Shown: positions 1 to 64,000 of the stretch, piece after piece
How the letters are laid out: the number at the start of each line of letters is the position of its first letter
Numbering within the stretch: the stretch's first letter is position 1
Sequence record: LR756508.1
Strand: one strand, 5' to 3'
DNA length: 64,000 bases
Position numbers and translations under genes: made by a program
Notes under the pieces: model-generated
The model's database searches: none
What the model was told of the DNA's origin: nothing
Seen by the model: the letters and a program-made list of their open reading frames with translations, nothing else

Positions 1-2
1 TC

Positions 3-164
3 CCTGATTTTTTCATCGAGTATCAGAGTCAAAATGTTTTAGAAGAAGTAAAGGGGTGGGTTAGAGATGAGGAGATGTTTGACTCTAAGAAAAAAACTGC
101 TTTAGAGTTTTGTAGGAATAGAGATATGTGTTTTGTGGTTAATTTTATGGACCATTTAGACTAG
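3..164 (+). CDS. 3' end of a PD-(D/E)xK (TnsA/gp4-like) endonuclease, truncated by the window start
   Basis: Frame 3 reads PDFFIEYQSQNVLEEVKGWVRD...HLD*. PDF...EVKG is a typical PD-(D/E)xK motif. Not in the ORF track. Confidence 0.55.
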   Translation, partial: PDFFIEYQSQNVLEEVKGWVRDEEMFDSKKKTALEFCRNRDMCFVVNFMDHLD

Positions 165-165
165 A

Positions 166-2751
166 TTGTTTATGAGTGATGATAAATATAGGGTGAAGAG
201 GGTATGGCCTGAGGCTGTATTTTCAGGTTCATTGATCCAGCAAAACCATGGAGAATCTTTAGACCATGGTTATTACGAATGGGACTTGACGAAGAATCAT
301 CCTGAATGCGAGTTTGAAAAATTAAACAACGAGTATGGTTTTTATACGCTTCACATAAACGATGGGGTAATTCCAGTAAGAGAAAATGTTCCTGAAAAAC
401 CTCGGCTACGGTTAAAGGTTAAAAATACAAATCCAGCAGAACTCAAGAGAGTAAAAACTGACCTTAAACGTGTTTATGACGTTCAAGAAATAACTGTCAA
501 TCGAGTAGCCTCTGGCACAAAAGAGTCGAACGATAGAAATTTCGAATTAGGAGATGTTACATCTACGAATTACCAGACAGACTTAATTGCCGATTATGTA
601 AAGAGAAATTTTGCCGTTGATGACAGGCTTCTTTCTAAAATTCAAACAATAAACCAAAAATTAAACCAAGATCTTAATGAAAAAGACCTGGCAAAAAGTC
701 TACGCTGGGAGCCGCTTGAATTTAAGTTTTCGAACATGTTTTCTTATGGAGAAGATAATGTTATTGACTTTTCTAAAATGGGCGGTATTATGGGGATTTT
801 CGCAGAGAACGCGACGGGTAAGTCTTCCCTTTTTGGAGCACTTTGTTACTGTTTATTTGCCAAATCACCGAGGACATACAAGGCACAGAACGTATTAAAC
901 ACTGCTAAAGAATCTTTTCGTTGTGCCCTAAAATTTAAAGTAGGAGACCAGAAATATATTATTGATCGAAATGCAGAAAAAAAGACAACGGGAAGAGTAG
1001 CGGAGTCTGTCGATTTCTATGAGATTCAAGATAATGGTGGAAAAAAGTCGTTAAATGCCAAGTCAAAGAGAAAGACTGATCAGAAAATTCGGAGGTATGT
1101 AGGCGAATATGATGAATTTATCCTCACAACCCTTTCTGTTCAGGATAATAATACGGTCTTTATTGATAAGTCTCAAAGCGAAAGGAAAGACGTATTAGCT
1201 CAGTTTATTGGGATCGATGTTTTTGATGAGCTTTATAAGCTTGCTAAAGATAAAAGCAGAGACTTGAAGGGGATTATAAAAGAATTTGAAAATGAAGATC
1301 TCTCATCCAAAGCTGCAGAAGCTGAAAAGTCTTATAAAGAATATAAAAACAGGTATCAAGAACTCAAAGAAGAAAAGAATACTTTAAATGAGGAAAAGTC
1401 TGAAAAGATGGACGAGATCCTTCAGCTAAACAAAAAACTTAAAGACGTTCCCGAAAAAGACCTTGACTTAGAACATCTAAAAGAAAAGAAAGAAGAAGTT
1501 ACTCAGAAAGTTGATAAGAAACGGGAAGATTTTGAGCACAAGAAAATTAAAAGAAAAGAAAAGCAGCAAGCGAAAGTAGGCTTAGAAAGTCTGGTTAAAA
1601 AGGTTGATGAAACTGAGCTGAAAGAAAAGTATGAAACCTACAAAGAAAAAGAAAATATTCTTGAAAACGTAGAGGGTGAGATTAGTCTTGTTGAAAATGA
1701 CCTTGACAAAAATAAGTCCTCGTATGATCATCTAAAAAACCATTCGGAGTTTGATCCTGAATGCGAATACTGTGTGGAAAGAAACAAAAGAGATGCTGAA
1801 AAATTGGAAGACCTAGAAGAAAAAATTAAAAACGACGAAGAAGAATTGGAGTCTCTAAAAGAAAAGAAGGATGAGTTGGAAGCCTTTTTTGAAAACAATG
1901 ATACGGAAAAAAAGTGGAGTAAATACCAGGACATCAAAGAGAGACTTGAGGAGCACGAGTCATATATTTCTCAAAAAGAGTATGAGATATCAAAAATTGA
2001 AAATGCTTTACAAACTCTTGAAAGTAGACTTGAAGAGATAAATGAAAGTATTGAGTTTTACCATAAAATTAAAGATAGGTTAAAGCATAATGAGGATATT
2101 CAAGAAGAGATTCGGACAGTAGAAAGTAAGGTATCCCAACTTGAAAATAAGATAAACAAACTTGATTCAGAAATGAAAAGTGTTCACGGAAATATAAAAG
2201 TGCAAGAAAGTAGGAAAGAGACGATCAATGAAAAAATAGAGAGGTTCCAAGAAATTTCAGAAAGATACGAAGCCTATGACTGCTATTTAAGTGCAGTAAA
2301 GCGAGATGGCATTCCTTATGAACTAATCGAAAAATCACTACCTGAAATTGAGGAAGAAATTAATAATATCTTATCCCAAATTGTTAATTTCTCGATTATG
2401 TTTGAGACCGATGGAAAAAATATTAATGGGTGGATGGTTTCGGAGGAAGAGAGTATTGTCCCCCTCAATAATGCTTCAGGAATGGAAGGTTTCGTTTCTT
2501 CGCTTGCGATCCGAGTAGCGCTCACAAACATCTCCAACCTTCCAAGAAGTAATTTTCTTGCCATAGACGAGGGATTTGGGGTTCTTGATGCCGAAAAAAG
2601 AAATTCCCTTATGATGGTGTTTGATTATTTTAAGACTTCCTTTTCTTTTGTTTTATTTGTTACCCACCTGGATTCTCTTCGAGACATCGCCGATGATATC
2701 CTTGAAGTACGAAAAGAAGGCGAGTTTAGTTCTGTGAACTACGACTTTTAA
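166..2751 (+). CDS. gp46: Rad50/SbcC-like recombination ATPase (T4 gp46-like) carrying an N-terminal Mre11/SbcD C-terminal segment
   Basis: Walker A GIFAENATGKSS, coiled coil with CEYC hook, ASGME signature, Walker B IDEGFGVLD, H-loop VTH. The N-terminal SGSLIQQNHGE motif is SbcD/gp47-like. Confidence 0.9.
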   Translation: MFMSDDKYRVKRVWPEAVFSGSLIQQNHGESLDHGYYEWDLTKNHPECEFEKLNNEYGFYTLHINDGVIPVRENVPEKPRLRLKVKNTNPAELKRVKTDLKRVYDVQEITVNRVASGTKESNDRNFELGDVTSTNYQTDLIADYVKRNFAVDDRLLSKIQTINQKLNQDLNEKDLAKSLRWEPLEFKFSNMFSYGEDNVIDFSKMGGIMGIFAENATGKSSLFGALCYCLFAKSPRTYKAQNVLNTAKESFRCALKFKVGDQKYIIDRNAEKKTTGRVAESVDFYEIQDNGGKKSLNAKSKRKTDQKIRRYVGEYDEFILTTLSVQDNNTVFIDKSQSERKDVLAQFIGIDVFDELYKLAKDKSRDLKGIIKEFENEDLSSKAAEAEKSYKEYKNRYQELKEEKNTLNEEKSEKMDEILQLNKKLKDVPEKDLDLEHLKEKKEEVTQKVDKKREDFEHKKIKRKEKQQAKVGLESLVKKVDETELKEKYETYKEKENILENVEGEISLVENDLDKNKSSYDHLKNHSEFDPECEYCVERNKRDAEKLEDLEEKIKNDEEELESLKEKKDELEAFFENNDTEKKWSKYQDIKERLEEHESYISQKEYEISKIENALQTLESRLEEINESIEFYHKIKDRLKHNEDIQEEIRTVESKVSQLENKINKLDSEMKSVHGNIKVQESRKETINEKIERFQEISERYEAYDCYLSAVKRDGIPYELIEKSLPEIEEEINNILSQIVNFSIMFETDGKNINGWMVSEEESIVPLNNASGMEGFVSSLAIRVALTNISNLPRSNFLAIDEGFGVLDAEKRNSLMMVFDYFKTSFSFVLFVTHLDSLRDIADDILEVRKEGEFSSVNYDF

Positions 2752-2763
2752 CTGAGAAAACGC

Positions 2764-3483
2764 ATGGCTTCTATTTATAGAGTGGTGGTTAATGAAGCTA
2801 GAACTGGAACTGTAGTGATGCCTTATCATGTTAGAGCTATATACGAGACTCTTTCTGGAAAAAAGGCATTCGATGGGCCAGTAGAAACAATAAGAGACGA
2901 TAATGAAATTAATTTTGAAGGGTCATTAGCTGCTGGAAAAGGTACTGATCCTAAACCCTATTCTTTTTCAACGGTCTTGGGAAAAAATATCAGTTCGGAA
3001 GCTGATAAGTCTTTTGTTTTCGGTGAAGATGCAGTATTAAACGGTATACATAAATGTTTTTATCACTCTTTTGATGATGCCGCCTCATTAAAATACGTTC
3101 GTTCAGGAAAAACTGAGGTCGCATCCGGCTACTCCGGCTATTCAAGCTATTCAGGTTATGCAGGTTTTGGAGTTCAATTTCCATTTGAATTAAAAAATGA
3201 TACAATAAACAACTTAAGAGTGAGAAGCGTAGCAATAGAGGCTGGATCTCTTGAAAATTTTCATGGGGTGTGGAAATTTAGAGCGATGGTAGTAAAAAGT
3301 GGAGGAACAATCAACTTGGAAGATAAGGAAAAAGAAAAAGAAATAAGAGATGATTTTTCGACAACATCTGACGTTGATCTTAAACTCACGTCAAATGGAA
3401 TGGAAGTAATGGATAATAGAAGCAGTGGCAATCCAATATTTTGGACGACATATTTTGATATTTCTGAGTTAGAGAACTCTTAA
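2764..3483 (+). CDS. Putative virion fibre/structural protein, paralog of 3498..4796
   Basis: YadA-head-like segments (FSTVLGKNISSEADKSFVFG) and SGYSGY repeats. Shares N- and C-terminal motifs with the next gene. Confidence 0.45.
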   Translation: MASIYRVVVNEARTGTVVMPYHVRAIYETLSGKKAFDGPVETIRDDNEINFEGSLAAGKGTDPKPYSFSTVLGKNISSEADKSFVFGEDAVLNGIHKCFYHSFDDAASLKYVRSGKTEVASGYSGYSSYSGYAGFGVQFPFELKNDTINNLRVRSVAIEAGSLENFHGVWKFRAMVVKSGGTINLEDKEKEKEIRDDFSTTSDVDLKLTSNGMEVMDNRSSGNPIFWTTYFDISELENS

Positions 3484-3497
3484 TCTTGAGATGAAGA

Positions 3498-4796
3498 ATG
3501 GCAACGGTTTTTGGGTTGGACATAAATGAGATTAATACAAATAATCTCATTAGGGATAGACATGTAGAAACGATTTATGGTGTTCTCTCTGGAGATCCAG
3601 CTTATTCTAGTCCAGAACATGTAATCGACTTTACTGGTAGTTTAATGGCAGGTAAAGATAATAAAACTGCCAGTAACGTAAATTTTGGTTTTGCTTTTGG
3701 CGAAAATAATCGAGTCGGAGCAGAGTCAAGCTTAGTAGTAGGGAAGGATGGCAGGTCATTCGCTGAAGGCCAGTTTGTTTTAAGTGGTGGAAAAATCAAC
3801 AAAAGAGGTGATTCTCAAAAGTACGAGACGACTCGCACGTTTCAAACTGAGTCTGGTGGCAATAGCACATCAATGTTAATACCAACCCAAGATAATGTAA
3901 TTTCAAGTGTTGAGATAAGACTTACTGGCGTAGAGAAAAATGTTATTTCTACTAACAGTCTTATTTCTGCACATTATGACCTGGTTTTTGTTAATTCTAG
4001 AATCGATCCAGATAGTTCCGAAAGAGTTGGAAAGATTCTCTTTGTTGATAGAAACTGGCTGGCAAATGACAATAACAACAATCCGATAAATGATTCCACA
4101 AATGGCATTGAAGTCCAGTTTAATGTAACTTCTTCTCACAAGTTAGAACTAGAAGTAACAGACAATAGATCGTCTGGAAATGATATACACTGGTCGATTC
4201 ACATCGACGCATTGGAAACTTTCGCTGGAAAAGACATCAAGAGCTTTGGAGGTCGTGGTTATGAGAGCGGTTACATTTCAGACGGTGGAGAATCTGGATA
4301 CTTAAACCCAATTCAAGGTTGTTTTCCTCCACATTCAGAGGTCTTAGTGAACAATGAAGACCAGCCGATATTCGCTCGTAAAATAAAAGAAATTGAAGTT
4401 GGAGATTCACTTCTAGCGTTCAGTCCATCGCAGTCGGGCTTTGAAGACTACGAGACTTACAGAAGTGATAGAACTGGAATTCAAGAAATGAAGACGAGCA
4501 GCACTGTCGTTGAAGAAGTTTTTTATGGGTTTAAAGATTATATATACGAAGTTAATAATGGACTTGAAGTGTCGGCATCTCAACCTATTTTTGTTTATGA
4601 CCCTTCTGACGACTGCACAAAATTTGTAAGGGTCGATGAACTAAAAAACAACATGAAGTTGCTTAATAATGAAAAGAAATTCGTCAACATAAAAAGTATA
4701 GTCAAAAAGAAAGAACCGAGAGAAGTGGTTAGCCTTGATGTTGAGAAGCTGGATGTCTTCTTTGTGGAAGGTATTCTATTCCATAATAAGCACTAA
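3498..4796 (+). CDS. Putative fibre/structural protein with C-terminal Hint domain
   Basis: YadA-like repeats (FGFAFGENNRVGAESSLVVG). Hint block A GCFPPHSEV and terminal FFVEGILFHN. Confidence 0.6.
   Translation: MATVFGLDINEINTNNLIRDRHVETIYGVLSGDPAYSSPEHVIDFTGSLMAGKDNKTASNVNFGFAFGENNRVGAESSLVVGKDGRSFAEGQFVLSGGKINKRGDSQKYETTRTFQTESGGNSTSMLIPTQDNVISSVEIRLTGVEKNVISTNSLISAHYDLVFVNSRIDPDSSERVGKILFVDRNWLANDNNNNPINDSTNGIEVQFNVTSSHKLELEVTDNRSSGNDIHWSIHIDALETFAGKDIKSFGGRGYESGYISDGGESGYLNPIQGCFPPHSEVLVNNEDQPIFARKIKEIEVGDSLLAFSPSQSGFEDYETYRSDRTGIQEMKTSSTVVEEVFYGFKDYIYEVNNGLEVSASQPIFVYDPSDDCTKFVRVDELKNNMKLLNNEKKFVNIKSIVKKKEPREVVSLDVEKLDVFFVEGILFHNKH
4320..4787 (+). other. C-terminal Hint (BIL/hedgehog-like) autoprocessing domain
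   Basis: Starts CFPPHSEVLV and ends VVSLDVEKLDVFFVEGILFHN. It is followed by K-H-stop, so there is no C/S/T at +1. Confidence 0.75.
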
Positions 4797-4866
4797 TCGG
4801 TTAAGAGTGAGTCTGATTTCATCCTGCGGGTAGTTCTTCAAGATTTCTTGAATTTTTAAAAAAGTT

Positions 4867-5886
4867 ATGTATGATGTCTTTTTAACTACGGGAGGTCCAA
4901 AACTGGTTGGTGGTGGTTCTGACGTTTGGATTCGGTACTGGGCAAAATACATAGCTCCAAATCTCTCCACAAAAGCTTATCTCATGGTTGACAGGCCCGA
5001 TCCCGATCCTGGCAAACCTGACTTTAATATAAAAAACGTCAAAATTCAGTATAGGAATGACGACGAAAAATGGTTTAAAATTTTAGAAGAGGCGAGGAGA
5101 ATTCATATCCTTCACATGTATTACCATGAGCGTGATACGATAAAAAGGTTTCTTTCAAAAATAGATTCTATAGTCCTTCACGTCTGTACCGAGCAGACAA
5201 TAAAGGCCGCAGAAGAACTCGGACTTCCCAACAATAAATTCCACCATAAAGCAAACGTCGAGTGGGAAAATAGTCTAATTCCACATATCACAAACCCAAT
5301 ATGGATAGGCGTAAATCAAGACACGCCTTTTCACGAAAGGTACTCACACGTTAAAAACATTCCAAATCTTTACGTCTTTCAAAATTATAGCGATTTAGTA
5401 TACTCCGATGCTGTTGGTTTTGCGGCGAGGATTGAAAGTCGCAAATGTCCCCATTATTTAGATGGAATGGAATCACTGTTTTTCACCTCTTATTATGATC
5501 TAAAGTCCTGGGAAAACGAGTATGCGGATGATTTTTCTAATGCAAGAATATACGAGTTTGATTGGAAGTATGTTGATAAATTTTATTCGAAAGAAGATTG
5601 GGGCATATTTCATGGCTGTTACCGTGCTGAACCTTTCGGATACTCAATTTTTCAATCATTAGACTACGGAAAAATTCCGATAATTGAAAAAGGGTGGGAC
5701 CCAGAATTCTCCTATGACTACCGTGCAAGTGATAAGAAATCTTTCCAGCAGGTAGTAGAAAAAATAAGATCAAAAGATCACGGTGAACGGAGAAAGATAT
5801 TATTAGATGCTAGATCCAGATTAGATGAAAAGTACGGTGATCCTGAGTCTTGGGCTTCTGATTATTTAAAAATCTATAATCGATAG
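4867..5886 (+). CDS. Glycosyltransferase, GT-B fold (GT4-like)
   Basis: N-terminal GGGSDVW and C-terminal EPFGYSIFQSLDYGKIPII resemble the GT4 EPFG-x-x-x-x-EA-x-x-x-G-x-P-V-I motif. Confidence 0.7.
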   Translation: MYDVFLTTGGPKLVGGGSDVWIRYWAKYIAPNLSTKAYLMVDRPDPDPGKPDFNIKNVKIQYRNDDEKWFKILEEARRIHILHMYYHERDTIKRFLSKIDSIVLHVCTEQTIKAAEELGLPNNKFHHKANVEWENSLIPHITNPIWIGVNQDTPFHERYSHVKNIPNLYVFQNYSDLVYSDAVGFAARIESRKCPHYLDGMESLFFTSYYDLKSWENEYADDFSNARIYEFDWKYVDKFYSKEDWGIFHGCYRAEPFGYSIFQSLDYGKIPIIEKGWDPEFSYDYRASDKKSFQQVVEKIRSKDHGERRKILLDARSRLDEKYGDPESWASDYLKIYNR

Positions 5887-5887
5887 A

Positions 5888-7411
5888 ATGGCTAAAATTA
5901 ACTTTGAAGATGATAGTCACTTTTTTATTAATGGAGACCGGTTTTTTGTCTTGTATCGCCACTCTACTGGCGCTGATCATACTCTTTTAAAAAGAGAATA
6001 TTTTGACGTTAGAAAAACATCAGTTGGAATTCAAATTAAGATAAATAAGAAGAGCGGTTATGTAGGAATAGCGTTACCTATTGAGAACAAACTCTTGATT
6101 GGAAATGAGATTTTTCCTGTCAACTCTTATAATGGACATCACTACCTTTATAATAAAAAACAATTCAATGGGTCCTATACTTTTGAAAACGAAGATAAAA
6201 CCGAAATTAGTGCTCCTATAGCGCATTCTATTGTTGATGAGGAGAGTTGTATTTCAGTTTCTCCCACCACAAGAGAAGAGGTAATAATTACTCCGTACGT
6301 AGAATCTTTCAGTGACTATGTGAGGATAGAGACATATGCACCCCATGGAGCTGACTTTGTTTCCTTTTTCTTTGACACCTCTGCTAACTATCATCTTAAT
6401 TTAAGACGAGTTTCTGATCGAATTAAAAAGAAAAAGAAATTAGATAATCTTACAACTATATTTGAATATCAAGAGTTTTTCTTTAATAACCAGAAAAAAA
6501 GAAAAAGTCTGGTAAATAAAAAAAGTAAGGCAGATGCCCTCTCAATTTATAAGTTTATAGATAAAAGTTTAGAAGTTTCTCCATTTTTTGCTGGTAATGC
6601 CTCTTTTTACTTTGAAGATTTGTATGAAGAGTTTCCATCTAACTCAAAAATAGTTGTTACTACTGATAGCAACCTTGGCTACTCTAAGAGTAAAGCCAAA
6701 ATTATTGATAAAGTTAATAAGATGGACAGTTATAGGTTTAATGAGTATGAAGGAAGAAAAAAACAAATGGAAATAGAAAGTGACAGAAATAATACAGTAA
6801 AAATTATTTTTAGCGAAAATAGAAAAAACATAGATCAGTATTTGATTGAAAAAGAAAATATTAAGTATCTTGATTTAAGTGGGGTTTTAAATTTAAAACT
6901 TCTTAACTTTCAAAGTTCGAGAAATGAAGATGCTTCCTTAAAAAAGAAAAAAATTGATATGCAGAAAATATCAAAAATAGCCCACATAAAAAGAAAAGAT
7001 GATGAACTTGAAAGATATGGGTTGTTTGACTTAATTTCGGGTTATACAAACTGTAAGTTTGAAGATTATTTTCAAGATTATGAATCAAAATTTAGTTTTA
7101 AGGAATTAGAAAGATTAAATAACAAGTATCTCAAAGGTGCCACAAGAGCCTACGTTGATATATCGATAAATCGCCCATTTTTTGTTTCTTGTTTTGAAAC
7201 CGGAAAGTTTTATCTTTTTCCTGTTGTTAACAGTGAGCTTGAGAGAAGAGATGCAAGAATAATTCTTGGTAATAGATTTGATGATATGGAGTGGCTATCT
7301 TTGTCTAAAAATCATGACGAAAACATGGATGTGGACCATTTCATGAAGCACAGGGAGCTATACATCGATAATGTGATATACGGTGGCTTGCTTAAGGTAA
7401 GAAAAAATTAA
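5888..7411 (+). CDS. Hypothetical protein in the glycosyltransferase cassette
   Basis: 507 aa ORF tightly packed between GT genes. No motif recognised. Confidence 0.6.
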   Translation: MAKINFEDDSHFFINGDRFFVLYRHSTGADHTLLKREYFDVRKTSVGIQIKINKKSGYVGIALPIENKLLIGNEIFPVNSYNGHHYLYNKKQFNGSYTFENEDKTEISAPIAHSIVDEESCISVSPTTREEVIITPYVESFSDYVRIETYAPHGADFVSFFFDTSANYHLNLRRVSDRIKKKKKLDNLTTIFEYQEFFFNNQKKRKSLVNKKSKADALSIYKFIDKSLEVSPFFAGNASFYFEDLYEEFPSNSKIVVTTDSNLGYSKSKAKIIDKVNKMDSYRFNEYEGRKKQMEIESDRNNTVKIIFSENRKNIDQYLIEKENIKYLDLSGVLNLKLLNFQSSRNEDASLKKKKIDMQKISKIAHIKRKDDELERYGLFDLISGYTNCKFEDYFQDYESKFSFKELERLNNKYLKGATRAYVDISINRPFFVSCFETGKFYLFPVVNSELERRDARIILGNRFDDMEWLSLSKNHDENMDVDHFMKHRELYIDNVIYGGLLKVRKN

Positions 7412-7416
7412 GGCAT

Positions 7417-8946
7417 ATGATAGATTGTAAGATTATAACGGGATTTCCATTTTCAAAATTTAACAAAATTAAAAATGCCGTTTCTATCGAGTCGAGTGAA
7501 GAAGCTCTGGTAATTGACGATTCAAATTTAGAATGGGATAAAACGAATGAAAATTATAAAGATTTAGATAATATAAGGGATAGTGTTTTAAAAGGTGAAG
7601 TTTCGAAATTTTATTTGACTGGCTTTCTTTTTGCCAACCATATTACATACTTTCGAGATGTCAATGAGTTTGATCTGGAGTTAAATGTTATTCATAATTC
7701 TCCAAAAAACGTCATTAATGAATTCAAGAAAAGATTTGAAAGGCTTCCCTTTTTTGAAGACAATAAAAGATTTCCTACTTTTGAACGTCAATTTAATTTT
7801 TCTCCAAATGATTACGTTCAAAAGTTTTACTATGAATTTGATGAACTGTTAATTGATTTAGATGGCTTTCATTTTAATGTAGAGGAACTTAATGAAAAAG
7901 ATTTCGTAGAGGGTGTTTTATACAGTAACTTGTTTGAGTATAAAGAAGACAATAGTTTTTACTCTCTTTTAGAAGAAGACTACGAAAGTAAAGAGTTTAG
8001 TAGCGACATTAAAAATGAGGTTAGTATCGATGTAAGTGAGAAAGTTAAGTTATCTATAGCCACCTTTTTACTGCCAGAGGAATTAGAATTATTTAAAGAA
8101 CAATCTCAGCGCCTGCTTCATTCTTTAGATAAGTTTAATGAAAATATCGACTTTCATGTAAGAGCTCATTTAGATCTAAGCGATTTTTATGTTAAATGGA
8201 AAAAAAGCAAATTAGACAAGGAGGTTTTATATTCAGAATTTAATGACCTAAAAGCAGAGTATGAAAAATACACCGAAACTAAGTTTACCTGTTTTGAAGG
8301 TGAAATTCATGGTTGTAATGATATAAGGAGACAGGTAATACGAAGTAGTTCAGATAATGTAGACTGTTTTTCATGGCTTGACCCTGATACCGTTTTTCCT
8401 CTTGATACTGTTAAAGTTTTAGAACAGGTCCTACCTCGCATAAACGAAAAGTACAAATTATATGGGATTACGCCTGAAATTTTTAGACCAGAGACGGGAT
8501 ATTTACAATCTTTAGACTCAGATCTTTCTTTCAAATACGAAAAACCTACGTTTTCTAACATCAATCTTTTAAATGATGAAAAACGGTTTATAAAAAGAGT
8601 AGAAGAAGATTTTAGAGTGAATGGTGCATTTTCCGTTATATCATCTGACTTTTTGCGGCTCACTGATATTCCAGATGAGTTAGGACACTATGGGAATGAT
8701 GATATTTATGTAAATGAATGCATGAACATTTTTAACACAAGAAGTAGAGGGAGGAAGATTGCATTATTTAAAATAAAGAATCTTGTAATGTTTCAAGATG
8801 AAAACTGGAAAGAGACAAACAGTTCTCATAATTTTGTTTTTCGAAAACAGGATAGTCAAACATCTAAAAAAGAGAATCATAGAAAAACCCAATCTTTTTT
8901 AGACAACCTTTTTAACCAGTTTAAAACAAAAATTTTAAACCAGTAG
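7417..8946 (+). CDS. Putative GT-A fold glycosyltransferase (C-terminal domain)
   Basis: FSWLDPD (DxD) and GHYGNDDIY, resembling the GT2/GT7 (W/Y)GxED motif. Confidence 0.55.
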   Translation: MIDCKIITGFPFSKFNKIKNAVSIESSEEALVIDDSNLEWDKTNENYKDLDNIRDSVLKGEVSKFYLTGFLFANHITYFRDVNEFDLELNVIHNSPKNVINEFKKRFERLPFFEDNKRFPTFERQFNFSPNDYVQKFYYEFDELLIDLDGFHFNVEELNEKDFVEGVLYSNLFEYKEDNSFYSLLEEDYESKEFSSDIKNEVSIDVSEKVKLSIATFLLPEELELFKEQSQRLLHSLDKFNENIDFHVRAHLDLSDFYVKWKKSKLDKEVLYSEFNDLKAEYEKYTETKFTCFEGEIHGCNDIRRQVIRSSSDNVDCFSWLDPDTVFPLDTVKVLEQVLPRINEKYKLYGITPEIFRPETGYLQSLDSDLSFKYEKPTFSNINLLNDEKRFIKRVEEDFRVNGAFSVISSDFLRLTDIPDELGHYGNDDIYVNECMNIFNTRSRGRKIALFKIKNLVMFQDENWKETNSSHNFVFRKQDSQTSKKENHRKTQSFLDNLFNQFKTKILNQ

Positions 8947-8947
8947 A

Positions 8948-9688
8948 ATGAAAGAGGTTTCTTCTCTCTGGATTGGAGATTCAATATCTGACTTAGAAAA
9001 GCTTTGTATAAAGAGTTTTATAGATCATGGATACTCTTATAATCTTTTCACCTATACACCACAAATTAAAAATCTACCACCCGACGTAACACTCAAAAAT
9101 GGAAGCCAGATACTTTCAAAAGATAAAATTTTTCAGTACAAATCTGGTTTTAATAAAGGCTCGGTAAGTGGTTTTTCAAATCTTTTTCGTTATAAGTTAT
9201 TGTATGAAAACGGTGGTATTTGGGTTGATACCGATTTAGCTCTACTTAAACCCAATCTTAATTTTGAAAAACAAAATGTCTTTACTACAGAGGTTGGAGA
9301 ACCTCCAGATGGAAAATTTGCAAGTGCATTAATTAAAGCTCAAGTTGGATGTCCAGTTTTAAAAGAATGTCTTAAAGAGTTTAAAAAAGTAAACGTAGAC
9401 AAGGTTCAACATGGAGAGACTGGTCCTGAGCTTGTAACTCAGAAATTAAATGAAACTGGCCTCAAAAAAGACAATCGTGTCGGGTTAAAGAGTAGAAAAG
9501 AATACTTTCCTGTTTACTGGGAAGATACAGAAAGAATCTTTTATGATGAAATAGATATAAAAGAGAGGTGGCGAACTCTTCATTTTTGTAATGCATGGAT
9601 AACCAATGAGCTGAATTTAAATAAAAATGGTTCTTTTCCTCATTGGAGCATTTACGAGAGACTTAAAAGCAAATATTTAAATGCCTAA
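8948..9688 (+). CDS. GT32-family (DxD) glycosyltransferase
   Basis: SLWIG...LCIKSF, SNLFRYKLLYENGGIWVDTD and ETGPELVT motifs. Confidence 0.85.
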   Translation: MKEVSSLWIGDSISDLEKLCIKSFIDHGYSYNLFTYTPQIKNLPPDVTLKNGSQILSKDKIFQYKSGFNKGSVSGFSNLFRYKLLYENGGIWVDTDLALLKPNLNFEKQNVFTTEVGEPPDGKFASALIKAQVGCPVLKECLKEFKKVNVDKVQHGETGPELVTQKLNETGLKKDNRVGLKSRKEYFPVYWEDTERIFYDEIDIKERWRTLHFCNAWITNELNLNKNGSFPHWSIYERLKSKYLNA

Positions 9689-11858
9689 ATTCATCAAAAC
9701 TAATTTACAGCCTGGTTCTCAAAAAAGAGATCTTCAAAAGTTTGATGTATTCATTAAAGATAATACCAGGACCTCTCCTAACTACTTTAATATTAGTCAA
9801 CTTTCTGATGAATTCTCTATAGGAAAAAATGCATTTTTAATTCGTGGCACAGATAAATTAAGGTCTGGCTCTAAAATACTGGTTGAAGTCTTGGATGTGA
9901 ACGGCGACGTAATTTTTTCTAGAACTCACGACTATCGAGAAAGTAAAGCGAGAGTCATTTCAGTTTTTGTTTTTGAAGACACTCCAACTGGACCTTGTAA
10001 TGTAACTATAATGGGGGAGGCGAGTGTGGATAAAAGTAATAATCCCGTTCCTTCAAAATGGGAAGGAAGATATAATATTAGGTGGAATCGAAAAATTAAT
10101 GTAAACCCAAACATTTATAATATTAATAGAGTTCGGTTTATTAGAGAGCCTAAAATCAGCGTAGACAAACTCACGTTGAGTGATTTAAATTTAAACTACC
10201 AAGGAAATGCTCCTACGAAAGAAACCACATATGACTCAACTTCAACAAATCCTCCCATTGGACTAAAAGGGAGAATAAACTTTAATGCTTCTGGCGCAAA
10301 AAACAGTATTCTTCGAGTAAATAAAAATTGTGGAAGTTTTGTTGAATTTATTAGAGGAATGGAAAATGGAGAGGTCACCTTCAAAGACATGTCAAACCTC
10401 GGTCTTACAGAATCATCATTAAGTGAAAACCGATTGCCCGAAGAGCTTAGTTTTGATGTAAGACGCATAAGAAACGAGAGTGCTTTAACTGTAAGTCCTA
10501 TAGGTGAAGCTAAAAATTTCTCTCAGACAACAGAACTTGAGTGTTATGATGACTTCGAAATTGAATTTGTCAGGGAAGATCCAACAAATATAAATGTCCT
10601 TCAAACCCGAACTTGTTTTATCCAGATTGAGCTGTCAGACATACGAACGTTTGCTGGTGCGGTGCTTCGAGCGGCAGTTTACGCCAGAGATTTTAGAACT
10701 GACGACTCATACACGTTTGTGGGTGATTTTGAACTTCCACCCGAAGAACTGATGAAAGATTTAAACAGCGTTAATACTCCGAAGAACAAGAGGACTGGAG
10801 TATTCTTGGACCAGTCAGACATATCAAAGTTTCTCACTCCTCTAAACAATTATTCATCACTAAGTCAAGATCAAGAGCAGTTATTAAATTCAGTAAATGT
10901 TGAGAGGATTAAAAATGCAAATACAATTGATAATATAAATTATTCCCCTTCATCTACTGATTATGGTGGCGCTGCAGTTGATGGAAATCCTAATGTTTTC
11001 GTAAAATCACATAAAACCGGCATTTCTGGATTCACAATTGATGATGATAGCGATCAAGTTGTTGGTTTTAAATTCCCGTTTTTAGAAAAAAATGGATCTG
11101 TTAAGTTAGAATCAAATACCAGATACACGCTTTCTTTTCGTTATCGGCTAGAAAATTTTGGAAAGAGAGTTAACGACGCAAAGTTCGGGGTGTTTTTGCG
11201 ATACAAAACTGAAGACGAAAATGGAATACTTGAAATTGAAGAACGACTAAAGACAGTGGAAGTTGAAAATGGAATTCATGAATTTGAAGGGATTGAAATA
11301 GACTTTGAGCCAAATCGAGAAAGTTTAACTGGAAACTCCGAAGACCTGCAGCTTGTTATTAAAATTTTAGATGGCAATTTTTACTTTAGCGATTTTAGTC
11401 TAATTCCACTACAAAGGCCGGGATTCTCTCCCGATTTTACTACTTTTTTCTTTCCACTAGAAAGATCAATTCTACAGGAGCTGGGAGATGAGGTTGAGTT
11501 TAAAGTTGACCTATTTGACTTGGACAGGAATAAAATACCTGTATCTCTTAATTCTAATGAAGGTGTAACCATATCTGATTGTGGTCGAAGAGATATAGGT
11601 GGCGGGGGTGACGTTATTTCTGGAACTGCTGCCTTTCAAGGTGATTATGAGACAAAAGAATTTGTGATAAATCATAATGTTGGAATAAATCCAGTTTCGT
11701 GGACCGTTACGCCTACCACCGATGACGCTTCCGCTATTTCTCACACGAAGGCCGATAGCTCAACGATAACTGTTATTTATGACGTGGCACCTCCCATGCC
11801 ATCTCAAGGCTCTCCCATAAACAACCTGCAGTTCAACTACACGCTTGTGGTAAACTGA
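9681..11858 (+). CDS. Virion structural protein (baseplate/tail-associated), beta-rich
   Basis: Long beta-rich ORF. Its C-terminal ~75 aa are homologous to the C-terminus of the fibre at 40547..42193. Confidence 0.5.
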   Translation: MPKFIKTNLQPGSQKRDLQKFDVFIKDNTRTSPNYFNISQLSDEFSIGKNAFLIRGTDKLRSGSKILVEVLDVNGDVIFSRTHDYRESKARVISVFVFEDTPTGPCNVTIMGEASVDKSNNPVPSKWEGRYNIRWNRKINVNPNIYNINRVRFIREPKISVDKLTLSDLNLNYQGNAPTKETTYDSTSTNPPIGLKGRINFNASGAKNSILRVNKNCGSFVEFIRGMENGEVTFKDMSNLGLTESSLSENRLPEELSFDVRRIRNESALTVSPIGEAKNFSQTTELECYDDFEIEFVREDPTNINVLQTRTCFIQIELSDIRTFAGAVLRAAVYARDFRTDDSYTFVGDFELPPEELMKDLNSVNTPKNKRTGVFLDQSDISKFLTPLNNYSSLSQDQEQLLNSVNVERIKNANTIDNINYSPSSTDYGGAAVDGNPNVFVKSHKTGISGFTIDDDSDQVVGFKFPFLEKNGSVKLESNTRYTLSFRYRLENFGKRVNDAKFGVFLRYKTEDENGILEIEERLKTVEVENGIHEFEGIEIDFEPNRESLTGNSEDLQLVIKILDGNFYFSDFSLIPLQRPGFSPDFTTFFFPLERSILQELGDEVEFKVDLFDLDRNKIPVSLNSNEGVTISDCGRRDIGGGGDVISGTAAFQGDYETKEFVINHNVGINPVSWTVTPTTDDASAISHTKADSSTITVIYDVAPPMPSQGSPINNLQFNYTLVVN

Positions 11859-11865
11859 AATTAGT

Positions 11866-14613
11866 ATGAAACTCGGAAGTTTTTCGAAGAAGTTGACAAT
11901 TAACCTTATTGAAGAGGGACTTAAAAGAAAAGACATGCCTCAATATGAGGGAAGCTACGACGACTTAAAATCTTTTCTTGATGAAAGAGGAGTGCTTTAC
12001 ACAAAAGAAAAAGTATCATGTAGAGAGCTTTCTCCTGTTCAAAATGAATATTCTCAAAACAAAATTGAGAGCTTGAAATCTAAGATTTCGGGAGGGAACA
12101 TTTCACCTCTTATAGTGTCTAAATCTTATGACATTCTTGATGGACATCACAGGTGGAAGGCGGGTGAGAATCTTAATAACACCCCAAAGTTGCCTGTTTT
12201 TAGAATTCATATGCCTACCCATAAGGCATTTGTTCTTTTGGATGAATCTATTAAATATATGGAAAATAATCAAACTGAAGAGAAAGTTGTAGCAGTTTAT
12301 CCAGGTAGGTTTCAACCTTTTCACAGAGGACACGAAAACACATTCAACCTGTTACAAGAACGGTTTGGAAGAAACCATACTTATTTAGCTACCTCTGACA
12401 AAACTGAGCCTGAAAAAAGTCCGTTTGACTTTAGTGAAAAAAAGAGAGTTATAACGTCACTGTATGAGATCCCTAACAGGTTTGTTGTTAAAGTTGAAAG
12501 TCCTTATAATCCAAAAGAGATAACAAAAAAATACGACCCTGATAAAGATAAGCTGGTCGTAGCGGTTGGAGCAAAAGACGGTGAAAAAATCAAAAGGCTT
12601 ACTGGAAGCTATTACGAAATTTACGATTCAGAAAAAAACTTGGAGTCTTTTAAAGATGCCGGGTACATTTTTCCAATAAAAAAAGAAGAAGAGATCCAAC
12701 TTTCTGGCAGTCCAATTTCAGGAACTCAGGTAAGAGCCCTTTTTCGGTCTCCGATGCCTGAGGAAAAGAGAAAAAAACTTTTCGAGTATGTCTTTGGAAA
12801 GTTTGACGAAGAGATTTATGAGCTTATAAATAAAAAACTTTCAAACCCTTCCGTATCTGAAAATAATATTTTTAGTCAAGAAGAGTTAGAGCTCCTTTCT
12901 GAAAATATAAATGTAAATGGACTTCTTCAAGAAGCAGCGAGAACTAAAGCGGCTATACCTGCAGATGATGGACCTGCATCTTGGTATGCAGATCCTGAAG
13001 ATTATGATAGAACTGAGCAGAACCTCGCTAGAAAGATGGGGTTTGAAGTAATGGACTATACGTTCGGTCCCGAGCACTTCGAGGGAGATCCTGATGACTT
13101 CAAACAGGACGCATTAAAGTTTGTATCTTTTTTTCCTAGCGGAGTTTTCGATGAGCACGTAGACGACCCCCTACGCACTTACCGAAACTTCTCGGAAGCT
13201 GTCGCAGAAACTGCTGGTTACGAAATAATGAAACATATTGGGATTGACGAACCCGAAGGAAAAGAATCCGTAACCGATGAGGGTGGATCTGATGAAGAAA
13301 CACAGAAGACAAAAGATACGGGTGGTATAAGTTCTCTTGATGAATCTGTTGATAGAAAAATTGAACAGATTCAATCTAATATTTCAACTTCACACCTTCG
13401 GCATCCTTTTGAAGACTTTTCTCTTACTTTTAGAGATTTGAAAGATCTGCTTGATAAAATTCTCAGAGGCAAGCTTGAAAATGTCCGAGAAAAAACTGAT
13501 GGCCAGAATCTGAAAGTTACGTGGAAAGATGAGAAACTGCGAGCCGCAAGAAACAAAGGACACTTGAAAAACAATGGCAGGCATTCACTTACTAAAGAAG
13601 AGCTTGCCGAAAAATTTGACGGGAGAGGTGATATTAAAGATGCCTTTGTTTCTGCATTTGAAGACTTGAGGCAGTGTTTTGAAGTTCTTCCTGATGAAGT
13701 ATTAACAAAAGTTTTTCAAGGTGGCGGAAGATTCTTAAGTTTAGAGGTCATTTACGAACCCACTCAGAACGTAATTCCTTACGGAAAAAATCTTCTCGTG
13801 CTTCAAGAGGTAAACACATATAGTTCTGACGGCGATCTAATTAATCGAAGTAGCGAGTTTTCGGAGCTTATTATTGAAACCATAAATGAACTGGCGACAA
13901 ATGATTTTGACACGTTTACGATAAAAAAACAACCGAGCGTGTCAATGAATGATCTACAAGATAAGAAAAAAGACCTTCATAGAAAACTGCTTGAAGTCAT
14001 CTCCGATCAGAAAGAAAAGTATGGTTTAAGCGAATCTGATACAATTCTGGAAAACCAGATGGAAAAATGGAAAAGATTTATTGATGTTAAAGCGAGGCAG
14101 TTCCACTATACCATCCCCAACAAGGTAAAAGAGGGACTCATATATCGTTGGTGCTTGGGTGAAAAATCTGGTGAAACTGGCTATTCGCTTAGAGATGTAA
14201 AAAGTGATATAAAGAATAATAACTTTCTTTCTTTTGTCGTAGATTTTGATAAAAATAAAGTAAGAGACAAGAGAAAGGAGATGAGAAAACCCTTCGAATT
14301 TATTTTTCTTCGTCTGGGAAGCGAAGTTCTTGCTAACCTGAATTTTCCTCTCATTAAAGATCATGACAAGGCCGTAACAACCATTCAAAAGAGTATTATT
14401 AACGTTATCGAAGAGGTAAAATCTATTAATAACGTTGAAGCCGAAAAGAAGATGAAAGATGAATTGCAAAGAATAAAAAGACATGGTGGAGTTGATAAAA
14501 TCGCTCCTGGTGAAGGAGTAGTTTTTAATTATAACGGAGAACTCTATAAACTTACTGGCCTTTTCGCCCCCATTAATCAACTCTTAGGTATTATCAAGTA
14601 TAATCGGTACTAA
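11866..14613 (+). CDS. Multidomain protein: ParB/Srx-like + HxGH nucleotidyltransferase + ATP-dependent ligase-like (KxDG) domain
   Basis: ILDGHHRW (ParB-like); YPGRFQPFHRGH...ISGTQVR (cytidylyltransferase-like); EKTDGQN...EGVVF...YKLTG (ligase motifs I, IV, V). Confidence 0.75.
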   Translation: MKLGSFSKKLTINLIEEGLKRKDMPQYEGSYDDLKSFLDERGVLYTKEKVSCRELSPVQNEYSQNKIESLKSKISGGNISPLIVSKSYDILDGHHRWKAGENLNNTPKLPVFRIHMPTHKAFVLLDESIKYMENNQTEEKVVAVYPGRFQPFHRGHENTFNLLQERFGRNHTYLATSDKTEPEKSPFDFSEKKRVITSLYEIPNRFVVKVESPYNPKEITKKYDPDKDKLVVAVGAKDGEKIKRLTGSYYEIYDSEKNLESFKDAGYIFPIKKEEEIQLSGSPISGTQVRALFRSPMPEEKRKKLFEYVFGKFDEEIYELINKKLSNPSVSENNIFSQEELELLSENINVNGLLQEAARTKAAIPADDGPASWYADPEDYDRTEQNLARKMGFEVMDYTFGPEHFEGDPDDFKQDALKFVSFFPSGVFDEHVDDPLRTYRNFSEAVAETAGYEIMKHIGIDEPEGKESVTDEGGSDEETQKTKDTGGISSLDESVDRKIEQIQSNISTSHLRHPFEDFSLTFRDLKDLLDKILRGKLENVREKTDGQNLKVTWKDEKLRAARNKGHLKNNGRHSLTKEELAEKFDGRGDIKDAFVSAFEDLRQCFEVLPDEVLTKVFQGGGRFLSLEVIYEPTQNVIPYGKNLLVLQEVNTYSSDGDLINRSSEFSELIIETINELATNDFDTFTIKKQPSVSMNDLQDKKKDLHRKLLEVISDQKEKYGLSESDTILENQMEKWKRFIDVKARQFHYTIPNKVKEGLIYRWCLGEKSGETGYSLRDVKSDIKNNNFLSFVVDFDKNKVRDKRKEMRKPFEFIFLRLGSEVLANLNFPLIKDHDKAVTTIQKSIINVIEEVKSINNVEAEKKMKDELQRIKRHGGVDKIAPGEGVVFNYNGELYKLTGLFAPINQLLGIIKYNRY

Positions 14614-14787
14614 TCTAACTTAGCATGAAGGTCTCAGCTCTCTCCTTTTTTGACTAAATTTGCGTTTTAAAATTTTGTGAAGCAAACCTCTTTAGAACTC
14701 AAACCAGCGCTCTTCTTTTGATACCAATTTTCTATTTAAATGGTGAGCATTCACTGTTTTTTAACAAAATAATTTTGTTATTTTTTT

Positions 14788-15432
14788 ATGCGCAGCGAAA
14801 GTGAAGTAAAAAAGAACGAAGCTCTCAAAACTATTCTGAAGGGCGGAACTCCCGAAAAAGACCCGAAGGTTTTTCTAAATTATAACAAGGAAAGAGAAAC
14901 TCCTGACAGAGAGGTAGGGGAAACTTGGACTGATGACAAAGGAAACAAATGGGAACAAAAAGATGGTTATAAAATTAATCACGGTAAAAGCGACAGGCCA
15001 CTTTCAGGAAAGCCGTTATTTTGTCCAGAATGTGGTGGAGTAATGAACAAACAGATCGACCAGAAAATGTGGTATCGCACAAATATGTGCTCAGACTGCG
15101 TTATTGAGAGAGAGACTAAAATGAGGGCAATGGGCATTTACGACTTGTATGAAAAACAAAAAATTCTTAATAACATGAGGTCCTGGTATCGAGATATTCG
15201 AGAAGGAGCAGAAGATTTCTTTGATAGTATAAATAACCAAGAGTTTGTAAACAGCTTTGGAATTGAGGATTGGAGCGAACTCGATGATGAAAAGGTTGAA
15301 GAAATGAAAACTAATGCAGAAGACGAATTTGAAAGGATAGAAGATAAAATAGAAGAAATTGAGAATGAAGTAAAAGAATTGAAAAAAGATTCTGAAGTAG
15401 AAGAAGTTACCCTTCAAGATATTGAGGTTTAA
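14788..15432 (+). CDS. Zinc-finger protein
   Basis: CPECGG...CSDC motif and acidic coiled-coil tail. Confidence 0.55.
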   Translation: MRSESEVKKNEALKTILKGGTPEKDPKVFLNYNKERETPDREVGETWTDDKGNKWEQKDGYKINHGKSDRPLSGKPLFCPECGGVMNKQIDQKMWYRTNMCSDCVIERETKMRAMGIYDLYEKQKILNNMRSWYRDIREGAEDFFDSINNQEFVNSFGIEDWSELDDEKVEEMKTNAEDEFERIEDKIEEIENEVKELKKDSEVEEVTLQDIEV

Positions 15433-15472
15433 AAGGATCGTATTATGTTTAACCACAATCCGAGAATTTTAA

Positions 15473-16135
15473 ATGAAAGGTCTTCTGGAGATAATAGTTC
15501 CAATAGTGACCGCTATTATTACGGGAATTTTAGGCCCAATTATCGCATATTATTTTCGCAAGAAAAACCGTGTCGAAAATGAAGAAAGTGAAGGAGATAA
15601 CCAAAATACCTCAGAATACTCAAAATCCAAATACCTGATTGAGAAAAGAAGAGAAGAGATTGATGAAAATATTAAAAACAAACTTGAGAATATAAGAGAG
15701 CGAATAGGTGCCGATAGGTCTTGGATAATTCAGTTTCAAGACGGAAAAGAGGAAGATGAATCAATCCATAATCTCAAAAAATTCTCAATGGTTTATGAGG
15801 ACGCTGCTCAAGGCGTTTCAAAAGAAAAGAAAAACTTCGAGGATCTTTTAGTTTCATTTTTTATCGATACTGTGGATAGGATCGTTCAAGAAAAAGAGTT
15901 GATTTACGATACAGTAAAAGATGCTAAGAATTCAGAGATTGTTAGGATTTTTGACCAGAAAGGAAACTCTTCTATGTATTTGTTTGCTATGGAAACGATA
16001 GATGACATTCTTATTGGTATTCTTGGCGTCGATTTTGTAAGACAGGAGCATAAAATAACAGAAAAAGAAAAGCTGTTTCTAAGAAAACAAGCTTATTCAC
16101 TAGCTGGCTACTTATATAACAGGGAGGTCGAGTAA
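15473..16135 (+). CDS. Putative holin (N-terminal TM + GAF-like domain, T4 gpT-like architecture)
   Basis: Hydrophobic IIVPIVTAIITGILGPIIAYYF followed by GAF-like ADRSWIIQF...GILGVDFV. Confidence 0.55.
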   Translation: MKGLLEIIVPIVTAIITGILGPIIAYYFRKKNRVENEESEGDNQNTSEYSKSKYLIEKRREEIDENIKNKLENIRERIGADRSWIIQFQDGKEEDESIHNLKKFSMVYEDAAQGVSKEKKNFEDLLVSFFIDTVDRIVQEKELIYDTVKDAKNSEIVRIFDQKGNSSMYLFAMETIDDILIGILGVDFVRQEHKITEKEKLFLRKQAYSLAGYLYNREVE

Positions 16136-16211
16136 AAAGTATTAGAACGTGCGTTTCTTTATTTAAAATTTTGTTTTTAAAAATTTTTAAGCTAAAAAGA
16201 GATAAGCAGAA

Positions 16212-16532
16212 ATGAAAATTAAAGAGTCCGAAATTAAAGAGTTAATTCGCAGTACAATTCAAGAAGAAGTTCAAGATCTAAAAGAAGCCGAAAAGTATCG
16301 AGATTTTTTTATGAACTCTCTGAGAAAAGCTGGTGATATTCTTGATAAAGAAGTGAGTTCTCCGCGCGACCTGACTGATGAAGAAAGAAAGGTCTTCTTC
16401 AGTTTTATTGATACGAAGTGGGATGGAGAAAATGGCGATGTTGAAGACATTGACCTTGATCTTGAAAATATGCTCGGTGAAGCGAAAATTAGAGAGCGAG
16501 TGAGAAAAGAAATAAAGTCTTTTGTTAGCTAA
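16212..16532 (+). CDS. Small leader-motif head/core-associated protein
   Basis: Starts MKIKESEIKELIRSTIQEE. A similar helix sits at the C-terminus. Confidence 0.6.
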   Translation: MKIKESEIKELIRSTIQEEVQDLKEAEKYRDFFMNSLRKAGDILDKEVSSPRDLTDEERKVFFSFIDTKWDGENGDVEDIDLDLENMLGEAKIRERVRKEIKSFVS

Positions 16533-16549
16533 CCAACCACTGAACCGAT

Positions 16550-16861
16550 ATGTGGAGTCGTATAAAAAACTTGTTTTCTTCCATAACAACTATAAAAAAA
16601 GCATTAAGTCATATATGGAATGGCATCGCGATGCTTAGAGACTGGTGGAAAAAAAGTGAGATAGAAGAGGAAGAACAAAAAACAAAAAAAGAAAAGAAGG
16701 CTGAAGACAAAAAACAAAAAGAGATTGAGAAGGACCTCGAAAAAAGTAAAAAAAGATTAGAAGACTTAAAAGAAAGGAAAGGTGACGGGTTAACTAAAGA
16801 AGAACAGATGGAAAAAGAGGAGTTAAAAGATTATTTTGATAACCTAACTGGACACAGATAA
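16550..16861 (+). CDS. Amphipathic-anchor coiled-coil protein (possible spanin component)
   Basis: N-terminal amphipathic segment and charged coil. Stop overlaps the next start; lies near the holin-like gene. Confidence 0.3.
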   Translation: MWSRIKNLFSSITTIKKALSHIWNGIAMLRDWWKKSEIEEEEQKTKKEKKAEDKKQKEIEKDLEKSKKRLEDLKERKGDGLTKEEQMEKEELKDYFDNLTGHR

Positions 16862-17265
16862 TGTTCAAAAAACAAGTATTTTTCATACTTTTTGTTTTGC
16901 TTTTTTTACCGGCGAGCACTTTAGCTCAAACCGACACATTTGAAAATACTGCTCCAAGTGATACAATTTGTTTTAAGGTAGAACAGGCGAACTTAATAAA
17001 ACAGAAAGTTGAAAAGCTCCAGTATAGAGATTCGTTAAACACAGAAATAATAAATGAGCTAGAGTTTCAAGTAAAAAGACTTGAAGATAAAGCTCGGTCA
17101 CTTGAAAAAGAGGTAACACTTACCGAAAAGCAGCTTGAGCTTTACAAGAAACGGATAAAGCACACTGAAAACGAACACGGAAAACGAAATATGGAGGCTA
17201 AATTGTGGTTTTATACTGCTGGCGGCGTGGCCGGTGGTGTTCTTATGTCATTACTATTTTTCTAA
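16861..17265 (+). CDS. Signal-peptide protein with C-terminal TM (possible spanin component)
   Basis: MFKKQVFFILFVLLFLPASTLA signal, coiled coil, C-terminal LWFYTAGGVAGGVLMSLLFF. Confidence 0.35.
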   Translation: MFKKQVFFILFVLLFLPASTLAQTDTFENTAPSDTICFKVEQANLIKQKVEKLQYRDSLNTEIINELEFQVKRLEDKARSLEKEVTLTEKQLELYKKRIKHTENEHGKRNMEAKLWFYTAGGVAGGVLMSLLFF

Positions 17266-17297
17266 CGTTAGAATCCAAATGAATCGTGAGAGTTCTC

Positions 17298-17891
17298 ATG
17301 GAAAAACAAGAACGAAAACTTAGAGAGTTTATCCGAAGGAAAGTCCATAACCTTCTTAACGAAAGTTCTGGCACAGATGGAGGTTCTTCGGAAAAAGCAA
17401 TTCGAAAAGAGGTAAGAAGTGTCATTCATGAGCTTCTGGCTGAGTCTAATGGAAATCAGAAGACTTTGAATGAAGGAGTAATGGGTATGGCCGATATGCC
17501 TGCCGTTAATCCTGCAAACTCTTTTTCAAAACAAGGGAAGGAAAACTTTTCTTATGATCCAAATGCCGTAAGTCAGATGGCAAAGCGAGATCGCCAGTCT
17601 GCAGGTGCCTCTACGCAGTCTAATACGCTTCGAAGTGACAGCGACTTGAAGCAGGATCAAGATTACCAGACTGGTCCAAACAAAACTGGATACGATTCTT
17701 CTCAGGGGGAGAGCGAAAAAGTGATTTTTGAAAATCAAGAGTCAGGTGATAGGGCTTCCCTTTGGATCGAAGGCAACCAGTTGGTCTGCGAATACGAGTC
17801 GAAAAGTAAAGGAAGCCAAAAGACCAAACTTAGCGAAGAAAGGACCCGAGAGATCCTTGAAAAGATCCTCAACGACAACTTCCAAATGTAG
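17298..17891 (+). CDS. Leader-motif hypothetical protein
   Basis: MEKQERKLREFIRRKVHNLLNE, with the helix repeated as EKAIRKEVRSVIHELLAE. ATG at 17298 preferred over GTG at 17286. Confidence 0.6.
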   Translation: MEKQERKLREFIRRKVHNLLNESSGTDGGSSEKAIRKEVRSVIHELLAESNGNQKTLNEGVMGMADMPAVNPANSFSKQGKENFSYDPNAVSQMAKRDRQSAGASTQSNTLRSDSDLKQDQDYQTGPNKTGYDSSQGESEKVIFENQESGDRASLWIEGNQLVCEYESKSKGSQKTKLSEERTREILEKILNDNFQM

Positions 17892-17949
17892 GTCTATTTT
17901 AAATGGTTATACAAATCTCTTTTTTTCTTCCTTTTAGAAGAGAAAAGTA

Positions 17950-19572
17950 TTGCCTGCTGATCAGCAACTTAAAGATCAGATCGTAGAGGAGTATATCAAA
18001 TGCGCAGATAATCCTGAGTATTTTCTTCGGAACTATGTCTACATCCAACATCAGGAGCTTGGGCGCATTCTGTTTGATCTTTATGGCTTTCAGGAAAGGT
18101 CCTTAGAAGAAATTCGAAAGCATAGGTATAACATTATCCTGAAAGCACGTCAGATGGGGATTTCAACTCTTGTTGCAGGCTATTCTCTGTGGATGGCTCT
18201 TTTCAATAATGAAACCAAGATATTAGTGGTTTCAATGAAAAGAGATGTAGCTAAAAACCTCGTTCAAAAAGCGAAGTTTGCTCACGATAATCTTCCCGTT
18301 TGGATGCGGGAAGAGAAGGTTGAGGACAATAAAACATCTATAGGTCTATCAAACGGTAGTAAAATATTTGCCGAGTCTACTTCAGGTGATGCTGGAAGGT
18401 CTGAGTCCTTGTCCATGCTTATTATTGATGAGGCAGCGTTCATTGATGACGTAGAAGAGCTTTGGTCTGCCGCAAAACCTACTCTTGACGTTGGAAATGG
18501 TCGAGCGATTGTGCTTTCAACCCCCAAAAATGTGGGGAGTTGGTTCCACAAGCAGTGGAGCCAGGCAATTTCGGGATCAAAAAAACTGAGTGGCAAGGAT
18601 GATGTATGGGAAGGATCTGGAACTAATAATTTTCATCCAATTAAACTGCACTGGTCTCTTCACCCAAATCGAGATACTGAGTGGAGGCAAGAGCAAGACA
18701 CCACCCTTGGACCAGATAAGGCAGCCCGAGAATGCGATTGTAATTTCTCAAGTTCCGGTGATAATGTAGTTGATATTGGAGTCCTTGAATGGTATGAAGA
18801 GAATACTGTTGAAGAGCCGAAAGAGAAGAGGTTAGTAAGAGGCTCTGATGACCTGTGGGTATGGGAGGAACCAGAGCCGTCTGAAAATTACGTGCTTTCC
18901 GCCGATGTGGCAAGAGGCGACGGAGATGATTTTTCTACCTTCCATGTGTTTTCAGTTGAAGACTTAGATCAGAAAATGGAGTATCAAGGAAAAATTACTC
19001 CAGAGACTTTCGCAAATCAGATTTATACGCAAGCATCTTATTATAATGATGCTTTAGTTGTAGTAGAGAGGAATAGTTTTGGGCGGTCTGTTCTTCAAGA
19101 GCTAATAGATAGGGGGTATAGAAATATACTCTATACGTCCAACGACCTTTCACTTGTTGACATAAGAAAAACAAGAGACATTAACGAGGGAAGGAAGACA
19201 AAGCCCGGACTCGATACGAACAGAAAAACGAGGCCACTTATAATATCTCGCATGAAAGAGTTCATGCGAAATAAGCACTGTAATATTAGAAGTTCAAGAC
19301 TTATTGAAGAATTTCGGACATTTGTTTGGAAGGGTGACAAGCCTCAGCACATGCCAGGGTATAACGATGATCTTGTTATGGCTGCAGCATTTGGAATATG
19401 GGTAAGAGACAGTGCTTTAAAGTATCAAGACCAGCTTAATGACGTTACGAAAAAGACTCTGGAGCGATTTTCTACTGGAAAGGGCCTGTATACTTCCAAA
19501 GGAAAAACCGAGGACCCTTACACGGTGAGCCAGGATGGGAAAAAGCACGACATTCGGTGGCTTTTTGAGTAA
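17950..19572 (+). CDS. gp17: Terminase large subunit
   Basis: ILKARQMGIST (Walker A region), IIDEAAFI (Walker B), ADVARGDGDDFS and DDLVMA (RNase H-like nuclease). TTG start. Confidence 0.95.
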   Translation: MPADQQLKDQIVEEYIKCADNPEYFLRNYVYIQHQELGRILFDLYGFQERSLEEIRKHRYNIILKARQMGISTLVAGYSLWMALFNNETKILVVSMKRDVAKNLVQKAKFAHDNLPVWMREEKVEDNKTSIGLSNGSKIFAESTSGDAGRSESLSMLIIDEAAFIDDVEELWSAAKPTLDVGNGRAIVLSTPKNVGSWFHKQWSQAISGSKKLSGKDDVWEGSGTNNFHPIKLHWSLHPNRDTEWRQEQDTTLGPDKAARECDCNFSSSGDNVVDIGVLEWYEENTVEEPKEKRLVRGSDDLWVWEEPEPSENYVLSADVARGDGDDFSTFHVFSVEDLDQKMEYQGKITPETFANQIYTQASYYNDALVVVERNSFGRSVLQELIDRGYRNILYTSNDLSLVDIRKTRDINEGRKTKPGLDTNRKTRPLIISRMKEFMRNKHCNIRSSRLIEEFRTFVWKGDKPQHMPGYNDDLVMAAAFGIWVRDSALKYQDQLNDVTKKTLERFSTGKGLYTSKGKTEDPYTVSQDGKKHDIRWLFE

Positions 19573-19587
19573 GACTGAAATTGTATC

Positions 19588-19890
19588 ATGAAGTTGACTG
19601 AAAGGCGGCTTAAGAGAATTATACTTGATGAATTTTCTGCTCTTTCCGAAGACGAGAAGTGGGCAAAAAACATCGATGTGGACCGAGGAGAAATGCATAA
19701 AACATTAGATGTACCTGAAGACAAAAAGGTAAGCACCTATTATACTTCAGGCGAGCAGTTGGCTCGTGATCTCATAGATGCTAAAGGTAGAGAATAGGCT
19801 TCAGGAATGATTAACTTTGCTGCCAACTTTAATGGCGAAGATAATATTTTTGATAGGGTACAAAGAGCATTAAGCAGAATTGATAAATAA
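19588..19890 (+). pseudogene. Leader-motif small protein interrupted by one in-frame TAG (19795..19797)
   Basis: The frame continues GRE*ASGMINFAANFNGEDNIFDRVQRALSRIDK* and ends 9 nt before the next ATG. Confidence 0.55.
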
Positions 19891-19899
19891 AGTTAAATT

Positions 19900-21681
19900 A
19901 TGGCAGAAATTCCAGAAAAATACAATGATTTAGATTTTGTTCCGCCTAAAGCAGCTCAAGAAAACGCGCAGAAAGCTTTAAGATGGAGAGATGAGCACGG
20001 CGATGAGATTGATGCAGGAACAAGGGTTGGATGGATTCGAGCCAACCAGCTTGCAAAAGGAAAAAAGCTTTCTCCCGATATTGTTCGTCGGATGGCTCAA
20101 TTTAATCGCCACAGAAGCAATTCAGAGATTGCTGATAAGCATAAGGGTGAGCCTTGGAAAGATAATGGATATATGGCCTGGTGTGTTAGTGGCGATACAA
20201 GAGTTTTAACTAACAATGGTTACATTCCTATAAAAAAAATATATGAGTCTGATCAAGAGTTTAAGGCACTCTCATATAATCCAGAGGAGTATCGTTTTGA
20301 ATATAAAAAAATTACTAACAGATTTAGAAAAAAATCAGATCCATCAAAGTTTTTAAGAATAGATCTTGGACGTCCCCATCGAGCAGTTGCTGGCCGTGAA
20401 CATTTAAAGATCACAGCAGAACATGAGATCATGACGGGAGGAGAATGGCTTTCATCTAAAAAGTTAGAGAAAAATGATTTTGTAGACATCGCTAACAACT
20501 TTGTTGACTCTACTACTAAGAAGATAATTTATGGTTCTCTTTTAGGAGATGGTTCATTAGACAAAAATGGCAGGTTTGTTGAAATTCACGGTATGAACCA
20601 GAAAGAATATGCATTAGAATTACAAAGACTTTTGAAAAAACTAGATTGTAGAGTTAGCACTCATATTTCAAAATCTGGATATGGTGGTGATAATGAAAAA
20701 ATCCAGTTACGATCCAAAGTTAACTATTCTCTCAAAAAGCTTCGGGATTCTTTATATACCCCTACTAAAAAATTAGAAAAAAGTTTTTTAGGGCAGATTG
20801 ACAGTATTGCTATGGCCTTTTGGATCATGGGGGATGGTAGTTTACATGAGTGCAAAAATAATCAAGACAACTATTATTATCGAATTCATACTGAGGGCTT
20901 TGATAACCAATCAATTTCAAATTTATCAGATTACTTCGAAACGAAAAATATTAACCATTATATCTATCAAAGAGGTAATACTGATGGAAAATATTTTAGG
21001 ATTCCAAGAGAAGATGCTAAAAGGTTAAGCAGTGAGATAGCAAATTATGTTTGCGAGCCTATGAGTTACAAGCTGTATCCTGAACATCGAGAAAAAAAGT
21101 ATTTCTTAAAAGATTTCGAACCAGAAACTGCATTTGAAAAAAATAAAATTAAAATTAAAAATATAAAAAGATGCTCAGAATTTTCGGATTATTATCTCAA
21201 AAAACATGACTTAAATTATCAGTACGATATTAAGGTGAAAGATAACCATAATTATGTAGCAGATGGGGTAATTGTTCATAATTGTCTCTGGGGTGGTGAT
21301 GAAGGAGTAGACTGGGCAATAAGAAAGACCGATCAAATGGACAGGAGAGATAACCAGCAGAATGAATCATCAACATTCCGAACAGACGAAATGAAAAAAT
21401 TAAAAGAAAAAAGACTTCGGAGAGTCATTCGTGAAATTGTAAATGAAACTTTGTATGGAAAAGAGTTCGGGAGCAATTATACTTTCTACGATAAAAGTAG
21501 TGACGAAAAACTCGGTAGTTTTTCTTCTCACAATACAAAACTCGTAGTATTCAGGGAGTCTAAAGAAAAAGTATATATGAAGGTAACAAATAAAAGAACT
21601 GGAGAAACTTCAGGGAAAATCTATGTTGAAAATGTAGAGGAGCTTCAAGACTTCTTGGATGTTGTGAATATAATAGCTTAA
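19900..21681 (+). CDS. Head-morphogenesis-associated protein (GTxVGWxRANQLA...WxxWGG domain) with an intein and a C-terminal leader-motif domain
   Basis: Extein GTRVGWIRANQLAKG...GYMAW|CLWGGDEG. Internal MKKLKEKRLRRVIREIVNE. Confidence 0.7.
   Translation: MAEIPEKYNDLDFVPPKAAQENAQKALRWRDEHGDEIDAGTRVGWIRANQLAKGKKLSPDIVRRMAQFNRHRSNSEIADKHKGEPWKDNGYMAWCVSGDTRVLTNNGYIPIKKIYESDQEFKALSYNPEEYRFEYKKITNRFRKKSDPSKFLRIDLGRPHRAVAGREHLKITAEHEIMTGGEWLSSKKLEKNDFVDIANNFVDSTTKKIIYGSLLGDGSLDKNGRFVEIHGMNQKEYALELQRLLKKLDCRVSTHISKSGYGGDNEKIQLRSKVNYSLKKLRDSLYTPTKKLEKSFLGQIDSIAMAFWIMGDGSLHECKNNQDNYYYRIHTEGFDNQSISNLSDYFETKNINHYIYQRGNTDGKYFRIPREDAKRLSSEIANYVCEPMSYKLYPEHREKKYFLKDFEPETAFEKNKIKIKNIKRCSEFSDYYLKKHDLNYQYDIKVKDNHNYVADGVIVHNCLWGGDEGVDWAIRKTDQMDRRDNQQNESSTFRTDEMKKLKEKRLRRVIREIVNETLYGKEFGSNYTFYDKSSDEKLGSFSSHNTKLVVFRESKEKVYMKVTNKRTGETSGKIYVENVEELQDFLDVVNIIA
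20182..21282 (+). mobile_element. Intein with LAGLIDADG endonuclease (367 aa)
   Basis: CVSGDTRV start, IYGSLLGDGSL and FWIMGDG blocks, NYVADGVIVHN end, +1 Cys. Confidence 0.9.
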
Positions 21682-21762
21682 ACTTCGAGGTTTTTTCAAA
21701 CCCAATACCTCTATATCGAGGTATTTATGTTTGTACAGAATGCCAAAAAAAAGTTCTAAAAG

Positions 21763-24700
21763 ATGGCAAAAGAAACAAGATCTACATTAGGAAAGGCACT
21801 TTCAAGACTCTTCTCTTCTAATATAGTCGTTAGAAATCTTGGAGGAAACCAGCTCAAAATTGTCGATCCCTCCAATATCCAAAGCGTAGCAAGCAAATAC
21901 TACGAGACAAAATATAAAGGGCTTCACTCGTATAACGAAGGAGGTAGAGCGCACCGCCAACACCAGCAGGCTCCAGGTAGCAACATTGGCTACCTTTCAG
22001 AGAGAACTGGCCTGTATCGCGATTATGAAACGATGGATACCGATGCCATTATTTCTGCTGCTCTTGATATGTACGCCGACGAGGCGTGCGCAGAAAACGA
22101 GTATGGAAATGTCTTGACTATTGACGCAGGGGATCAAGAAATAAAAGACATTCTCCACAATCTCTTTTACGAGATTCTTGATATTGAGTTTAACCTCAGG
22201 TGGTGGGTTCGTACCTTAACAAAGTATGGCGATTGTTACCTCAAACTTTCAATTTCCGACGAGTATGGAGTCGTAAGCGCAGAACCGATGTCGCCTTTTG
22301 AAGTTGAAAGGATGGAGCGAACCGACTCAGACGATCCTTACTCTGTTACGTTTAAGCATAAAGGATTTTCAAACCAGCCAGAGTATGAATTCTGGCAGGT
22401 TGCACACTTCCGTCTTTTGTCGGATGGAAACTATCTGCCATACGGGAAGTGCCTGGCACCCGAAACAAAAGTTTCTACTGAGTTCGGAGAAAGGAGTATT
22501 TGTAATATTGAGCCAGGGGATTCGGTCTGGACTTATGATTATGAAAACGAGAAGTTTGAGCTTAGCACAGTGAAAAACACTAAGTGCTCAGGTGAAAAAG
22601 AATTAATTAAAATCTCAACGAAATATAACTATGTAAGGTGCTCGAAAAACCATCCTGTCTTAGTAGTTGATAAAGAAACGAGAGAGTATTGTTACAAGAA
22701 AGCGGCTAATTTATTAGTTGGAGATCTTTTGGTCCAGTCAGATAATCAAGAAACTGGAAGTTTTGGGGGTGTTGAAGGAAAAGATGCCGCTCTTTCGCCT
22801 GTAAAGTCAGTGAGAAAAAGCGGAAAAGAAGATGTCTGGGATATCCAAGTTAATTCTAACAATAACAACTTTGTAGCGAATAGAACAGTTGTTCATAATT
22901 CCGTTTTAGAGGGTGCAAGAAGAACTTGGAAACAGCTCTGCCTGCATGAACAAAGTCGCATAAAAACTGCGGATGGCCCTAAGAAAATTAAAAATGTGAC
23001 CTCCGAAGACAAAGTATACTCTTTTGATCCAGAGAGTGGCGACTTGGTTAAAACATCCGTGAAAGCCTGCATGGAAATGGGAAGTCAGGACACCTATACA
23101 GTCTCGACAAAGACTAGACAAATAAGAGCTACTGATCGCCACGGACTTTTAGTCTTTAACAAAGATAAGAATTTTCATTATAAGGCAGTGGAGAATCTCC
23201 AAACTGGCACGGATAAGTTAATCGTGCCGAAAGACGGTGGGAGCCATGAACTGCAAAATATTAGAAGTGTTGAGTTATTCGAAGAAAACTCAAAGACTTA
23301 TGACTTGGAGGTAGAGAACGATCTTCATAATTTTGTAGCCGATGGAGTAGTTTCTCATAACACTCTGCTAGAGGATGCCATGCTTGTCCACCGCATCATG
23401 AGGGCTCCAGAAAAAAGAATCTTTCGTATTGACGTGGGGAATATCGAGCCCGATGCAGTTGACACGTTTATGGATCAAATTGTCCAGGAGATAAATAAAA
23501 CTCCACTTATTGATCCAGAGACGGGGGAGTATAACCTGAAGTATAATATGCAGAATATGATTGAGGACTATTACCTTCCTGTTCGGGGCGATGAGTCTGG
23601 CACCGAGATCGACACTCTTTCGGGGCTTGAGTATCAGGCGATTGAAGACGTCGAATACTTGCGGAAGAAGATGATGACTGCTCTCCGCATTCCAAATGCA
23701 TTCCTTGGATACGAAAAAGAACTTGAAGGAAAATGCCTTCACCCCGATACCAGAATCGAACTTCTCTCGGGTGAAAGTATGAGGGTGGAAGATATAGCCG
23801 TAGAGTATGAGACAGATGAAGATTCTCTCTGGACCTATTCTTATGATTTTGAGGAAAACCGAGTGGTTCCTGGAAAAATTGTGGAAGCCGAGAAAACGAG
23901 AGAAAACGTTGAAATCGTTGAGGTTGTGTTAGACAACGGCGAAACGGTGAAGACAACTCCAGACCACGACTTTATCCTTCAGGACGGCACGGAAGTGGAA
24001 GCTCAAAATCTGGAGGAAGGCGATAGCTTGAGGACGATTGAGAGAAGGAAAAAAGAGCTTGGGAATAACACCTGCGAATACGAACAGGTATGGCAACCAG
24101 AGGAGGAAAAGTGGGAGTGGACCCACAAGATGGTTGACAGGTATTTTAATGGTGAAATTGAAAGAAACGGTTATAGCGAAGATGGGCGATTTTCTTACGA
24201 TAATCTTACCGTCGTACACCACGAAGATTTTGATCGCTACAACAATTCTCCGAACAACCTGCGGAGAATGAACTTCAAGGATCATCGGGAGCTTCATAAC
24301 GAAAATCTTTCCGATGAGTGGTACGAGTGGCAAGATAAAAGAGCCGAGCTAAATAAAACTGAGGAGTATAGGGAGTGGGCCTCAAAGAGAGCGAAGAGGT
24401 GGATGGAGGAAAATCCTGAAAACAAATATAACATTCGTGACGTCTGGCTCTCACTCTCTCCCGAAGAGCGTTCTGAGATTGTAGCGGATGGGTGGAACGA
24501 AGAAAGAAAGAAAAAACAAGCAGAGCGAGCTCGTGAAAACAGCCGAGCCCAGCAGATGCTTGAAGCGAAAAGAGAAAATAATTTCGAGAGCACTCTTGAA
24601 GGCGAAGACCATCCAAGACATCGAAAACGACCTTCATTTGATGAAATCGTTGAGTTTGTTGAAAACTATGAGGGCGATCCAGAAGATGTTTCAACAATAT

Positions 24701-25923
24701 GGAATTTGGAAGATTCATTCGGCTTGACAAAGTATATTCTTCAAGAAGTAATTGAAGAAAACGGTTATAATTGTACGCAATTTATGAATGAGTTTTGGGG
24801 CTTCAAGCGTGGTAGACCGAAAGATCTGCATCCCGAGACTTTTATTGATCTTTCGGCTTCCTGTGAGGATATGGAGGAATTTGTTGATAGAATTGATGCT
24901 TATTCGAAGCGAACTGCCAAGTCGATAGTAGAAAATAATGGGTTTGAGTTTGAAGAGTGGAAAGAGAATATTTTAGGGTCTCGATATAATCACAAAGTGG
25001 TTGAAGTTAACGAGCTAGAGGAAAAAGTTGACACATATAACATTGAAGTAGAGGATAAAAATAATAACCATAACTTTTTGACTGCCACAGGTTTAACCCT
25101 CAAAAATTCGACGTTGAGTCAGCAAAGTATTAAATTCGCCAATCAGGTAAAGTATATTCAAAAGATTGTTGTTTCCGAGCTAAAGAAAATAGCGATGATC
25201 CATCTTTTCTCCCTCGGAATCAGAGACCAGAGGCTAGTTCAGTTTGACTTATCCCTCACCTCCCCTTCCACGGTCCAGGAGAGTGAATACCTCGACCTAC
25301 TCAGCCAAAAAGTTGATCTGGCGAGAACTATTACCGAACTCCCATTGTTTTCTACCGACTGGATTTACAAGAAGCTCTTCAACCTTTCCGACGACGAAAT
25401 TGAGAGGCAGAGAGACCTCAAGAAAGACGATTGGAAGAGGCAGTTTCAACAGGACCAGATCACGAGAGAAGGAAACGACCCAGTTAAAACTGGCCAGTCT
25501 TTTGGAACTCCTCACGACCTCGCCCAGAGTGGTTCTGCAAACATTAAACCTCTTGATCTTGAGAAGAAAGAAAAAGAAAAGCAGAAGAATAAAGCCGTAA
25601 AGAATATGCAGAAATCGAAGCAGAATAAACTGGGAGGAGATCCGCTAGGAAAAGATAAAGCATTTGATAACTCCAACCTGCGAACTGGCGACCCAGACTA
25701 CGAACAAAGATACAGAGATAGAAGGGGACTTCCTGTCGATCACTTTCTGCCAGGAAAAAAGAAAGACTTGATAAAAGAAAGCCTGTCCTCTATAGAAGAC
25801 GCAGATAAAATTGAAGAAGCCATAGAAAATATCGATGCTGCCGGAGGAGTTTCCAAAGAAGACCTTTCAGACTATGAAAAAGGTACATTTATGGATGAAA
25901 GTGTGTTGGATCACAGCGTGTAA
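21763..25923 (+). CDS. gp20: Portal protein with three inteins (about 637 aa after splicing)
   Basis: gp20 motifs YETMDTDAII, LLEDAMLVHRIMRAPEKRIF, EDYYLPVRGDESGTEIDTLSG, YLRKKMMTALRIP. Confidence 0.95.
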   Translation: MAKETRSTLGKALSRLFSSNIVVRNLGGNQLKIVDPSNIQSVASKYYETKYKGLHSYNEGGRAHRQHQQAPGSNIGYLSERTGLYRDYETMDTDAIISAALDMYADEACAENEYGNVLTIDAGDQEIKDILHNLFYEILDIEFNLRWWVRTLTKYGDCYLKLSISDEYGVVSAEPMSPFEVERMERTDSDDPYSVTFKHKGFSNQPEYEFWQVAHFRLLSDGNYLPYGKCLAPETKVSTEFGERSICNIEPGDSVWTYDYENEKFELSTVKNTKCSGEKELIKISTKYNYVRCSKNHPVLVVDKETREYCYKKAANLLVGDLLVQSDNQETGSFGGVEGKDAALSPVKSVRKSGKEDVWDIQVNSNNNNFVANRTVVHNSVLEGARRTWKQLCLHEQSRIKTADGPKKIKNVTSEDKVYSFDPESGDLVKTSVKACMEMGSQDTYTVSTKTRQIRATDRHGLLVFNKDKNFHYKAVENLQTGTDKLIVPKDGGSHELQNIRSVELFEENSKTYDLEVENDLHNFVADGVVSHNTLLEDAMLVHRIMRAPEKRIFRIDVGNIEPDAVDTFMDQIVQEINKTPLIDPETGEYNLKYNMQNMIEDYYLPVRGDESGTEIDTLSGLEYQAIEDVEYLRKKMMTALRIPNAFLGYEKELEGKCLHPDTRIELLSGESMRVEDIAVEYETDEDSLWTYSYDFEENRVVPGKIVEAEKTRENVEIVEVVLDNGETVKTTPDHDFILQDGTEVEAQNLEEGDSLRTIERRKKELGNNTCEYEQVWQPEEEKWEWTHKMVDRYFNGEIERNGYSEDGRFSYDNLTVVHHEDFDRYNNSPNNLRRMNFKDHRELHNENLSDEWYEWQDKRAELNKTEEYREWASKRAKRWMEENPENKYNIRDVWLSLSPEERSEIVADGWNEERKKKQAERARENSRAQQMLEAKRENNFESTLEGEDHPRHRKRPSFDEIVEFVENYEGDPEDVSTIWNLEDSFGLTKYILQEVIEENGYNCTQFMNEFWGFKRGRPKDLHPETFIDLSASCEDMEEFVDRIDAYSKRTAKSIVENNGFEFEEWKENILGSRYNHKVVEVNELEEKVDTYNIEVEDKNNNHNFLTATGLTLKNSTLSQQSIKFANQVKYIQKIVVSELKKIAMIHLFSLGIRDQRLVQFDLSLTSPSTVQESEYLDLLSQKVDLARTITELPLFSTDWIYKKLFNLSDDEIERQRDLKKDDWKRQFQQDQITREGNDPVKTGQSFGTPHDLAQSGSANIKPLDLEKKEKEKQKNKAVKNMQKSKQNKLGGDPLGKDKAFDNSNLRTGDPDYEQRYRDRRGLPVDHFLPGKKKDLIKESLSSIEDADKIEEAIENIDAAGGVSKEDLSDYEKGTFMDESVLDHSV
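22450..22899 (+). mobile_element. Mini-intein 1 in portal (150 aa)
   Basis: YGK|CLAPETKV...NFVANRTVVHN|S. No endonuclease. Confidence 0.9.
22939..23361 (+). mobile_element. Mini-intein 2 in portal (141 aa)
   Basis: KQL|CLHEQSRI...HNFVADGVVSHN|T. No endonuclease. Confidence 0.9.
23734..25107 (+). mobile_element. Intein 3 in portal with HNH endonuclease (458 aa)
   Basis: EGK|CLHPDTRI...HNFLTATGLTLKN|S, with internal VVHHEDFDRYNNSPNNL. Confidence 0.85.
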
Positions 25924-26030
25924 AGCATCCAACACTAATTTAGTATATTTTCATACTACTTATATATGGAATTTTGCGGGAAATTAATACAAGTAAAGAT
26001 ATTAATTTTCCCAATGAAGAATTGTTTTAA

Positions 26031-26124
26031 CATAGTGGCAGAAAAGTTGGCCTCGGAAAAGTTTTAAGAGTCTTATTATGTCTTTCGGTAGAAGAGAACG
26101 CGGAAGAGACAAAAAAGAGTTCAA
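26031..26124 (+). mobile_element. Highly degraded remnant of the IS200/IS605-derived mini-element
   Basis: ATAGTGGCAGAAAAGTTGGCCTC matches copy A ATAGCGGCAGAAAAGCTGGTCTC at 20/23. It shares AGAACGCG with copy B and ends GAGTTCAA. Confidence 0.45.
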
Positions 26125-26148
26125 CTCAATTTGAGAGAACTAATAACT

Positions 26149-27024
26149 ATGAAAACGATCAACCACTCGAAGTATAAGAACCCCATGATTCTGTTCGAGC
26201 TTCTTACTCGGCAGATAACTGTTGATTTGTTAAATGAGGCCAACGCTTCTCCTGCTATCAAAATCCTAAAAAACTATTTCGGGAGCGAGACGGAGCTAAA
26301 AAAAGAGCACGCTCTTTATAAAACTCTGATTGACGAAAACTTTCGTTCTAGAGACAGGGCCGAAGAACTTCTCAATGAAGTTGTGAAGAGGAGGAAAAAG
26401 CTAGACAACAAAAAATTATACAATCAAAAGTATAATTTGGTAGGAGAAATTAAAGAAAACTACTCTCTTGATGATTTTTTTCAGTCTCGGATTGACAAGT
26501 ATAAAGAATATGCATCAATATACAAAATCTTCGAGTATAAGACTTCCGACAGCGAATATGACCCAGCAGATGCTGTAAGAAGTAAGGATACAATCCTAGA
26601 GCATATTACTGAAGGCGGTTCTGAAGAGGAAAAAGAGTTTAAGCGAGCTAAAGACGAAGTCCTACAAGGGTTTGAGAGTAAGCCGAAAGATATGAGAATG
26701 CTTACTCAGAAGCTTATGATCGAGAAGTTTAACGAAAAATACGAGTCGCTTCTCTCTGAGCAGAAAGAGCTTTTGAAAAAGTATATTAATAACATTTCAA
26801 ATACCAATTCTCTTCGCGATTACGTCAACGGGGAAGTAGAAAGAATCAAGTCTGAGCTTAAAGATCTCGTCCCATCAATTAATGAAGAATCGACGCGAAT
26901 TAAAGTAAACGAAACCGTTAAGCTTATTGACGGGCTGAAAAGTGGAAACCACGTAAGAGACGATCAAGTCTCTTCTCTTATGATGTATTATCAACTTCTT
27001 AATGAAGTAAAGTCTACAGTTTGA
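26149..27024 (+). CDS. Conserved portal-adjacent protein (probable prohead core component)
   Basis: Helical protein starting MKTINHSKYKNPMILFELLTRQIT, directly after the portal. ATG at 26149 preferred. Confidence 0.55.
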   Translation: MKTINHSKYKNPMILFELLTRQITVDLLNEANASPAIKILKNYFGSETELKKEHALYKTLIDENFRSRDRAEELLNEVVKRRKKLDNKKLYNQKYNLVGEIKENYSLDDFFQSRIDKYKEYASIYKIFEYKTSDSEYDPADAVRSKDTILEHITEGGSEEEKEFKRAKDEVLQGFESKPKDMRMLTQKLMIEKFNEKYESLLSEQKELLKKYINNISNTNSLRDYVNGEVERIKSELKDLVPSINEESTRIKVNETVKLIDGLKSGNHVRDDQVSSLMMYYQLLNEVKSTV

Positions 27025-27095
27025 GTTCTCTTAGAACTTCTCCAGATTTTTTTGAAAAGAGTATTTTGAAGTTTCCACCAAAAACTTGAAACTGC

Positions 27096-27602
27096 ATGTT
27101 TGAAGAAATTCCAGATCAGCTCAGAAGTTGGAGAGTTGATCAAGTAATCGAGGCTTTGAGCTTCCGAAAAGTATTCGGCTGGAATAGTGAAGAAAGAAAA
27201 CAGGTTGAAAAAGAGCTTTTGAAAGTCTCTAAAAGTAAAGTTTCTCACCCTTACGAGCGGGAAGTTTATCTTCCAGAAGTTTGGGATTATCTTTCCGGTG
27301 AGGTCAAGGAGTACATTGTTAAAGCTTACAACTCCGATAAGTATTCTTACGAGGAGCCGATAAAAATGGAAAATGTAGAAAAACTGGTTCGCGAAGAGTT
27401 AAGTAAAGTGCTGGGCGAAGAAAAAACTGGTTTTGATCCTGAGAAGATGTTGAAGCTTGGAGAAAAAAATAAGCGCATCGAGAAAGAAATAAAGAAAAGA
27501 GCTGAAAACCAGAGGCGACCGCACGAGAACGTTTTGAAGTTTGTTTTTGAACGCTTTGTTTTAGAAAACGGCGAATTAAATCGTAAGTATCAAAAAATAT
27601 AG
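27096..27602 (+). CDS. Hypothetical protein with internal leader-like helix
   Basis: Internal MENVEKLVREELSKVLGE. Confidence 0.55.
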   Translation: MFEEIPDQLRSWRVDQVIEALSFRKVFGWNSEERKQVEKELLKVSKSKVSHPYEREVYLPEVWDYLSGEVKEYIVKAYNSDKYSYEEPIKMENVEKLVREELSKVLGEEKTGFDPEKMLKLGEKNKRIEKEIKKRAENQRRPHENVLKFVFERFVLENGELNRKYQKI

Positions 27603-27604
27603 GT

Positions 27605-27952
27605 ATGGAAAACTCGTTTGAAAAACTTGTTGATAAAAGTGTGGATGAGGCGTTTCAATCCTTAGATGTTGAAAAAAAGGCTGAAAGCGAAAACAAGATA
27701 AAAAAGAAATTAAAAAAGAAGATTGAAAAGGTTTTAAACGAGGACGAAAACTCCGTTGCTACTGTTAAAATTGTTGCAGATGACGAAAAGACTGTAGAAA
27801 AGGTTTTCGATATAATTAAGTTTATTGAACGCGCCTGCAATACCGATGAATCCAAAAGTATTCTGGTTAAAGACTCTGCTGGCGTGAAAGAATGGGTTTT
27901 CGATGGCGACGGAGAAATAGCTGATGTGAATGTTAAATATCAGAAAGATTAA
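27605..27952 (+). CDS. Hypothetical small protein
   Basis: Tightly packed ORF starting MENSFEKLVDKSVDEAF. Confidence 0.55.
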   Translation: MENSFEKLVDKSVDEAFQSLDVEKKAESENKIKKKLKKKIEKVLNEDENSVATVKIVADDEKTVEKVFDIIKFIERACNTDESKSILVKDSAGVKEWVFDGDGEIADVNVKYQKD

Positions 27953-27954
27953 AA

Positions 27955-28350
27955 GTGCCTGATATTACGCGATCTGATTTGTTCAATATTGTAAAAAACC
28001 AGTTGAAGGAGCGCCAGATTGGGACGTTCGCCGAAGATATTACCATCTACGTCGATGTCTCGAAGACTCGGCATGCTAAAAGAAGGCAGGATCGCCACAA
28101 TACTAAGATCACCGATGATGAAATAGTAGCCACTGCAGAAGCTGCAGGTGATGAGATCATGCAGAGCATTTTGGAAGGACATTTGGACCCTGGTGACGAG
28201 GTTTTAATACGAGATAATACGTATAATTTAAACCTGGTGTGTAAACTCGTGAAAGAAAGTGATAATGAGTTCACTTTAAAGGTAATAACGGTGATGATTA
28301 AGAAAAATTTCAGGCCAAAATCTGGCACTAAAGTTGTTGATATTTATTAG
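27955..28350 (+). CDS. Leader-motif protein with possible BECR/DUF4258-like RNase fold
   Basis: TRHAKRRQDRH...ITDDEI...LKVITVM pattern. Leader MPDITRSDLFNIVKNQLKE. Confidence 0.35.
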   Translation: MPDITRSDLFNIVKNQLKERQIGTFAEDITIYVDVSKTRHAKRRQDRHNTKITDDEIVATAEAAGDEIMQSILEGHLDPGDEVLIRDNTYNLNLVCKLVKESDNEFTLKVITVMIKKNFRPKSGTKVVDIY

Positions 28351-28403
28351 TCTGTCAGTGTTTTGTATTCAATTTAATATTAAACTCAAGCAGACAAGAC
28401 CTG

Positions 28404-28838
28404 ATGAAGCTAACTGAACGAAAGCTTCGAAATTTGGTAAAAGAGGTGCTAAAAGAATCCACGGGGCTCCAGCAGTTTCCTGGATCACCTCCGAGGGCAG
28501 GACACCTGCCTGCAGGAATGGAAAGAGATCTTGGTGGAAGAGTCGGCCTGCCAGAGCCCTGGTATGAGAAACTTGGCTACCAGCAGTTAAACCACCCAGA
28601 AGCCGATGACATGTTCAAAGATTTAGATCCAAAATCTCCAATTGTAAAACAGCAGACTTCAGTTTCTTCTACCGATCAAGAGTCGAGTGCTATTAACGTT
28701 CAAAAACGCAAGGCCGACGATGAAACTGTTGATAAAGAGCGCGAAAGCGAAGGAAGTGAGGAAAAAGAAATAGAACAAAACGCCGAAGATAAGCTGCGTG
28801 AAATTGTTCGTTCTGAGATAAAGAATATTCTTAGTTAA
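28404..28838 (+). CDS. Leader-motif hypothetical protein
   Basis: N-terminal MKLTERKLRNLVKEVLKE and C-terminal EDKLREIVRSEIKNILS. Confidence 0.6.
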   Translation: MKLTERKLRNLVKEVLKESTGLQQFPGSPPRAGHLPAGMERDLGGRVGLPEPWYEKLGYQQLNHPEADDMFKDLDPKSPIVKQQTSVSSTDQESSAINVQKRKADDETVDKERESEGSEEKEIEQNAEDKLREIVRSEIKNILS

Positions 28839-28850
28839 GAGAGATTTGAC

Positions 28851-29123
28851 ATGGACCTGACATCTGAAAAGTTAGAGCAGTTTATTGTTCAAGAGCTCGA
28901 AACTACAAATCAAATTAATGACGTTATAGCAGAATTAGATCGCATCTCGGATGTGTTTGATAAAAACCTTGAAGAACTAGAAGAGCTGGTTGAGCAGTCT
29001 AAGAATATTGATGAGGATATCGCCGATAAAATCCAAATTTTTTATTATCAGATCCTTGATGATTCCTCGGACTTGAATTTTTTCATTGAAGAGCTAAAAC
29101 ACAAATACAATTATAGAAAATAG
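28851..29123 (+). CDS. Leader-motif acidic helical protein
   Basis: MDLTSEKLEQFIVQELE. Confidence 0.55.
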   Translation: MDLTSEKLEQFIVQELETTNQINDVIAELDRISDVFDKNLEELEELVEQSKNIDEDIADKIQIFYYQILDDSSDLNFFIEELKHKYNYRK

Positions 29124-29408
29124 ATGAAAATATCTGAGCAGAGAGTTAGGAATATTATAAGGAAAGAACTTAAAAGTCTTGTTGAGCAGGAAGAAGGTCC
29201 TGTCGAGTATAACTCATCTATCGTTATTCGGTTGATTCAATCGGATGATTTTTTGGAGCAGAGCTTCGATGAAGAAGAGGGGTCAGTAGCGGATCGGCTG
29301 CGTTACGTCTTCGACGAATTTGTTCGGGGCGATGAAGACCTGGAAAGAAAGTATCGCAGTGTTCGCCAAAAGCTGAAAGATGAATTAACAAGAGAAGATG
29401 ATGAATAA
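29124..29408 (+). CDS. Leader-motif small protein
   Basis: MKISEQRVRNIIRKELKSLVEQE. Confidence 0.6.
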   Translation: MKISEQRVRNIIRKELKSLVEQEEGPVEYNSSIVIRLIQSDDFLEQSFDEEEGSVADRLRYVFDEFVRGDEDLERKYRSVRQKLKDELTREDDE

Positions 29409-29910
29409 AGAAAAACTGAAAGACGTCATACGAAAAGAGGTAAAAAGTGCGCTAAATGAGATTAGCCAGACTGGAAATGTCGCTGGATATCAGACTCCCT
29501 TTGCCTTTACAGGGAAAAACGACGAAGCAAAAGAAGACAAAAAAGACTGGATGAAAAAAATTAATAAGCAGTATGGGTATACTCTGGTAAATGAATCCAC
29601 CCCCGAAGCTCTTCAAGACTTTTACGCTTACTTTCGCAATATAAACTCTGAAGAGTGGGAGGGTTCAAAAAATGATAACACCGATGATAACCGACCTCCA
29701 GTAACCGAGGCAGATCAAACTTTAAGAAAACTCCGAGTTGCTCCTGGAATGTTAGACAAAGCCAGAAAGGCCCTAGAAAAAAATAACATCTCATTTCATG
29801 GAACGTCAAGAACTGCGCAGGGGCCAGTATTGACATTTAAAAATATGCACGATCAAGACGATGCTTTTCAAGTTTTGAGTAAACAAGACTTGATTCCAAG
29901 TAAAAGATAA
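29398..29910 (+). CDS. Leader-motif protein
   Basis: MNKEKLKDVIRKEVKSALNE followed by EISQTGNVAGYQTPFAF. Confidence 0.6.
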   Translation: MMNKEKLKDVIRKEVKSALNEISQTGNVAGYQTPFAFTGKNDEAKEDKKDWMKKINKQYGYTLVNESTPEALQDFYAYFRNINSEEWEGSKNDNTDDNRPPVTEADQTLRKLRVAPGMLDKARKALEKNNISFHGTSRTAQGPVLTFKNMHDQDDAFQVLSKQDLIPSKR

Positions 29911-29998
29911 AAGAAAATAAATATAGGATACTTAAAATCTACTTATTGAGTAGAAATCGAGTAAAGTTTAAATTTAATAAAAATTATTGAGAGAACTT

Positions 29999-30283
29999 AT
30001 GAGCAAGCCCGATCCTACAAACTCCGTGAAAGACACTGGTAGACTTCAGGAGCTGGCTGGAATTGAGCAGGACAAAACTAGTCTTGCAGATATTGATAAG
30101 AGCGACTTCGATAGCCTCAAAGAATTTGTCGACTTCGTGAGAGAGAATCTTCTTGATAAAAATCGCTCCGAAGAAGAGGTGGTTTACGAACTTACGGAGG
30201 CCGTTGATAACGAAGAGGTTTGGAATGCGCTTGATAAAGTCGCGAGAAAAAACAATCTCTATTATCACGCTGACAAGAACTAA
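29999..30283 (+). CDS. Small helical protein with RLQELAGI motif
   Basis: GRLQELAGIE. ATG at 29999 preferred over TTG at 29987. Confidence 0.6.
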   Translation: MSKPDPTNSVKDTGRLQELAGIEQDKTSLADIDKSDFDSLKEFVDFVRENLLDKNRSEEEVVYELTEAVDNEEVWNALDKVARKNNLYYHADKN

Positions 30284-30299
30284 AAAAGCTTTGAAAACA

Positions 30300-30512
30300 A
30301 TGGATAAATCCCGATTTCAAGAACTGGCTGGAGTCCTGAGCGAAGACAGTGAATCGCGCCTGGAACTGCTCGATAAGCTTCGCGAGAACCTTAGCGACAC
30401 AGAAATTCTGGAGACTCTTTTTGAAGAGTCTTTTAGTGACGAGGAGGCAGAAGAGCAGGTCAAGTTTCTTGCTCGTTTTCACGATATTGACGAGTTTGAT
30501 ACTAGCCTGTAA
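30300..30512 (+). CDS. Small helical protein with RFQELAGV motif
   Basis: MDKSRFQELAGVLSE. The longer track ORF overlaps the previous gene. Confidence 0.6.
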   Translation: MDKSRFQELAGVLSEDSESRLELLDKLRENLSDTEILETLFEESFSDEEAEEQVKFLARFHDIDEFDTSL

Positions 30513-30513
30513 A

Positions 30514-30726
30514 ATGGAACTCCATCGCGACAACCTACAAAAAATTATACAGGACGAGGTTTCGAGCCTCAAAGATGGAAACCTGCCCGAGCCAGTTGAG
30601 TTGCAACGGCGGGTTTTGCGAGAGGACTTCACTCGAAGTGAAAAGCAAGAGCTTTCACGGATCATCCGCACAGAGCTTGCCAGAATTTTCTACGACTTGT
30701 TTAAAAAACGAAACTTTTGGACTTAA
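30514..30726 (+). CDS. Leader-motif small protein
   Basis: MELHRDNLQKIIQDE. ATG lies 1 nt after the previous stop. Confidence 0.6.
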   Translation: MELHRDNLQKIIQDEVSSLKDGNLPEPVELQRRVLREDFTRSEKQELSRIIRTELARIFYDLFKKRNFWT

Positions 30727-30756
30727 CCTTTTTGGAATTTAACTTAATAAGAATTA

Positions 30757-31023
30757 ATGAAGGTAACTGAAGAAAAACTTCGAAAAGTAATAAGACGTGA
30801 GATTAAGGAGGTGATGACTGGTCAAGAATCGAAGTCTGCAAAATATGAGGCAGATGACATCGATCACTTCTCTTTTGTTTCTAAACAGATTGGAAATGTT
30901 CTAGGCTCTACCGAAAGAGGTATTACTGAACTTAGAAATAGAAAAAAAGAGAATGACAGTCAATACATTGATGAAGGTTTAAAAATTCTTAGAAGTGTAG
31001 CAGATAAACTTCGTGAATGGTAG
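30757..31023 (+). CDS. Leader-motif small protein
   Basis: MKVTEEKLRKVIRREIKE. Confidence 0.6.
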   Translation: MKVTEEKLRKVIRREIKEVMTGQESKSAKYEADDIDHFSFVSKQIGNVLGSTERGITELRNRKKENDSQYIDEGLKILRSVADKLREW

Positions 31024-31069
31024 ACTACAACCCTATTTTAATTAATATTAATAATAATCAAGAAAGAAC

Positions 31070-31492
31070 ATGAAAATACAAGAACAAAAACTTCGTGGAA
31101 TAATCAAAGAAGAAATTAAGAAAATTGTAAATGAGCAGTCTGGTGGCACCCTGGAATGGGGATTTAAGCAAGCGGGTTTTGAGTCTCCGAGAAACTTTAA
31201 AAAGATCCTTTCTAAATTTAATATAGATGAAGAACCACAGGTTATTGAAGCAAGACATGGTGAAAAATACGTTTGGAAAGGTCCAGGTATCGTTCTAGCT
31301 ACTGATAATAACCCAGTAACTGGAGAAGGAGGATCTAGAAGAGAGCCGGGGTATGCATCACATATGGCCGTAGAAGGTGATCCTGAGACTGTAAAACTTT
31401 TTGCTGCCGAACTTAAACTGGCCGATTTCTTTTGGACGAAATCTCAAGCTCCAGGTAGCAATGTATTTATTCGGATGCCTGATTACTCTTAA
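31070..31492 (+). CDS. Leader-motif protein
   Basis: MKIQEQKLRGIIKEEIKKIVNE. Confidence 0.6.
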   Translation: MKIQEQKLRGIIKEEIKKIVNEQSGGTLEWGFKQAGFESPRNFKKILSKFNIDEEPQVIEARHGEKYVWKGPGIVLATDNNPVTGEGGSRREPGYASHMAVEGDPETVKLFAAELKLADFFWTKSQAPGSNVFIRMPDYS

Positions 31493-31521
31493 ATGCTTGT
31501 AACTGTAGGAAAAAGCTATGG

Positions 31522-31821
31522 GAATGTTCAAGAAAGTATTAGTTACTGGGTGAATTGAACCGGTAAGAGAAAGATTTAGAGTAGCCAGATATAGCGGCAG
31601 AAAAGCTGGTCTCATAAGTATGTTGTAAAAACTTCTTTATCTGGAGCGATGGCTTCTCGCTAAAAATCTTTGTAAGCTGAAAACTTAGTTCAAAACTTCT
31701 ACGTTTGTAGCTCGCCAGGTGAAAACCTTCACAGATCAAACTTTTGTTAAAAGCACGAGAAAGACTGTACTGAAAAAGATTGGAGTAAGAATCTCCTCAC
31801 TTTAGCGAAGAGAGACTTCAA
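31522..31821 (+). mobile_element. Non-coding IS200/IS605-derived mini-element, copy A (partly decayed)
   Basis: Colinear with 61907..62224: GAATTGAACC, CCAGATATAG, AAAGCTGGTCT, GTAGCTCGC, and right end AGAATCTCCTCACTTTAGCGAAGAGAGACTTCAA. The left hairpin is lost. Confidence 0.7.
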
Positions 31822-31840
31822 CTTAAAAAAAAAAAAAAAG

Positions 31841-32383
31841 ATGAAAGAGCAGAAGCTAAGACGGATAATTCGAGAAATAATTCAAGAGGTTTCAGTTAGC
31901 CGTGATTTTCTGCACCAGTTCGCAGACGCCATTGAGGACCTTACGGGACGCGAGGCATTTTTCAAAGCCAGCGAAGACAATGCCATTCGCTATGATGGAC
32001 GAAGCAACAAGCTTGATATATATGTGAAGTCCTCGACCGGAAATCGGCTCGGAGGCGAGGTTGAGTTAAAGGTCGTAGACGCTCGGGGAACGGTTCGCAC
32101 TGGTATCGACGTCCCCAGTGATCCAGAAATTGCTGCAGAGGAGCTTGCGGGAGAACTCGAAAAAATTAATGAAAGTTTTCAGCCAGTTATTTGTGAAGAA
32201 ATAAATGGGGTAAAGAAGGAGTATAAAAAGCATTCCGAGGAGGTTTACAACACTCTTTACAATTTCGTGTGGGATGCCGAAAAAAATGGAGACTCTGATG
32301 AAATTGGAAAGTTTGTAGCGCATATGGTAACAAAAGCAGTTCCTCCAGAATACTGGGATGATATTAAGAAAAATATTAATTAA
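31841..32383 (+). CDS. Leader-motif protein
   Basis: MKEQKLRRIIREIIQE. Confidence 0.6.
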   Translation: MKEQKLRRIIREIIQEVSVSRDFLHQFADAIEDLTGREAFFKASEDNAIRYDGRSNKLDIYVKSSTGNRLGGEVELKVVDARGTVRTGIDVPSDPEIAAEELAGELEKINESFQPVICEEINGVKKEYKKHSEEVYNTLYNFVWDAEKNGDSDEIGKFVAHMVTKAVPPEYWDDIKKNIN

Positions 32384-32479
32384 TATAGAAAACTTGCGGA
32401 GGTAAAACTGTGGTGAGTTATATAAAAAAGGAGCGGAGGCAGAGCGTAATTAACCTATAAATTTAGAGATTGACTTGTA

Positions 32480-34204
32480 ATGTCAGACAACAAAGACTTG
32501 CTTGTAGATTATCAACCTCTTGAGTATGATAAGGAGGTAATTAAGGAGTCTATTGATAAAGATGATGGGCCGCTGGTGGTGGAGGGAACCCTCCAAAGAG
32601 CCGACGCAAAAAATCAAAATGGTAGGGTGTATCCAAAGGACGTGCTGAAAGATGAAGCTGAGAGGTACATGAAAGAAAAGGTGAATAAGAATAATGCGTT
32701 AGGCGAATTAGATCACCCTGATTGCCTCAAAAAACATAGCGCACAAGCACTTACGGTGGATGGGTTTAAGTATATATCCAATGTTGAAGTAGGTGAGTCC
32801 ATCGTTACAATTAATCCAGATACTGGCGATGTAGAGATAGAAGAGGTCCAGGAAGTAATTGACGAAGAATATAGTGGACCAATGTATCAGATCAGTTCTG
32901 GTAGAATGGATATCCAGGTCACTCCCAACCATAGATTTCTACTTCTTCCACGAAAAGACTATCCTGACCGTGATCCGTACTGGGTGAATGCAGAAGAACT
33001 ATATGAGAACAGAACCAGTCACAGTAAATCCCGAATTCCAAAAGAAATTTGGGGAGGCTGGAACGGAAAAAGTAATGTAAATGGAACTTCCAAACCACTT
33101 CATGAGAACTTTGCGTTTCCGTCAATCGATTCAGATGTTTTCTTTAAGTTCATCGGAATCTGGCTTGCGGACGGAGATACAGTAACTGACAGAAATGTTG
33201 TCCAACTGCACCAAGTCAAGGAAGAAAGCACTCAAGAAATTCGAACTCTTCTTTCAAAATTCCCGAACGATTTGACCTGGAGTGAAGAAAACAAGGAAAA
33301 TGGTTTCGGAAATACAAAAACAATATTTAGAACCCGAAATTCAGAGCTGTATTCTTATCTTCGAGATAATTTCGGCGAAGACTGTTATTCAAAAGAAATC
33401 CCAGCAGATGTAAAAAATGCACCACCAGAAAAAATCAAGAATCTCCTTGACTGGTTTGTAAAAGGTGATGGAACAGAGTTTGAAACTCAAAGGAGTGACA
33501 CAAGAAGAAGATTCTTCTCCACGTCGGAAAAACTAGTTGATGATCTCCAAGAAATAGCATTGAAACTGGGTCATAATGGCTCTATTCAAGAATTTGATCC
33601 TATGAATGATGCTCCGATTGGAGATCGAAAAATAAAATCAGAAAACAAAGAAAAACTTTACATCTATGAATTTCTCAAAAATGATGGTTATGGATTAGAT
33701 AAGAGGTGTAGTGATATTAAGAGGTTTAATTTTGATGGAAGAGTAACATGTCTTTCTGTTCCAAATGGCACCTTTTACGCTAAAGATGAAAATGGAGCCT
33801 GCTTTTGGACCGGCAACAGCTCAGTAGTAAACCTCAAAAACGTTTCTCATAACGTAATAGACATGGAGTGGGATGGAAATGATCTGAACGGAAAGCTTGA
33901 AATTCTCGATACCCCGTCTGGCGAGATACTTCAAGATCTCCTCGAAGCAGGAATTCGACTTGGAATTTCGTCCCGAGGATTGGGTTCTGTATCAAAAAGA
34001 AGAGATGGAGCTGTTGAAGTTCAAGATGACTACTCGATTGTATGTTTTGATATGGTCAGCTCGCCTAGCACGCATGGTGCATTTATTGAACCCATTAATG
34101 AAGCAGTAGATAGAAGAAGGGTGGAAGAAGCCCAGAAATGGCATTCAGTTGACCGAATGGCACAAGAAATTGTTGGAGAACTTTCTGAAAAATACTCGGT
34201 TTAG
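32480..34204 (+). CDS. gp21: Prohead core protease with intein (about 209 aa after splicing)
   Basis: LQRADAKNQNGRVYP, LGELDHPD, GISSRGLGS, FDMVSSPSTHGA. Confidence 0.95.
   Translation: MSDNKDLLVDYQPLEYDKEVIKESIDKDDGPLVVEGTLQRADAKNQNGRVYPKDVLKDEAERYMKEKVNKNNALGELDHPDCLKKHSAQALTVDGFKYISNVEVGESIVTINPDTGDVEIEEVQEVIDEEYSGPMYQISSGRMDIQVTPNHRFLLLPRKDYPDRDPYWVNAEELYENRTSHSKSRIPKEIWGGWNGKSNVNGTSKPLHENFAFPSIDSDVFFKFIGIWLADGDTVTDRNVVQLHQVKEESTQEIRTLLSKFPNDLTWSEENKENGFGNTKTIFRTRNSELYSYLRDNFGEDCYSKEIPADVKNAPPEKIKNLLDWFVKGDGTEFETQRSDTRRRFFSTSEKLVDDLQEIALKLGHNGSIQEFDPMNDAPIGDRKIKSENKEKLYIYEFLKNDGYGLDKRCSDIKRFNFDGRVTCLSVPNGTFYAKDENGACFWTGNSSVVNLKNVSHNVIDMEWDGNDLNGKLEILDTPSGEILQDLLEAGIRLGISSRGLGSVSKRRDGAVEVQDDYSIVCFDMVSSPSTHGAFIEPINEAVDRRRVEEAQKWHSVDRMAQEIVGELSEKYSV
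32723..33817 (+). mobile_element. Intein with LAGLIDADG endonuclease in gp21 (365 aa)
   Basis: HPD|CLKKHSAQ...CLSVPNGTFYAKDENGACFWTGN|S, with FIGIWLADG and WFVKGDG blocks. Confidence 0.9.
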
Positions 34205-34243
34205 CCTAGCAGGTTATATTTTTAACACTCATATCTTTTCTAA

Positions 34244-35944
34244 ATGGAAGAAAATAAAACAGATAAGCTGAAAAGGTGGATCAAAGATAACTTTTTTTGT
34301 TCTGGCGGCGGCAGATTAAATGCAAAAATGTGCCGGAGAGAGTGGTTTGAAAAGTACTGTCACATCGATAAACTTGAAGAACTAAAAAGCCTTACCAGCT
34401 TTTTAGCTTCAGATGTTAATATCAGTCAGAGATTTTATCATATTCTAAACTATAAATTAGAACCCACAGAGTGTGGTCGGAAAGGATGCGATGAAATCCC
34501 TACGTTCCAGTCCTTCTCTATGGGTTATGAAGACTTTTGTTCCATCGAATGTGCTCAACAGTCAGAGGTAACAAAGAAAAAAATTAAAGATACATTTAGA
34601 GAAAAGTATGGAGTAGAGCATCACCTTCAAAAAGAAGAGTTCTTGGAAAAGCAACGAGAAACTGTAAGAGAGAAGTACGGAGTTGATAACGTTTCTCAAG
34701 CTGAAGAGATCAAGAAAAAGAAAAGAGAGACTTGCCAAGAAAATTTTGGAGTAGATAACCCCATGGAGTCATCTGAGGTAAGAAAAAAATCTATTGAAAC
34801 CTGGCTTAAAAAATATGGAGTCGAAAATCCTTTGAAAGATGAGGATATAAAAAAGAAGGTGTTTTCAACGAGGAGAAAAGATGCTTTTGAAAGTTATGTA
34901 AGAAGGGACAGGTTCAAAGAAGATGAAGTTAAACCTTTGTTCGATAAAAACTCATGGAAAGGCAAAGCAGAAGAGCATAAATTTAAGTGCTTGAGATGTG
35001 AAAATATATTCAAGTCTAAAATAAGATCGGATAGAAGGATAAGATGCTATAACTGCTACCCATCTCAGAAGACATCTAAAGCCGAGAAAGAAGTCTATTA
35101 TTTTCTGAATGATCTGCTTGACTGCGAGGTTAAAAACAACACCTGGGGTATCATAGACGATCAAGAATTAGACATCTTCATTCCCGAAAAAAATTTAGCT
35201 ATAGAATATGATGGTTTGTATTATCATTCAGAGTTTAACGGAAACTGTGGCAGATCTTACCATTTAAATAAAACAGAGAAGTGTGAAGATAAAGACATTC
35301 AGCTAATCCACATCTTCGAAGATGAGTGGATAGATAAGCAAGATATAGTTAAAACTCGGTTGAAACATATTCTCGATGAGACCGATGATTCTTTATATGC
35401 AAGAAACTGTAAAATAAAAAAAATGTCTCCATCCAGAAAAAACTCATTTCTAAATAAGCACCACCTCCAGGGAGAAGACCGATCTAAAATAAAACTCGGA
35501 GCATTTTTTGAGAATGATTTAGTTTCGGTTATGACGTTTTCAAACAAGAGGGTTGCATTTGGAAATAAAAACTCTAACGACAGAGAATATGAGATTTCGC
35601 GTTTCTGCACCGCAGACAAAAACGTGGTTGGAATTGCTGGTAAGTTTTTGAGCTATTTCAAAGAAAAATTTGATCCAAAAGAGATTATCACCTACTCGGA
35701 TAGGCGCTGGAGCCGCCATCCAAACGTTTACGATAAACTCGGATTCAAGTTGGAGAAAAAGAGCGAGCCGAACTACTGGTACCTAAAAAACGAGCGTAGA
35801 ATGCACAGGTTCAGTTTTCGTAAAGATGTACTAAAAGACAAACTTGATGAATTTGACTCAAACCTTACGGAGTGGGAGAATATGCAAATGAGTGGTTTTG
35901 ACAGGATTTGGGACTGTGGGAATCTAAAATACGTCTGGAATTAG
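34244..35944 (+). CDS. Free-standing homing-endonuclease-like protein: basic repeats + Vsr/PD-(D/E)xK nuclease + GNAT/Mom-like C-terminal domain
   Basis: KYGVENP-type repeats, SKAEKEV...ELDIFIPEKNLAIEYDGLYYH, EISRFC...TYSDRRWS...RIWDCG. Confidence 0.75.
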   Translation: MEENKTDKLKRWIKDNFFCSGGGRLNAKMCRREWFEKYCHIDKLEELKSLTSFLASDVNISQRFYHILNYKLEPTECGRKGCDEIPTFQSFSMGYEDFCSIECAQQSEVTKKKIKDTFREKYGVEHHLQKEEFLEKQRETVREKYGVDNVSQAEEIKKKKRETCQENFGVDNPMESSEVRKKSIETWLKKYGVENPLKDEDIKKKVFSTRRKDAFESYVRRDRFKEDEVKPLFDKNSWKGKAEEHKFKCLRCENIFKSKIRSDRRIRCYNCYPSQKTSKAEKEVYYFLNDLLDCEVKNNTWGIIDDQELDIFIPEKNLAIEYDGLYYHSEFNGNCGRSYHLNKTEKCEDKDIQLIHIFEDEWIDKQDIVKTRLKHILDETDDSLYARNCKIKKMSPSRKNSFLNKHHLQGEDRSKIKLGAFFENDLVSVMTFSNKRVAFGNKNSNDREYEISRFCTADKNVVGIAGKFLSYFKEKFDPKEIITYSDRRWSRHPNVYDKLGFKLEKKSEPNYWYLKNERRMHRFSFRKDVLKDKLDEFDSNLTEWENMQMSGFDRIWDCGNLKYVWN

Positions 35945-35995
35945 ATAAGCCACAACTATATTTAAGTGTGAAGAATAGTTAAAACTTGAAACTAA

Positions 35996-36448
35996 ATGCA
36001 ACTTAAAAACAGGTTGACCGAAGCCCTCGGCACCAACACTTTTAGCAAAGAAGCTCCCTTTTTCTACGCTGGCGAAGTTGTAAGTAGGCTCGGCGACGGC
36101 GACGTTGAAGCTATCGAGGTGGGAACCCACGAAGAAAAAGACCGAATAAACATCTACGAGCAGAGGGAAGAGCTAAATGATCCAGATGTTATCCACGACG
36201 TCCGGCTTCTCGTAAAGTCAATAGAACAGGGCGGGGGCGAGGTCGAGCTCGAAGCGAGCTATAGTGCAGAGGTCGAGCGTGAATCTCTTTACGTAACTCA
36301 CGTTTCTCCAATCGAATTTCTAAGCCCAAACATAAACGACTTTTTTGAACTAAGCTTTCGCGAATCAATTCGGCTTCTCGGATCTGATATATACGAAGAA
36401 ATATTTGAGAAGAACAAAAGTGACTTTCGGCGAAGGCTAACACGTTAA
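35996..36448 (+). CDS. Short-leader acidic protein
   Basis: MQLKNRLTE. Confidence 0.55.
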   Translation: MQLKNRLTEALGTNTFSKEAPFFYAGEVVSRLGDGDVEAIEVGTHEEKDRINIYEQREELNDPDVIHDVRLLVKSIEQGGGEVELEASYSAEVERESLYVTHVSPIEFLSPNINDFFELSFRESIRLLGSDIYEEIFEKNKSDFRRRLTR

Positions 36449-36461
36449 ATTTGACCTACCT

Positions 36462-36707
36462 ATGAAATACTCCGAAAAACGGATCAAAAATATTATTGAG
36501 CAAGGTTTGGAAGATTATACGAGTGAAGATTACGAAGAATACGAGTACGGAGATCCTGCCGAAGCCGCTCGCGCCATAAAAGAAAAAATTGACAGGCTCG
36601 TAGGAGAATTGAAAAAAGACCTCGATAGCGCTGGAGAGTTCTTGAGGCCGGGCCTCAAAAAAGCGACGTTGAATTATATCAAGAAAAAATTTCAAAATAA
36701 AGTGTAA
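36462..36707 (+). CDS. Leader-motif small protein
   Basis: MKYSEKRIKNIIEQGLE. Confidence 0.55.
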   Translation: MKYSEKRIKNIIEQGLEDYTSEDYEEYEYGDPAEAARAIKEKIDRLVGELKKDLDSAGEFLRPGLKKATLNYIKKKFQNKV

Positions 36708-37027
36708 TGAGATTGAGCGGCAGAAAACTGAAAAAATTGGTCATCGAGGAGCTTCGGGGAGTCCTGAGCGAAGCGTACATGGGGGAGCCAGAGATTGGAG
36801 ATATCGTTCAAGTTCGTGGAGACGATAAGTTTGGAGAAATCACTCATACCGACGATTCTGGCGAAAAGTACTGGGTTTCTTACCACGGCGAACCTAGTAA
36901 TCGTGGCTTGTTTTTTCATCCACGAGACTTAGAAGTTATATACGATAGTCGTTATAACGAATGGACGGACGAAGTTAGGCCAGAGCACAAAAGAGCGTAT
37001 TCTGACAAGTATCTAAGAGATAAGTAA
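36707..37027 (+). CDS. Leader-motif protein with SH3/KOW-like beta domain
   Basis: MRLSGRKLKKLVIEELRGVLSE followed by EIGDIVQVRGDDKFGEI. Confidence 0.55.
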   Translation: MRLSGRKLKKLVIEELRGVLSEAYMGEPEIGDIVQVRGDDKFGEITHTDDSGEKYWVSYHGEPSNRGLFFHPRDLEVIYDSRYNEWTDEVRPEHKRAYSDKYLRDK

Positions 37028-37536
37028 TGGAAATAAACCGAAAACAGCTTAGAGGTCTTATCAAAGAAGAGTTGGAGCGCACTCCGAACTTCAACCGAAT
37101 GGGGAGGTTTGACCACTGGCAGGATTATACCGACCTCTATAATATGAACTATAGGAAGTTTCATGGCGAGGAAGGCTTCAAAGAAGTTTATTACAACGAG
37201 CCATCAAACATAGTTCTGGCGAAACCAAAGGAAGGCACGTTTTCTGAGGACACCTCAGTTGCCCTGTTTGGAGTGCGGCGAGCCCAAGGAATTTATGAAG
37301 ACATGAGACACATTAACTCAACTGCCTTCGGAGTAAAACCTGTTAAACTCTCAGAGAACGAGTGGAATTTGTTTATGGAAAACACCTATAAGGCAATTCA
37401 AGAAACTAACCCGATTTACCTTCTCAACTTTGGGATGATGGACCCGACAATGGACCTTGATCCCCAAGACCAAAATGAATTTAATAGGAGAAAGACTCTT
37501 TCTCGAACTCTTTCATATAACGCTCCTGGACATTAA
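37027..37536 (+). CDS. Leader-motif protein
   Basis: MEINRKQLRGLIKEELE. Confidence 0.6.
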   Translation: MEINRKQLRGLIKEELERTPNFNRMGRFDHWQDYTDLYNMNYRKFHGEEGFKEVYYNEPSNIVLAKPKEGTFSEDTSVALFGVRRAQGIYEDMRHINSTAFGVKPVKLSENEWNLFMENTYKAIQETNPIYLLNFGMMDPTMDLDPQDQNEFNRRKTLSRTLSYNAPGH

Positions 37537-37568
37537 ATAAGCGTTTTAAAAATGAGTAATAGAAAACC

Positions 37569-38072
37569 ATGAACATCAAAAAAAGTAAACTAAGGAAAAT
37601 TATTCGAGAAGAAATAACGAGAGTTCTGGGTGGAGATTCTCGTCGGCACGGAGACCGGGTGAAAAACAGGGCTCGGAGAATGATTGGAGAGGCCGAGACA
37701 TTTCGATCTCGTGCGGAGGAAGCTCGAAGCAAGAACGACCTGCTTGATATTTTCAAAGATATGGGTAGGTTCATGGATGACAAAAAATTTCTTCGGGCCG
37801 TTGCGCAGGCCATGAGTCGGGATGGACTCTCGCAGTCAATTCAATACATCGATAGGCAGCACCAGTTTCCTCACCGCCGAGAAACGACGTACCGGCAGGA
37901 AGCAGAATCCGCTTCGATGGACGAGTTGATCAGCATCGCCGACCGGATGGGGACGCTTATGGGCGACGAAAAGTTTGCAAACGAGATCGCTATGAGCATG
38001 GGGCGAAGTGAGCTCCGTAATCTTATCCAGTATCTTGATCGACATTATGAGATGACTCCAGCCGAGGTTTAA
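37569..38072 (+). CDS. Leader-motif protein with two internal helical repeats
   Basis: MNIKKSKLRKIIREE. Repeats end IQYIDRQH and IQYLDRHY. Confidence 0.6.
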   Translation: MNIKKSKLRKIIREEITRVLGGDSRRHGDRVKNRARRMIGEAETFRSRAEEARSKNDLLDIFKDMGRFMDDKKFLRAVAQAMSRDGLSQSIQYIDRQHQFPHRRETTYRQEAESASMDELISIADRMGTLMGDEKFANEIAMSMGRSELRNLIQYLDRHYEMTPAEV

Positions 38073-38135
38073 AAGTAAATGGTTGAAAAATTAATATAAA
38101 GTCTTACGAAACCTGGTTAAAAAAACCTATAAAGT

Positions 38136-38507
38136 ATGAAAAGTTTTAAAATGAACAATCTTAGAAAGGTGGTACAAGAAGAAATCCAAAAACTCCTGAA
38201 AGAGAAAGAAAGGCAGGAGCCTGGAGTCAGTGATAGTGACAGGCGTGCTCTCGATACGATCCGCCTGTTTCTACATAGAAATTATGAAGAGGCAAAGCGA
38301 AACGGAGATGAAGTTGTTGCCTACGAATCTGGAGCGCCCTGGGAAGAAGAAAGATATAAAATTGTAATAGAGCCCTCGGGGCTTGACAGTTACACTTATA
38401 CTTTCGACGTTCAAGAAAGTGATGAGAGGTTTGCTAATGACGCTTACGCAAGGATGCAGAAAGAAGATGGACTTCCGTATATTAAACTCCCTAGAAGATT
38501 TAGATAA
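38136..38507 (+). CDS. Leader-motif protein
   Basis: MNNLRKVVQEEIQKLLKE. Confidence 0.6.
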   Translation: MKSFKMNNLRKVVQEEIQKLLKEKERQEPGVSDSDRRALDTIRLFLHRNYEEAKRNGDEVVAYESGAPWEEERYKIVIEPSGLDSYTYTFDVQESDERFANDAYARMQKEDGLPYIKLPRRFR

Positions 38508-38519
38508 AAAAGACAGATT

Positions 38520-38783
38520 ATGAAAGAAAAAAGACTTAGAAGGTTTATTCGAGAAGAAGTTAAAAACATTATCCAGGAAGAGAATAAAGGGCTTCTTTAC
38601 TCTTACGCTGGCGATATAAATATTTACGATTTGTCTATGCCACCGATGGGAGGCACCGAAGCGCCGCAGTCCGGCAATAAAATTGTAGCTCTTGAGTTTG
38701 ACGGGAATCGCATCGAGCTTACTCCAAATGAGGCAGAATCTTTGTACAATGCGGTCGAGACAATCTATAATTCTCGATCTTAA
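38520..38783 (+). CDS. Leader-motif small protein
   Basis: MKEKRLRRFIREEVKNIIQE. Confidence 0.6.
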   Translation: MKEKRLRRFIREEVKNIIQEENKGLLYSYAGDINIYDLSMPPMGGTEAPQSGNKIVALEFDGNRIELTPNEAESLYNAVETIYNSRS

Positions 38784-38795
38784 ATCTGACTAGAT

Positions 38796-39665
38796 ATGGA
38801 CACTGAGAAAAAAATTAAAAAACTCTCGGATCTTAAAAATCTTTTAATTGAAGACAACGGGGAAGAAGAAAGCGACCGAAAAATCCTCTTTGACGATTTT
38901 GTTCAAGGTTTAGTTTCTCGCCTCACGTCAAACGGCACTCAAGACGTTTCCAAGGATGGCCTTCAAGATACAATTAAAAAACACTCCTTGAAGAAAATGT
39001 TCAAGGCAGATGACAAGGATGAATATTACAACTACAAAAGCAGATATTATAAGGCTCCCGAAATAGCGCAGTCGGTAATGCATTTCATCCAGAACGGTCC
39101 TGACCGTGCAGACCAGATGGGAAATCCGAAGTTTGTAGATTATGCGAATGTTAGCCGGGACATGTCAATTTTTGAAGGGGGAGATTCTGCTACCAGTCAG
39201 AAAATGATTGATCTGGCCTGCGAGTATAAAAAACGTTCTAATAGTAGAGGTGAAAATCAGTTAGAAGAGTTTTTCGATGGGATGCCAGGATCGCTCAGAG
39301 AAAAAATTAAGAGCGTTTCTGAAAATATCTCTGAAGACAGGTTAGAAGAGTATACAGGTGAATTTAACCAGGCAGAATTTGTAACCGAAAACTTTAAAGA
39401 ATCAGAGGTTAGGAGCGTTGTAAGAGACGTGTTGACTGATCTCAAAAAAAAAAAACTGAAAGAATCTGGTAATCCAGAAAAAGTAGAGAAAGAGTTAGAA
39501 AAAGCTGCCAGATCTGGAAAAGCGAGGCGCTATCAAAATACAACGATTGTTCCTTATGTGGCGAAAAAAGCGCTTGAGGTTGCAGAAAAAGTTGATATGT
39601 CAAAAAGTGCTTTCTTCTCAAAACCTCTAAGCCAAATTTTAGCAATCGCAACCGCAAATACTTAA
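38796..39665 (+). CDS. Leader-motif multidomain hypothetical protein
   Basis: KLSDLKNLLIE, with internal ESEVRSVVRDVL and several L/I-x-E sites. Confidence 0.55.
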   Translation: MDTEKKIKKLSDLKNLLIEDNGEEESDRKILFDDFVQGLVSRLTSNGTQDVSKDGLQDTIKKHSLKKMFKADDKDEYYNYKSRYYKAPEIAQSVMHFIQNGPDRADQMGNPKFVDYANVSRDMSIFEGGDSATSQKMIDLACEYKKRSNSRGENQLEEFFDGMPGSLREKIKSVSENISEDRLEEYTGEFNQAEFVTENFKESEVRSVVRDVLTDLKKKKLKESGNPEKVEKELEKAARSGKARRYQNTTIVPYVAKKALEVAEKVDMSKSAFFSKPLSQILAIATANT

Positions 39666-39671
39666 AAAAAT

Positions 39672-40163
39672 ATGAACAACTACCACGACAAAGACAAAAA
39701 TGAAGAGCTTCGCGACATGATCGATAGCTCTCGCGAGCTTATCAGAGAGTCATGGTGGGAAGACGACGACGGGCTTTCTGATGACGAAAAAGAGGTTCTT
39801 TTTCGAGAAATGAAAAAGTTCAACGAGTACGGCGATCCGCTTTTTCGAAGTAAAGAAGAAAGCTTAGACGTCCTGGCTAAAAAACTTGAAAAACTGACCG
39901 AGTTCGCTCAGGAATTTCTTATGCGCAACGTCGATGAGGAATTTGATAAAGTCACAATAAATAGAAATATAAAGGAAATTAGCAAGTATATTGATAAGTT
40001 TAAGAAAATTGCAGGAGAGGTAAAAGAAAAAGAGTCTCGCCTACAAGCTCTTTATGAAGATATTGGAGTGGTATTTAATCGCTATTTTGATATCGAAGAC
40101 AGAAAAGAAGTTGACTTTAATAGCTCTAAATCTGAGAAAAACGAATGGCACAAGGGAACCTAA
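39672..40163 (+). CDS. Helical coiled-coil hypothetical protein
   Basis: 163 aa helical ORF, tightly packed. Confidence 0.55.
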   Translation: MNNYHDKDKNEELRDMIDSSRELIRESWWEDDDGLSDDEKEVLFREMKKFNEYGDPLFRSKEESLDVLAKKLEKLTEFAQEFLMRNVDEEFDKVTINRNIKEISKYIDKFKKIAGEVKEKESRLQALYEDIGVVFNRYFDIEDRKEVDFNSSKSEKNEWHKGT

Positions 40164-40414
40164 AAAAATCTATTAAGAGTGCACTTAAAAGCCGCAAGTT
40201 TATACTCTCAATTCTCTTGGTTGTTGGCGCAACGTTAGGTCTCCTTACAGGCGACGTTACGTGGGAACAATGGCTTAATTTTAGTCAAATCATACTTGCT
40301 ATTTATGGGGTTTCTAATGTGGGGGAGCACTTCTCCAATTCTATAAAACATAAGTCTAATAACGAAAAGAAAAAGAAGGAAATTGAGCTGCAGATCGAAA
40401 AGCAGAAAAGCTAG
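40145..40414 (+). CDS. Small two-TM membrane protein (holin-like)
   Basis: KSRKFILSILLVVGATLGLL and FSQIILAIYGVSNVG, with a charged C-tail. Confidence 0.5.
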   Translation: MAQGNLKKSIKSALKSRKFILSILLVVGATLGLLTGDVTWEQWLNFSQIILAIYGVSNVGEHFSNSIKHKSNNEKKKKEIELQIEKQKS

Positions 40415-40546
40415 TTTTTTCGGAGGTCTTCCAAGTCTATTTCGTACTTATAAGTCACATTAAATTACTATAAAACTGAAATAGTTTCTTCCCAACTGGT
40501 TATCTGAGTTAGCCAATCTTTAATCTTTAAAATGTGAGTTAGTCAG

Positions 40547-42193
40547 ATGTCCAGAACAATAGTACCAGAGGAAGAAACAAGGGCTGCAGATCTTACTGAT
40601 CTAAAAGACAATATTCGGCCCACGACTGACCGAAAAGTATTAGTCGAAAGTGATGCCGACTCTGAGCCTAATGTGTTTTACTGGGACGAAGGCGCTGAAG
40701 CATCTAATGCGGACGGTGTCACCACGGTCGAATCTAATATCGCCCAGTATTCTAATGGTGGTTCTAGCGAGGGGCTTTGGAAGAGGACAGTGTTTCCTCT
40801 TAACGCAGCTTCAACCGACGATCTAGCCGAGGGTTCAACGAACCTTTACTTTACCGATGAGAGGGTAGATGACAGGGTCGGTTCCCTTCTAGCTGGCGGC
40901 ACAAACATTAACTTGTCCTACGATGATGCCAGCGGCTCGCTGACTATAAACACCGATGACGTTACAGTTGACATTTCTGAAGACGGAACGGAAGTTCTGG
41001 CTGATGTCGGAAATATCAACTATACGGCAGGGTTCAACGTTACTGATGCTGGCGGTGGAACTGCTACTGTCGACTTGAATCTAAATGAGAAGTCGACCGA
41101 TGACCTCCCCGAAGGCTCAACGAGCCTGTATTACACCGACGAAAGGGTTGACGATGAAGTTGATAATCTACTTGAAGGTGGTAGTAATATTTCACTTACT
41201 TACGACGATGGTACTGGATCACTTACTATCGATGCCGTCGGAACCTCAACCGACGTTTCCGAGAATGGAACTACGGTCGTAAGCAATACAAATGATATTA
41301 ACTTTACGTTTGGGTTCGATGTTGCCGACGACAGCGATGGAACGGTAACAGTCGATTTGGATCTTAGCGAGAAGTCAACAGACGACCTACCCGAAGGCTC
41401 CAGTAACTTGTATTTCACTGACGAGAGGGCACAAGACGCAGTTCTTGATACCGTAAGCGGCCAGAAAGGAATTACATGGACTTACGATGATGCTGGAAAC
41501 AGCGCGACGGTTTCTCTTGATAACCTTAATTCCTTTACGACCGACGACCTAGCCGAGGGTTCCACAAACCTTTACTTCACCGACGAGAGGGTTGATGACA
41601 GAGTTGATTCGCTTCTTATAGGCGGGAATAATATTACTTTGACCTACGACGACGGCGCAGGATCTATTACCATTGATACTACTGATGTTACGGTAGACGT
41701 GTCGGAGGATGGAAGCACCGTCGTATCCGATGTAGGAGATATTAATTTCACGTCTGGATTCAACGCGATTGACGATAGCGACGGCACGGTAACTGTTGAT
41801 ATGAACCTAAACGAGAAGTCAACCGACGACTTGCCAGAAGGTTCTACAAACCTCTATTACACCGACGAGCGTGCCCAAGATACCGTAGCATCGATGACAA
41901 CTGGCGGAACGAACATTTCAACCAGTTACGACGATGCTAACGATGTATTTACGATTGATAACGACGTTCGGTTTGGAAGCGAGACCTTTAGTGGAGATGC
42001 AGTTACGACGTCATTTGACATTCCACATGGACTAGCGCAGAAACCCACGTCGTGGACCGTCCAGCCAGTTAGCGACGACGCTTCTGCACTATCACACGCA
42101 ACGGCTGACGCTACAAATATTACGATAGTCTACGATGTCGCCCCTCCAAGTGGAACTGATAACATTGAGGTTAATTATAGCCTCCTAATTTAA
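40547..42193 (+). CDS. Repeat-rich virion fibre protein
   Basis: Five (S/T)TDDL(A/P)EGS(T/S)(N/S)LY(F/Y)TDER repeats with beta-rich spacers, very acidic. Confidence 0.7.
   Translation: MSRTIVPEEETRAADLTDLKDNIRPTTDRKVLVESDADSEPNVFYWDEGAEASNADGVTTVESNIAQYSNGGSSEGLWKRTVFPLNAASTDDLAEGSTNLYFTDERVDDRVGSLLAGGTNINLSYDDASGSLTINTDDVTVDISEDGTEVLADVGNINYTAGFNVTDAGGGTATVDLNLNEKSTDDLPEGSTSLYYTDERVDDEVDNLLEGGSNISLTYDDGTGSLTIDAVGTSTDVSENGTTVVSNTNDINFTFGFDVADDSDGTVTVDLDLSEKSTDDLPEGSSNLYFTDERAQDAVLDTVSGQKGITWTYDDAGNSATVSLDNLNSFTTDDLAEGSTNLYFTDERVDDRVDSLLIGGNNITLTYDDGAGSITIDTTDVTVDVSEDGSTVVSDVGDINFTSGFNAIDDSDGTVTVDMNLNEKSTDDLPEGSTNLYYTDERAQDTVASMTTGGTNISTSYDDANDVFTIDNDVRFGSETFSGDAVTTSFDIPHGLAQKPTSWTVQPVSDDASALSHATADATNITIVYDVAPPSGTDNIEVNYSLLI
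40811..41881 (+). repeat. Intragenic repeats of the fibre shaft (five units)
   Basis: ACCGA(C/T)GA(C/T)CT...GAAGG/GAGGG...ACCGA(C/T)GA(G/A) pattern recurring at about 40811, 41092, 41375, 41537 and 41819. Confidence 0.8.
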
Positions 42194-42217
42194 CAGGAGT
42201 TTTTGAGAATGGTTTTT

Positions 42218-42256
42218 GAGTCGCGTTTCCCAGTAGGGCGGCGCGGCTCTTTTTTT
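42218..42256 (+). terminator. Rho-independent terminator
   Basis: GAGTCGCG...CGCGGCTC stem followed by a T-run. Confidence 0.7.
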
Positions 42257-42281
42257 GTCTTTTTAAAAAAGTAATACAAGT

Positions 42282-44375
42282 ATGGCAAGAACTCAAGTTC
42301 CAGAGGAAGAGCAGAGAGTAAGCAGCTTAGAGGAGCTTAGAAACAATATATCTCCGACGGCTAAAAGAGTCGCATTCGTTGAAAGCGACGCAGATGGAGA
42401 TTCGAACTACTTCTGGTGGGACGCGAGAGGAGAGGCATCTAACGCAGATGGAGTAACAAAAGTATCCTCAAATGTTAAAGATAGTGGCCTGTGGAAAAGA
42501 ACCTATCTTAAGTTTACGAAAGCAACGACCGAAGATTTAGCGGAAGGGTCGACAAATCTTTATTATACCTCTAAAAGAGCCAAAAACGAATTTGGTGCCG
42601 AAAAAGGCTTAACTTATAATTCTTCAACTGGCACGTTTAGTGGAAAATATAAAGGGCCGTATGAGCTTAGTTCCGTGAAAGGAAAACCGGAGAGTAAACT
42701 CGGAGTAACCAACGCTCCCGAAGGAATCACATACAATAGCGATGGATCAAAAATATTCACCTGCCTCAATGGTGAAGTCAAAGAGTATAGTGCTTTAGAC
42801 TACGATATTACGACTGCTTCATTAAACACCACAAAAGTTTTTTCTGAGGACAACGATTGGCAGGGAATATTTTTTAGTAGGGACGGCTCGAAGCTTTTCA
42901 TGGGTGGAGACGAAACTAATAAAATATACGAATATACATTAGGAGTAGCTTATGACATATCCACGGCCAGTTTTAATGAGTCATCTTTGGACGTAAGCGG
43001 CGAGATAGACTCTCTGCGAGGAATAGCCACAAACCGAGATGGCACAAAATTTTACGGCGTCGACTATTCATCTGGAACAACTTACAGCTATACGTTAGAC
43101 GGTAGTTTCAACGCATCTACAGGATCCTATAGCGGGAATAAACTTCAAATTCCTGTTTTTTCTTCTATAACAGACCTGAAAGTTGGAGGCGAAGGAAGAC
43201 GTTTTTATTTTACAAGTGCACTAGGTAATAAAATATATGAAGTATTCACTACCAGCGCATTTGATTTAACCCAGGGAGCACTTAACTATGAACTCGCCGA
43301 TATCACTGGCACTCCCGTAAGTGTAGGGGTTACTGATGGAGACACCCTCCATTATGGAGATAAGACAAACTCCAATATTGTCCAAAGAGATTTTGGATAT
43401 CACATCTATGACCTTCCGAACTTGGAGGGCCAGCTTTCATCTCTTTCTACAAACACGAAGGTAAGATTCTCAACGGATAAGATAAGTTTAGACGAGTCTA
43501 TTCTAGTTCGGATGCAGGCCGAAACCGACCTGTCTAAACCTGCAGTCGGATGGTGGGATCAAGATGGAGACCGAACTTCAGCCATCTTATCTTACGAGAA
43601 GCTAGACTCAAATAACACTCATGAGCGGTTGTCGATTGAAACGGTAAATTCTAACGGATCTCTTCAAACGAGAATGTTTTTTCCTTATGGATCAGACTCG
43701 GTTACGGTCCAAACAAAAAATGCTGGATTTAAAGTCTCTGATGGCTACAATTTTACGTTAGGCTCTTCGTCAGGAGCAGATTCAAAAGCGGACTTATATG
43801 GAGATTTGTTCGTGTATGAGACGAATAATTTTGGAGTGGGCGATAAAAACTGGGGCAGTGAAGGGCTTGAGACTTCCGAAGCAGGTTTAGAGCTTTATCG
43901 CAGCTCATCTACTGCGCAGCTATTAATTTACCAAGGCGACGGCTCCGCCGACGCCAGTATACATTTAAAAAAAGACTTGAAAAATTGGAAGATAAAAAAT
44001 ATCGATCCAGATCTTATTTATTCATCAGAAGGGATAGAAAAAGCAAGATTTGCAGAAGACGGAATACTCACAGTTTCAGACGCTTACGTTCGGCGTTTTA
44101 AAAGAGCCTCAAGTGACATAAAAACGTCGGGTCACGAGTATTACAGCCTAGATACGAGCTTATCGGAGATTACATTGACTCTCTCGTCTGTAGATGAGCG
44201 AAATGGAAGAGTAATACATGTAAAGAGAGATGGAATAAACAAAGTGAACGTAAACACTGAAAGTAACGCTACAATCGAAAAAGCATCTTCGGCCCCACAA
44301 TTAAAGATTGGTAGAGACTTAGATGCTCTTAAGTTTGTTTACAACAGTAGTACCAATAACTGGGAAATTTTCTAA
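42282..44375 (+). CDS. Fibre/receptor-binding protein with beta-propeller repeats
   Basis: N-terminus homologous to 40547. Repeats such as PEGITYNSDGSKIF, GIFFSRDGSKLF and GIATNRDGTKFY. Confidence 0.7.
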   Translation: MARTQVPEEEQRVSSLEELRNNISPTAKRVAFVESDADGDSNYFWWDARGEASNADGVTKVSSNVKDSGLWKRTYLKFTKATTEDLAEGSTNLYYTSKRAKNEFGAEKGLTYNSSTGTFSGKYKGPYELSSVKGKPESKLGVTNAPEGITYNSDGSKIFTCLNGEVKEYSALDYDITTASLNTTKVFSEDNDWQGIFFSRDGSKLFMGGDETNKIYEYTLGVAYDISTASFNESSLDVSGEIDSLRGIATNRDGTKFYGVDYSSGTTYSYTLDGSFNASTGSYSGNKLQIPVFSSITDLKVGGEGRRFYFTSALGNKIYEVFTTSAFDLTQGALNYELADITGTPVSVGVTDGDTLHYGDKTNSNIVQRDFGYHIYDLPNLEGQLSSLSTNTKVRFSTDKISLDESILVRMQAETDLSKPAVGWWDQDGDRTSAILSYEKLDSNNTHERLSIETVNSNGSLQTRMFFPYGSDSVTVQTKNAGFKVSDGYNFTLGSSSGADSKADLYGDLFVYETNNFGVGDKNWGSEGLETSEAGLELYRSSSTAQLLIYQGDGSADASIHLKKDLKNWKIKNIDPDLIYSSEGIEKARFAEDGILTVSDAYVRRFKRASSDIKTSGHEYYSLDTSLSEITLTLSSVDERNGRVIHVKRDGINKVNVNTESNATIEKASSAPQLKIGRDLDALKFVYNSSTNNWEIF

Positions 44376-44391
44376 AAGAAAAAAAAAACAT

Positions 44392-45621
44392 ATGAGCTAT
44401 AATCAACCTTTAGGATTCGAGGAAGCGTTTGGAAAGCTGATTGCCGATACGACCTATAGCGAACTTGACGTGCCTTCCCACTACGACTTTTCTCCTGAGA
44501 GGCTCCGTTTGTTCGTAAATGGGAATCGTGCATTTGTTCAATACGAAGAAAATATCTCACAATTTAGTGATGCTTCCGATTCATACGACCTGGTGCCGGA
44601 ATCGGGCGATTTTGTCGGTATTGAGACCGTGCGAGCGGCAACTTACCAGGTTGGTTACGTCATTCAAACGTCGATTTCGTTTGGATTATCGCAGAGCCTG
44701 AAAAGTGGCGACGTGATAAGATGGGGACCATTTCGAGACGGAGAGGATGGTTGGTTTTATGAGCAGAGAGGAGCGGATCATACCGATAAGCAGGTCGATA
44801 TTAAACAATTAAGAGATGGAACAGAAACTACTTTGAAAAGCGAAGTGTCGCTTCCGAGGTCGACGACAAATTTTCTACGGTACGTGTGTAGGTGGAACTG
44901 GTATAATGTTGGAAATCAGGAATGGTTTCAAACCTATACGGAGGACGGAGAGCAGATAAACGAACCCTTAACTGAAACAAGCTTCGACTCGGGAAGGGGA
45001 CCAGCTAACGCAAACCTTCCTATTAGATTCGATGTTCAGGCTTCTAATACGACTTCAAACTTAAAATGTAATGTTGGGAGCTTTTCTCATATTCTTTTAG
45101 GTAACACCGAGCTTTTGTCGAGGCAGAAAGCTGAGGAAAAAGTAATTACAGTTCCTGAAGAGGTTGATACTTGGCACCCTATATATGCCGTTCGCATTCA
45201 ACCTGGAAGTAACCCGAATGTGAGTCTAGCTAAATTGTCTGTTTTAAACTATAGTAACGACGCAAGGATACAGGTTTTAGCAATCTCGGTGCATGCCAGT
45301 AAAACTGATGCCTCTGACTTCTCGACTCCAGAACTACAAAGTTCGCAAAATTCAATAATTCAGGTCACAGAAAACGTTTCCACAATCCCAAATTCGTCCG
45401 GAACGGAGGTCGATCCAAACCTGACTACCGAACCTGGCGGTTTTCAGGTTGGATATTCAAGTTTAGCGCCGGTTGGAAATAATTTTCAGCAGGGAGCATC
45501 CTCAAGCGAGTTCAACGTTAAGAGACCAATTTACGATAGTGACGTAATTGTCTTCTGCGCAAGAACATCGGTTGGGACAGGTGAACTTATTTTTTCTTAC
45601 AATACAGACCAATTGTGGTAA
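44392..45621 (+). CDS. Fibre-associated beta-sandwich protein
   Basis: MSYNQPLGF...; all-beta composition, lies in the fibre cluster. ATG at 44392 preferred. Confidence 0.45.
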   Translation: MSYNQPLGFEEAFGKLIADTTYSELDVPSHYDFSPERLRLFVNGNRAFVQYEENISQFSDASDSYDLVPESGDFVGIETVRAATYQVGYVIQTSISFGLSQSLKSGDVIRWGPFRDGEDGWFYEQRGADHTDKQVDIKQLRDGTETTLKSEVSLPRSTTNFLRYVCRWNWYNVGNQEWFQTYTEDGEQINEPLTETSFDSGRGPANANLPIRFDVQASNTTSNLKCNVGSFSHILLGNTELLSRQKAEEKVITVPEEVDTWHPIYAVRIQPGSNPNVSLAKLSVLNYSNDARIQVLAISVHASKTDASDFSTPELQSSQNSIIQVTENVSTIPNSSGTEVDPNLTTEPGGFQVGYSSLAPVGNNFQQGASSSEFNVKRPIYDSDVIVFCARTSVGTGELIFSYNTDQLW

Positions 45622-45712
45622 ATTCTTAACATAAACTTTATCATACTATGTATGCACGGTATCAAATGTAAAGTAAAAGAACTTAACTAAGCAAACTAAC
45701 AAGTACGATTTT

Positions 45713-45952
45713 ATGCCAGTAGCAGTAGAAGTAGAAAATGGAAACGTAGATAAAGCATTAAACAATTTGAAAAGAAAGCTAAAGGACAGCGACCAATGGG
45801 TCGAGTGGAAGAAAAATCAGAGGTACACCAAGCCCTCAAAGAAGAAACGTGATGCACGACACAAAGCAAAGATGAGAGAAGAAGCCAGAGCGAAAAAAGC
45901 TATGGCTTGGGACAAAAAGTCGAAATACTACTACAAAAAGCAGCGAGGTTAA
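45713..45952 (+). CDS. rpsU: Phage-encoded 30S ribosomal protein bS21
   Basis: VEVENGNVDKALNNLKRK...EWKKNQRYTKPSKKKR matches the bS21 pattern. Confidence 0.85.
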   Translation: MPVAVEVENGNVDKALNNLKRKLKDSDQWVEWKKNQRYTKPSKKKRDARHKAKMREEARAKKAMAWDKKSKYYYKKQRG

Positions 45953-46156
45953 AAATTTTAAAGGCAGTAACTTAAATAACTTCGTGTTTTAAGCTTTTTC
46001 GTCTCATTTCATGAATTTGCATTAAAATTTGTATACATAATTAACGAGTATTGTCCGAATACGTCATTTCCTTATATGACGTAACGACTCTCATATTCGA
46101 GACAATTGGAGCTACTAATAGTTCCACAAATCTACAACAAAACGTTTGATAAAGCA

Positions 46157-47836
46157 ATGGAAGATAAAGATTCTGAACTTTTGAAAGAAGCTATTGCTGA
46201 TGCCCAAACGATTAAGGAAGTTGCCCTCCAAAACGCAAAGGATGTACTGGAGGAAGCTTTCACTACTCGCCTTCAATCTATGATCTCCGACCGAATTCAG
46301 CGCGAAGCTGAAGAAGAGATGGGTTATGACGACCTTAGCGGCGGAGAACCAGAGGAAGAAGACGAGAACGTTTCGGGCTCGGCAGAAGTTGAAAAAGATC
46401 AAGAAGGAGACCTTGAGGGTCTTGAACTTGATCTAGACTTCGGTGAAGAAGGTGGTGGAGAAATGGAAGAACCTACCGATTCTGAAGTAGGAGACGATAT
46501 GGAAGATCTGGATGGAGGTTCCGAAGACTCCGAAGAGGAAGCTGAGGAGGAAGAACCTCAAGAAGCACCTACCGGAGACACCGAAGATGAAGAAAGTGAA
46601 GAAGATATTGACCTCGAAGAAGTCCTCGAATTTCTTGAAGGTGAAGAACACCAGGAAGAGGATCCCCATGAAGGAGAACACAAAGACATGGACGAAGGGG
46701 GTGATTACGAAACTCAGCACGAAACTGATTACGAGATGAAAGAAAAAGAATCTACTCACAGAGATTCGGATATTCAAGAAATCATAAGTGATCTTGAGGA
46801 AGACGTTGAGGCGGAAGATGACCTCGATGAACAGATTGAAGAATTCCTTCAAGGTCTCGATGAAACGGTCTACGACGTAGACCTAAACGAACTCCAAGAA
46901 GAGGTTTCTCGTTCCTCTCAAGGCAGCGATGATATCTTAGAAATAGATGTCGACAAGCTCGAAGAGGAATTCCAAGAGCCTCAGTATAGAGAAGGAACTG
47001 AAGGGCACGATACAGGTGGCCTTTACGACGGCGACGATACGCTCGACGGCTACGAGCCTGTTACTGGCTCCGACCTAGGCAACCACGGCCCTGACGAACC
47101 TGCTGTAGACGCCGAGGAATCTGTCGGAATGTCTGGAGCATCCTCCCCAGATCTTGGAGACTTGATGGATGATGAAGGGTATTACGACGGTAGTTCGTTC
47201 GATGGCTACGAGCCAGTAAGTGGTGGAGACGTTTCTGACCATGGACCTGACGAGCCAGCACCTGGAATCGATCAAGACTTGGGTGAGGACGATATAAGTT
47301 ACGGTGATCTTCTTAGCGAGCTTGGATCACCTAGCGATAGCAGCAGCGCTTCCCGTAGTCAAGATGTCGAGAGGCTACGTGAAGAAAACGAAGAGCTTAG
47401 AGAGAAGCTCGGTAAACATCGTCAGGCAGTTAAAATCCTGCGGAATCGAATTAATGAGGTAAATCTCATTAACAGCAAGCTTCTCTACACAAACAGACTG
47501 TTCAAGCGTTACAACTTGAATGAAAATCAGAAGCTCCGTGTAATTGAAGCTCTCGACAGAGCTAAGGACAAGCGAGGAGCGAAGTTGGTTTACTCCACGC
47601 TTTCCGAAGCATTTGACTCCAACGTATCCCGTAAGGGAAGCACTTCTAGTAGTAGCAGTAAGGGTGCTCCAAGTTCTTCGGGAGAGAAGCAAAACCTCGC
47701 AGAGGCAATTTCCCGTGGAATGAGTTCCAAGAAACAAGGAACTCAAGAGCCGGAGGACTCCGAAACGAAACAGAAAATTCTCAACGAAGACGTTGAGATG
47801 AAGAGTCGAATGCAGAAGCTCGCAGATATCAGTTAA
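46157..47836 (+). CDS. gp22: Prohead scaffolding/core protein
   Basis: LLKEAIADAQTIKEVALQNAKDVLEEAF, acidic middle, coiled coil, EVNLINSKLLYTNRLF. Directly upstream of the MCP. ATG at 46157 preferred. Confidence 0.75.
   Translation: MEDKDSELLKEAIADAQTIKEVALQNAKDVLEEAFTTRLQSMISDRIQREAEEEMGYDDLSGGEPEEEDENVSGSAEVEKDQEGDLEGLELDLDFGEEGGGEMEEPTDSEVGDDMEDLDGGSEDSEEEAEEEEPQEAPTGDTEDEESEEDIDLEEVLEFLEGEEHQEEDPHEGEHKDMDEGGDYETQHETDYEMKEKESTHRDSDIQEIISDLEEDVEAEDDLDEQIEEFLQGLDETVYDVDLNELQEEVSRSSQGSDDILEIDVDKLEEEFQEPQYREGTEGHDTGGLYDGDDTLDGYEPVTGSDLGNHGPDEPAVDAEESVGMSGASSPDLGDLMDDEGYYDGSSFDGYEPVSGGDVSDHGPDEPAPGIDQDLGEDDISYGDLLSELGSPSDSSSASRSQDVERLREENEELREKLGKHRQAVKILRNRINEVNLINSKLLYTNRLFKRYNLNENQKLRVIEALDRAKDKRGAKLVYSTLSEAFDSNVSRKGSTSSSSSKGAPSSSGEKQNLAEAISRGMSSKKQGTQEPEDSETKQKILNEDVEMKSRMQKLADIS
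47015..47262 (+). repeat. Two-copy peptide repeat inside the scaffold
   Basis: GLYDGDDTLDGYEPVTGSDLGNHGPDEPA and GYYDGSSFDGYEPVSGGDVSDHGPDEPA. Confidence 0.75.
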
Positions 47837-47903
47837 TTTTTAACTGATTACAATAATTCATAATTCATAATCGCAGGATTTTAAACTAATTGAGATTGAA
47901 CAA

Positions 47904-49538
47904 ATGAATAACTTTGATCTCAGCCAGTTTAAGACAGGTTCTTCTCCGGAGCAGAAGCTCCTGGAGCAGAGCAGAGAGCTTGTCGACAAATGGTCTCCTA
48001 CCGGCCTTCTCGAAGGTCTTGAGGACGACCATGAAGTACATGGCGTATCAATCTTGCTCGAAAATCAGTATCAACAGCTACTCAAGGAGGCATCCCGAAC
48101 TGGAACTAGTGAGGGTTCTGAGGAGTGGAGCGGAGTTGCTCTTCCACTTGTTAGAAGGGTCTTTGGCGAGATCGTAGCCAAGGAATTTGTTAGCGTTCAG
48201 CCCATGAACCTGCCTTCTGGTCTTATTTTCTACCTCGACTTCCGTTACGGCTCTAGCCAGCCAGGATTCGAAGAAGGTGGTTCCGTTTATGGTAAGACTG
48301 GAACGTTCGAAGATGTAGAGGGCGCTCCTTCCGGAGCACTTTACGGATCAGGACGTTTCGGATACTCCGTAAACGACCAGCTTGCCCAAGACGTGTCCCC
48401 TCACGCCATTAACGACGTGACGGACGCAAGGGTGAATTTCGATGAGAACCTGGTGGACAGAACCGGAGATCTCGCTGGAGTAGAGGTAGACCTTCCAAGT
48501 CGAGTAGATACGGAAGGAGTTAGGGCCTTTACTATCGCCGCAGGTGATATTTCCGAATATTACCCTGCTCACACGCGATACGTTCAGGAAAATGGCGACG
48601 GCACTCACCGCGTCGAGTTCATCGTTCTTCCTACGAACTCATCCACTTACGGATATGGTTCTGGAGAGTCCGCAGACGACGTTGACGTGGAGTATCACGT
48701 GCAGCCGCCTGCTTACGACCGTGGAGACTTCGAGGAGCGCGACGACCAGAGCATCCAGAACGCTGGCGCAAGCGACTTCCAGCCACTGGATATTCCTGAG
48801 ATTGACTTTGACCTTTCTAGTGAGCCGATTGAGGCGAAAACCAGAAAGCTCAAAGCAGTCTGGACTCCTGAGCTCGCGCAGGACCTGAACGCTTACCACT
48901 CCATCGACGCCGAGGCGGAGCTTACCTCAATGCTTTCGGAGTACATTAGCATGGAGATCGACCTCGAAATCTTGGATATGCTGATCCAGAACGCTCTTAC
49001 CAAGGAGTACTGGAGCACGCTTCCGGGATACGAGTACGACCCGAACACTGGTCAGTTCCAAGACCAGCGAAGTCACACGGGTACGAAAAACGAGTGGTTC
49101 CAGACCCTTGGAAACAAGATCCAGAGGGTATCGAACAGGATCCACCAGAAAACCATGAGGGGTGGAGCAAACTTCCTCGTTTGTTCCCCAGACGTGGCAA
49201 CCATCCTCGAATCTATTGAAGGATTCAGGGCAGACACGGATGGAACCCAGATGGACTTCGCGATGGGCGTCCAGCGCGTTGGAACCCTAAACAACAGGTT
49301 CCAGGTTTACAAGAATCCTTACTTTGTAAACAACGTGATCCTTGTTGGATTCAGGGGTCAGAACTTCCTTGAGACTGGCGCAGTTTACGCACCGTATGTG
49401 CCGCTCATTATGACTCCAATCGTATATGACCCGAATAACTTCACTCCGCGAAGAGGCGTAATGACTCGATACGCTAAAAAGATGGTCCGTCCAGAGTTCT
49501 ACGGACTCGTAGTGGTTGATAAGCCATCTAGAGTTTAA
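47904..49538 (+). CDS. gp23: Major capsid protein
   Basis: FVSVQPMNLPSGLIF, AKTRKLKAVWTPELAQDLNAYHSIDAEAELTSMLSEYI, GAVYAPYVPL, GVMTRYA. Confidence 0.97.
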   Translation: MNNFDLSQFKTGSSPEQKLLEQSRELVDKWSPTGLLEGLEDDHEVHGVSILLENQYQQLLKEASRTGTSEGSEEWSGVALPLVRRVFGEIVAKEFVSVQPMNLPSGLIFYLDFRYGSSQPGFEEGGSVYGKTGTFEDVEGAPSGALYGSGRFGYSVNDQLAQDVSPHAINDVTDARVNFDENLVDRTGDLAGVEVDLPSRVDTEGVRAFTIAAGDISEYYPAHTRYVQENGDGTHRVEFIVLPTNSSTYGYGSGESADDVDVEYHVQPPAYDRGDFEERDDQSIQNAGASDFQPLDIPEIDFDLSSEPIEAKTRKLKAVWTPELAQDLNAYHSIDAEAELTSMLSEYISMEIDLEILDMLIQNALTKEYWSTLPGYEYDPNTGQFQDQRSHTGTKNEWFQTLGNKIQRVSNRIHQKTMRGGANFLVCSPDVATILESIEGFRADTDGTQMDFAMGVQRVGTLNNRFQVYKNPYFVNNVILVGFRGQNFLETGAVYAPYVPLIMTPIVYDPNNFTPRRGVMTRYAKKMVRPEFYGLVVVDKPSRV

Positions 49539-49597
49539 CGCTTTAACGGGTGTATTGTTCCGAAAGTTATTTCGGATTCATATACATTTAAAAAATT

Positions 49598-49635
49598 AAA
49601 GGGAACTTGGGTTGGAAGCCCGAGTTCCCTTTTTT
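49598..49635 (+). terminator. Rho-independent terminator after the MCP
   Basis: AAAGGGAACTTGGGTT-GGAA-GCCCGAGTTCCCTTTTTT. Confidence 0.8.
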
Positions 49636-49721
49636 ATTTGCTGTATTTTGACATTTGGGCGTAAATTATTTGAAGTCTTAATCTATTTAATTATGAGCAT
49701 TATAATTAAAAAAACAGAATT

Positions 49722-51434
49722 ATGCCAAGAGACTGGAGCAAAGAGAAAAATCCAAATTACGTTGACATACAAAAAGAAGAATTAAAGACAAAAATACTGG
49801 AGGAGTATACCTCCAAAGAACTTGCAGATTATTTCGACGTCAACCAGAACACAATTACAAACAAAGTTCAAAAGTTCTGGAATGCTGGATTAAGAGAAGT
49901 GAGGAAAAACTTGTATGAAGATAACGCTAAGTATGGAAGATGCAAAATTTGTAACCAGCCTCTTGAGTCCAACCAGAAAACTTACTGCTCAAACGAATGT
50001 AAATTTTCCGATGAAGAATACAATCAATCCAGGGTTCCCGATAAGAAAAACAATGAAAATAAAAAGGCCGTTTGTAAACTGTGTGATTACGAGTCTACTG
50101 ACTATAAAAATGTCTCTGGCGCGTTAACAAAACACCTGAACCAGAAGCATAATGGAGATTTTAAAGTCGAAAAACTATTTCAAATTGAAGAGAAAGAAGA
50201 AGTAAGTTATTTGGAATGTCCAGAATGTGATTGGAAGACAAAAGATGTTGAAAACCAATCTGGCTCATTTACGAAACATATTCAAAAACAACATAAAAAT
50301 GTTCTTTCTTTTGTTGAAGATTATCCTTCCACAAAAAGTATTCTACCAGTCGGGAAGTTTAAACGAAAGAAAAGATTAGAAGAGAATGGCGTCAAATGTG
50401 AGATCTGCGGAAAACTATTTGATAAACTTACTAATACGCATCTTAAAAAACATGACATAACCCCTACTGAATATAAAATTAAGTATGAGAGTAAGACCTA
50501 CTCAGAAAACCACTATCAGAAGTGTAAAAAACACTATCATGAGTTTTTGGAAGGAAATGGTGCTATCTTCGTTTCAGAAGCAGAGAAAGAACTCAAAAAG
50601 TTTCTTGAGTCTCTTGAGGTTGATAATATTGAGACTAATGTTCGTAGTATAGACGAAGTAAGTGAAATTGATATATTAGTACCAGACTTTGATCTCGGGA
50701 TTGAATACAACGGCCTGCCTTATCATTCGCAGGGTTTTAATGATAAAGGTAAATGGTGCCACTGGAACAAAACGAAAAAGTGCAGAGAAAATGGAATAAA
50801 CCTTATCCAAATATTTGGTGATCAGTGGAATAACAAAAAAGAAATAGTAAAATCGAGGCTAAAACATAAACTAAACCTTGGGACAAAAACTAAAATTGGG
50901 GCAAGAGATTGTAAGTGTAGAGAAATTAGTAACACTCAGAAACGTTTGTTTTTAGATAGAAACCACATAAGGGGCACTGTAGGCTCAATGGTTTCACTTG
51001 GGTTAGAAAAAGAAGGTGAGCTGGTATCGGTAATGACATTCGGACATTCGAGTTCTAATTACGAACACGAGCTTTCAAGATTTGCCGTAAAACAAGACTT
51101 TGTGGTTCATGGAGCAGCGGGAAAAATGTTTTCGCATTTTAAGAAAAATTACAATTCAAATTCGGTTGTAACGTATTTAGATCTTTCATGGTCTAGTCGA
51201 GATGATAACTTTTACAGTCAATTAGGTTTTGAGTTCGATGGTGAGGTTGATCCTTCTTACTCATACACAAAAAACTACCATAAAAGACTTCATAAATCTA
51301 ACTTTTCAAAGTCCAGTATTAAGAAAAAATATCCAGACCAATACAACTCAAATCTCACGGAGTGGGGGAACATGAAGAAGCTCGGGTTTGATCGAATATG
51401 GGATTGCGGCAAAATCCGTTACGTATGGAAGTAA
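49722..51434 (+). CDS. Free-standing homing-endonuclease-like protein: C2H2 fingers + Vsr/PD-(D/E)xK nuclease + GNAT/Mom-like domain
   Basis: CKLC...HLNQKH, SEAEKEL...EIDILVPDFDLGIEYNGLPYH, ELSRFA...RIWDCG. Confidence 0.75.
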   Translation: MPRDWSKEKNPNYVDIQKEELKTKILEEYTSKELADYFDVNQNTITNKVQKFWNAGLREVRKNLYEDNAKYGRCKICNQPLESNQKTYCSNECKFSDEEYNQSRVPDKKNNENKKAVCKLCDYESTDYKNVSGALTKHLNQKHNGDFKVEKLFQIEEKEEVSYLECPECDWKTKDVENQSGSFTKHIQKQHKNVLSFVEDYPSTKSILPVGKFKRKKRLEENGVKCEICGKLFDKLTNTHLKKHDITPTEYKIKYESKTYSENHYQKCKKHYHEFLEGNGAIFVSEAEKELKKFLESLEVDNIETNVRSIDEVSEIDILVPDFDLGIEYNGLPYHSQGFNDKGKWCHWNKTKKCRENGINLIQIFGDQWNNKKEIVKSRLKHKLNLGTKTKIGARDCKCREISNTQKRLFLDRNHIRGTVGSMVSLGLEKEGELVSVMTFGHSSSNYEHELSRFAVKQDFVVHGAAGKMFSHFKKNYNSNSVVTYLDLSWSSRDDNFYSQLGFEFDGEVDPSYSYTKNYHKRLHKSNFSKSSIKKKYPDQYNSNLTEWGNMKKLGFDRIWDCGKIRYVWK

Positions 51435-51538
51435 AAAACTTCAGTCTATAAATTTCTATCGAATAAGGATCAGTTTTGAAACTTTTTCATTTCAATTAGT
51501 TTAAAGAGTGATTGAAATTTGACTAACAAAACAGTTCA

Positions 51539-53473
51539 ATGAGCGACGAAAAGAGAACAACTGAATCTATTGTCTGCCAGATTTGTGAGAAAGAGTATTC
51601 ATTATACGGTCTTTCTAGCCATATTAAACACTCCCACGAAATGAGTGTAGAGGATTATGCCGAAAAGTTTGGGGAGTTTAGAAAGTCCAAGATTAATGAA
51701 AATAATGAAAAGCAGAGAGACGTTCAAAGCATTAAGTGCGAGGAGTGTGGAAAGAGCTATTCTTCTGCAGGAATGCATACGCATTTATTTCACACCCACG
51801 ACATGACGGTAGAGGAATATGTTGAGAAGCACGGCGAGTATAGAAAGAAGCAGAAGAGTAGGAAGAAAAGAAAAGAGAATTCCGATTATCAATGCGAAAT
51901 CTGCGAAGAGACTCTCGTTTCAGACAGGCAGCTAAGTTTTCACGTCCGCAAGGAACACGATTTAATTAAAAAGTCATATCTACTCAAGCACGTCTTTGAT
52001 GGAGAGCACCCAAAATGTGAATGTGGGTGTGGCCAACGGGTTAAAATTCTATCTCACGAGCCGTACAAAAGAGAATATATTTCTGGCCATAACTCGAAGG
52101 GCGAGAGCAACCCAATGTATGGAAAACACCACAACCAGTCCTCGCTAGAAGAAATGCGAGAAGCTGCTATAAGTCGTGATACAGGCAAAAAAAATACAGA
52201 GCCAGAAAGAAAGTTAAAAAGGAAACTTGATTCCTTGGACATTGATTATGAACACCAACATGAAACCGAGTATGGAAGTGTTGATTTCTACCTGCCTGAA
52301 GAAGACCTATTAGTTGAAGTCGATGGATATTATTGGCACCCGAAAGAAAAAACTTCTCTCAATTTTAGGCAACTTGCTGGAGTAATTAACGACTACCGAA
52401 AAGATCAAAATCTTGATAAACTTTTTCGTCTTCGTCTCGATAGTATAGCTGAAATTAGTAAAGTAGAAGATATAAAAAAATACTCTTATAACCTAGATTA
52501 TAACTTTTCATTTCGAGATCCAATCATCGAAGAAGAATATGTGAGTTGGGGGATAGAAAACAAAGGTAAAAAACATATAAGAGACAACATCCACCTTCTC
52601 CTGCGATTTCTTCGGACCGTTATTGCCCAGTTCCCGTATCCAGAATCGAAATATACTCTTGAAGAAATAAAAGAAAAAATTTCAAGTTATGACTATTCGA
52701 AGGTAATAGATGAAGAAAAAAAGATAGTAAAAAACAATGCGTGGTGGATCGGGAACACGTTCTTGAAGTCAATATTCAAGTCCTACTGGAAATCAAGCTT
52801 CAAGGGCGAGCCATCCCCGATTGAAATTTGGAACGACTATGGAAAACTACGAAGTATAATTGAGTATAGGATGGGACTAAATAACAGCGGAGAAGTTTTC
52901 GATTTTTCGCTTAAGGAGGTCCTCCGAGGAATTTCAGCCAGTAGGTCCTCTATTTCATTTTTCAAACCACTCGTTGCCGCAGCGATCTATGATCACTTCA
53001 TTGAGGCCAGCAAGGAGCCAGTTGTTATAGATCCATGTGCTGGGTTTGGAGGTCGAATGCTCGGTTTCAAGTCCGTTTATCCTGATGGCAGGTACATTGG
53101 AATTGAGCCTAATAGCGAGACGTATTCAGAGCTTTTGGAGTTGGCCGAAAAATTCAAAAAGGTAGAGCTCTATAACAAAAAGCAAGAAGAGTTTGATTTA
53201 AGCCAGTTCGATGAAACCGTTGATCTCACTTTCACTTCCATTCCTTACTTCGATAAGGAAGTTTATAGCCAACCAGTTTCATACGATAGTTTTGATGATT
53301 GGAAGGGCGAGTTTGTAGAGAGACTAAAAAGATTTCCGAAACTGCTTGTGAACGTTCCTTTTGAACTCAGCAACTATTTCAACTACGAGGAAACGTATAA
53401 GTTCGTAAACAACGCCTCCCACTTCGAGAGTGAGAAAGACGAAAAGGTCGAGCACCTTTTGAAATGTTTCTGA
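51539..53473 (+). CDS. Zinc-finger/NUMOD3/Vsr-like endonuclease fused to an amino-methyltransferase domain
   Basis: Three C2H2 fingers, NPMYGKHH, VDFYL...VEVDGYYWH, SAM motif VIDPCAGFGGR, and motif IV variant FTSIPY. Confidence 0.75.
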   Translation: MSDEKRTTESIVCQICEKEYSLYGLSSHIKHSHEMSVEDYAEKFGEFRKSKINENNEKQRDVQSIKCEECGKSYSSAGMHTHLFHTHDMTVEEYVEKHGEYRKKQKSRKKRKENSDYQCEICEETLVSDRQLSFHVRKEHDLIKKSYLLKHVFDGEHPKCECGCGQRVKILSHEPYKREYISGHNSKGESNPMYGKHHNQSSLEEMREAAISRDTGKKNTEPERKLKRKLDSLDIDYEHQHETEYGSVDFYLPEEDLLVEVDGYYWHPKEKTSLNFRQLAGVINDYRKDQNLDKLFRLRLDSIAEISKVEDIKKYSYNLDYNFSFRDPIIEEEYVSWGIENKGKKHIRDNIHLLLRFLRTVIAQFPYPESKYTLEEIKEKISSYDYSKVIDEEKKIVKNNAWWIGNTFLKSIFKSYWKSSFKGEPSPIEIWNDYGKLRSIIEYRMGLNNSGEVFDFSLKEVLRGISASRSSISFFKPLVAAAIYDHFIEASKEPVVIDPCAGFGGRMLGFKSVYPDGRYIGIEPNSETYSELLELAEKFKKVELYNKKQEEFDLSQFDETVDLTFTSIPYFDKEVYSQPVSYDSFDDWKGEFVERLKRFPKLLVNVPFELSNYFNYEETYKFVNNASHFESEKDEKVEHLLKCF

Positions 53474-53540
53474 GAGATAGCCTGCCTGTTTCATTTTTTG
53501 AGCTAATTTTTTGACTGGAAACCATTCGGAAAAAGACTCC

Positions 53541-53566
53541 AAGGAGTCCGAAAGGACTCCTTTTTT
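53541..53566 (+). terminator. Rho-independent terminator
   Basis: AAGGAGTCC-GAAA-GGACTCCTTTTTT. Confidence 0.85.
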
Positions 53567-53695
53567 AATTGCCGCTTAGACCTTTCGAAACGATACATAA
53601 TAGTAGGTTAGAGCAGAGCTTTCATGCGTCAGTGGATTACCTAAACCTTCCCCTCAATCTTTTTAAACTTCAGATAAAAGGAAGACAGAGAGAGC

Positions 53696-54439
53696 ATGAG
53701 GTTAAAAGAAATACTTCTTGAAAACGTAAGTGAGAACATATGGAGGAAGTTCAAAGACGACTGCGCTGCGTTTATTGAGATAAACGAGTCGAAATTAAAA
53801 AACGGTTATTATCTCTACAGAGGAACCAGCAGTTACGACCGAAACGTAATTAAAAAAAGATTTCGGCAGAGGGATGAGGTCCACGGGTCAAGCACCAAAA
53901 CTTGGGCTTATGAACATTTTAAACCCAAAGCCTACCCATCAAGAGAAGACATGATTCCAACGTTTGGGGGAGAGATGAGTTATAACGTTGGCAGCGAGGT
54001 TCACCTCGTTTTTCCAATAGACTACAACTACAAGCTCCAGTACACGAGAGGGCTTGATGATTTCAACGACGACGATAATCCAATAGGATACAAAAACTCC
54101 CCTTTCAATATTTTGATGAAAGTTATAGATGACGAAAAGTTTCCTGATTATTTGAGGGAGAAAGCTCGGGCTTTTCGGAGAGAAGGAGGTAAATACGGTT
54201 ACGACGAAATTAGGACTTTTTATGGTAACGTCTGGGACCTGGCGCAAAAGGCAGCTTCCTACGATGAAGACCTAAAAGAAAAGCTTGAGGCGTTCAGGGT
54301 GGAGGTAGACCAGTATTTTCAAAAAAGCGAGGTTTCAAAAGAGATGCCCGAGGAGAAAGAAATCGAGGTCGGGCTTTACGCTCCGCAGGGTTTTTACTAC
54401 GTGAAGCCTGACGTCTTGGAGTATAAGAGTTTGTTTTAA
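53696..54439 (+). CDS. Putative ADP-ribosyltransferase-fold protein, paralog 1 (subgroup A)
   Basis: MRLKEILLE leader; LYRGT...PSREDMIPTFG...VHLVFP...IEVGLYAPQGFYYV. Confidence 0.55.
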   Translation: MRLKEILLENVSENIWRKFKDDCAAFIEINESKLKNGYYLYRGTSSYDRNVIKKRFRQRDEVHGSSTKTWAYEHFKPKAYPSREDMIPTFGGEMSYNVGSEVHLVFPIDYNYKLQYTRGLDDFNDDDNPIGYKNSPFNILMKVIDDEKFPDYLREKARAFRREGGKYGYDEIRTFYGNVWDLAQKAASYDEDLKEKLEAFRVEVDQYFQKSEVSKEMPEEKEIEVGLYAPQGFYYVKPDVLEYKSLF

Positions 54440-54452
54440 CTGAGAACTCGCG

Positions 54453-55298
54453 ATGAGACTTAAAAACGTTTTACTTAAAGAGCAGAAAATAGACGCTTTT
54501 GTAGAGGATTGTTATCCGTTTCTGGCCGAAAATGAGTATCCCCTCGCAAATGGTTTCTTTTTGAAGAGGGCATCGGAAAATAACTATAACGGTTTAACAA
54601 AAAAATCGGCAAGAAAAAGAAAGGGGGTTTTCAGTCCTGATCTTTACTTCTTTTATGAAAAGTATAAACCCTCTAGCGTTCCGCCGAGAAAAGAGCTGCT
54701 TCCTGTCTACGGAAAGCAGATTGTTGAGACTGCATTTCAAGAGGGGTCCTATAATACGTATCTTGTTTTTCCTGTTGGAAGAAACTATAAGCTTTATTAT
54801 CATCCGAAAGTCGGAGACTTTAATTATAACCCACTTCTCTCGAAAAAAAATCTTACTGTAACCCATTGCCATAATAAATTTGCTGCTTACATGGGATTTT
54901 TGTTTGGAAAATTGAGAAAAACAGAAGACTTTGAAATTCCATCCAAATTCAAACGAGCTGTAAGTTTTTCTCGCAATGCCAAGTGTAGCGTTGAGGTAAG
55001 TAAGATTATGGATGTTTATCCGCTGCTTTTCGAGTTTTTGGAAAGCCATTCTTGGGAGGAAATAACCAGGCACATAAATTTGGAATATATGTTTGATACG
55101 AACTTGAAAAAAGATATACAGGCGATCCTTCAAAACTACAAAAACTATTTCGAGCAGTATTTCTCTGGACTTAACCAGACCAGAAGTTTAGAAAAGCCGA
55201 TGATTGGAAGCGAAGTTGGAATGCTTGCTCCAAATGGGTTTTATTACTTGCCAGAAAACGAAAAAGATCTTATTAGTAAAGCGCTTCAAGAGATATAA
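54453..55298 (+). CDS. Putative ART-fold protein, paralog 2 (subgroup A)
   Basis: MRLKNVLLKE; LKRAS...PPRKELLPVYG...TYLVFP...SEVGMLAPNGFYYL. Confidence 0.5.
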   Translation: MRLKNVLLKEQKIDAFVEDCYPFLAENEYPLANGFFLKRASENNYNGLTKKSARKRKGVFSPDLYFFYEKYKPSSVPPRKELLPVYGKQIVETAFQEGSYNTYLVFPVGRNYKLYYHPKVGDFNYNPLLSKKNLTVTHCHNKFAAYMGFLFGKLRKTEDFEIPSKFKRAVSFSRNAKCSVEVSKIMDVYPLLFEFLESHSWEEITRHINLEYMFDTNLKKDIQAILQNYKNYFEQYFSGLNQTRSLEKPMIGSEVGMLAPNGFYYLPENEKDLISKALQEI

Positions 55299-56110
55299 TG
55301 GCAGACTTAAAAGAAGCACTTATTAGCGAGGGCCACTCGGGAAGAAGCAGACCTTTAAGTAGGGAAAGATTCGAAGAAATGAAAGAATCGAAGGCACCTG
55401 GCTATAGTTTAGATAACGACAGAATTTTCCGTGGCATCCGCGGTTTTGGCTATGATTTTGCTATGGTTGATCCAACTGGACACAGGGAACGAAAAAGTGC
55501 CCATGCCCAGACGAATTATTATACTTTGATTATTAACAATAGTTTTGCGTGGAGAAGATATCCGAGGCGAGAACTTTCTTGTACTACAAGTTCTTCGAAA
55601 GCTGCGGGGTATGGCGATGTTTATCTGGTAGTGCCATACGATGGAGTCGAATGGGGAATTTGTCCAGACAAAGACATTTTCTTTTCTTTCGGTAGGCTCC
55701 AAAAAGAAGTTGGATTTGATAACATTGATCGATTTATGAGCGTAATTCGCAGTTTCTTTAGCGAATACCTTGATTCTGTTCCATATGAGAGTGACTTTAC
55801 AGATTTTAAGTTCCACCTGGAAAAACTTGGAGATAAGCTGGCTGAAATTGGTTTCTTTGAGGAAAATTACAGTGACATGTTAAAAGATGGATTTGAAAAC
55901 TTGTGGGGACCTTATAAGAACTCAAAGTTTTTTGAGTACAACGAGTTTGATCAGTTTGTTTTTGATTTAATTGATCCAGAGAAAAATGGTTTTGAAGTAC
56001 AAGAAACTTGGAGTGGAGCACCAGACAACAGGGAAGTGTGGACGGATGGGCCTTGTCTTCTTGTAAGGCTTGCTTTTCTCAAAGAGAATCCAGACGAGTT
56101 GGACTTGTAG
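55298..56110 (+). CDS. Putative R-S-E ADP-ribosyltransferase, paralog 3
   Basis: MADLKEALISE; IFRG...LSCTTSSSKAAGYGDVYLVVP...REVW. Best match to the R-S-E pattern. Confidence 0.65.
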   Translation: MADLKEALISEGHSGRSRPLSRERFEEMKESKAPGYSLDNDRIFRGIRGFGYDFAMVDPTGHRERKSAHAQTNYYTLIINNSFAWRRYPRRELSCTTSSSKAAGYGDVYLVVPYDGVEWGICPDKDIFFSFGRLQKEVGFDNIDRFMSVIRSFFSEYLDSVPYESDFTDFKFHLEKLGDKLAEIGFFEENYSDMLKDGFENLWGPYKNSKFFEYNEFDQFVFDLIDPEKNGFEVQETWSGAPDNREVWTDGPCLLVRLAFLKENPDELDL

Positions 56111-56133
56111 TTTTTAACTTAGGATGAGTTTTT

Positions 56134-56898
56134 ATGAAGTTGAAGGGAATACTTAAAGAGGCAAAAAGTGATCAACTTGTTGGCAAAGTAAAGGAAGATT
56201 GCTCTGACTTTATTAGCGTAAATCGAAGTGCCTTGGAGAGTGGAAATTATCTTATGAGGGGAACCGATAAAGCTTATCGGGGAGACCGAATTGTCAAGAA
56301 AGATTTTAGACTTAGAAAGAAAGTAAAGGGTAGCAATTTTATGACCTGGTTTTATGAAAAATGGAAACCAGATTCCCAACCTTCAAGGCAGGAAATGGTC
56401 CCGACTCAGTTTGGTGAGTTAACGGGAATGTTTAGCACAAAAAATACATTTGCCGTTTTTCCAATTGGAAGTAGGTATAAGCTACATTATACTTCAGAAG
56501 TTGAAGACTTCAATAGCCTTAATCCGTATATTAATAAATTTCTTGATCCGCAGAAGCAGATTGAGAAAGCGAAGTTGAACTATGCCGATCTGCCAGAAGA
56601 AGTAAAAGACGAGTTAAAGCGGGCCATAGATTTGTATATGGAAGAAAAGAGCTGGAACTACGATAAAATTGTTGAGCTTTATGAAGAGCTATGGGAAGTG
56701 CAGAAGTTTTTAGGAAAGTATAGAAATGACGTAAAAGAAGAAATAGAAAGATTAAAAAAGTCTGCAGAGAACTATTTTCAAAACAGCAAATTTACGAAAA
56801 AACTTCCAGGTGAAAAAGGGTTGGAGGTGAATGTTTATGCTCCTGATGGCTGGTATTATGTGGATAAAGATATAACTGAAAACAAACTGATCGGTTAA
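56134..56898 (+). CDS. Putative ART-fold protein, paralog 4 (subgroup A)
   Basis: MKLKGILKE; LMRGT...PSRQEMVPTQFG...TFAVFP...LEVNVYAPDGWYYV. Confidence 0.55.
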   Translation: MKLKGILKEAKSDQLVGKVKEDCSDFISVNRSALESGNYLMRGTDKAYRGDRIVKKDFRLRKKVKGSNFMTWFYEKWKPDSQPSRQEMVPTQFGELTGMFSTKNTFAVFPIGSRYKLHYTSEVEDFNSLNPYINKFLDPQKQIEKAKLNYADLPEEVKDELKRAIDLYMEEKSWNYDKIVELYEELWEVQKFLGKYRNDVKEEIERLKKSAENYFQNSKFTKKLPGEKGLEVNVYAPDGWYYVDKDITENKLIG

Positions 56899-57604
56899 GT
56901 GATTAAGTTCAAAAAACTTCTTTTTGAGGACGGTAGGGTTAACGCGGCGCGAGAAGTAGATAAACTGCTACAAACCCAGTTTCAAAATGACCTACCGAAA
57001 CTCTATAGAGCATCAAAGAGAGAGTTTGAAGCTTCTTATAAAATTTTGAGGTTTGGAGATGAAATTCGAGAACCAAAGGGATCTTCTTATGACGCACAGA
57101 TTATATTAGATGGAGTAGCTGAAGCGGTTAATCCTAATATCCCAAAGAGGTTTGAGTCAAAATTTGCTACGACTGAATATTTTGAAGGAAGTGGGTTAGT
57201 ATTCGGCACAAACACCTACGTGGTGTTCCCAGATAAAAATTCAGATATCGCTAGTTTTTCTGGAGATACAATTGATCTTCGTGGGGACATTGACGCCATG
57301 ATAGCTGACTTTTCTGGAAGGGAGCCTCAATATCCGAAGTTTAAAGAAATGCTGGAGAAAATTCATTCGGTGGACGAAAAGGAATTGGAAAGACGTAAGC
57401 GGTGAACTTGAAAATGGAGGACTTTTTGGAACAAAAATGTTAGAAAGTATTGAGAATTATTTCAAAGCTATGAAACGTGGGGCAAAACAAGACTCAGATG
57501 AAATAATGTTTTCGGGAGATCAATATTTGTATGTCAAACCTGATTTTTTTGATGAGCACTTTCGGAGGTCCGGGGGTGAATGGGAATTAAGACCTGATTA
57601 TTAG
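56899..57604 (+). pseudogene. ART-fold paralog 5 (subgroup B) split by a +1 frameshift
   Basis: Frame 0 (LYRAS...PKRFESKFATT) stops at 57405. The +1 frame encodes IENYFKAMKRG...DEIMFSGDQYLYV...SGGEWEL* to 57604, homologous to the C-termini of paralogs 6 and 7. Confidence 0.7.
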
Positions 57605-57606
57605 TG

Positions 57607-58386
57607 ATGAGATTTAAAAGACTTTTAGATCAAAAAGAAAAACTAAAAAAGATCGAGTCTCTTCTCCAATCTGATTTCCGAGGTTCGCTGTATCCAACAA
57701 TTTATCGAGGAACCCGCAGTTCAGTAGACGTTTTTGACGTCCTGAAAATAAGAAAAGATAGAAAGCCCTCAGGCACCAGACTTGAAGCCCAGGGACTTGT
57801 TGATGCCTATGAAAACAACGTCTATAAAGACTGGCCAAAAAGAAGTGAAAGTAAGTTTGGCTCGCCAGATCGAGTTTCTGCAGGAGGATATGGGCCACAT
57901 GAGGTAGTTGTGTTTCCAGAAAAATCGGCAGATGTATGCTGGATTGAATACGATCCTACCACTGAGTTTTTCCACGACAGTTACAGCGCTTTGAAGACCA
58001 TTATCGATTCTAAAATGTTTGGAGAGTTTTTGGACGTTTTGGAAACAAATGGCTTCGAGAAGCTAAGTCAATTTTTGTATAAAACAGAAAAGTTCTATCG
58101 AGACGAGATAAGTTATGAAAAGTATAACAAGTATCTGAACGATAATATTGAAAGGCTGAGAAGTAAATATGAAGACTTGAAAAACGAAAAGACTGAACTC
58201 CAACATCAAAGAGGAGAGCTGCTGAAGGTTTTTCGGGCTGTTGAAATGTATTTTTCCACGCTTAAAGAGGGAGCAAATAAGGGGGCTTATGAAATTATTT
58301 TTGATGGAGAAAGATATTTGAGGATAAATGCTGACCTGTTTGAAGATAACTTTTCTTGGAGTGGAAAAAGGTGGAAGGTGAGTTAG
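57607..58386 (+). CDS. Putative ART-fold protein, paralog 6 (subgroup B)
   Basis: MRFKRLL; IYRGT...PKRSESKFGSPDRVSAGGYG...VVFP...YEIIFDGERYLRI. Confidence 0.55.
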   Translation: MRFKRLLDQKEKLKKIESLLQSDFRGSLYPTIYRGTRSSVDVFDVLKIRKDRKPSGTRLEAQGLVDAYENNVYKDWPKRSESKFGSPDRVSAGGYGPHEVVVFPEKSADVCWIEYDPTTEFFHDSYSALKTIIDSKMFGEFLDVLETNGFEKLSQFLYKTEKFYRDEISYEKYNKYLNDNIERLRSKYEDLKNEKTELQHQRGELLKVFRAVEMYFSTLKEGANKGAYEIIFDGERYLRINADLFEDNFSWSGKRWKVS

Positions 58387-58452
58387 GTTTTTTTGATATT
58401 TAATATTAAACGAACGATTAAATACAGCTAATTAACTTAAATGTGAGTGCTT

Positions 58453-58671
58453 ATGCCAGCGAAGTCAAAAAACCAGAAGCATTTTTTTCAACTTGCCTTA
58501 GGAGTTAAAACAGGTTCAATTTCTAAAAGTGAGGTTTCAAAAGATGTAGTAGATGCGGCAGAAAGCATGAAAAAGAGCGATTTGGAAAAGTATGCTAAAG
58601 AGCCAGTGAAAGAAAGGGTTTTACACATAATACGCGAAGAGCTACAAAAAATCCTTTCCAACCAGAGATGA
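58453..58671 (+). CDS. DUF3008-like small protein with C-terminal leader-like helix
   Basis: MPAKSKNQ...AESMKKSDLEKYA, then KERVLHIIREELQKIL. Confidence 0.6.
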   Translation: MPAKSKNQKHFFQLALGVKTGSISKSEVSKDVVDAAESMKKSDLEKYAKEPVKERVLHIIREELQKILSNQR

Positions 58672-58801
58672 AACCCAATGAGAAGCCTGAGAGATTTGGA
58701 TAAAAAACTAAGTTTAAACAATAGTATTATTCAGTTTCTAATTCTATTACTTATTTTTCTGTCGGCTGCATATATGTTTATGTTTTAGACTTGACAAAAA
58801 A

Positions 58802-59575
58802 ATGAAGTTCAAAGAGCTCTTAAAAGAGCAGAGCGTCGAAAAATTAAACAAGTTATTGAAAGAGGAGTATAGAAATGATGTTAAAAATCTGGTATACCGA
58901 GGCACCTCTACGTCAGTTGAAAAGTTTGACGTTCGAAAAATAAGAAAAGATAGGACGCCGAGGGATACGCCAGAAATGGTTGAAGCTATTGTTTCAGCCT
59001 TCGAAAATAATTTATATGATTCACAGCCAAAGAGAAGCGAGAGTAAGTTTGGATCTGCTGATAGGTCGGCAGTAAGTCAGTATGGAACCCATCAAGTTCT
59101 GGTTTTTCCAGAAAGAGACGCAGGCTTGAAGTCACTTAAAACAGACTCTACACCTACCTATTTTATGCCAGCTTACCATTCAATTGAGTCTGTTTTGATG
59201 AGCGACCGGTACGATCAGATCTTAAAAGAACTTGCCAGCGAAGGCTTAAAAAATTTGGTTTATTTTTACGGACAAGCTCAAGAATATCAACTTGAGGAGC
59301 TAAATTATGGAAGCTGGAAAGCTTATTTAAATAAAGAGATCAAGAAAATTCTTAAAGATGTAAATAAGGCTTCTTCTCTTGATATTTCTGAGGACGTAGT
59401 AAAAGACATAGCCTATAGTTTTCGAAGTATAGAAAGATATTTCAAGAATTTAAAGGAGAACGTAGGAGAAAGGGACAAGGAAGTTATTTTTGATGGAGAA
59501 ACTTATCTTAGAGTAGATCCCAAATATTTTAAAGATCACTTTATGTGGAGCGGAAATAGATGGCTGCTTTCTTAA
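58802..59575 (+). CDS. Putative ART-fold protein, paralog 7 (subgroup B)
   Basis: MKFKELLKE; VYRGT...PKRSESKFGSADRSAVSQYG...LVFP...KEVIFDGETYLRV. Confidence 0.55.
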   Translation: MKFKELLKEQSVEKLNKLLKEEYRNDVKNLVYRGTSTSVEKFDVRKIRKDRTPRDTPEMVEAIVSAFENNLYDSQPKRSESKFGSADRSAVSQYGTHQVLVFPERDAGLKSLKTDSTPTYFMPAYHSIESVLMSDRYDQILKELASEGLKNLVYFYGQAQEYQLEELNYGSWKAYLNKEIKKILKDVNKASSLDISEDVVKDIAYSFRSIERYFKNLKENVGERDKEVIFDGETYLRVDPKYFKDHFMWSGNRWLLS

Positions 59576-59598
59576 GAAAGTTAGAGTGTGATCGGGTT

Positions 59599-59892
59599 AT
59601 GACTAAACACGAAATTTTATACTACGAAGCCCATAAAAAAGGGTACGTAAACGAAAGTGAAATTAGGTTAGATCAAATTAATTTTCTTACCACTCTGGGC
59701 TACCTGGAAAAAAAGGAAACTGAAGTCCTGGGGGATCTGCAGACAAAACCGAAATTGACTGGTAAAGGAAAGAGGTATATTAAAGTTGTTCACGAAATTG
59801 GGGGTCACGAGAACCTACGGAAATTAACCTTGAAAGAGTGGGATTATTTAGAAAAGAATACAATGTTGCGTAGAGACTTTTTAGCCGAGTAA
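59599..59892 (+). CDS. Small winged-helix-like protein, paralog of the next gene
   Basis: KLTGKGKRYI...EIGGHENLRKLTLKEWDYLE. ATG at 59599 preferred. Confidence 0.5.
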   Translation: MTKHEILYYEAHKKGYVNESEIRLDQINFLTTLGYLEKKETEVLGDLQTKPKLTGKGKRYIKVVHEIGGHENLRKLTLKEWDYLEKNTMLRRDFLAE

Positions 59893-59904
59893 TGGAGAAA
59901 CTCC

Positions 59905-60228
59905 ATGACCGAGCACAAAATACTCTGGATTACAAATTTAAGGGGGTATTTTTGTCTTGTTTCGCCAGAAGAAAACTTTGAGGCTGATCTAATTTATGAG
60001 AGAAGAGTCGAGCAGCTTTCAAGAAATGACTTCTTATGGGAGAATGTCGTCAAGGAGAAGGGGCTTATTAGAAAAGATTTTCATCTTACCGACAAAGGTG
60101 ATGTGTATATTCTCCAGGTGGAAGAAATAGGAGTAGAAAATTTGCTTAAATTGACGGAAGAAGAGTGGAACTATATAGAAGATAAGACTCTTTTGAAAAG
60201 AGAGTTTTTGAATAACGATGAAATCTAA
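59905..60228 (+). CDS. Small winged-helix-like protein, paralog of the previous gene
   Basis: HLTDKGDVYI...EIGVENLLKLTEEEWNYIE. Confidence 0.5.
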   Translation: MTEHKILWITNLRGYFCLVSPEENFEADLIYERRVEQLSRNDFLWENVVKEKGLIRKDFHLTDKGDVYILQVEEIGVENLLKLTEEEWNYIEDKTLLKREFLNNDEI

Positions 60229-60240
60229 GGATATATTTAG

Positions 60241-60867
60241 TCAGGTTCTGTTTTCTAATTCATGAAGATACTCTTCATACTCAGTCACGGAAACTGGATT
60301 ATTTTCGGGGAGCTTGAACCACTCAGGATGTTCTAATCTTGTATTAATCACTTCAACTGCTCCCTCAACATAAAGGTCTTTTGCATTTCCAGGAATATTC
60401 CATAAGTTGCTATTCTGAGATTCCTCGTCCATCCATAGAATTTCTTCTTCGTGTCTAACCTCGCCTCTCGCAATTTTATCTGCGTTGAACACACGCTCTC
60501 GAAGCTTTAGCGTCTGCTCAAGTTTATTGTTCAATAACTTTTGACGTAGCGACTTAGAAAAGTTATTTAAGTAATCGTCTTTGTGGGTATGATGTCTTTT
60601 TCTTATATTGTCAATAGAATCTTTTTTTGATCTCGGAAAATATTTACTTCGATTCTTTTTTTCAATGCGACCGTCAACCCATTCGTATCCAGTTCCTTCC
60701 GCCACATAGAAGTGAGTCAAGGCAGCTTCCCGAGAAGAAAAAATCATCGGATAGGTTACGATGCAGTGGTAAATTTTTCTTGTGAGTTCATCCATATTGA
60801 ATAATTCAAGGCTGGTCAGCTTTACTTTAAATAGAATTTGGGGACAGTAGGAAAACTGATAAAGCAC
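60241..60867 (-). CDS. Hypothetical protein, the only credible minus-strand gene
   Basis: 208 aa ORF filling an otherwise empty gap, divergent from 60952. The true start may be further inside. Confidence 0.6.
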   Translation of the reverse strand: MLYQFSYCPQILFKVKLTSLELFNMDELTRKIYHCIVTYPMIFSSREAALTHFYVAEGTGYEWVDGRIEKKNRSKYFPRSKKDSIDNIRKRHHTHKDDYLNNFSKSLRQKLLNNKLEQTLKLRERVFNADKIARGEVRHEEEILWMDEESQNSNLWNIPGNAKDLYVEGAVEVINTRLEHPEWFKLPENNPVSVTEYEEYLHELENRT

Positions 60868-60927
60868 TCAGTTGTTCCGTCATAACTGAACTAATTTGAA
60901 CGAAAAGTCGTATACATACATATTGAG

Positions 60928-60946
60928 TGTATTACAATTGTATTAC
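60928..60946 (+). promoter_or_regulatory. Candidate RHH operator
   Basis: TGTATTAC-AAT-TGTATTAC direct repeat containing the palindrome TACAATTGTA, 5 nt before the RHH gene start. Confidence 0.45.
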
Positions 60947-60951
60947 TATAT

Positions 60952-61818
60952 ATGGAAAAAATGCTTAATGTAAGACTGACGAAAGAATTAGAGGAGTTCT
61001 TGGATTCTCGATCTAAGAACAAATCAGAATACGTGAGAGATCTTATAAACAAGGATATGTTGGAAAATAGAGAGATTGATCCTAAGAAGGAGTATGATAT
61101 GTGTTCTGAAGACCTGCTTTATTTTGCCGAAAATTATTGTTATATTAAGAATTCAAATGGAAGTAAGAAGGCATTTGAACCTTACCAGTTCCAAAAAGAG
61201 ATTCTCCAAAATCTGTCTAATAACGAATGGCTTTTGATCGTCAAATCAAGACAGTTGGGGATAACTACAATCTTAGCTATTTACAGCCTCTGGAAAGTTT
61301 TATTCCATTCTGAGATAAATGTTTCTTATGGTTCTCCAAATAAGGATATGAATTCAATCTTTTTAAATGAAAGAGTGTCTTTTATTTATGAGAACCTACC
61401 AGACTGGATGGTAAAGCCAAAGCTACGATCTAAAAGATTTATAAAGGTTTTTCAAAATAGATCCGAGCTCATGGAAATCCCACCGAGAGGTCACAAAGGA
61501 AAAGGCTACGACGTGGCTATTTTTGACGAGGTTTCATTTATACCTGAGTTTGTTAGAATGTGGAGTAGAACTAACATGCAGATAAATCATCCAGATGGTC
61601 AAGTAATTCTTACCACTAACGGGATAATTAAAGAAAGGGAAAACTATGATGCACTAAAAAAGTTTTATAAGAAAAGTCAATTTAAGAACCTGGAGTATTC
61701 ATATCTTGATCATCCAGAAAGAGATGAAGATTATAAAGATGAAATAGTGGAGGGTGGAATTATGACACATGAAAAGTTTCTCAAAGAGCACGGCGGCTTG
61801 GTAGAGATAAAGGGTTAA
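60952..61818 (+). CDS. Ribbon-helix-helix domain fused to a terminase-like ATPase domain (no nuclease domain)
   Basis: MLNVRLTKELEEFL...NKSEYVRDLI (RHH); YFAENYCYI...IVKSRQLGITT...IFDEVSFI parallels gp17 at 17950. Confidence 0.75.
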   Translation: MEKMLNVRLTKELEEFLDSRSKNKSEYVRDLINKDMLENREIDPKKEYDMCSEDLLYFAENYCYIKNSNGSKKAFEPYQFQKEILQNLSNNEWLLIVKSRQLGITTILAIYSLWKVLFHSEINVSYGSPNKDMNSIFLNERVSFIYENLPDWMVKPKLRSKRFIKVFQNRSELMEIPPRGHKGKGYDVAIFDEVSFIPEFVRMWSRTNMQINHPDGQVILTTNGIIKERENYDALKKFYKKSQFKNLEYSYLDHPERDEDYKDEIVEGGIMTHEKFLKEHGGLVEIKG

Positions 61819-61906
61819 AAAATGTGGAATTGCCTGCAGGATGTTCGCTTAAAAAAAATGAGAATCATCTAATTGGCGAATAGAATCCATATCAAATATA
61901 TTTATA

Positions 61907-62224
61907 GACACGTTCAAGAAAACCCTCGGCTTTAGCCGAGGGATGAATTGAACCACTTTGAGCAAGAAGACGAAGACAGAAAACGACCAGATATAGTGAC
62001 AGGAAAGCTGGTCTTGGAAAGTATGTCGAGGAAACCCGTCTACCTGGAGTTCATGGCGTCTCCCAGGGAAGTTCTGCAAGCTCCGATCTATTGGAGTTCA
62101 AGAGCTTTCATGTAGCTCGCGGAGTGGAAGTCACTGCAAGCTCAAACTTCTGCTAAGAACGCGAGAAAGATGCTTTGGAGATCTTGGAGCAGAATCTCCT
62201 CGCTTTAGCGAGGGGAGACGTCAA
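61907..62224 (+). mobile_element. Non-autonomous IS200/IS605 mini-element, copy B (left end + probable omegaRNA scaffold + right end)
   Basis: Left hairpin CCCTCGGC-TTTA-GCCGAGGG then ATGAATTGAACCACT. Right hairpin TCTCCTCGC-TTTA-GCGAGGGGAGA then CGTCAA. No transposase or TnpB ORF. Confidence 0.8.
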
Positions 62225-62260
62225 TGGATAGGATGATTAAATAAAGAAGAGAACAAAAAA

Positions 62261-63139
62261 GTGTCGCTTACTAATCAAAAGTCTTCGAAGAGTATCCGAG
62301 GCCAAAAGTTCGAAAGTTCAACTGGTACTCTTTCAAAAGTCATTTTGAGACTCGGATTTGTTTTTGGCGATCATGGAACTGTTGAATATATGTTTCCTGA
62401 TCATCAAGGTTCTGATAAAGTTTATGACGCTAACAAATTCTTCAGAGTTATAGAAAACGGAAGACGGTTCAAAGCCTGGGTCAAATCCAACGAGAAGTCT
62501 GCTAAAGAAGAGTTTGAAGAAAACGGCATAAAATACAATCAAAAAGCAAAACAGTTTGATAAAACAAATGTAGGTATCCTGCTTCCTGTGTTTCGTGGAG
62601 AAATGAATGTCAGGCGAGGAGTGTTGTGGCATGAAGAGGCAGGAACAGATGTATCCTCTATTTGTGATGTGATGCCATCAATAAAGTCTTTTGTCTTAAA
62701 CCAGCTTAAAAAGAAAGGTAGCATGAAGAGCAAAAAAAGAGACCGTTACAAAAAAGACGTCAAAGAAAAGAAAATTAGAGAAATAGTAAGGAGTGAGATT
62801 AAAAAGCACTTGAACGAAGCTGATGATGTAGAAAACATTAATAATAAAGTTCATGAGTTTTGGAAAGAACTCACTGTTTTTAATACTAAGATTGCTGAAA
62901 ACTATTTTCAAGATATTGCTACCGATTTAGATAAGATGCAGACGACTTGGGATAAATCTGGAAGGGTTAAAAAAGAGTGGATGCAACTCAAACAAGAATT
63001 CAATTCTTTTATCGAGGGTGTTAACCGTTACAAATCATTTTTTAAAGAGACCATGGACAGCCAGTCCATATCAAAGGTAGAAGATACAGAAGATGGATAC
63101 TATCGTGTAGAACGAGGTGGCGACTACCATGAAATGTAG
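62261..63139 (+). CDS. Hypothetical two-domain protein with internal leader helix
   Basis: Internal KEKKIREIVRSEIKKHLNE. GTG start. Confidence 0.55.
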   Translation: MSLTNQKSSKSIRGQKFESSTGTLSKVILRLGFVFGDHGTVEYMFPDHQGSDKVYDANKFFRVIENGRRFKAWVKSNEKSAKEEFEENGIKYNQKAKQFDKTNVGILLPVFRGEMNVRRGVLWHEEAGTDVSSICDVMPSIKSFVLNQLKKKGSMKSKKRDRYKKDVKEKKIREIVRSEIKKHLNEADDVENINNKVHEFWKELTVFNTKIAENYFQDIATDLDKMQTTWDKSGRVKKEWMQLKQEFNSFIEGVNRYKSFFKETMDSQSISKVEDTEDGYYRVERGGDYHEM

Positions 63140-63199
63140 TTTAAGACTAACTTAAACCACTACTAAAGTCGACTTTAGTAATTCACAGTGAAAGATAAT

Positions 63200-63526
63200 A
63201 TGCAACTTTCCGAAGAAGAGCTTAGAAATATTGTAAGAGAAGAAGCAATTTACGGGGTCAAAGAAAAAGAGATTCTTGACTATTTGGAGGAAGAAATCTT
63301 GTCAATGTATGAGGACTATTCAACCGAGCGAAGCGGTGATCTTCTTCTCGTCAATGACGAAAAAGGAGAAACGTTTGAGATTGCGGTGAAAAAAGCTCTT
63401 GATGTGAACCCAACAGTAGAAGTTCGTTACAGTAAACTGGAAGACTCTAAGTATGCCAGTAGAAAAACGTTCTACCTAAGTCAAGTTGATGAGTTGAAGC
63501 ACACGTTGAAACACCGCCAGTTTTAA
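63200..63526 (+). CDS. Leader-motif small protein
   Basis: MQLSEEELRNIVREE. ATG at 63200 preferred over GTG at 63188. Confidence 0.6.
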   Translation: MQLSEEELRNIVREEAIYGVKEKEILDYLEEEILSMYEDYSTERSGDLLLVNDEKGETFEIAVKKALDVNPTVEVRYSKLEDSKYASRKTFYLSQVDELKHTLKHRQF

Positions 63527-63558
63527 GCATTTAAAACTTTTTCTAAAAGAGATATCAC

Positions 63559-63828
63559 ATGAGGCTGAATAAAGAAATTATTAGGGGAGTAGTTGAGGAA
63601 GAACTTGCTGAAGTTAAACTTAGAAAGAAAGTAAGAGAGAAAGCTAAAGATATAATCAAGGAAAAAGAAAGAAGAAAAGCTGCTTCTCAGGCTCTTAATG
63701 GGATCCAGTCTAAAATCAAAGAGCAGAAGAAGAATATTCCAGATGAGTTTAAAGACTCTCTTGGTTCAGAACTTGATAAATTGAGTGAGAAAATTCAACA
63801 GTTGATGGGAGACTATAACCTAGAATAA
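63559..63828 (+). CDS. Leader-motif helical protein
   Basis: MRLNKEIIRGVVEEELAEVKLRKKVREK. Confidence 0.6.
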   Translation: MRLNKEIIRGVVEEELAEVKLRKKVREKAKDIIKEKERRKAASQALNGIQSKIKEQKKNIPDEFKDSLGSELDKLSEKIQQLMGDYNLE

Positions 63829-63839
63829 AAAGAGTTAAT

Positions 63840-64000
63840 GAATGTCCAATAAATCCTGCGGCTTTAGCCGCAGGATGAATTGAACCACTTCTACATACAA
63901 CTAAGTTTTGTTTTTAGAATTTTCTTTTAAATCACATGAAACTGACGAAAACGTTGAAATTTAAGCTTGAAGACCTTTCAGGCCACGACAGGTACATTTT
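63840..64000 (+). mobile_element. Left end of an IS200/IS605 element, truncated by the window end
   Basis: TCCTGCGGC-TTTA-GCCGCAGGA hairpin plus TGAATTGAACCACTT, the same left-end layout as copy B. Confidence 0.75.
63936..64000 (+). CDS. 5' end of a probable TnpB-like ORF
   Basis: MKLTKTLKFKLEDLSGHDRYI directly after the IS left end. The T-L-K-F-K-L start is TnpB-like, but only 21 codons are visible. Confidence 0.45.
   Translation, partial: MKLTKTLKFKLEDLSGHDRYI

What the first reader, a model, noticed from the sequence alone, without database searches (positions are those of the whole stretch)
16212..63828. About 30 unrelated proteins share a capsid-targeting-like leader ending in L/I-x-E
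Seen: a long class, e.g. MKLTERRLKRIILDE (19588), MKLTERKLRNLVKEVLKE (28404), MKVTEEKLRKVIRREIKE (30757), MKIQEQKLRGIIKEE (31070), MKEQKLRRIIREIIQE (31841), MNIKKSKLRKIIREE (37569), MKEKRLRRFIREE (38520). A short class, e.g. MRLKEILLE, MKLKGILKE, MKFKELLKE, MQLKNRLTE. The same helix also occurs internally or at C-termini (21.4 kb, 28.8 kb, 58.6 kb, 62.8 kb). Downstream domains are unrelated. Known: T4 internal proteins carry a ~10 aa capsid-targeting sequence ending in Glu, and gp21 cleaves after L/I-x-E. Inference: a modular address tag loads a large, freely exchangeable cargo set into the prohead. It could be used to package foreign proteins.
Basis: partly seen in the sequence, partly recalled or inferred. 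Interest (0 to 1): 0.8.

Follow-up and report, generated by a model that had tools for sequence, protein, structure and literature searches.

The report
Shared head-targeting leader on phage proteins
A 484-kb T4-like phage puts the same short N-terminal helix, ending in the cutting site of its head protease, on dozens of otherwise unrelated small proteins. This is most likely an address tag that loads them into the virus head, and the same tag is widespread in uncultured relatives.

Summary
The window is LR756508.1 positions 124001-188000, a 484-kb uncultured T4-like phage.

**Long leader.**
- Eighteen window genes, 33 genome-wide, start with a ~22-aa amphipathic helix: MK[LI]xE+KLR+[IV][IV]+EE[IL]++[VL]L+E.
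- A leader HMM gives 40 hits in the genome against 1 in each decoy set.
- Their downstream parts share no BLAST similarity and no Pfam family.
- Conservation is at the protein level, because codons vary.
- The genes cluster around terminase, portal, a gp21-type (S77) protease, a gp22-like scaffold and the gp23 capsid gene (Fisher p = 3e-24).

**Wider spread.** The same leader sits on more than 100 unrelated cargo families in IMG/VR relatives. It is usually next to T4-like head genes, and each phage has its own "dialect".

**Short leader.** The short class (M[KR][LF]Kx[IL]LxE) mainly marks one large paralog family, so "unrelated" fails there. Homologs of that family in Agrobacterium phage Atu_ph07 were found in purified virions by mass spectrometry.

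**Verdict.**
- Most likely this is a cleavable prohead-core targeting propeptide, working like the T4 capsid targeting sequence.
- It is not homologous in sequence to the T4 tag.
- Packaging and cleavage of the long class are inferred, not shown.
- Novelty: a new variant of a known kind.

The parts
16212..16532 (+). long-leader gene (106 aa), MKIKESEIKELIRSTIQEE; weak second helix copy at its C-terminus (16479-16526)
   Evidence: leader HMM 20.8 bits at residues 1-22; C-terminal copy 5.6 bits
17298..17891 (+). long-leader gene (197 aa), MEKQERKLREFIRRKVHNLLNE|SSG; further helix-like segments are seen by eye
   Evidence: 22.4 bits; sequence
17950..19572 (+). large terminase (context)
   Evidence: Pfam Terminase_6N 9.7e-18
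19588..19797 (+). long-leader gene (69 aa), MKLTERRLKRIILDE
   Evidence: 24.7 bits
21391..21453 (+). internal leader copy (MKKLKEKRLRRVIREIVNE) in the C-extein of the intein-containing 19900-21681 protein
   Evidence: 15.6 bits, residues 498-518; intein
21763..25923 (+). gp20-type portal with inteins (context)
   Evidence: Pfam Portal_T4 7.7e-52 and Intein_splicing
27360..27419 (+). internal leader copy in the 27096-27602 protein (ENVEKLVREELSKVLGEE|KTG)
   Evidence: 14.8 bits
28404..28838 (+). long-leader gene (144 aa) with a second helix copy at its C-terminus (28785-28832)
   Evidence: 26.3 and 15.4 bits
28851..29123 (+). long-leader gene (90 aa)
   Evidence: 24.4 bits
29124..29408 (+). long-leader gene (94 aa)
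   Evidence: 27.0 bits
29398..29910 (+). long-leader gene (170 aa). It is a conserved head-module gene (TGNVAGYQTPFAF motif) with degenerate-leader homologs in Mel-JY01 and immuto.
   Evidence: 21.3 bits
30757..31023 (+). long-leader gene (88 aa)
   Evidence: 28.5 bits
31070..31492 (+). long-leader gene (140 aa); the cargo is an ORFan
   Evidence: 27.8 bits; only itself found among 5.8 billion proteins
31841..32383 (+). long-leader gene (180 aa). The cargo domain is bounded by IIQE|V and KINE|S. Homologs elsewhere are multi-module proteins with leader helices between modules.
   Evidence: 21.3 bits; AF2 model has helix 2-16, a break, then the domain
32480..34204 (+). gp21-type prohead protease (S77) interrupted by an intein; the presumed processing enzyme
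   Evidence: Pfam Peptidase_S77 5.4e-26; GELDHP and GISSRGLGS motifs conserved against T4 gp21
35996..36448 (+). short-leader gene (150 aa), MQLKNRLTE|A; the cargo is unrelated to the YRG family
   Evidence: PSSM 14.0 against a null maximum of 9.5
36462..36707 (+). long-leader gene (81 aa)
   Evidence: 25.9 bits
36707..37027 (+). long-leader gene (106 aa)
   Evidence: 22.5 bits
37027..37536 (+). long-leader gene (169 aa)
   Evidence: 24.1 bits
37569..38072 (+). long-leader gene (167 aa)
   Evidence: 27.1 bits
38136..38507 (+). long-leader gene (123 aa)
   Evidence: 19.8 bits
38520..38783 (+). long-leader gene (87 aa)
   Evidence: 21.6 bits
46157..47836 (+). acidic gp22-like scaffold, a candidate binding partner of the leaders (inferred)
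   Evidence: N-terminus LLKEAIADAQTI aligns with T4 gp22 LKEQLIAEAQKI; conserved upstream of the MCP in relatives
47904..49538 (+). gp23-type major capsid protein with a predicted maturation site L-K-E(62)|A
   Evidence: Pfam Gp23 2.7e-82; alignment to the T4 gp23 LTE|A site
53696..54439 (+). short-leader gene, MRLKEILLE|N; distant branch of the YRG superfamily
   Evidence: PSSM 26.6
54453..55298 (+). short-leader gene, MRLKNVLLKE; same branch
55298..56110 (+). YRG-family gene with a variant tag, MADLKEALISE
56134..56898 (+). short-leader gene, MKLKGILKE|A
   Evidence: PSSM 24.5
56899..57604 (+). split YRG-family gene: 56899-57405 (GTG start, IKFKKLLFE) plus the 57437-57604 C-terminal piece
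   Evidence: HMM positions 1-160 and 213-263 respectively
57607..58386 (+). YRG-family gene, MRFKRLLDQ
58624..58659 (+). C-terminal helix copy (VLHIIREELQKILSNQR) of the 58453-58671 protein
   Evidence: 9.5 bits; conserved in the relative L094
58802..59575 (+). YRG-family gene, MKFKELLKE|Q; modelled at pLDDT 95.8
62759..62818 (+). internal leader copy (KEKKIREIVRSEIKKHLNE|ADD) in the 62261/62390-63139 protein
   Evidence: 15.5 bits
63200..63526 (+). long-leader gene (108 aa)
   Evidence: 26.1 bits
63559..63828 (+). long-leader gene (89 aa)
   Evidence: 21.3 bits

Best explanation
The ~22-aa N-terminal amphipathic helix is a prohead-core targeting propeptide. Consensus: MK[LI]xE+KLR+[IV][IV]+EE[IL]++[VL]L+E. 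The 9-aa short tag, M[KR][LF]Kx[IL]LxE, plays the same role.

**Proposed mechanism (inferred).**
1. During head assembly the helix docks the attached protein onto a common partner inside the scaffolding core. The gp22-like scaffold at 46157-47836 is the likeliest partner. The capsid interior is the alternative.
2. After the shell closes, the gp21-type protease (32480-34204, active once its intein is spliced out) cuts after Glu in [LIV]-x-E. The sites lie at the end of the leader and probably inside it.
3. This frees the cargo domain and chops the leader into peptides that can leave the head.
4. Internal copies act as cleavable separators of multi-module polyproteins. C-terminal copies lack the Glu and act as uncleaved anchors.
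5. Some cargos are probably transient core or scaffold filler. Others are probably retained and ejected into the host with the DNA.

**What is shown.** The motif, its modularity, its linkage to the head module, the presence of the protease, and virion residence of the short-tag family's homologs in another phage.

**What is inferred.** Binding, cleavage, packaging and ejection for the long class.
For: 1. **Significance.** 40 HMM hits against 1 in each decoy set, all on the coding strand.
2. **Modularity within the genome.** The 33 cargos share no BLAST similarity. 20 of them have no Pfam family passing its curated cut-off, and one tested cargo is an ORFan.
3. **Protein-level selection.** All six Leu codons and four Arg codons are used at the conserved L8 and R9, as in the genome at large. 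There is no shared upstream DNA motif.
4. **Location.** 31 of 113 genes in 140-244 kb carry the leader, against 2 of 585 elsewhere (Fisher p = 2.6e-24). The window clusters lie between portal and protease and between protease and MCP, where T4 has its core genes 67, 68 and 22.
5. **Enzyme and specificity.** The phage has an S77 protease with conserved catalytic motifs. The MCP site LKE|A aligns with the T4 gp23 site LTE|A. T4 gp21 cuts after L/I-x-E, and the T4 capsid targeting sequences are 10-19-aa N-terminal propeptides that load unrelated proteins (PMC9026906).
6. **Fixed cleavage-type sites.** [LIV]-x-E has its Glu at leader positions 5, 14 and 21/22, against about 2% per position in other genes. 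A polar or Gly-rich linker follows.
7. **Spread.**
   - A degenerate DNA pattern hits more than 120 IMG/VR stretches.
   - 79 of 80 fetched loci have HMM hits, up to 8 per locus.
   - 43 of 80 carry T4-like terminase, portal, protease or MCP within the locus.
   - 151 leader ORFs fall into 111 cargo clusters.
8. **Interchangeable leaders.**
   - The cargo of 189655 (long leader) has a short tag, MITFKDILRE, in L011.
   - 220727 (long) and 220078 (short) share a cargo.
   - The cargo of 31841 sits behind an internal leader copy in L171 and in P0160.
9. **Phage-specific dialects.** Leaders on non-homologous cargos are 63% identical within a phage against 49.5% between phages (0 of 1000 permutations). 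This is expected for one co-evolving reader.
10. **Helix properties.**
   - The leaders are strongly amphipathic, with a hydrophobic moment of 0.46 against 0.25.
   - The low-confidence AF2 model of 31841 has a low-confidence helix 2-16, a break at the predicted site, then the domain.
11. **Short tag.**
   - L7 and E9 are at least 90% conserved across 92 members that are only about 20-30% identical overall.
   - Atu_ph07 homologs gp53-gp63 match the family HMM at E 1e-14 to 1e-35 and start MRWEQLTE.
   - They were all detected in purified virions with 3-31 unique peptides (PMC6102473 Table S5).
Against: - No virion or N-terminal proteomics exists for any long-leader protein.
- The only cultured members of the clade, Mel-JY01 and immuto, have only degenerate leaders, and no other cultured homologs were found.
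- The leader has no detectable similarity to T4 gp67, gp68, gp22, gp21 or Alt N-termini.
- [LIV]-x-E is partly dictated by helix amphipathicity, so it does not prove cleavage.
- Most cargos are acidic, 23 of 33 with pI below 6, unlike the basic T4 IPII and IPIII.
- C-terminal copies end without Glu.
- Two leader genes lie far from the head region, at 401.7 and 440.3 kb. Those at 189-195 kb are interleaved with thioredoxin, tRNA-synthetase and helicase genes.
- The binding partner is unknown.
- Expression timing could not be inferred.
Confidence: 0.6

Rival explanations
1. The helix is an assembly or oligomerisation module of a diversified set of scaffold and core proteins (functional analogs of T4 gp67, gp68 and gp22). 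These proteins build and size the large prohead core by helix-helix bundling. They are then degraded and expelled. On this reading there is no delivered cargo and the downstream parts are mostly filler.
For: - The genes occupy the gp67/gp68/gp22 positions of the head module.
- Several proteins carry two or three helix copies, which could cross-link a network (16212, 17298, 28404, 218098).
- Many cargos are short, acidic and low-complexity.
- Conserved leader proteins next to the protease in relatives are Ala/Gly/Lys-rich and scaffold-like.
- [LIV]-x-E occurs at three positions inside the leader, as in T4 core proteins that are chopped into peptides.
Against: - Several cargos look like folded domains. 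The 31841 domain reaches pLDDT 72-80, and the short-tag family model reaches 95.8.
- Cargo turnover and ORFan status fit arms-race effectors better than structural filler.
- The Atu_ph07 homologs of the short-tag family persist in mature virions.
Confidence: 0.22
2. The helix is a docking motif for a hub unrelated to the virion, for example a host or phage polymerase, chaperone, unfoldase or ribosome. On this reading the tagged proteins are host-takeover or regulatory factors that act in the cytoplasm and are never packaged.
For: - Some leader genes lie among non-structural genes (189-195 kb, 401.7 kb, 440.3 kb).
- There is no direct virion evidence for the long class.
- Phage-specific dialects only require some common reader, not necessarily the prohead.
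Against: - There is strong linkage to T4-like head genes both in this genome (p = 2.6e-24) and in 43 of 80 independent IMG/VR loci.
- 38 of 39 hits in MCP-anchored loci lie on the MCP strand.
- Protease-type sites sit at the leader-cargo boundary.
- The short-tag family is found in virions.
Confidence: 0.1
3. The similarity is an artefact of composition (Lys/Glu-rich N-termini in an AT-rich genome) or of a repeated DNA element (promoter, RBS or recombination cassette) that overlaps gene starts.
For: The genome is 35-45% GC, and many phage genes start MK...
Against: - Decoy searches give 1 hit against 40.
- Synonymous codons at conserved residues are as diverse as genome-wide usage.
- Upstream regions share no motif.
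- The motif recurs in phages whose MCPs are only about 50-66% identical to the window's, and in other IMG/VR phages.
Confidence: 0.02

Closest known systems
[quoted passage not shown]
   Same: - It is a short N-terminal propeptide on mutually unrelated proteins.
- It ends in L/I-x-E.
- The phage encodes a gp21-type S77 protease, a gp22-like scaffold, and gp20 and gp23 homologs.
- The cargo genes turn over quickly.
- The short class has the same length as the T4 tag (9-10 aa).
(PMC9026906.)
   Different: - There is no sequence similarity to T4 head-protein N-termini.
- The long leader is about 22 aa, a defined amphipathic helix with three potential sites.
- Copies also occur internally and at C-termini.
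- There are 33 + ~29 tagged genes per genome, against 3-4 in T4.
- The cargos are mostly acidic.
- The genes sit inside the head module instead of elsewhere.
- Function is untested.
T4 prohead core proteins gp67, gp68 and gp22
   Same: - The genes lie between portal, protease and MCP.
- They are small proteins with multiple L/I-x-E sites.
- The 46157-47836 protein shares an N-terminal motif with gp22.
   Different: Leader proteins show no homology to gp67 or gp68, and there are far more of them, with far more diversity.
Propeptides of phiKZ-like giant phage head and ejection proteins (SPN3US gp245 substrates)
   Same: - Giant phages load many proteins into the head.
- N-terminal propeptides are removed by an essential prohead protease that cuts after Glu.
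- Two SPN3US propeptides are 20 and 24 residues long (PMC10052503).
   Different: - The lineage is a different one.
- The SPN3US paper gives its own gp245 cleavage motif; the motif itself was not read here.
- Most SPN3US propeptides are 111-254 residues.
- No shared leader across unrelated proteins has been described there.
Encapsulin cargo-loading peptides
   Same: A short transferable peptide directs diverse cargo into an HK97-fold shell. It can sit at either terminus.
   Different: Encapsulins have no portal, DNA or protease processing, and the peptide binds the shell directly and is retained. This comparison rests on general knowledge and was not tested here.
Atu_ph07 gp53-gp63 virion protein paralogs (Rak2-like jumbo phages)
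   Same: - They are sequence and fold homologs of the window's short-tag family.
- They form tandem paralog arrays.
- They have a conserved 8-aa N-terminus ending L-x-E (MRWEQLTE).
- They were detected in virions.
   Different: The tag sequence differs (MRWEQLTE against MKLKxLLxE). N-terminal processing was not examined in that study, and no long-class leader was found in the two Atu_ph07 regions scanned.

Membership tests
T4-type capsid targeting sequence / internal protein system | Short N-terminal propeptide shared by otherwise unrelated proteins | tested here: met
   33 long-leader genes with non-homologous cargos. The short tag is on at least 10 non-family proteins.
T4-type capsid targeting sequence / internal protein system | The propeptide ends in the gp21 recognition motif L/I-x-E | tested here: met
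   [LIV]-x-E has its Glu at position 21/22 in 23 of 33 leaders and at position 14 in 23 of 33, against about 2% background. L7 and E9 are at least 90% conserved in the short tag. Caveat: this is partly explained by amphipathicity.
T4-type capsid targeting sequence / internal protein system | The phage encodes a gp21-type (S77) prohead protease and a T4-type scaffold and capsid | tested here: met
   Peptidase_S77, Portal_T4 and Gp23 Pfam hits. Catalytic motifs are conserved. The MCP cleavage site aligns with T4's.
T4-type capsid targeting sequence / internal protein system | Sequence homology of the tag to the T4 IP/Alt CTS | tested here: inconclusive
   The leader HMM scores 1.2 bits or less on T4 gp67, gp68, gp21, gp22 and Alt. 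The IPI-III genes themselves were not fetched. With tags of 10-22 aa, homology cannot be decided.
T4-type capsid targeting sequence / internal protein system | The tag is necessary and sufficient to load a protein into the prohead and is removed there | not testable with these tools
   This needs fusion-packaging and N-terminomics experiments. The only indirect support is virion mass spectrometry of the Atu_ph07 homologs of the short-tag family.
T4 prohead core proteins gp67/gp68 | Sequence homology to gp67 or gp68 | tested here: not met
   BLAST and local alignments give only chance-level scores.
T4 prohead core proteins gp67/gp68 | Encoded between the portal and protease genes | tested here: met
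   The 28404-32383 cluster lies between the portal (21763-25923) and the protease (32480-34204).
Alt-like ADP-ribosyltransferase (considered for the short-tag YRG family) | ART fold or Pfam ART domain | tested here: not met
   There is no Pfam hit. The high-confidence model (pLDDT 95.8) has no PDB match (best E 0.17, TM 0.23 or less). In BFVD only a non-significant PolyVal ART match appears (E 0.054, probability 0.30).
Encapsulin cargo-loading peptide | Cargo peptide used by a portal-less encapsulin shell operon | tested here: not met
   The locus is a tailed-phage head module with portal, terminase and protease. The resemblance is functional only.

The most novel reading that the evidence does not exclude
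The two leaders together mark about 60 genes, roughly 9% of the genome. On this reading they form a sequence-readable "packaged proteome": a large, fast-evolving arsenal of proteins and cleavable polyproteins loaded into the head and ejected with the DNA as first-wave host-takeover or anti-defence effectors. Each phage would read its own leader dialect through one co-evolving receptor in the scaffolding core. The same code would operate across a widespread uncultured clade of T4-like phages, so internal and ejected proteins could be predicted from sequence alone.
Probability: 0.3. Interest if true: 0.8.

Novelty: new variant of a known kind. Interest (0 to 1): 0.62.

Why it matters
It is hard to tell from sequence which phage proteins travel inside the capsid and enter the host with the DNA. 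In T4 it took decades of genetics.

- A conserved, recognisable leader would give a direct sequence rule for the internal proteome of a large, uncultured and environmentally widespread T4-like clade.
- It points to dozens of candidate ejected effectors per genome, nearly all of unknown function.
- It also suggests that leader helices double as protease-cleavable separators in polyproteins.
- In practice it offers a second, sequence-unrelated packaging tag for loading proteins into laboratory phage capsids, alongside the T4 capsid targeting sequence.

Tried and rejected
1. **Alt-like ADP-ribosyltransferase idea for the short-tag family.** I suspected this from the YRG / S-x-S / E motifs. It is rejected: no Pfam hit, and a pLDDT 95.8 model has no PDB fold match.
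2. **DNA repeat or promoter cassette.** Rejected by codon diversity and by the lack of a shared upstream motif.
3. **Leader against rest-of-protein conservation.** I compared orthologs in the syntenic relative L094. At 80-95% identity the pairs are too close to be informative.
4. **Searches of cultured phages.**
   - tblastn with a consensus leader, with a scaffold-like leader protein and with a globular IMG/VR leader protein gave no match.
   - The 29398 protein finds only Mel-JY01.
   - No paper on Mel-JY01 is held.
   - So there is no proteomic data for the long class.
5. **First within- versus between-phage test.**
   - It went the wrong way.
   - The 33 diverse genome leaders dominated the within-phage class.
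   - The IMG/VR leaders had been selected by a pattern.
   - I redid it on IMG/VR loci with at least 4 leaders.
6. **Structure prediction with paralogs from loci L005-L007.** I replaced them with library homologs.
7. **AF2 model of 31841.** It is only moderate (pLDDT 63.5), so I did not use it for a fold search.
8. **Late-promoter search.** TATAAATA and enriched k-mers gave nothing usable.

Full report
**Source and context.**
- The window is positions 124001-188000 of LR756508.1, an unannotated 484,177-bp "uncultured phage" genome.
- Almost all genes are on the + strand.
- It contains a T4-type head module:
  - large terminase, 17950-19572;
  - gp20-type portal with inteins, 21763-25923;
  - gp21-type S77 prohead protease interrupted by an intein, 32480-34204;
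  - gp23-type major capsid protein, 47904-49538.
- The acidic protein at 46157-47836 shares the N-terminal motif of T4 gp22 (LLKEAIADAQTI against LKEQLIAEAQKI), so it is the likely scaffold.
- The protease keeps the GELDHP and GISSRGLGS motifs of T4 gp21 on either side of the intein.
- The capsid protein has L-K-E(62)|A aligned with the known T4 gp23 maturation site L-T-E(65)|A. This fits a T4-like specificity, L/I-x-E (PMC9026906).
- Upstream, at 1-16 kb, are an AAA_23 protein, a glycosyltransferase and a cytidylyltransferase. None carries the leader.

**Observation, long class.**
- Eighteen window genes align without difficulty over about 22 residues.
- An HMM of these finds 40 segments of at least 9.5 bits in the six-frame translation of the whole genome, all on the + strand.
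- There is a clean gap to noise, and reversed and shuffled decoys give one hit each.
- Thirty-three hits start at a Met that opens an ORF. The 15 outside the window are independent of the seeds.
- Consensus: M-K-[LI]-(S/T)-E-+-K-L-R-+-[IV]-[IV]-+-E-E-[IL]-+-+-[VL]-L-x-E.
- It is a strongly amphipathic helix, with a mean hydrophobic moment of 0.46 against 0.25 for other N-termini.
- Internal or C-terminal copies are confirmed at 21391, 27360, 28785, 58624 and 62759.

**Unrelated cargos.**
- With the first 24 residues removed, the 33 proteins give no BLAST pair at E<0.01.
- 20 of them have no Pfam family passing its curated cut-off.
- The 31070 protein has no homolog among 5.8 billion clustered proteins.
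- The cargos are small, with a median total length of 108 aa, and mostly acidic.

**Not a DNA feature.**
- Conserved L8 uses all six Leu codons and R9 uses four Arg codons, in proportions like the genome at large.
- Upstream regions share no motif.

**Location.**
- 31 of 113 called genes between 140 and 244 kb carry the leader, against 2 of 585 elsewhere (Fisher p = 2.6e-24).
- In the window the two main clusters, 28404-32383 and 36462-38783, lie between portal and protease and between protease and capsid gene.
- T4 has its core genes 67, 68 and 22 in the same positions.

**Protease-type sites.**
- [LIV]-x-E occurs with its Glu at leader positions 5, 14 and 21/22 in 15, 23 and 23 of the 33 leaders. 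The same holds in 158 IMG/VR leaders. Background is about 2% per position.
- After position 22 come polar, acidic or Gly-rich residues.
- A hydrophobic residue two positions before a Glu is natural in an amphipathic helix. These sites are therefore compatible with cleavage but do not prove it.

**Spread beyond this genome.**
- Loci around capsid genes 49-66% identical to the window's contain the leader in 22 of 80 cases, and 38 of 39 hits lie on the capsid-gene strand.
My rough estimate of the chance expectation, assuming uniform base composition, is well below one.
- In the 80 loci returned:
  - 79 have HMM hits, 178 in all and up to 8 per locus;
  - 43 carry a T4-like terminase, portal, protease or capsid gene of this lineage within the roughly 10-15 kb fetched, often directly next to the protease;
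  - the 151 leader ORFs fall into 111 cargo clusters.
- The nearest cultured phages are Microcystis phage Mel-JY01 and Flavobacterium phage immuto, with terminases 42-54% identical. They have only degenerate versions of the leader.
- No cultured phage with a clear long leader was found.

**Modularity across phages.**
- The cargo of genome gene 189655 (long leader) has a homolog in L011 behind a short-type tag, MITFKDILRE.
- 220727 (long leader) and 220078 (MKLQNILYE) share a cargo at 41% identity.
- The cargo of 16212 is, in six relatives, the C-terminal domain of a 39672-like head-module protein. It stands alone with a leader in the window and in L032.
- The cargo of 31841 is bounded by conserved IIQE|V and KINE|S. 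In L171 and P0160 it is followed or preceded by further leader helices inside longer proteins.
- The leader therefore behaves as a transferable module and as a separator between modules.
- Among IMG/VR loci with at least four leaders, leaders on non-homologous cargos are 63% identical within a phage against 49.5% between phages (0 of 1000 permutations). This fits one phage-specific reader, or gene conversion between leaders.
- A moderate AF2 model of 31841 (pLDDT 63.5) has a low-confidence helix 2-16, a break at the predicted site and then a better-defined domain.

**Short class.**
- The tag M-[KR]-[LF]-K-x-[IL]-L-x-E is real, but in the window it mostly marks one superfamily:
  - 55298, 56899 (+57437, a split gene), 57607 and 58802 are clear members;
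  - 53696, 54453 and 56134 are a distant branch;
  - only 35996 is unrelated.
- The family has at least 21 paralogs in this genome and 677 cluster representatives in a 1.84-billion-protein library.
- Across 92 members that are only about 20-30% identical, L7 and E9 are at least 90% conserved. That matches the best-conserved core residues.
- A PSSM built from members outside this genome scores about 29 N-termini above the null maximum. These include roughly ten proteins that match the family only in the tag.
- The family model is confident (pLDDT 95.8), but the fold has no PDB match. My initial ADP-ribosyltransferase idea is not supported.
- In BFVD the model matches uncharacterised paralogs of other jumbo phages, notably Agrobacterium phage Atu_ph07.
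- Atu_ph07 gp53-gp63 are HMM homologs (E 1e-14 to 1e-35) with N-termini MRWEQLTE or MKWHQLTE, that is, L-x-E at residues 6-8.
- All were detected in purified virions by ESI-MS/MS with 3-31 unique peptides (Attai et al. 2018, PMC6102473, Table S5).
- This is the only experimental link to virions, and it concerns the short-tag family only.

**Interpretation.**
- In T4, N-terminal capsid targeting sequences of 10-19 residues load the mutually unrelated internal proteins into the scaffolding core. gp21 then removes them after L/I-x-E. The review states that this may be a general way for T4-like phages to incorporate varied proteins (PMC9026906).
- The window shows the same logic with a different, longer and much more widely used tag. 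I therefore favour a cleavable prohead-core targeting propeptide (confidence 0.6).
- The main rival (0.22) is that these are diversified scaffold or core proteins whose helices build the core and which are then degraded and expelled. The two readings overlap and may each hold for a subset.
- A cytoplasmic docking motif unrelated to the head (0.1) is disfavoured by the repeated linkage to head genes.
- Chance or a DNA repeat is excluded.

**Novelty.**
- I found no description of this leader in the searchable literature.
- The leader HMM does not match the T4 head-protein N-termini tested.
- It is best called a new variant of a known kind of system.

Noticed in passing
window 19900-21681, 21763-25923, 32480-34204, 3498-4796: Inteins interrupt several genes. 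The portal has several Hint/intein segments plus an HNH domain. The prohead protease has an intein with LAGLIDADG. The 19900 protein has an intein with LAGLIDADG. The 3498 protein carries an intein fragment. A relative also has an intein in an SNF2 helicase.
   Followed up: partly
window 45713-45952: A 79-aa ribosomal protein S21-like gene sits between the head genes. Microcystis phage Mel-JY01 has an annotated RpsU (S21) at the equivalent position between its protease and capsid gene.
   Followed up: no
window 60952-61818: There is a second, short (288 aa) Terminase_6N-like ORF about 41 kb downstream of the full terminase. It is conserved in the syntenic relative L094.
   Followed up: no
genome 53491(-), 74363, 187936 (window 63936 onward, cut by the window end), 198395, 405319: Five copies of a ~430-aa ORF start M[KR]LTKTLKFKL. 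It looks like a multi-copy mobile-element protein, and I guess it is TnpB/OrfB-like. I did not test this.
   Followed up: no
window 56899-57604; L094 7310-8074: Gene decay in the short-tag family. In the window one member is split into 168-aa and 55-aa pieces. In the 468-kb relative the ortholog of 56134 is split into 71 + 167 aa, and an extra 360-aa gene is inserted.
   Followed up: partly
window 28373-28384 and 58399-58410; genome 243395: The palindrome TTTAATATTAAA occurs only three times in 484 kb. Each time it lies about 30-55 nt upstream of a gene carrying the helix motif (28404, 58453, 243424). It may be a promoter or operator. This is unexplained.
   Followed up: partly
window 40547-42193 and 42282-44375: Two large paralogs share an N-terminus, M[SA]RT[IQ]VPEEE.R, that is not the leader. 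The first matches the repeat-containing PHROG 697 'structural protein' in five stretches. They may be decoration or fibre proteins.
   Followed up: no
window 34244-35944, 49722-51434, 51539-53473: Homing-endonuclease-type genes are inserted in the head module: a DUF7487 + Mom-like protein after the protease, and an HNH endonuclease plus another endonuclease after the capsid gene.
   Followed up: no
window-wide, upstream of starts: No Shine-Dalgarno-like sequence is visible upstream of gene starts. The regions are A-rich, as in Bacteroidota-type translation initiation, and the closest cultured relatives infect Flavobacterium and Microcystis.
   Followed up: no
genome 330232-330966, 223149-224411, 213967-214401: Short-tag proteins outside the window include a P-loop (GGPASGKT) protein and two proteins with L[YF]HVT motifs. 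These are candidate enzymatic cargos and were not analysed further.
   Followed up: no

What the first reader, a model, noticed from the sequence alone, without database searches (positions are those of the whole stretch)
21763..25923. Portal gene with three inteins, two of them only 13 residues apart
Seen: 749 of 1386 aa are intein. Mini-inteins 1 and 2 flank the 13 aa extein SVLEGARRTWKQL, just before the conserved LLEDAML motif. Known: inteins favour conserved sites and are mostly reported in nucleotide-handling enzymes; portals are unusual hosts. Inference: three splicing events must finish before the ring assembles, which could act as an environmental (salt, redox or temperature) checkpoint. 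Skipping of the short extein could also create an alternative product.
Basis: partly seen in the sequence, partly recalled or inferred. Interest (0 to 1): 0.65.

Follow-up and report, generated by a model that had tools for sequence, protein, structure and literature searches.

The report
Phage portal gene carrying three inteins
The only portal gene of a 484-kb phage from a salt-rock metagenome is interrupted by three self-splicing protein elements (inteins), two only 13 residues apart; this is real, but it is one case of a much wider intein infestation of this portal family, not a special regulatory device.

Summary
ORF 21763-25923 (1386 aa) is a T4-type (gp20) portal with three in-frame inteins: I1 (aa 230-379, mini), I2 (393-533, mini) and I3 (658-1115, with an HNH endonuclease). 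That is 749 intein residues, with a 13-aa extein between I1 and I2. Intein-free homologues align with gaps exactly at these bounds. A sibling phage has the I1 site empty and a full-length LAGLIDADG intein at the I2 site.

All catalytic positions are kept. All three inteins are under purifying selection (dN/dS 0.03-0.11 at dS about 0.7-1.5). It is the only portal gene in the record, so splicing is almost certainly obligatory and efficient.

The sites map to the wing/stem junction, stem helix alpha5 and the tunnel loop of T4 gp20.

Portal inteins are already published. Among 257 relatives I found at least 12 recurrent insertion sites, up to five inteins per portal, and spacers down to 7-9 aa. 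The same 13-aa pair recurs in a divergent lineage.

Nothing supports an environmental checkpoint or functional skipping of the 13-aa extein.

Verdict: a real, well-documented new member of a known kind, of moderate interest.

The parts
21763..25923 (+). Portal (gp20-like) precursor ORF, 1386 aa plus stop; the only portal gene in the 484-kb record
21763..22449 (+). Extein E1 (aa 1-229), N-terminal wing part, ends LPYGK
22450..22899 (+). Intein I1 (aa 230-379, 150 aa). Class-1 mini-intein: Cys1, block B SKNH, C-terminal HN, +1 Ser. Relatives such as L018 carry a full-length LAGLIDADG intein at the same site (site b, about T4 gp20 251|252).
22900..22938 (+). Extein E2, 13 aa (SVLEGARRTWKQL): end of the wing plus the start of stem helix alpha5. 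Contiguous with E1 in sibling P0002 and with E3 in L018.
22939..23361 (+). Intein I2 (aa 393-533, 141 aa). Class-1 mini-intein: Cys1, TDRH, HN, +1 Thr. It is the endonuclease-less counterpart of the 420-aa LAGLIDADG intein at the same site in sibling P0002 (site c, T4 gp20 264|265, inside stem helix alpha5).
23362..23733 (+). Extein E3 (aa 534-657): stem, clip and part of the tunnel loop. Aligns to T4 gp20 266-379.
23734..25107 (+). Intein I3 (aa 658-1115, 458 aa). Full-length class-1 intein: Cys1, TPDH, C-terminal Lys-Asn (penultimate Lys, not His), +1 Ser. Site d, about T4 gp20 393|394 in the tunnel loop. A homologue at the same site in L030 also ends KN|S.
24211..24297 (+). HNH endonuclease core inside I3 (aa 817-845, VVHH..NNSP.NL..DHRELH). 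Invariant in four diverged alleles; dN/dS about 0.07.
25108..25920 (+). Extein E4 (aa 1116-1386): the rest of the wing, the crown and an acidic/basic C-terminal tail

Best explanation
The phage's single gp20-type portal gene has been invaded at three conserved sites by three independent class-1 inteins.

Shown:
- The elements are in-frame insertions that are absent from orthologues.
- Each has the canonical splice-site residues.
- All are under purifying selection and have been inherited together with the host gene.
- I1 and I2 are mini-inteins. Full-length LAGLIDADG counterparts survive at the same sites in relatives.
- I3 keeps a conserved HNH domain.

Inferred:
- After translation each HINT domain excises itself by the standard route: N-S acyl shift at Cys1, transesterification to the +1 Ser or Thr, Asn cyclisation, then O-N shift.
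- The three events are independent and yield a 637-aa portal, which then forms the dodecamer.
- Unspliced precursor cannot assemble, because the insertions sit in the wing/stem junction, stem helix alpha5 and the tunnel loop.
- The elements are there because they are selfish homing elements. They target the most conserved stretches of a gene shared by co-infecting phages, not because the phage uses them as a switch.
- The 13-aa spacing reflects two neighbouring hot sites both being hit. Both elements then lost their endonucleases once fixed.
For: Bounds and family membership:
- Bounds coincide with gaps in intein-free homologues.
- Pfam portal and intein hits.
- My own N- and C-terminal intein HMMs recover the bounds exactly.

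Natural controls:
- Sibling P0002 has site b empty and a 420-aa LAGLIDADG intein at site c, with exteins differing at about 2% of residues (11 of 637).
- L018 has a full-length intein at site b only, and L030 an I3 homologue at site d only.

Splice-site residues:
- Cys1, block B [ST]xxH and the terminal Asn are kept in all 45 inteins at the three sites (24 at b, 10 at c, 11 at d).
- The +1 residue is a nucleophile at every occupied site in the larger set (39/39 at b, 25/25 at c, 32/32 at d). Empty alleles are mostly Ala at site d, with a nucleophile in only 48 of 238.

Selection:
- Exteins: dN/dS 0.011-0.021.
- I1 about 0.10, I2 0.06-0.11, I3 0.03-0.10, at dS about 0.7-1.5, similar to the exteins.
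- The three inteins, including the 13-aa arrangement, therefore predate the split of three lineages and have been kept functional.

Other:
- One portal gene in the record.
- The I1 model is confident and superposes on the NpuDnaB intein (TM 0.91, rmsd 1.5 A).
- I2 matches the Spl DnaX and Npu DnaB mini-inteins by sequence.
- Site mapping on T4 gp20 (PMC4493910).
- Recent mobility in the family: L030 and L033 exteins are 95% identical in DNA, carry inteins at different sites, and differ mainly beside the occupied sites.
Against: - There are no protein-level data: no proteome, no expression test.
- I3 ends Lys-Asn (Ser-Asn in P0004) instead of His-Asn, and I1 has Ser instead of Thr in block B. 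Both are tolerated variants within their site families, but their effect on rate is unknown.
- The AlphaFold model is poor for the C-half of I2 and for the 13-aa linker.
- dS is near saturation, and the Fisher tests ignore phylogenetic non-independence.
- Purifying selection shows that splicing is needed. It does not show that splicing is unregulated.
Confidence: 0.82

Rival explanations
1. Conditional protein splicing. One or more of the inteins splices only under certain salt, redox or temperature conditions, so portal maturation and head assembly are gated by the state of the host cell in the halite habitat.
For: - The source is a halite metagenome.
- Conditional splicing exists in other systems, for example the two DnaB inteins of M. 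smegmatis, which have different stress responses (PMC6195587, listed).
- I1 has five cysteines and I3 four, which could form redox traps.
- The portal nucleates head assembly, so it would be an effective control point (PMC4493910).
Against: - No sequence feature specific to conditional splicing was found.
- The proteome is not acidic (median pI 5.6; portal exteins pI 5.1, like non-halophile homologues at 5.1-5.5), so a high-salt cytoplasm is unlikely.
- Occupancy of the same sites varies freely between near-identical siblings. That is the pattern of selfish elements, not of a fixed regulatory device.
- Intein-bearing portals of this clade are numerous among public sequences.
Confidence: 0.1
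2. Alternative product. The segment I1-E2-I2 is sometimes removed as one unit, giving a portal that lacks the 13 residues.
For: Only the geometry: two HINT domains 13 residues apart, both class 1, 27% identical.
Against: - The 13 residues include positions conserved in every portal of both alignments (E383, R386, K390, Q391). They form the start of stem helix alpha5.
- No portal among 257 relatives and 21 intein-free ones lacks this segment.
- At 27% identity, hybrid folding of the I1 N-half with the I2 C-half is improbable.
- A loss-of-function by-product is possible, but there is no reason to think it is used.
Confidence: 0.02
3. Degenerate, non-splicing insertions that remain as extra domains in the mature portal.
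For: - Two of the three have lost their endonuclease.
- I3 lacks the penultimate His.
Against: - All nucleophiles and block B His residues are kept.
- dN/dS is 0.03-0.11.
- The +1 nucleophile is strictly tied to occupancy.
- The insertions lie inside a stem helix and the tunnel loop that line the DNA channel (PMC4493910).
Confidence: 0.03
4. Assembly artefact or chimera.
For: - It is a metagenome-assembled genome.
- Only contigs, not raw reads, could be laid on it.
Against: - The same three-intein architecture appears in contigs from two other samples with about 13-20% DNA divergence.
- A second assembler's contig is identical.
- The frame stays open through 4.2 kb.
Confidence: 0.01

Closest known systems
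Portal-protein inteins of mycobacteriophages and actinobacteriophages (Kelley et al. 2016, PMC5050341; ICE-BLAST survey, bioRxiv 10.1101/2025.01.02.630785)
   Same: Class-1 or class-3 inteins inserted in the portal gene of tailed phages. Portal inteins there fall into several separate groups, which implies repeated invasion.
   Different: Those portals belong to another portal family (InterPro IPR009279). This one is Portal_T4 (PF07230). The passages I read do not describe three inteins in one portal or a 13-aa spacing.
SPP1 Gp6-like prophage portal inteins (Novikova et al. 2016, PMC4760082, Table 3)
   Same: Inteins in the phage packaging machinery (portal, large terminase). They sit at conserved motifs of proteins that handle nucleic acid.
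   Different: A different portal family. They are listed as single inteins in prophages of cellular genomes.
Haloarchaeal MCM double inteins, MCM-a and MCM-d (PNAS Nexus 2023, PMC10643990)
   Same: Several insertion sites close together in one essential gene. There are co-resident neighbouring inteins, presence/absence polymorphism between relatives, and a mix of mini and full-length forms. [quoted passage not shown]
   Different: There both inteins keep active LAGLIDADG endonucleases. Here both close neighbours are endonuclease-less, the spacing is 13 aa, and the host is a phage structural protein.
Cyanobacterial DnaB and DnaX mini-inteins (Npu DnaB 4O1R, Ssp DnaB 1MI8/6FRH, Spl DnaX 7CFV)
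   Same: The nearest solved relatives of I1 and I2 by sequence (E 4e-6 to 2e-5) and, for I1, by fold (TM 0.91). Same class-1 HINT horseshoe, about 140-150 aa.
   Different: About 20-26% identity, a different host protein, and bacterial chromosomal genes.
M. smegmatis DnaB with two inteins, one stress-responsive (PMC6195587)
   Same: Two inteins in one essential protein.
   Different: Conditional behaviour was shown experimentally there. Here nothing bears on it.
Intron- and intein-dense crAss-like (Zeta group) and Jug phages (PMC7886860, PMC12880540)
   Same: Large phage genomes whose core genes are heavily colonised by self-splicing elements and homing endonucleases.
   Different: Up to 3 inteins per genome are reported for the crAss-like Zeta group. 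This record gave nine Intein_splicing matches (E <= 0.1), corresponding to seven or eight HINT domains. Six of them lie in a 30-kb head module.

Membership tests
Class-1 intein (HINT splicing domain, Pfam PF14890) | In-frame insertion that is absent from orthologues and placed in a conserved motif | tested here: met
   Gaps at all three bounds against intein-free portals. Sibling alleles have empty sites.
Class-1 intein (HINT splicing domain, Pfam PF14890) | N-terminal nucleophile (Cys1/Ser1) and block B TxxH | tested here: met
   I1 Cys1 and SKNH (Ser variant, shared by most site-b inteins); I2 Cys1 and TDRH; I3 Cys1 and TPDH.
Class-1 intein (HINT splicing domain, Pfam PF14890) | C-terminal Asn preceded by His (block G) | tested here: inconclusive
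   The Asn is present in all three. I1 and I2 end HN. I3 ends KN (SN in P0004, KN in L030 and P0028, HN in six other site-d inteins). The penultimate His is a frequent but not universal feature (my own knowledge).
Class-1 intein (HINT splicing domain, Pfam PF14890) | +1 extein nucleophile (Cys/Ser/Thr) | tested here: met
   Ser380, Thr534 and Ser1116. Across relatives a nucleophile is present at 39/39, 25/25 and 32/32 occupied sites, against 178/219, 158/237 and 48/238 empty ones.
Class-1 intein (HINT splicing domain, Pfam PF14890) | HINT fold | tested here: met
   Pfam E = 8.6e-36 with three stretches. I1 model pLDDT 85-91 and Foldseek match to NpuDnaB, TM 0.91. I2 and I3 rest on sequence only.
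Class-1 intein (HINT splicing domain, Pfam PF14890) | Actual protein splicing | not testable with these tools
   Only indirect evidence: purifying selection and a single portal gene.
T4-type portal protein gp20 (Pfam PF07230) | Sequence membership over the whole extein | tested here: met
   Portal_T4 E = 7.7e-52 over profile positions 3-431 in three pieces. phrog_213 portal E = 1.6e-50. A profile of intein-free relatives hits T4 gp20 structures 3JA7 and 6UZC at E about 1e-29.
T4-type portal protein gp20 (Pfam PF07230) | Gene context of a T4-like head module | tested here: met
   Large terminase at 17950-19572, prohead protease S77 at 32480-34204 and gp23-like major capsid protein at 47904-49538, all on the same strand.
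HNH homing endonuclease (in I3) | HNH catalytic motif | tested here: inconclusive
   Pfam HNH_3 scores 17.6 bits, below its 24.8 cut-off. PHROG HNH endonuclease families match at E = 3.8e-7 and 2.4e-5. The motif HH..NN..NL..H..H is invariant in four alleles at dN/dS 0.07. Cleavage activity could not be tested.
Conditional (environment-sensing) intein | Splicing shown to depend on salt, redox or temperature | not testable with these tools
   No sequence signature defines this class. The non-acidic proteome argues weakly against a salt-in host.

The most novel reading that the evidence does not exclude
The closely spaced double mini-intein (I1, a 13-aa extein, I2) is a stabilised 'dead-end' state. 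Neither element can be lost or can home without disturbing the other. Its splicing kinetics have been co-opted as a timer or stress gate for portal maturation, and thus for head initiation, in a desiccation-prone halite habitat. More broadly, the gp20-type portal would be the most intein-dense gene known: at least 12 sites, up to five co-resident inteins, and spacers down to 7 aa. That would make it a natural library of mutually orthogonal inteins that work side by side.
Probability: 0.08. Interest if true: 0.65.

Novelty: new member of a known kind. Interest (0 to 1): 0.4.

Why it matters
For annotation: the 1386-aa ORF should be recorded as a 637-aa portal plus three inteins. The same holds for three other genes in the window.

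For intein biology:
- The locus and its relatives offer a natural series for studying how neighbouring inteins affect each other's splicing and homing. The series includes the empty site, a full-length intein, a mini-intein, and pairs 7 to 18 residues apart.
- The arrangement has been stable across three lineages with synonymous divergence near 1. That shows two inteins can work reliably with only 13 residues between them.

For protein engineering: sets of inteins that coexist in one polypeptide are candidates for orthogonal tandem splicing.

It does not, on present evidence, reveal a new regulatory mechanism.

Tried and rejected
- The genome search 'own': no genome is held for this window. 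I searched the GenBank record through the locus handle instead.
- PDB sequence search with extein E1 and with E4 found nothing. A profile of intein-free relatives was needed to map the sites.
- hmmalign of long portals to an intein-free profile misplaced the insertions. hmmsearch domain gaps missed the 13-aa extein.
- A pairwise ruler alignment with free gap extension split some inteins at spurious islands, for example the '360/364' pairs. I replaced it with dedicated N- and C-terminal intein HMMs.
- AlphaFold2 of the I1-E2-I2 segment with a shallow 8-row alignment gave mean pLDDT 60.6. Only I1 and the N-half of I2 are usable, so it says nothing about how the two domains sit together.
- Reads: only Logan contigs were available. 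One run holds the stretch and may be the source; two sister runs hold nothing. Minor intein-free alleles therefore cannot be excluded, and there are no RNA data.
- Literature: I found no paper in the held library on inteins in gp20/T4-type portals, and none that mentions LR756508.
- The spliced 637-aa product was never joined for any search or fold. Exteins were searched piece by piece by reference. Inside scripts, a concatenated extein string served as a coordinate ruler and for one isoelectric-point calculation.
- I considered and rejected reading I1-E2-I2 as one large intein with an inserted domain, because each half occurs alone in relatives.


Full report
**What the window is**

The window is bases 124001-188000 of GenBank LR756508.1. 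This is an unannotated 484,177-bp 'uncultured phage' genome. The only public run that holds the stretch is a halite metagenome.

The region is a T4-like head module on the + strand:
- large terminase, 17950-19572
- a 593-aa ORF, 19900-21681
- the portal, 21763-25923
- S77 prohead protease, 32480-34204
- gp23-like major capsid protein, 47904-49538

**The observation**

The ORF is open for 1386 codons. Pfam finds Portal_T4 (E = 7.7e-52, three pieces) and Intein_splicing (E = 8.6e-36, three stretches).

The bounds are Cys230-Asn379 (I1), Cys393-Asn533 (I2) and Cys658-Asn1115 (I3). These total 749 residues, with the 13-residue extein Ser380-Leu392 between I1 and I2.

Aligned with the intein-free portals of Microcystis phage Mel-JY01 and Flavobacterium phage immuto (46% and 44% identical to the query), the gaps fall exactly at these bounds.

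**Natural controls**

A scan of IMG/VR gave 32 related loci. Most complete portals there are 599-655 aa and intein-free. Three are not:
- L018 has a full-length LAGLIDADG intein at the I1 site only.
- L030 has a homologue of I3 at the same site, which also ends Lys-Asn|Ser.
- L033 has an intein at a fourth site.

A sibling phage protein (P0002; found on contigs up to 468,579 bp; locus L036) has exteins that differ from the window's at 11 of 637 residues. Its I1 site is empty. At the I2 site it carries a 420-aa intein with LAGLIDADG motifs, whose splicing blocks align with the window's 141-aa I2.

From this:
- The 13 residues are true extein.
- I1 and I2 are separate elements, 27% identical to each other.
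- Both are endonuclease-less forms of inteins that occur full-length at the same sites in relatives.

Two further contigs from other samples (P0003, P0004) have the same three-intein layout.

**Are they functional?**

Catalytic residues:
- Cys1, block B [ST]xxH and the terminal Asn are present in all three. They are kept in all 45 inteins found at these three sites in the first set of relatives (24, 10 and 11).
- In the larger set, the +1 residue is Cys, Ser or Thr at every occupied site (39/39, 25/25, 32/32). Empty alleles often have other residues. At the I3 site 173 of 238 empty alleles have Ala and only 48 have a nucleophile. The p-values there are not corrected for relatedness.

Selection, from four alleles by the Nei-Gojobori method:
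- Exteins: dN/dS 0.011-0.021 at dS 0.8-1.45.
- I1: about 0.10. I2: 0.06-0.11. I3: 0.03-0.10.
- Intein dS is similar to extein dS.
- The HNH part of I3 is at about 0.07, and its motif is invariant.

The three inteins, including the 13-aa arrangement, therefore predate the divergence of these lineages and have been kept under constraint. The record has only one portal gene, so a failure to splice would be lethal to the phage.

Structure:
- An AlphaFold model of the I1-E2-I2 segment is confident for I1 and matches the NpuDnaB intein (TM 0.91). It is weak for the rest.
- I2 matches the Spl DnaX and Npu DnaB mini-inteins by sequence.

**Where the sites lie**

I used the alignment of E3 and of a profile of intein-free relatives to T4 gp20, together with the published domain limits (PMC4493910):
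- I1 site: T4 251|252, at the wing/stem junction.
- I2 site: 264|265, inside stem helix alpha5.
- I3 site: 393|394, in the tunnel loop that lines the DNA channel and contacts neighbouring subunits.

The mapping is shown. That unspliced precursor cannot enter a dodecamer is inferred from it.

**How unusual is it?**

Portal inteins are already described for mycobacteriophages, actinobacteriophages and SPP1-Gp6-like prophage portals. I found no paper on gp20-type portals in the held library. The sequence databases, however, are full of them:
- A length-restricted search returned 147 portals of this kind within its 762-2425 aa length filter, nearly all with an intein domain.
- Of the best 150 cluster representatives from an unrestricted search, 79 are at least 750 aa long. 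Clustering over-counts intein variants.

I built N- and C-terminal intein profiles from verified cases. These recover the window's bounds exactly. Applied to 257 relatives, they gave:
- Inteins per protein: 66 proteins with none, 140 with one, 31 with two, 14 with three, 4 with four and 2 with five (P0170, P0222).
- At least 12 recurrent insertion sites.
- Shortest exteins between co-resident inteins:
  - 7 and 9 aa in P0182
  - 9 aa in P0095 and P0098 (checked by eye; four Pfam intein stretches in P0098 and P0118)
  - 13 aa in the window's lineage and, independently, in the divergent P0170
  - 15-18 aa in five more

So the triple intein and the 13-aa spacing are real but not exceptional within this family.

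**Mechanism and rivals**

The best reading is three independent, constitutively splicing selfish elements. Two have lost their endonucleases after fixation.

Occupancy differs between siblings at several genes:
- The terminase carries an intein in L036 and L038 but not in the window.
- The reverse holds for the ORF upstream of the portal.
- L030 and L033 show clustered differences beside their different occupied sites, as expected from co-conversion during homing.

This is the pattern of the homing cycle. It fits the published picture of neighbouring inteins in haloarchaeal MCM (PMC10643990).

The checkpoint idea cannot be excluded, but nothing supports it. The proteome is not acidic (median pI 5.6), so the host probably does not keep a salty cytoplasm. 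Functional skipping of the 13-aa extein is unlikely, because those residues are conserved in every portal examined and start a stem helix.

**Limits**
- There is no protein evidence and there are no raw reads.
- dS is close to saturation.
- The statistics are not phylogenetically corrected.
- The joined spliced protein was not searched or folded. Exteins were handled piece by piece by reference.

Noticed in passing
window 3498-4796 (+): A 432-aa ORF whose last 158 residues (from Cys275, 'PIQG|CFPPHS') form a HINT domain. It ends ..ILFHN and is followed by only Lys-His and a stop, so there is no C-extein nucleophile. It looks like an autoprocessing (N-terminal cleavage) HINT end rather than an intein. 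The HINT part matches phrog_38766 'virion structural protein'.
   Followed up: partly
window 19900-21681 (+), intein 20182-21282: A 593-aa ORF between terminase and portal carries a 367-aa LAGLIDADG intein (YMAW|CVSGDT ... VIVHN|CLWGGD). Siblings L036 and L038 have the 226-aa intein-free form.
   Followed up: yes
window 32480-34204 (+), intein about 32723-33817: The S77 prohead protease has a 365-aa intein with a LAGLIDADG_3 domain. It is inserted right after the GELDHPD motif and ends ..WTGN|SSVV (penultimate Gly). The bounds were not checked against an intein-free homologue.
   Followed up: partly
window 17950-19572 (+) versus L036:1-1903 and L038:1-1908: The large terminase is intein-free (540 aa) in the window but 1001 aa with a LAGLIDADG intein in two sibling genomes. 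This is intein presence/absence polymorphism in the opposite direction to the neighbouring ORF.
   Followed up: partly
window 34244-35944 and 49722-51434 (+): Two large free-standing homing-endonuclease ORFs (phrog_3339, E = 7e-134 and 1e-94). One lies just after the protease and one just after the major capsid gene. The whole record gave nine Intein_splicing matches at E <= 0.1.
   Followed up: no
P0170 (1801 aa) and P0222 (2180 aa), relatives: Each of these portals has five paired intein N/C signatures. P0182 has inteins separated by only 7 and 9 residues. I do not know of a protein with five inteins or of closer spacings in the literature; that statement rests on my own knowledge and was not checked exhaustively.
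   Followed up: partly
relatives, extein-ruler sites 152 and 306 (e.g. P0118, P0044, P0170, P0222): Inteins at two sites begin with Pro (PVK.D / PVR.D) instead of Cys or Ser, and end ..VKN|C/S/T. They may belong to a non-class-1 type. They were not analysed.
   Followed up: no
L030:6983-10183 versus L033:5414-8542: These two IMG/VR portals have 95.1% identical extein DNA but carry an HNH-type intein at different sites (d versus 107). The differences cluster within about 160-290 nt beside the occupied sites, as expected of co-conversion tracts from recent homing.
   Followed up: partly
whole window: Although the source is a halite metagenome, ORFs of at least 150 aa have a median pI of 5.6. The nearest cultured relatives of the portal are a Microcystis phage and Flavobacterium phages. 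The host is therefore probably a bacterium that excludes salt, possibly the halite cyanobacterium. This is a guess.
   Followed up: no

Follow-up and report, generated by a model that had tools for sequence, protein, structure and literature searches.

A tandem array of seven paralogous genes in a huge T4-type phage probably encodes head-packaged internal proteins

Results

The array is located among head genes

The analyzed window, a stretch of 64,000 nucleotides free of N, belongs to LR756508.1, an uncultured T4-type phage with a genome of 484 kb. At positions 53696-59575 it contains an array of seven tandem paralogs on the + strand, between a Gp23-type capsid gene and a terminase-like ORF. 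Six of the genes are intact (247-281 aa) and one is broken by a single frameshift, in agreement with the location given in the initial annotation; the length range of 235-281 aa proposed there holds for the intact six, but the 235 aa of member 5 can be obtained only across two frames. The capsid-array-terminase gene order is common to two related phages.

The machinery around the array is of the T4 type and comprises a Gp23-type capsid, portal, terminase and a Peptidase_S77 protease. The major capsid gene (47904..49538, + strand; phrog_138, E 6.7e-76; PF07068 Gp23 on a 99% identical counterpart) marks the head module containing the array. The gene of the prohead protease of the T4 gp21 type (Peptidase_S77; 32480..34204, + strand; PF03420, E 5.4e-26; phrog_207) is split by an intein with matches to LAGLIDADG_3 and Intein_splicing. 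The head module additionally includes a 150-aa ORF (35996..36448, + strand) which is unrelated to the array family and starts with a leader of the same type, MQLKNRLTE. Immediately ahead of the array a terminator-like hairpin (53541..53562, + strand; 9-bp stem followed by a T run) would close the upstream unit, as judged from a consensus match only. The T4 late-promoter octamer TATAAATA was matched five times against 3.4 expected, with no match upstream of the array, and a scan for sigma-70-type promoters yielded nothing informative.

Member 1 (53696..54439, + strand; 247 aa, subgroup A; leader MRLKEILLE, residues 1-9) shows 93.5% amino acid identity with its counterpart in a related phage at a dN/dS of 0.07 and matched member 4 in BLASTP with E 5e-50. 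Its AF2 model has a pLDDT of 85.9 and a pTM of 0.82. Member 2 (54453..55298, + strand; 281 aa, subgroup A; leader MRLKNVLLKE, residues 1-10; dN/dS 0.13) matched phrog_15932 weakly. Member 3 (55298..56110, + strand; 270 aa, subgroup C; leader MADLKEALISE, residues 1-11) represents the mainstream type of the family, with 41 homologs and a match to phrog_12810 at E 8.5e-35. The AF2 model of this member (pLDDT 89.2, pTM 0.86, with pLDDT below 50 at residues 1-12) matched only huge-phage proteins in Foldseek. Member 4 (56134..56898, + strand; 254 aa, subgroup A; leader MKLKGILKE, residues 1-9) corresponds to two separate ORFs in the related phage.

The frameshifted gene is member 5 (56899..57604, + strand; subgroup B; leader MIKFKKLLFE), and its counterpart in the related phage is intact. 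The two pieces were searched apart and never joined, and each of them matched the subgroup B profile. Member 6 (57604..58386, + strand; 260 aa, subgroup B) carries the leader MMRFKRLLDQKE with Asp instead of Glu, and the leader of its counterpart in the related phage contains L-K-E. This protein matched phrog_11975 with E 3.3e-12 and member 7 in BLASTP with E 5e-61. Member 7 (58802..59575, + strand; 257 aa, subgroup B; leader MKFKELLKE, residues 1-9) has a dN/dS of 0.10. A 74-aa ORF within the array (58447..58671, + strand) does not belong to the family and has no leader; it shows about 92-93% amino acid identity in the related phage, and its match to DUF3008 (22.7 bits) stays below the cut-off of 24. 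The dN/dS values of 0.07-0.13 indicate that the array genes are functional. The pI of the array proteins ranges from 4.8 to 9.1, for which reason a role as basic DNA-coating proteins was rejected.

The seven proteins belong to one large family

BLASTP comparisons gave E values of 1e-22 to 1e-50 within subgroup A and 1e-9 to 1e-61 within subgroup B, and the subgroups were connected by hhalign with probabilities of 96.9% for C-B (E 1.8e-10), 87.3% for C-A (E 3.8e-6) and 79.5% for A-B (E 1.5e-5). By these sequence comparisons the seven genes are real paralogs of one family, and the subgroup order A-A-C-A-B-B-B proposed earlier is correct. An alignment of 23 sequences from all three groups revealed the invariant columns R42, R59, P81, R83 and P107 and the near-invariant columns G43, V105, F208 and E224 (numbering of member 1). 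The ordered skeleton of motifs described in the initial annotation is thus real, but the invariant R59 had been overlooked; the Glu-containing tetrapeptides listed there are present in all seven proteins, with that of member 5 in its second frame. In a set of 170 family representatives, conservation reaches 100% for R42, R59 and R83, 99% for E224 and P81, and 98% for P107. This pattern of three invariant Arg and a Glu suggests a common ligand or partner.

Both AF2 models (members 1 and 3) contain the variable helical insert that had been predicted from the sequence. It comprises about 90 residues, is placed between the halves of the core, and may set specificity. Foldseek searches with these two confident models returned no solved structure at E<=0.001; the best PDB matches had E values of 0.067 and 0.82 with a TM below 0.2. 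As far as the models indicate, the fold of the conserved alpha/beta core has no counterpart in the PDB.

The family comprises about 5,600 clusters at 50% identity, without a Pfam entry or a name. Its proteins have roughly 250-290 aa and occur in T4-type huge phages with a copy number of 1 to 26 per genome; at least 26 members are encoded by LR756508.1. Arrays are widespread in the family, with 113 members across 38 IMG/VR loci and at most 11 per locus. PHROG matches among 48 members were to phrog_12810 (42), phrog_11975 (28) and phrog_15932 (3), all of function unknown, and members 1 and 4 of subgroup A had no direct PHROG match. No known domains were found in seven longer family members or in a 2,645-aa multi-copy protein. 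One distant solitary member adjoins Thg1/PhoH-like genes, not head genes.

A short N-terminal leader is shared with unrelated proteins

The presence of a leader in all seven proteins, as initially annotated, was confirmed: in six of them (L/I)-x-E ends at residue 9-11, and member 6 has the Asp mentioned above. Reading of the N-termini identified the (L/I)-x-E leader in 25 of the 26 genome copies, and Glu is located at position 9 in 80% of the 170 family representatives. In 25 paralogs the 10 leader columns show a mean pairwise identity of 42%, compared with 20% elsewhere. The leader is disordered in the model of member 3; in the model of member 1 the N-terminus runs on into a long helix. The motif (L/I)-x-E is short, and it occurs near the N-terminus of 14 of the 60 other + strand ORFs of the window.

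The T4 protease gp21 cleaves after L/I-X-E; propeptides of 10 residues serve the T4 internal proteins as capsid-targeting sequences (PMC9026906). A genome-wide search for the leader pattern detected 22 of 26 family ORFs, 10 of 773 other ORFs on the + strand and none of 701 ORFs on the - strand. Eight of the ten non-family ORFs lack the family core, and one of these eight unrelated ORFs encodes a Zeta_toxin/AAA_33 kinase. Judged from these N-termini, the leader appears to be portable and common to unrelated cargo. Since it is partly conserved family-wide in many phages, it could also belong to the family as such and not be a portable tag. Two of the leader-bearing ORFs bore a faint resemblance to ART or Tpt1, by eye or at E 0.05, but PDB searches with them yielded nothing.

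Searches reveal no relationship to ADP-ribosyltransferases

The initial annotation had interpreted the seven proteins as ADP-ribosyltransferases (ARTs) of the R-S-E type. This claim is not supported by any sequence-family, PDB-profile or fold match. Pfam, PHROGs and NCBIfam assigned no ART family to the seven proteins, and none was detected in relatives with Pfam at E<=10 (41 proteins) or with PHROGs (48 proteins). Sequence profile searches against the PDB returned helical noise only and no ART. Of the 50 best matches listed per model in the structure prediction and Foldseek check proposed with the claim, none was an ART enzyme, and by this search neither of the two models (pLDDT 89 and 86) has the ART split beta-sheet fold. 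In a profile comparison by hhalign the family matched a genuine ART-PolyVal domain with a probability of 0.4%. Concerning the catalytic layout, Arg and Glu are invariant and most of the family has S-x-S, subgroups B and C included; this motif is absent in subgroup A, and no protein has Q or E two residues ahead of the Glu.

Homologs are present in virions of a related phage

The eleven family genes of the cultured Agrobacterium phage Atu_ph07, gp53-gp63, encode true homologs of the array proteins (HMM E 1e-9 to 1e-61; Foldseek E down to 4.5e-18, TM 0.73). Their products carry hypothetical annotations, and Attai et al. 2018 (PMC6102473) list them among the virion proteins. All eleven were detected in purified virions by ESI-MS/MS with 3-31 unique peptides (Supplementary Table S5, PMC6102473), most of them with 7-31 peptides and with a sequence coverage of up to 46% (PMC6102473). 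These virions were PEG-purified only, and the protein list also includes replication proteins (PMC6102473). The word 'paralog' is absent from the main text of that paper, so gp53-gp63 were apparently not treated as a family there. RsoM2USA has three family members, and its proteomics covered the ten strongest bands only.

In relatives the family domain is also found N-terminal to an effector domain, with Zeta_toxin or ART-PolyVal at the C-terminus. Gp53 of Atu_ph07 consists of the family domain and Zeta_toxin (E 1.5e-14), and a 452-aa array member of a metagenomic phage combines the family domain with ART-PolyVal (E 9e-9, above the cut-off). None of the seven window proteins carries an appended effector domain. 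Owing to these C-terminal fusions, the family domain behaves like the constant head-associated part of a diversifying delivered set.

Discussion

Our comparisons argue that the seven proteins are probably head-packaged internal proteins of T4-type huge phages. The family proteins would be made together with the products of the head genes, and the N-terminal leader of 9-12 residues would, by sequence and by analogy to T4, bring them into the prohead core. The gp21-type serine protease, encoded by the Peptidase_S77 gene and presumed to be the leader-trimming enzyme, would cleave after the Glu that ends (L/I)-x-E. The mature proteins of about 28-32 kDa would remain in the DNA-filled head, as shown for the Atu_ph07 homologs, and may exit with the DNA at infection. 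The packaged, leader-trimmed and diversified arsenal envisaged in the initial annotation thus gains comparative support from the leader, the S77 protease, the unrelated leader-bearing proteins, the Atu_ph07 virions and the effector fusions, and would by this comparison extend to this phage.

The location of the genes in the head module, the virion detection in Atu_ph07 with a coverage of up to 46%, the strongly conserved core with low dN/dS, and the existence of giant phages with inner-body paralog families (PMC9026906) would also fit purely structural or assembly proteins (prohead core, scaffold, inner-body-like or decoration proteins) without any action on the host. We regard such a role as rather unlikely: the copy number varies widely between genomes, some members that are broken in one phage are whole in a close relative, Zeta_toxin and ART-PolyVal are fused to the family domain, the same leader is found on a Zeta-like kinase, and the inserts are variable. 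Taken together, these properties fit dispensable, diversifying cargo better than a fixed architecture. That the proteins are cytoplasmic and never packaged, with an N-terminus that is the first helix of the fold or a translational feature and with the Atu_ph07 detection due to carry-over, is consistent with the continuous helix in the member 1 model, with the PEG purification and the replication proteins in the virion list (PMC6102473), and with the one distant member among non-structural genes. It is made very improbable by the detection of eleven out of eleven Atu_ph07 members, mostly with many peptides, by the same leader on unrelated proteins and its disorder in the member 3 model, and by an array that is flanked, in two related phages, by capsid and terminase genes.

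We consider it highly doubtful that each of the seven is an R-S-E ART using NAD to modify host targets, although the linear order of a strand Arg, S-x-S after P-x-R (in B, C and most of the family, with S in 83% and 91%) and a late-strand Glu is kept, ARTs of myoviruses are often head-packaged (PMC9503650), and the last protein of a relative's array contains a true ART-PolyVal domain. Neither the family databases, applied to the seven and to 41-48 relatives, nor the PDB sequence matches include an ART; the confident models have no fold match in the PDB, hhalign separates the family from the fused ART-PolyVal domain, and the Ser motif of subgroup A and Q/E-x-E are missing. Moreover, the relative's ART domain is added to the family domain and does not replace it. 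The tempting annotation as an enzyme is thereby corrected as unsupported.

Beyond head packaging of the seven, we propose tentatively that huge T4-type phages might possess a large capsid-targeting system, in which an S77-trimmed leader loads dozens of proteins. Its main cargo would be this previously undescribed family as a new class of delivered enzymes or binding modules, with a fold absent from the PDB, an Arg-Arg-Arg-Glu site and diversification through the insert. The kinase and ART fusions suggest that the cargo is involved in host takeover or counter-defence. If packaging is true, about 4% of the 484-kb genome encodes head-interior proteins; with at least 26 paralogs, besides other proteins bearing the leader, this far exceeds the handful of internal proteins of T4. 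The leader would then provide a simple sequence rule to predict head cargo in uncultured huge phages. An unnamed family of this size without a solved fold relative represents a sizeable gap in phage biology.

Among known systems, IPI, IPII, IPIII and Alt of T4 are brought into the head by capsid-targeting propeptides that gp21 trims. They share with the array proteins a short leader at the N-terminus with (L/I)-x-E at its end, a gp21-type (S77) protease encoded by the genome, a location in the head region, a conserved leader followed by divergent mature parts, and members that are dispensable and variable between relatives. The searches returned no sequence or fold relationship between them and the array family. 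The array proteins exceed the T4 internal proteins in size (about 30 kDa), are not all basic, and share one conserved core fold, with a far higher copy number of at least 26 per genome; cleavage and ejection would here follow T4 only by analogy. R-S-E ARTs (T4 Alt/ModA/ModB, C3-like) share the order of Arg, Ser-rich strand and Glu and possibly the packaging in the head. The array family differs from them by the lack of a profile or fold match, of the Ser motif in subgroup A and of Q/E-x-E, and by the helical insert of about 90 residues between the core halves. The array gp53-gp63 of Atu_ph07 is likewise tandem and has analogous leaders (MRWHQLIE, MKWHQLTE); it includes a two-copy protein and the Zeta_toxin fusion, whereas the window's seven are all single-domain. 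MuF-fused and polyvalent effectors (PMC9503650), in which a constant domain associated with the head is combined with variable effector domains, follow the same logic as the relatives in which the family domain stands N-terminal to Zeta_toxin or ART-PolyVal. No MuF or polyvalent domain was detected in the family, and an appended domain is lacking in most members and in all seven of the array; those effectors vary by their effector domain, whereas the family varies in its internal helical insert.

Genomic setting of the array

LR756508.1 is a 484,177-bp unannotated 'uncultured phage' assembly, of which the window covers 124001-188000. Almost all genes of the window are located on the + strand. 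The window contains a T4-type head module with a full-length large terminase (17950-19572), a portal encoded by a 1,386-aa ORF (21763-25923), a prohead protease (32480-34204) and a Gp23-type major capsid protein (47904-49538). HNH-endonuclease-like matches in the middle of the portal ORF suggest an inserted mobile element or intein. The protease belongs to the Peptidase_S77 family, which includes gp21 of T4, and is split by a LAGLIDADG-bearing intein. A second terminase-like ORF (60952-61818) comprises the ATPase half only; in Atu_ph07, too, two proteins match terminase (gp109 and gp110). Four homing-endonuclease-like ORFs are distributed across the module (19900-21681, 34244-35944, 49722-51434 and 51539-53473), the last with zinc fingers and a Vsr-like nuclease domain.

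The array of seven tandem paralogous genes (genes 1 to 7, 53696-59575, all on the + strand) is placed between the capsid gene and the second terminase-like ORF and starts shortly after a terminator-like hairpin (53541-53562). Within it, a 74-aa ORF without leader (58447-58671) is DUF3008-like just below the Pfam cut-off and about 92-93% conserved in a related phage that has a counterpart array. Two small paralogous ORFs follow directly downstream (59560-59892 and 59905-60228). They are 37-56% identical to each other's counterparts, 97% and 92% conserved in the related phage, and gave no match to any family.

The seven genes belong to a large family of huge phages

Six of the seven genes are intact and encode proteins of 247-281 aa. 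Gene 5 is broken by one frameshift, and its two pieces were analyzed separately and never joined. BLASTP confirmed the proposed subgroup order A-A-C-A-B-B-B, with genes 1, 2 and 4 in A, gene 3 in C and genes 5, 6 and 7 in B. Profile comparison connected the subgroups with probabilities of 96.9% for C-B (E 1.8e-10), 87.3% for C-A (E 3.8e-6) and 79.5% for A-B (E 1.5e-5). In the alignment of all three subgroups R42, R59, P81, R83 and P107 (gene 1 numbering) are invariant and G43, V105, F208 and E224 near-invariant; among 170 family representatives the three arginines are conserved to 100% and the glutamate to 99%.

A HMMER search with a profile of all groups matched 5,603 clusters (50% identity) at E<=0.001, 1,549 of them with E<=1e-30. 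These clusters are mostly 245-290 aa in size, with the match beginning at residue 1. In PHROGs the family is covered by phrog_12810, phrog_11975 and phrog_15932, all without assigned function; Pfam has no model for it. Relatives were found by tblastn in Atu_ph07, RsoM2USA, SCTP-2 and LR756502. At E<=0.001, Foldseek matched the subgroup C model to 29 predicted structures of viral proteins, and every one came from a huge phage (Atu_ph07, uncultured marine phages and apparently Salicola SCTP-2). LR756508.1 itself encodes at least 26 members, all on the + strand: seven in the window and 19 at five other places, including a cluster at 327-337 kb where a stretch of about 10 kb holds nine members, seven in direct succession. 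In IMG/VR, 113 members were located in 38 loci, of which 22 contain at least two members and the richest 11.

The array shares about 83% nucleotide identity with the related phage over most of its length and about 90% over the first 900 bases or so. For intact members dN/dS was 0.07-0.13, compared with a dN of 0.004 and a dN/dS of 0.02 for the capsid protein; these values mark the intact members as functional genes that change more rapidly than the capsid protein. Single members are expendable, since the related phage has an intact version of gene 5 and a version of gene 4 divided into two ORFs, and between its versions of genes 1 and 2 an unrelated ORF of 360 aa (8055-9137 of that locus, L002) has been inserted.

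A short leader is shared with unrelated proteins

The proteins begin with the leaders MRLKEILLE, MRLKNVLLKE, MADLKEALISE, MKLKGILKE, MIKFKKLLFE, MMRFKRLLDQKE and MKFKELLKE (genes 1 to 7). In all genes except gene 6, which has Asp for Glu, the leader is terminated by (L/I)-x-E at residue 9-11. In an alignment of 25 intact paralogs from LR756508.1, mean identity was 42% in the first ten columns versus 20% elsewhere; only the P-x-R region reached the former value. The pLDDT of residues 1-12 in the gene 3 model is below 50. In T4, L/I-X-E is cleaved by gp21 after its Glu, propeptides of ten residues serve the internal proteins as capsid-targeting sequences, and Asp at the last position stops trimming, not targeting (review, PMC9026906). 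By analogy, this Asp effect may be relevant to gene 6.

A simple leader pattern was found in 22 of the 26 family ORFs of LR756508.1, in 10 of the 773 remaining ORFs of the + strand and in none of 701 ORFs on the - strand. Eight of these ten lack the family core and are mutually unrelated. One is a Zeta_toxin/AAA_33 P-loop kinase (330232-330966 of LR756508.1, 244 aa, leader MLKLKDLIKE) inside a family cluster. Outside the window there are seven unrelated leader-bearing ORFs of 175-420 aa, one with a faint sub-threshold Tpt1/KptA match (E 0.053). Distinct versions of the leader occur in other phages: MRWHQLIE, MKWHQLTE and similar in Atu_ph07, MTTFKEYLTE and similar in RsoM2USA, and MINSYKYFLLE and similar in a metagenomic phage.

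A second class of leader was observed in at least 12 small ORFs of the head module (16212-16532, 17286-17891, 28404-28838, 29398-29910, 31070-31492, 31841-32383, 36462-36707, 36707-37027, 37027-37536, 37569-38072, 38136-38507, 38520-38783 and 63188-63526). What they share is limited to a helix of roughly 20 residues at the N-terminus, for example MKIQEQKLRGIIKEEI and MNIKKSKLRKIIREEI; several contain (I/V)-x-E, and the remainder of each protein is unrelated. They may belong to the prohead core or be other internal proteins, with a different tag.

Homologs are present in virions and some carry effector domains

In Atu_ph07 the family is represented by 11 tandem genes (gp53-gp63), one with two copies of the domain. 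ESI-MS/MS of purified virions identified all 11 products, each from 3-31 unique peptides and at a coverage of 12-46% (Attai et al. 2018, Supplementary Table S5, PMC6102473); the word 'paralog' does not occur in the main text of that paper. The gp53 protein carries a Zeta_toxin domain (E 1.5e-14) behind the family domain. The Atu_ph07 equivalent of the kinase at 330232-330966 forms a fusion with the family domain and was found in virions. On a 135-kb metagenomic phage contig the last of six tandem members consists of the family domain followed by ART-PolyVal (E 9e-9, above the Pfam cut-off). Because of these Zeta_toxin and ART-PolyVal fusions we regard the family domain as a constant part to which recognized effector domains are appended.

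Function of the array proteins

The initial annotation had interpreted genes 1 to 7 as ADP-ribosyltransferases (ART) of the R-S-E type. Searches of the seven proteins against Pfam, PHROGs and NCBIfam revealed no ART family, nor did those of relatives against Pfam at E<=10 (41 relatives) or PHROGs (48), and profile searches of PDB sequences returned no ART. T4 Alt, ModA, ModB and C3-like toxins were not among the matches of the searches run. AlphaFold models of gene 3 (41-sequence alignment, pLDDT 89.2, pTM 0.86) and gene 1 (48 sequences, pLDDT 85.9, pTM 0.82) show a common order of elements: Arg-Gly and P-x-R on strands, a block of 4-6 helices, and three strands, one bearing the Glu. Foldseek comparison of both models with 350,542 PDB chains gave no match at E<=0.001 (best E 0.067 and 0.82, TM <0.2), and the 50 top-ranking matches listed for each model included no ART enzyme. 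The family profile aligned with a genuine ART-PolyVal domain at 0.4% probability (hhalign). Most of the family has the proposed Ser motif, which subgroup A lacks, and no Q or E stands two residues ahead of the Glu. That the seven proteins are themselves ARTs is thus very improbable. The conserved core, which includes three Arg and one Glu, could be an enzyme of new fold or could serve to bind a shared partner or ligand.

The idea of a packaged, leader-trimmed arsenal fared better. It is consistent with the homologs in Atu_ph07 virions, the leader on unrelated proteins, the S77 protease and the fusions; targeting, trimming and ejection are steps that we infer, as is any action on the host. The virion data would also suit a purely structural role, which we consider unlikely next to the appended effector domains. 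That the array proteins are not packaged is highly unlikely with all 11 Atu_ph07 homologs in virions. We consider it reasonably likely that genes 1 to 7 encode internal proteins packaged into the heads of T4-type huge phages. The short leader would take them into the prohead, the S77 protease would remove it, and the proteins would probably leave the head with the DNA.
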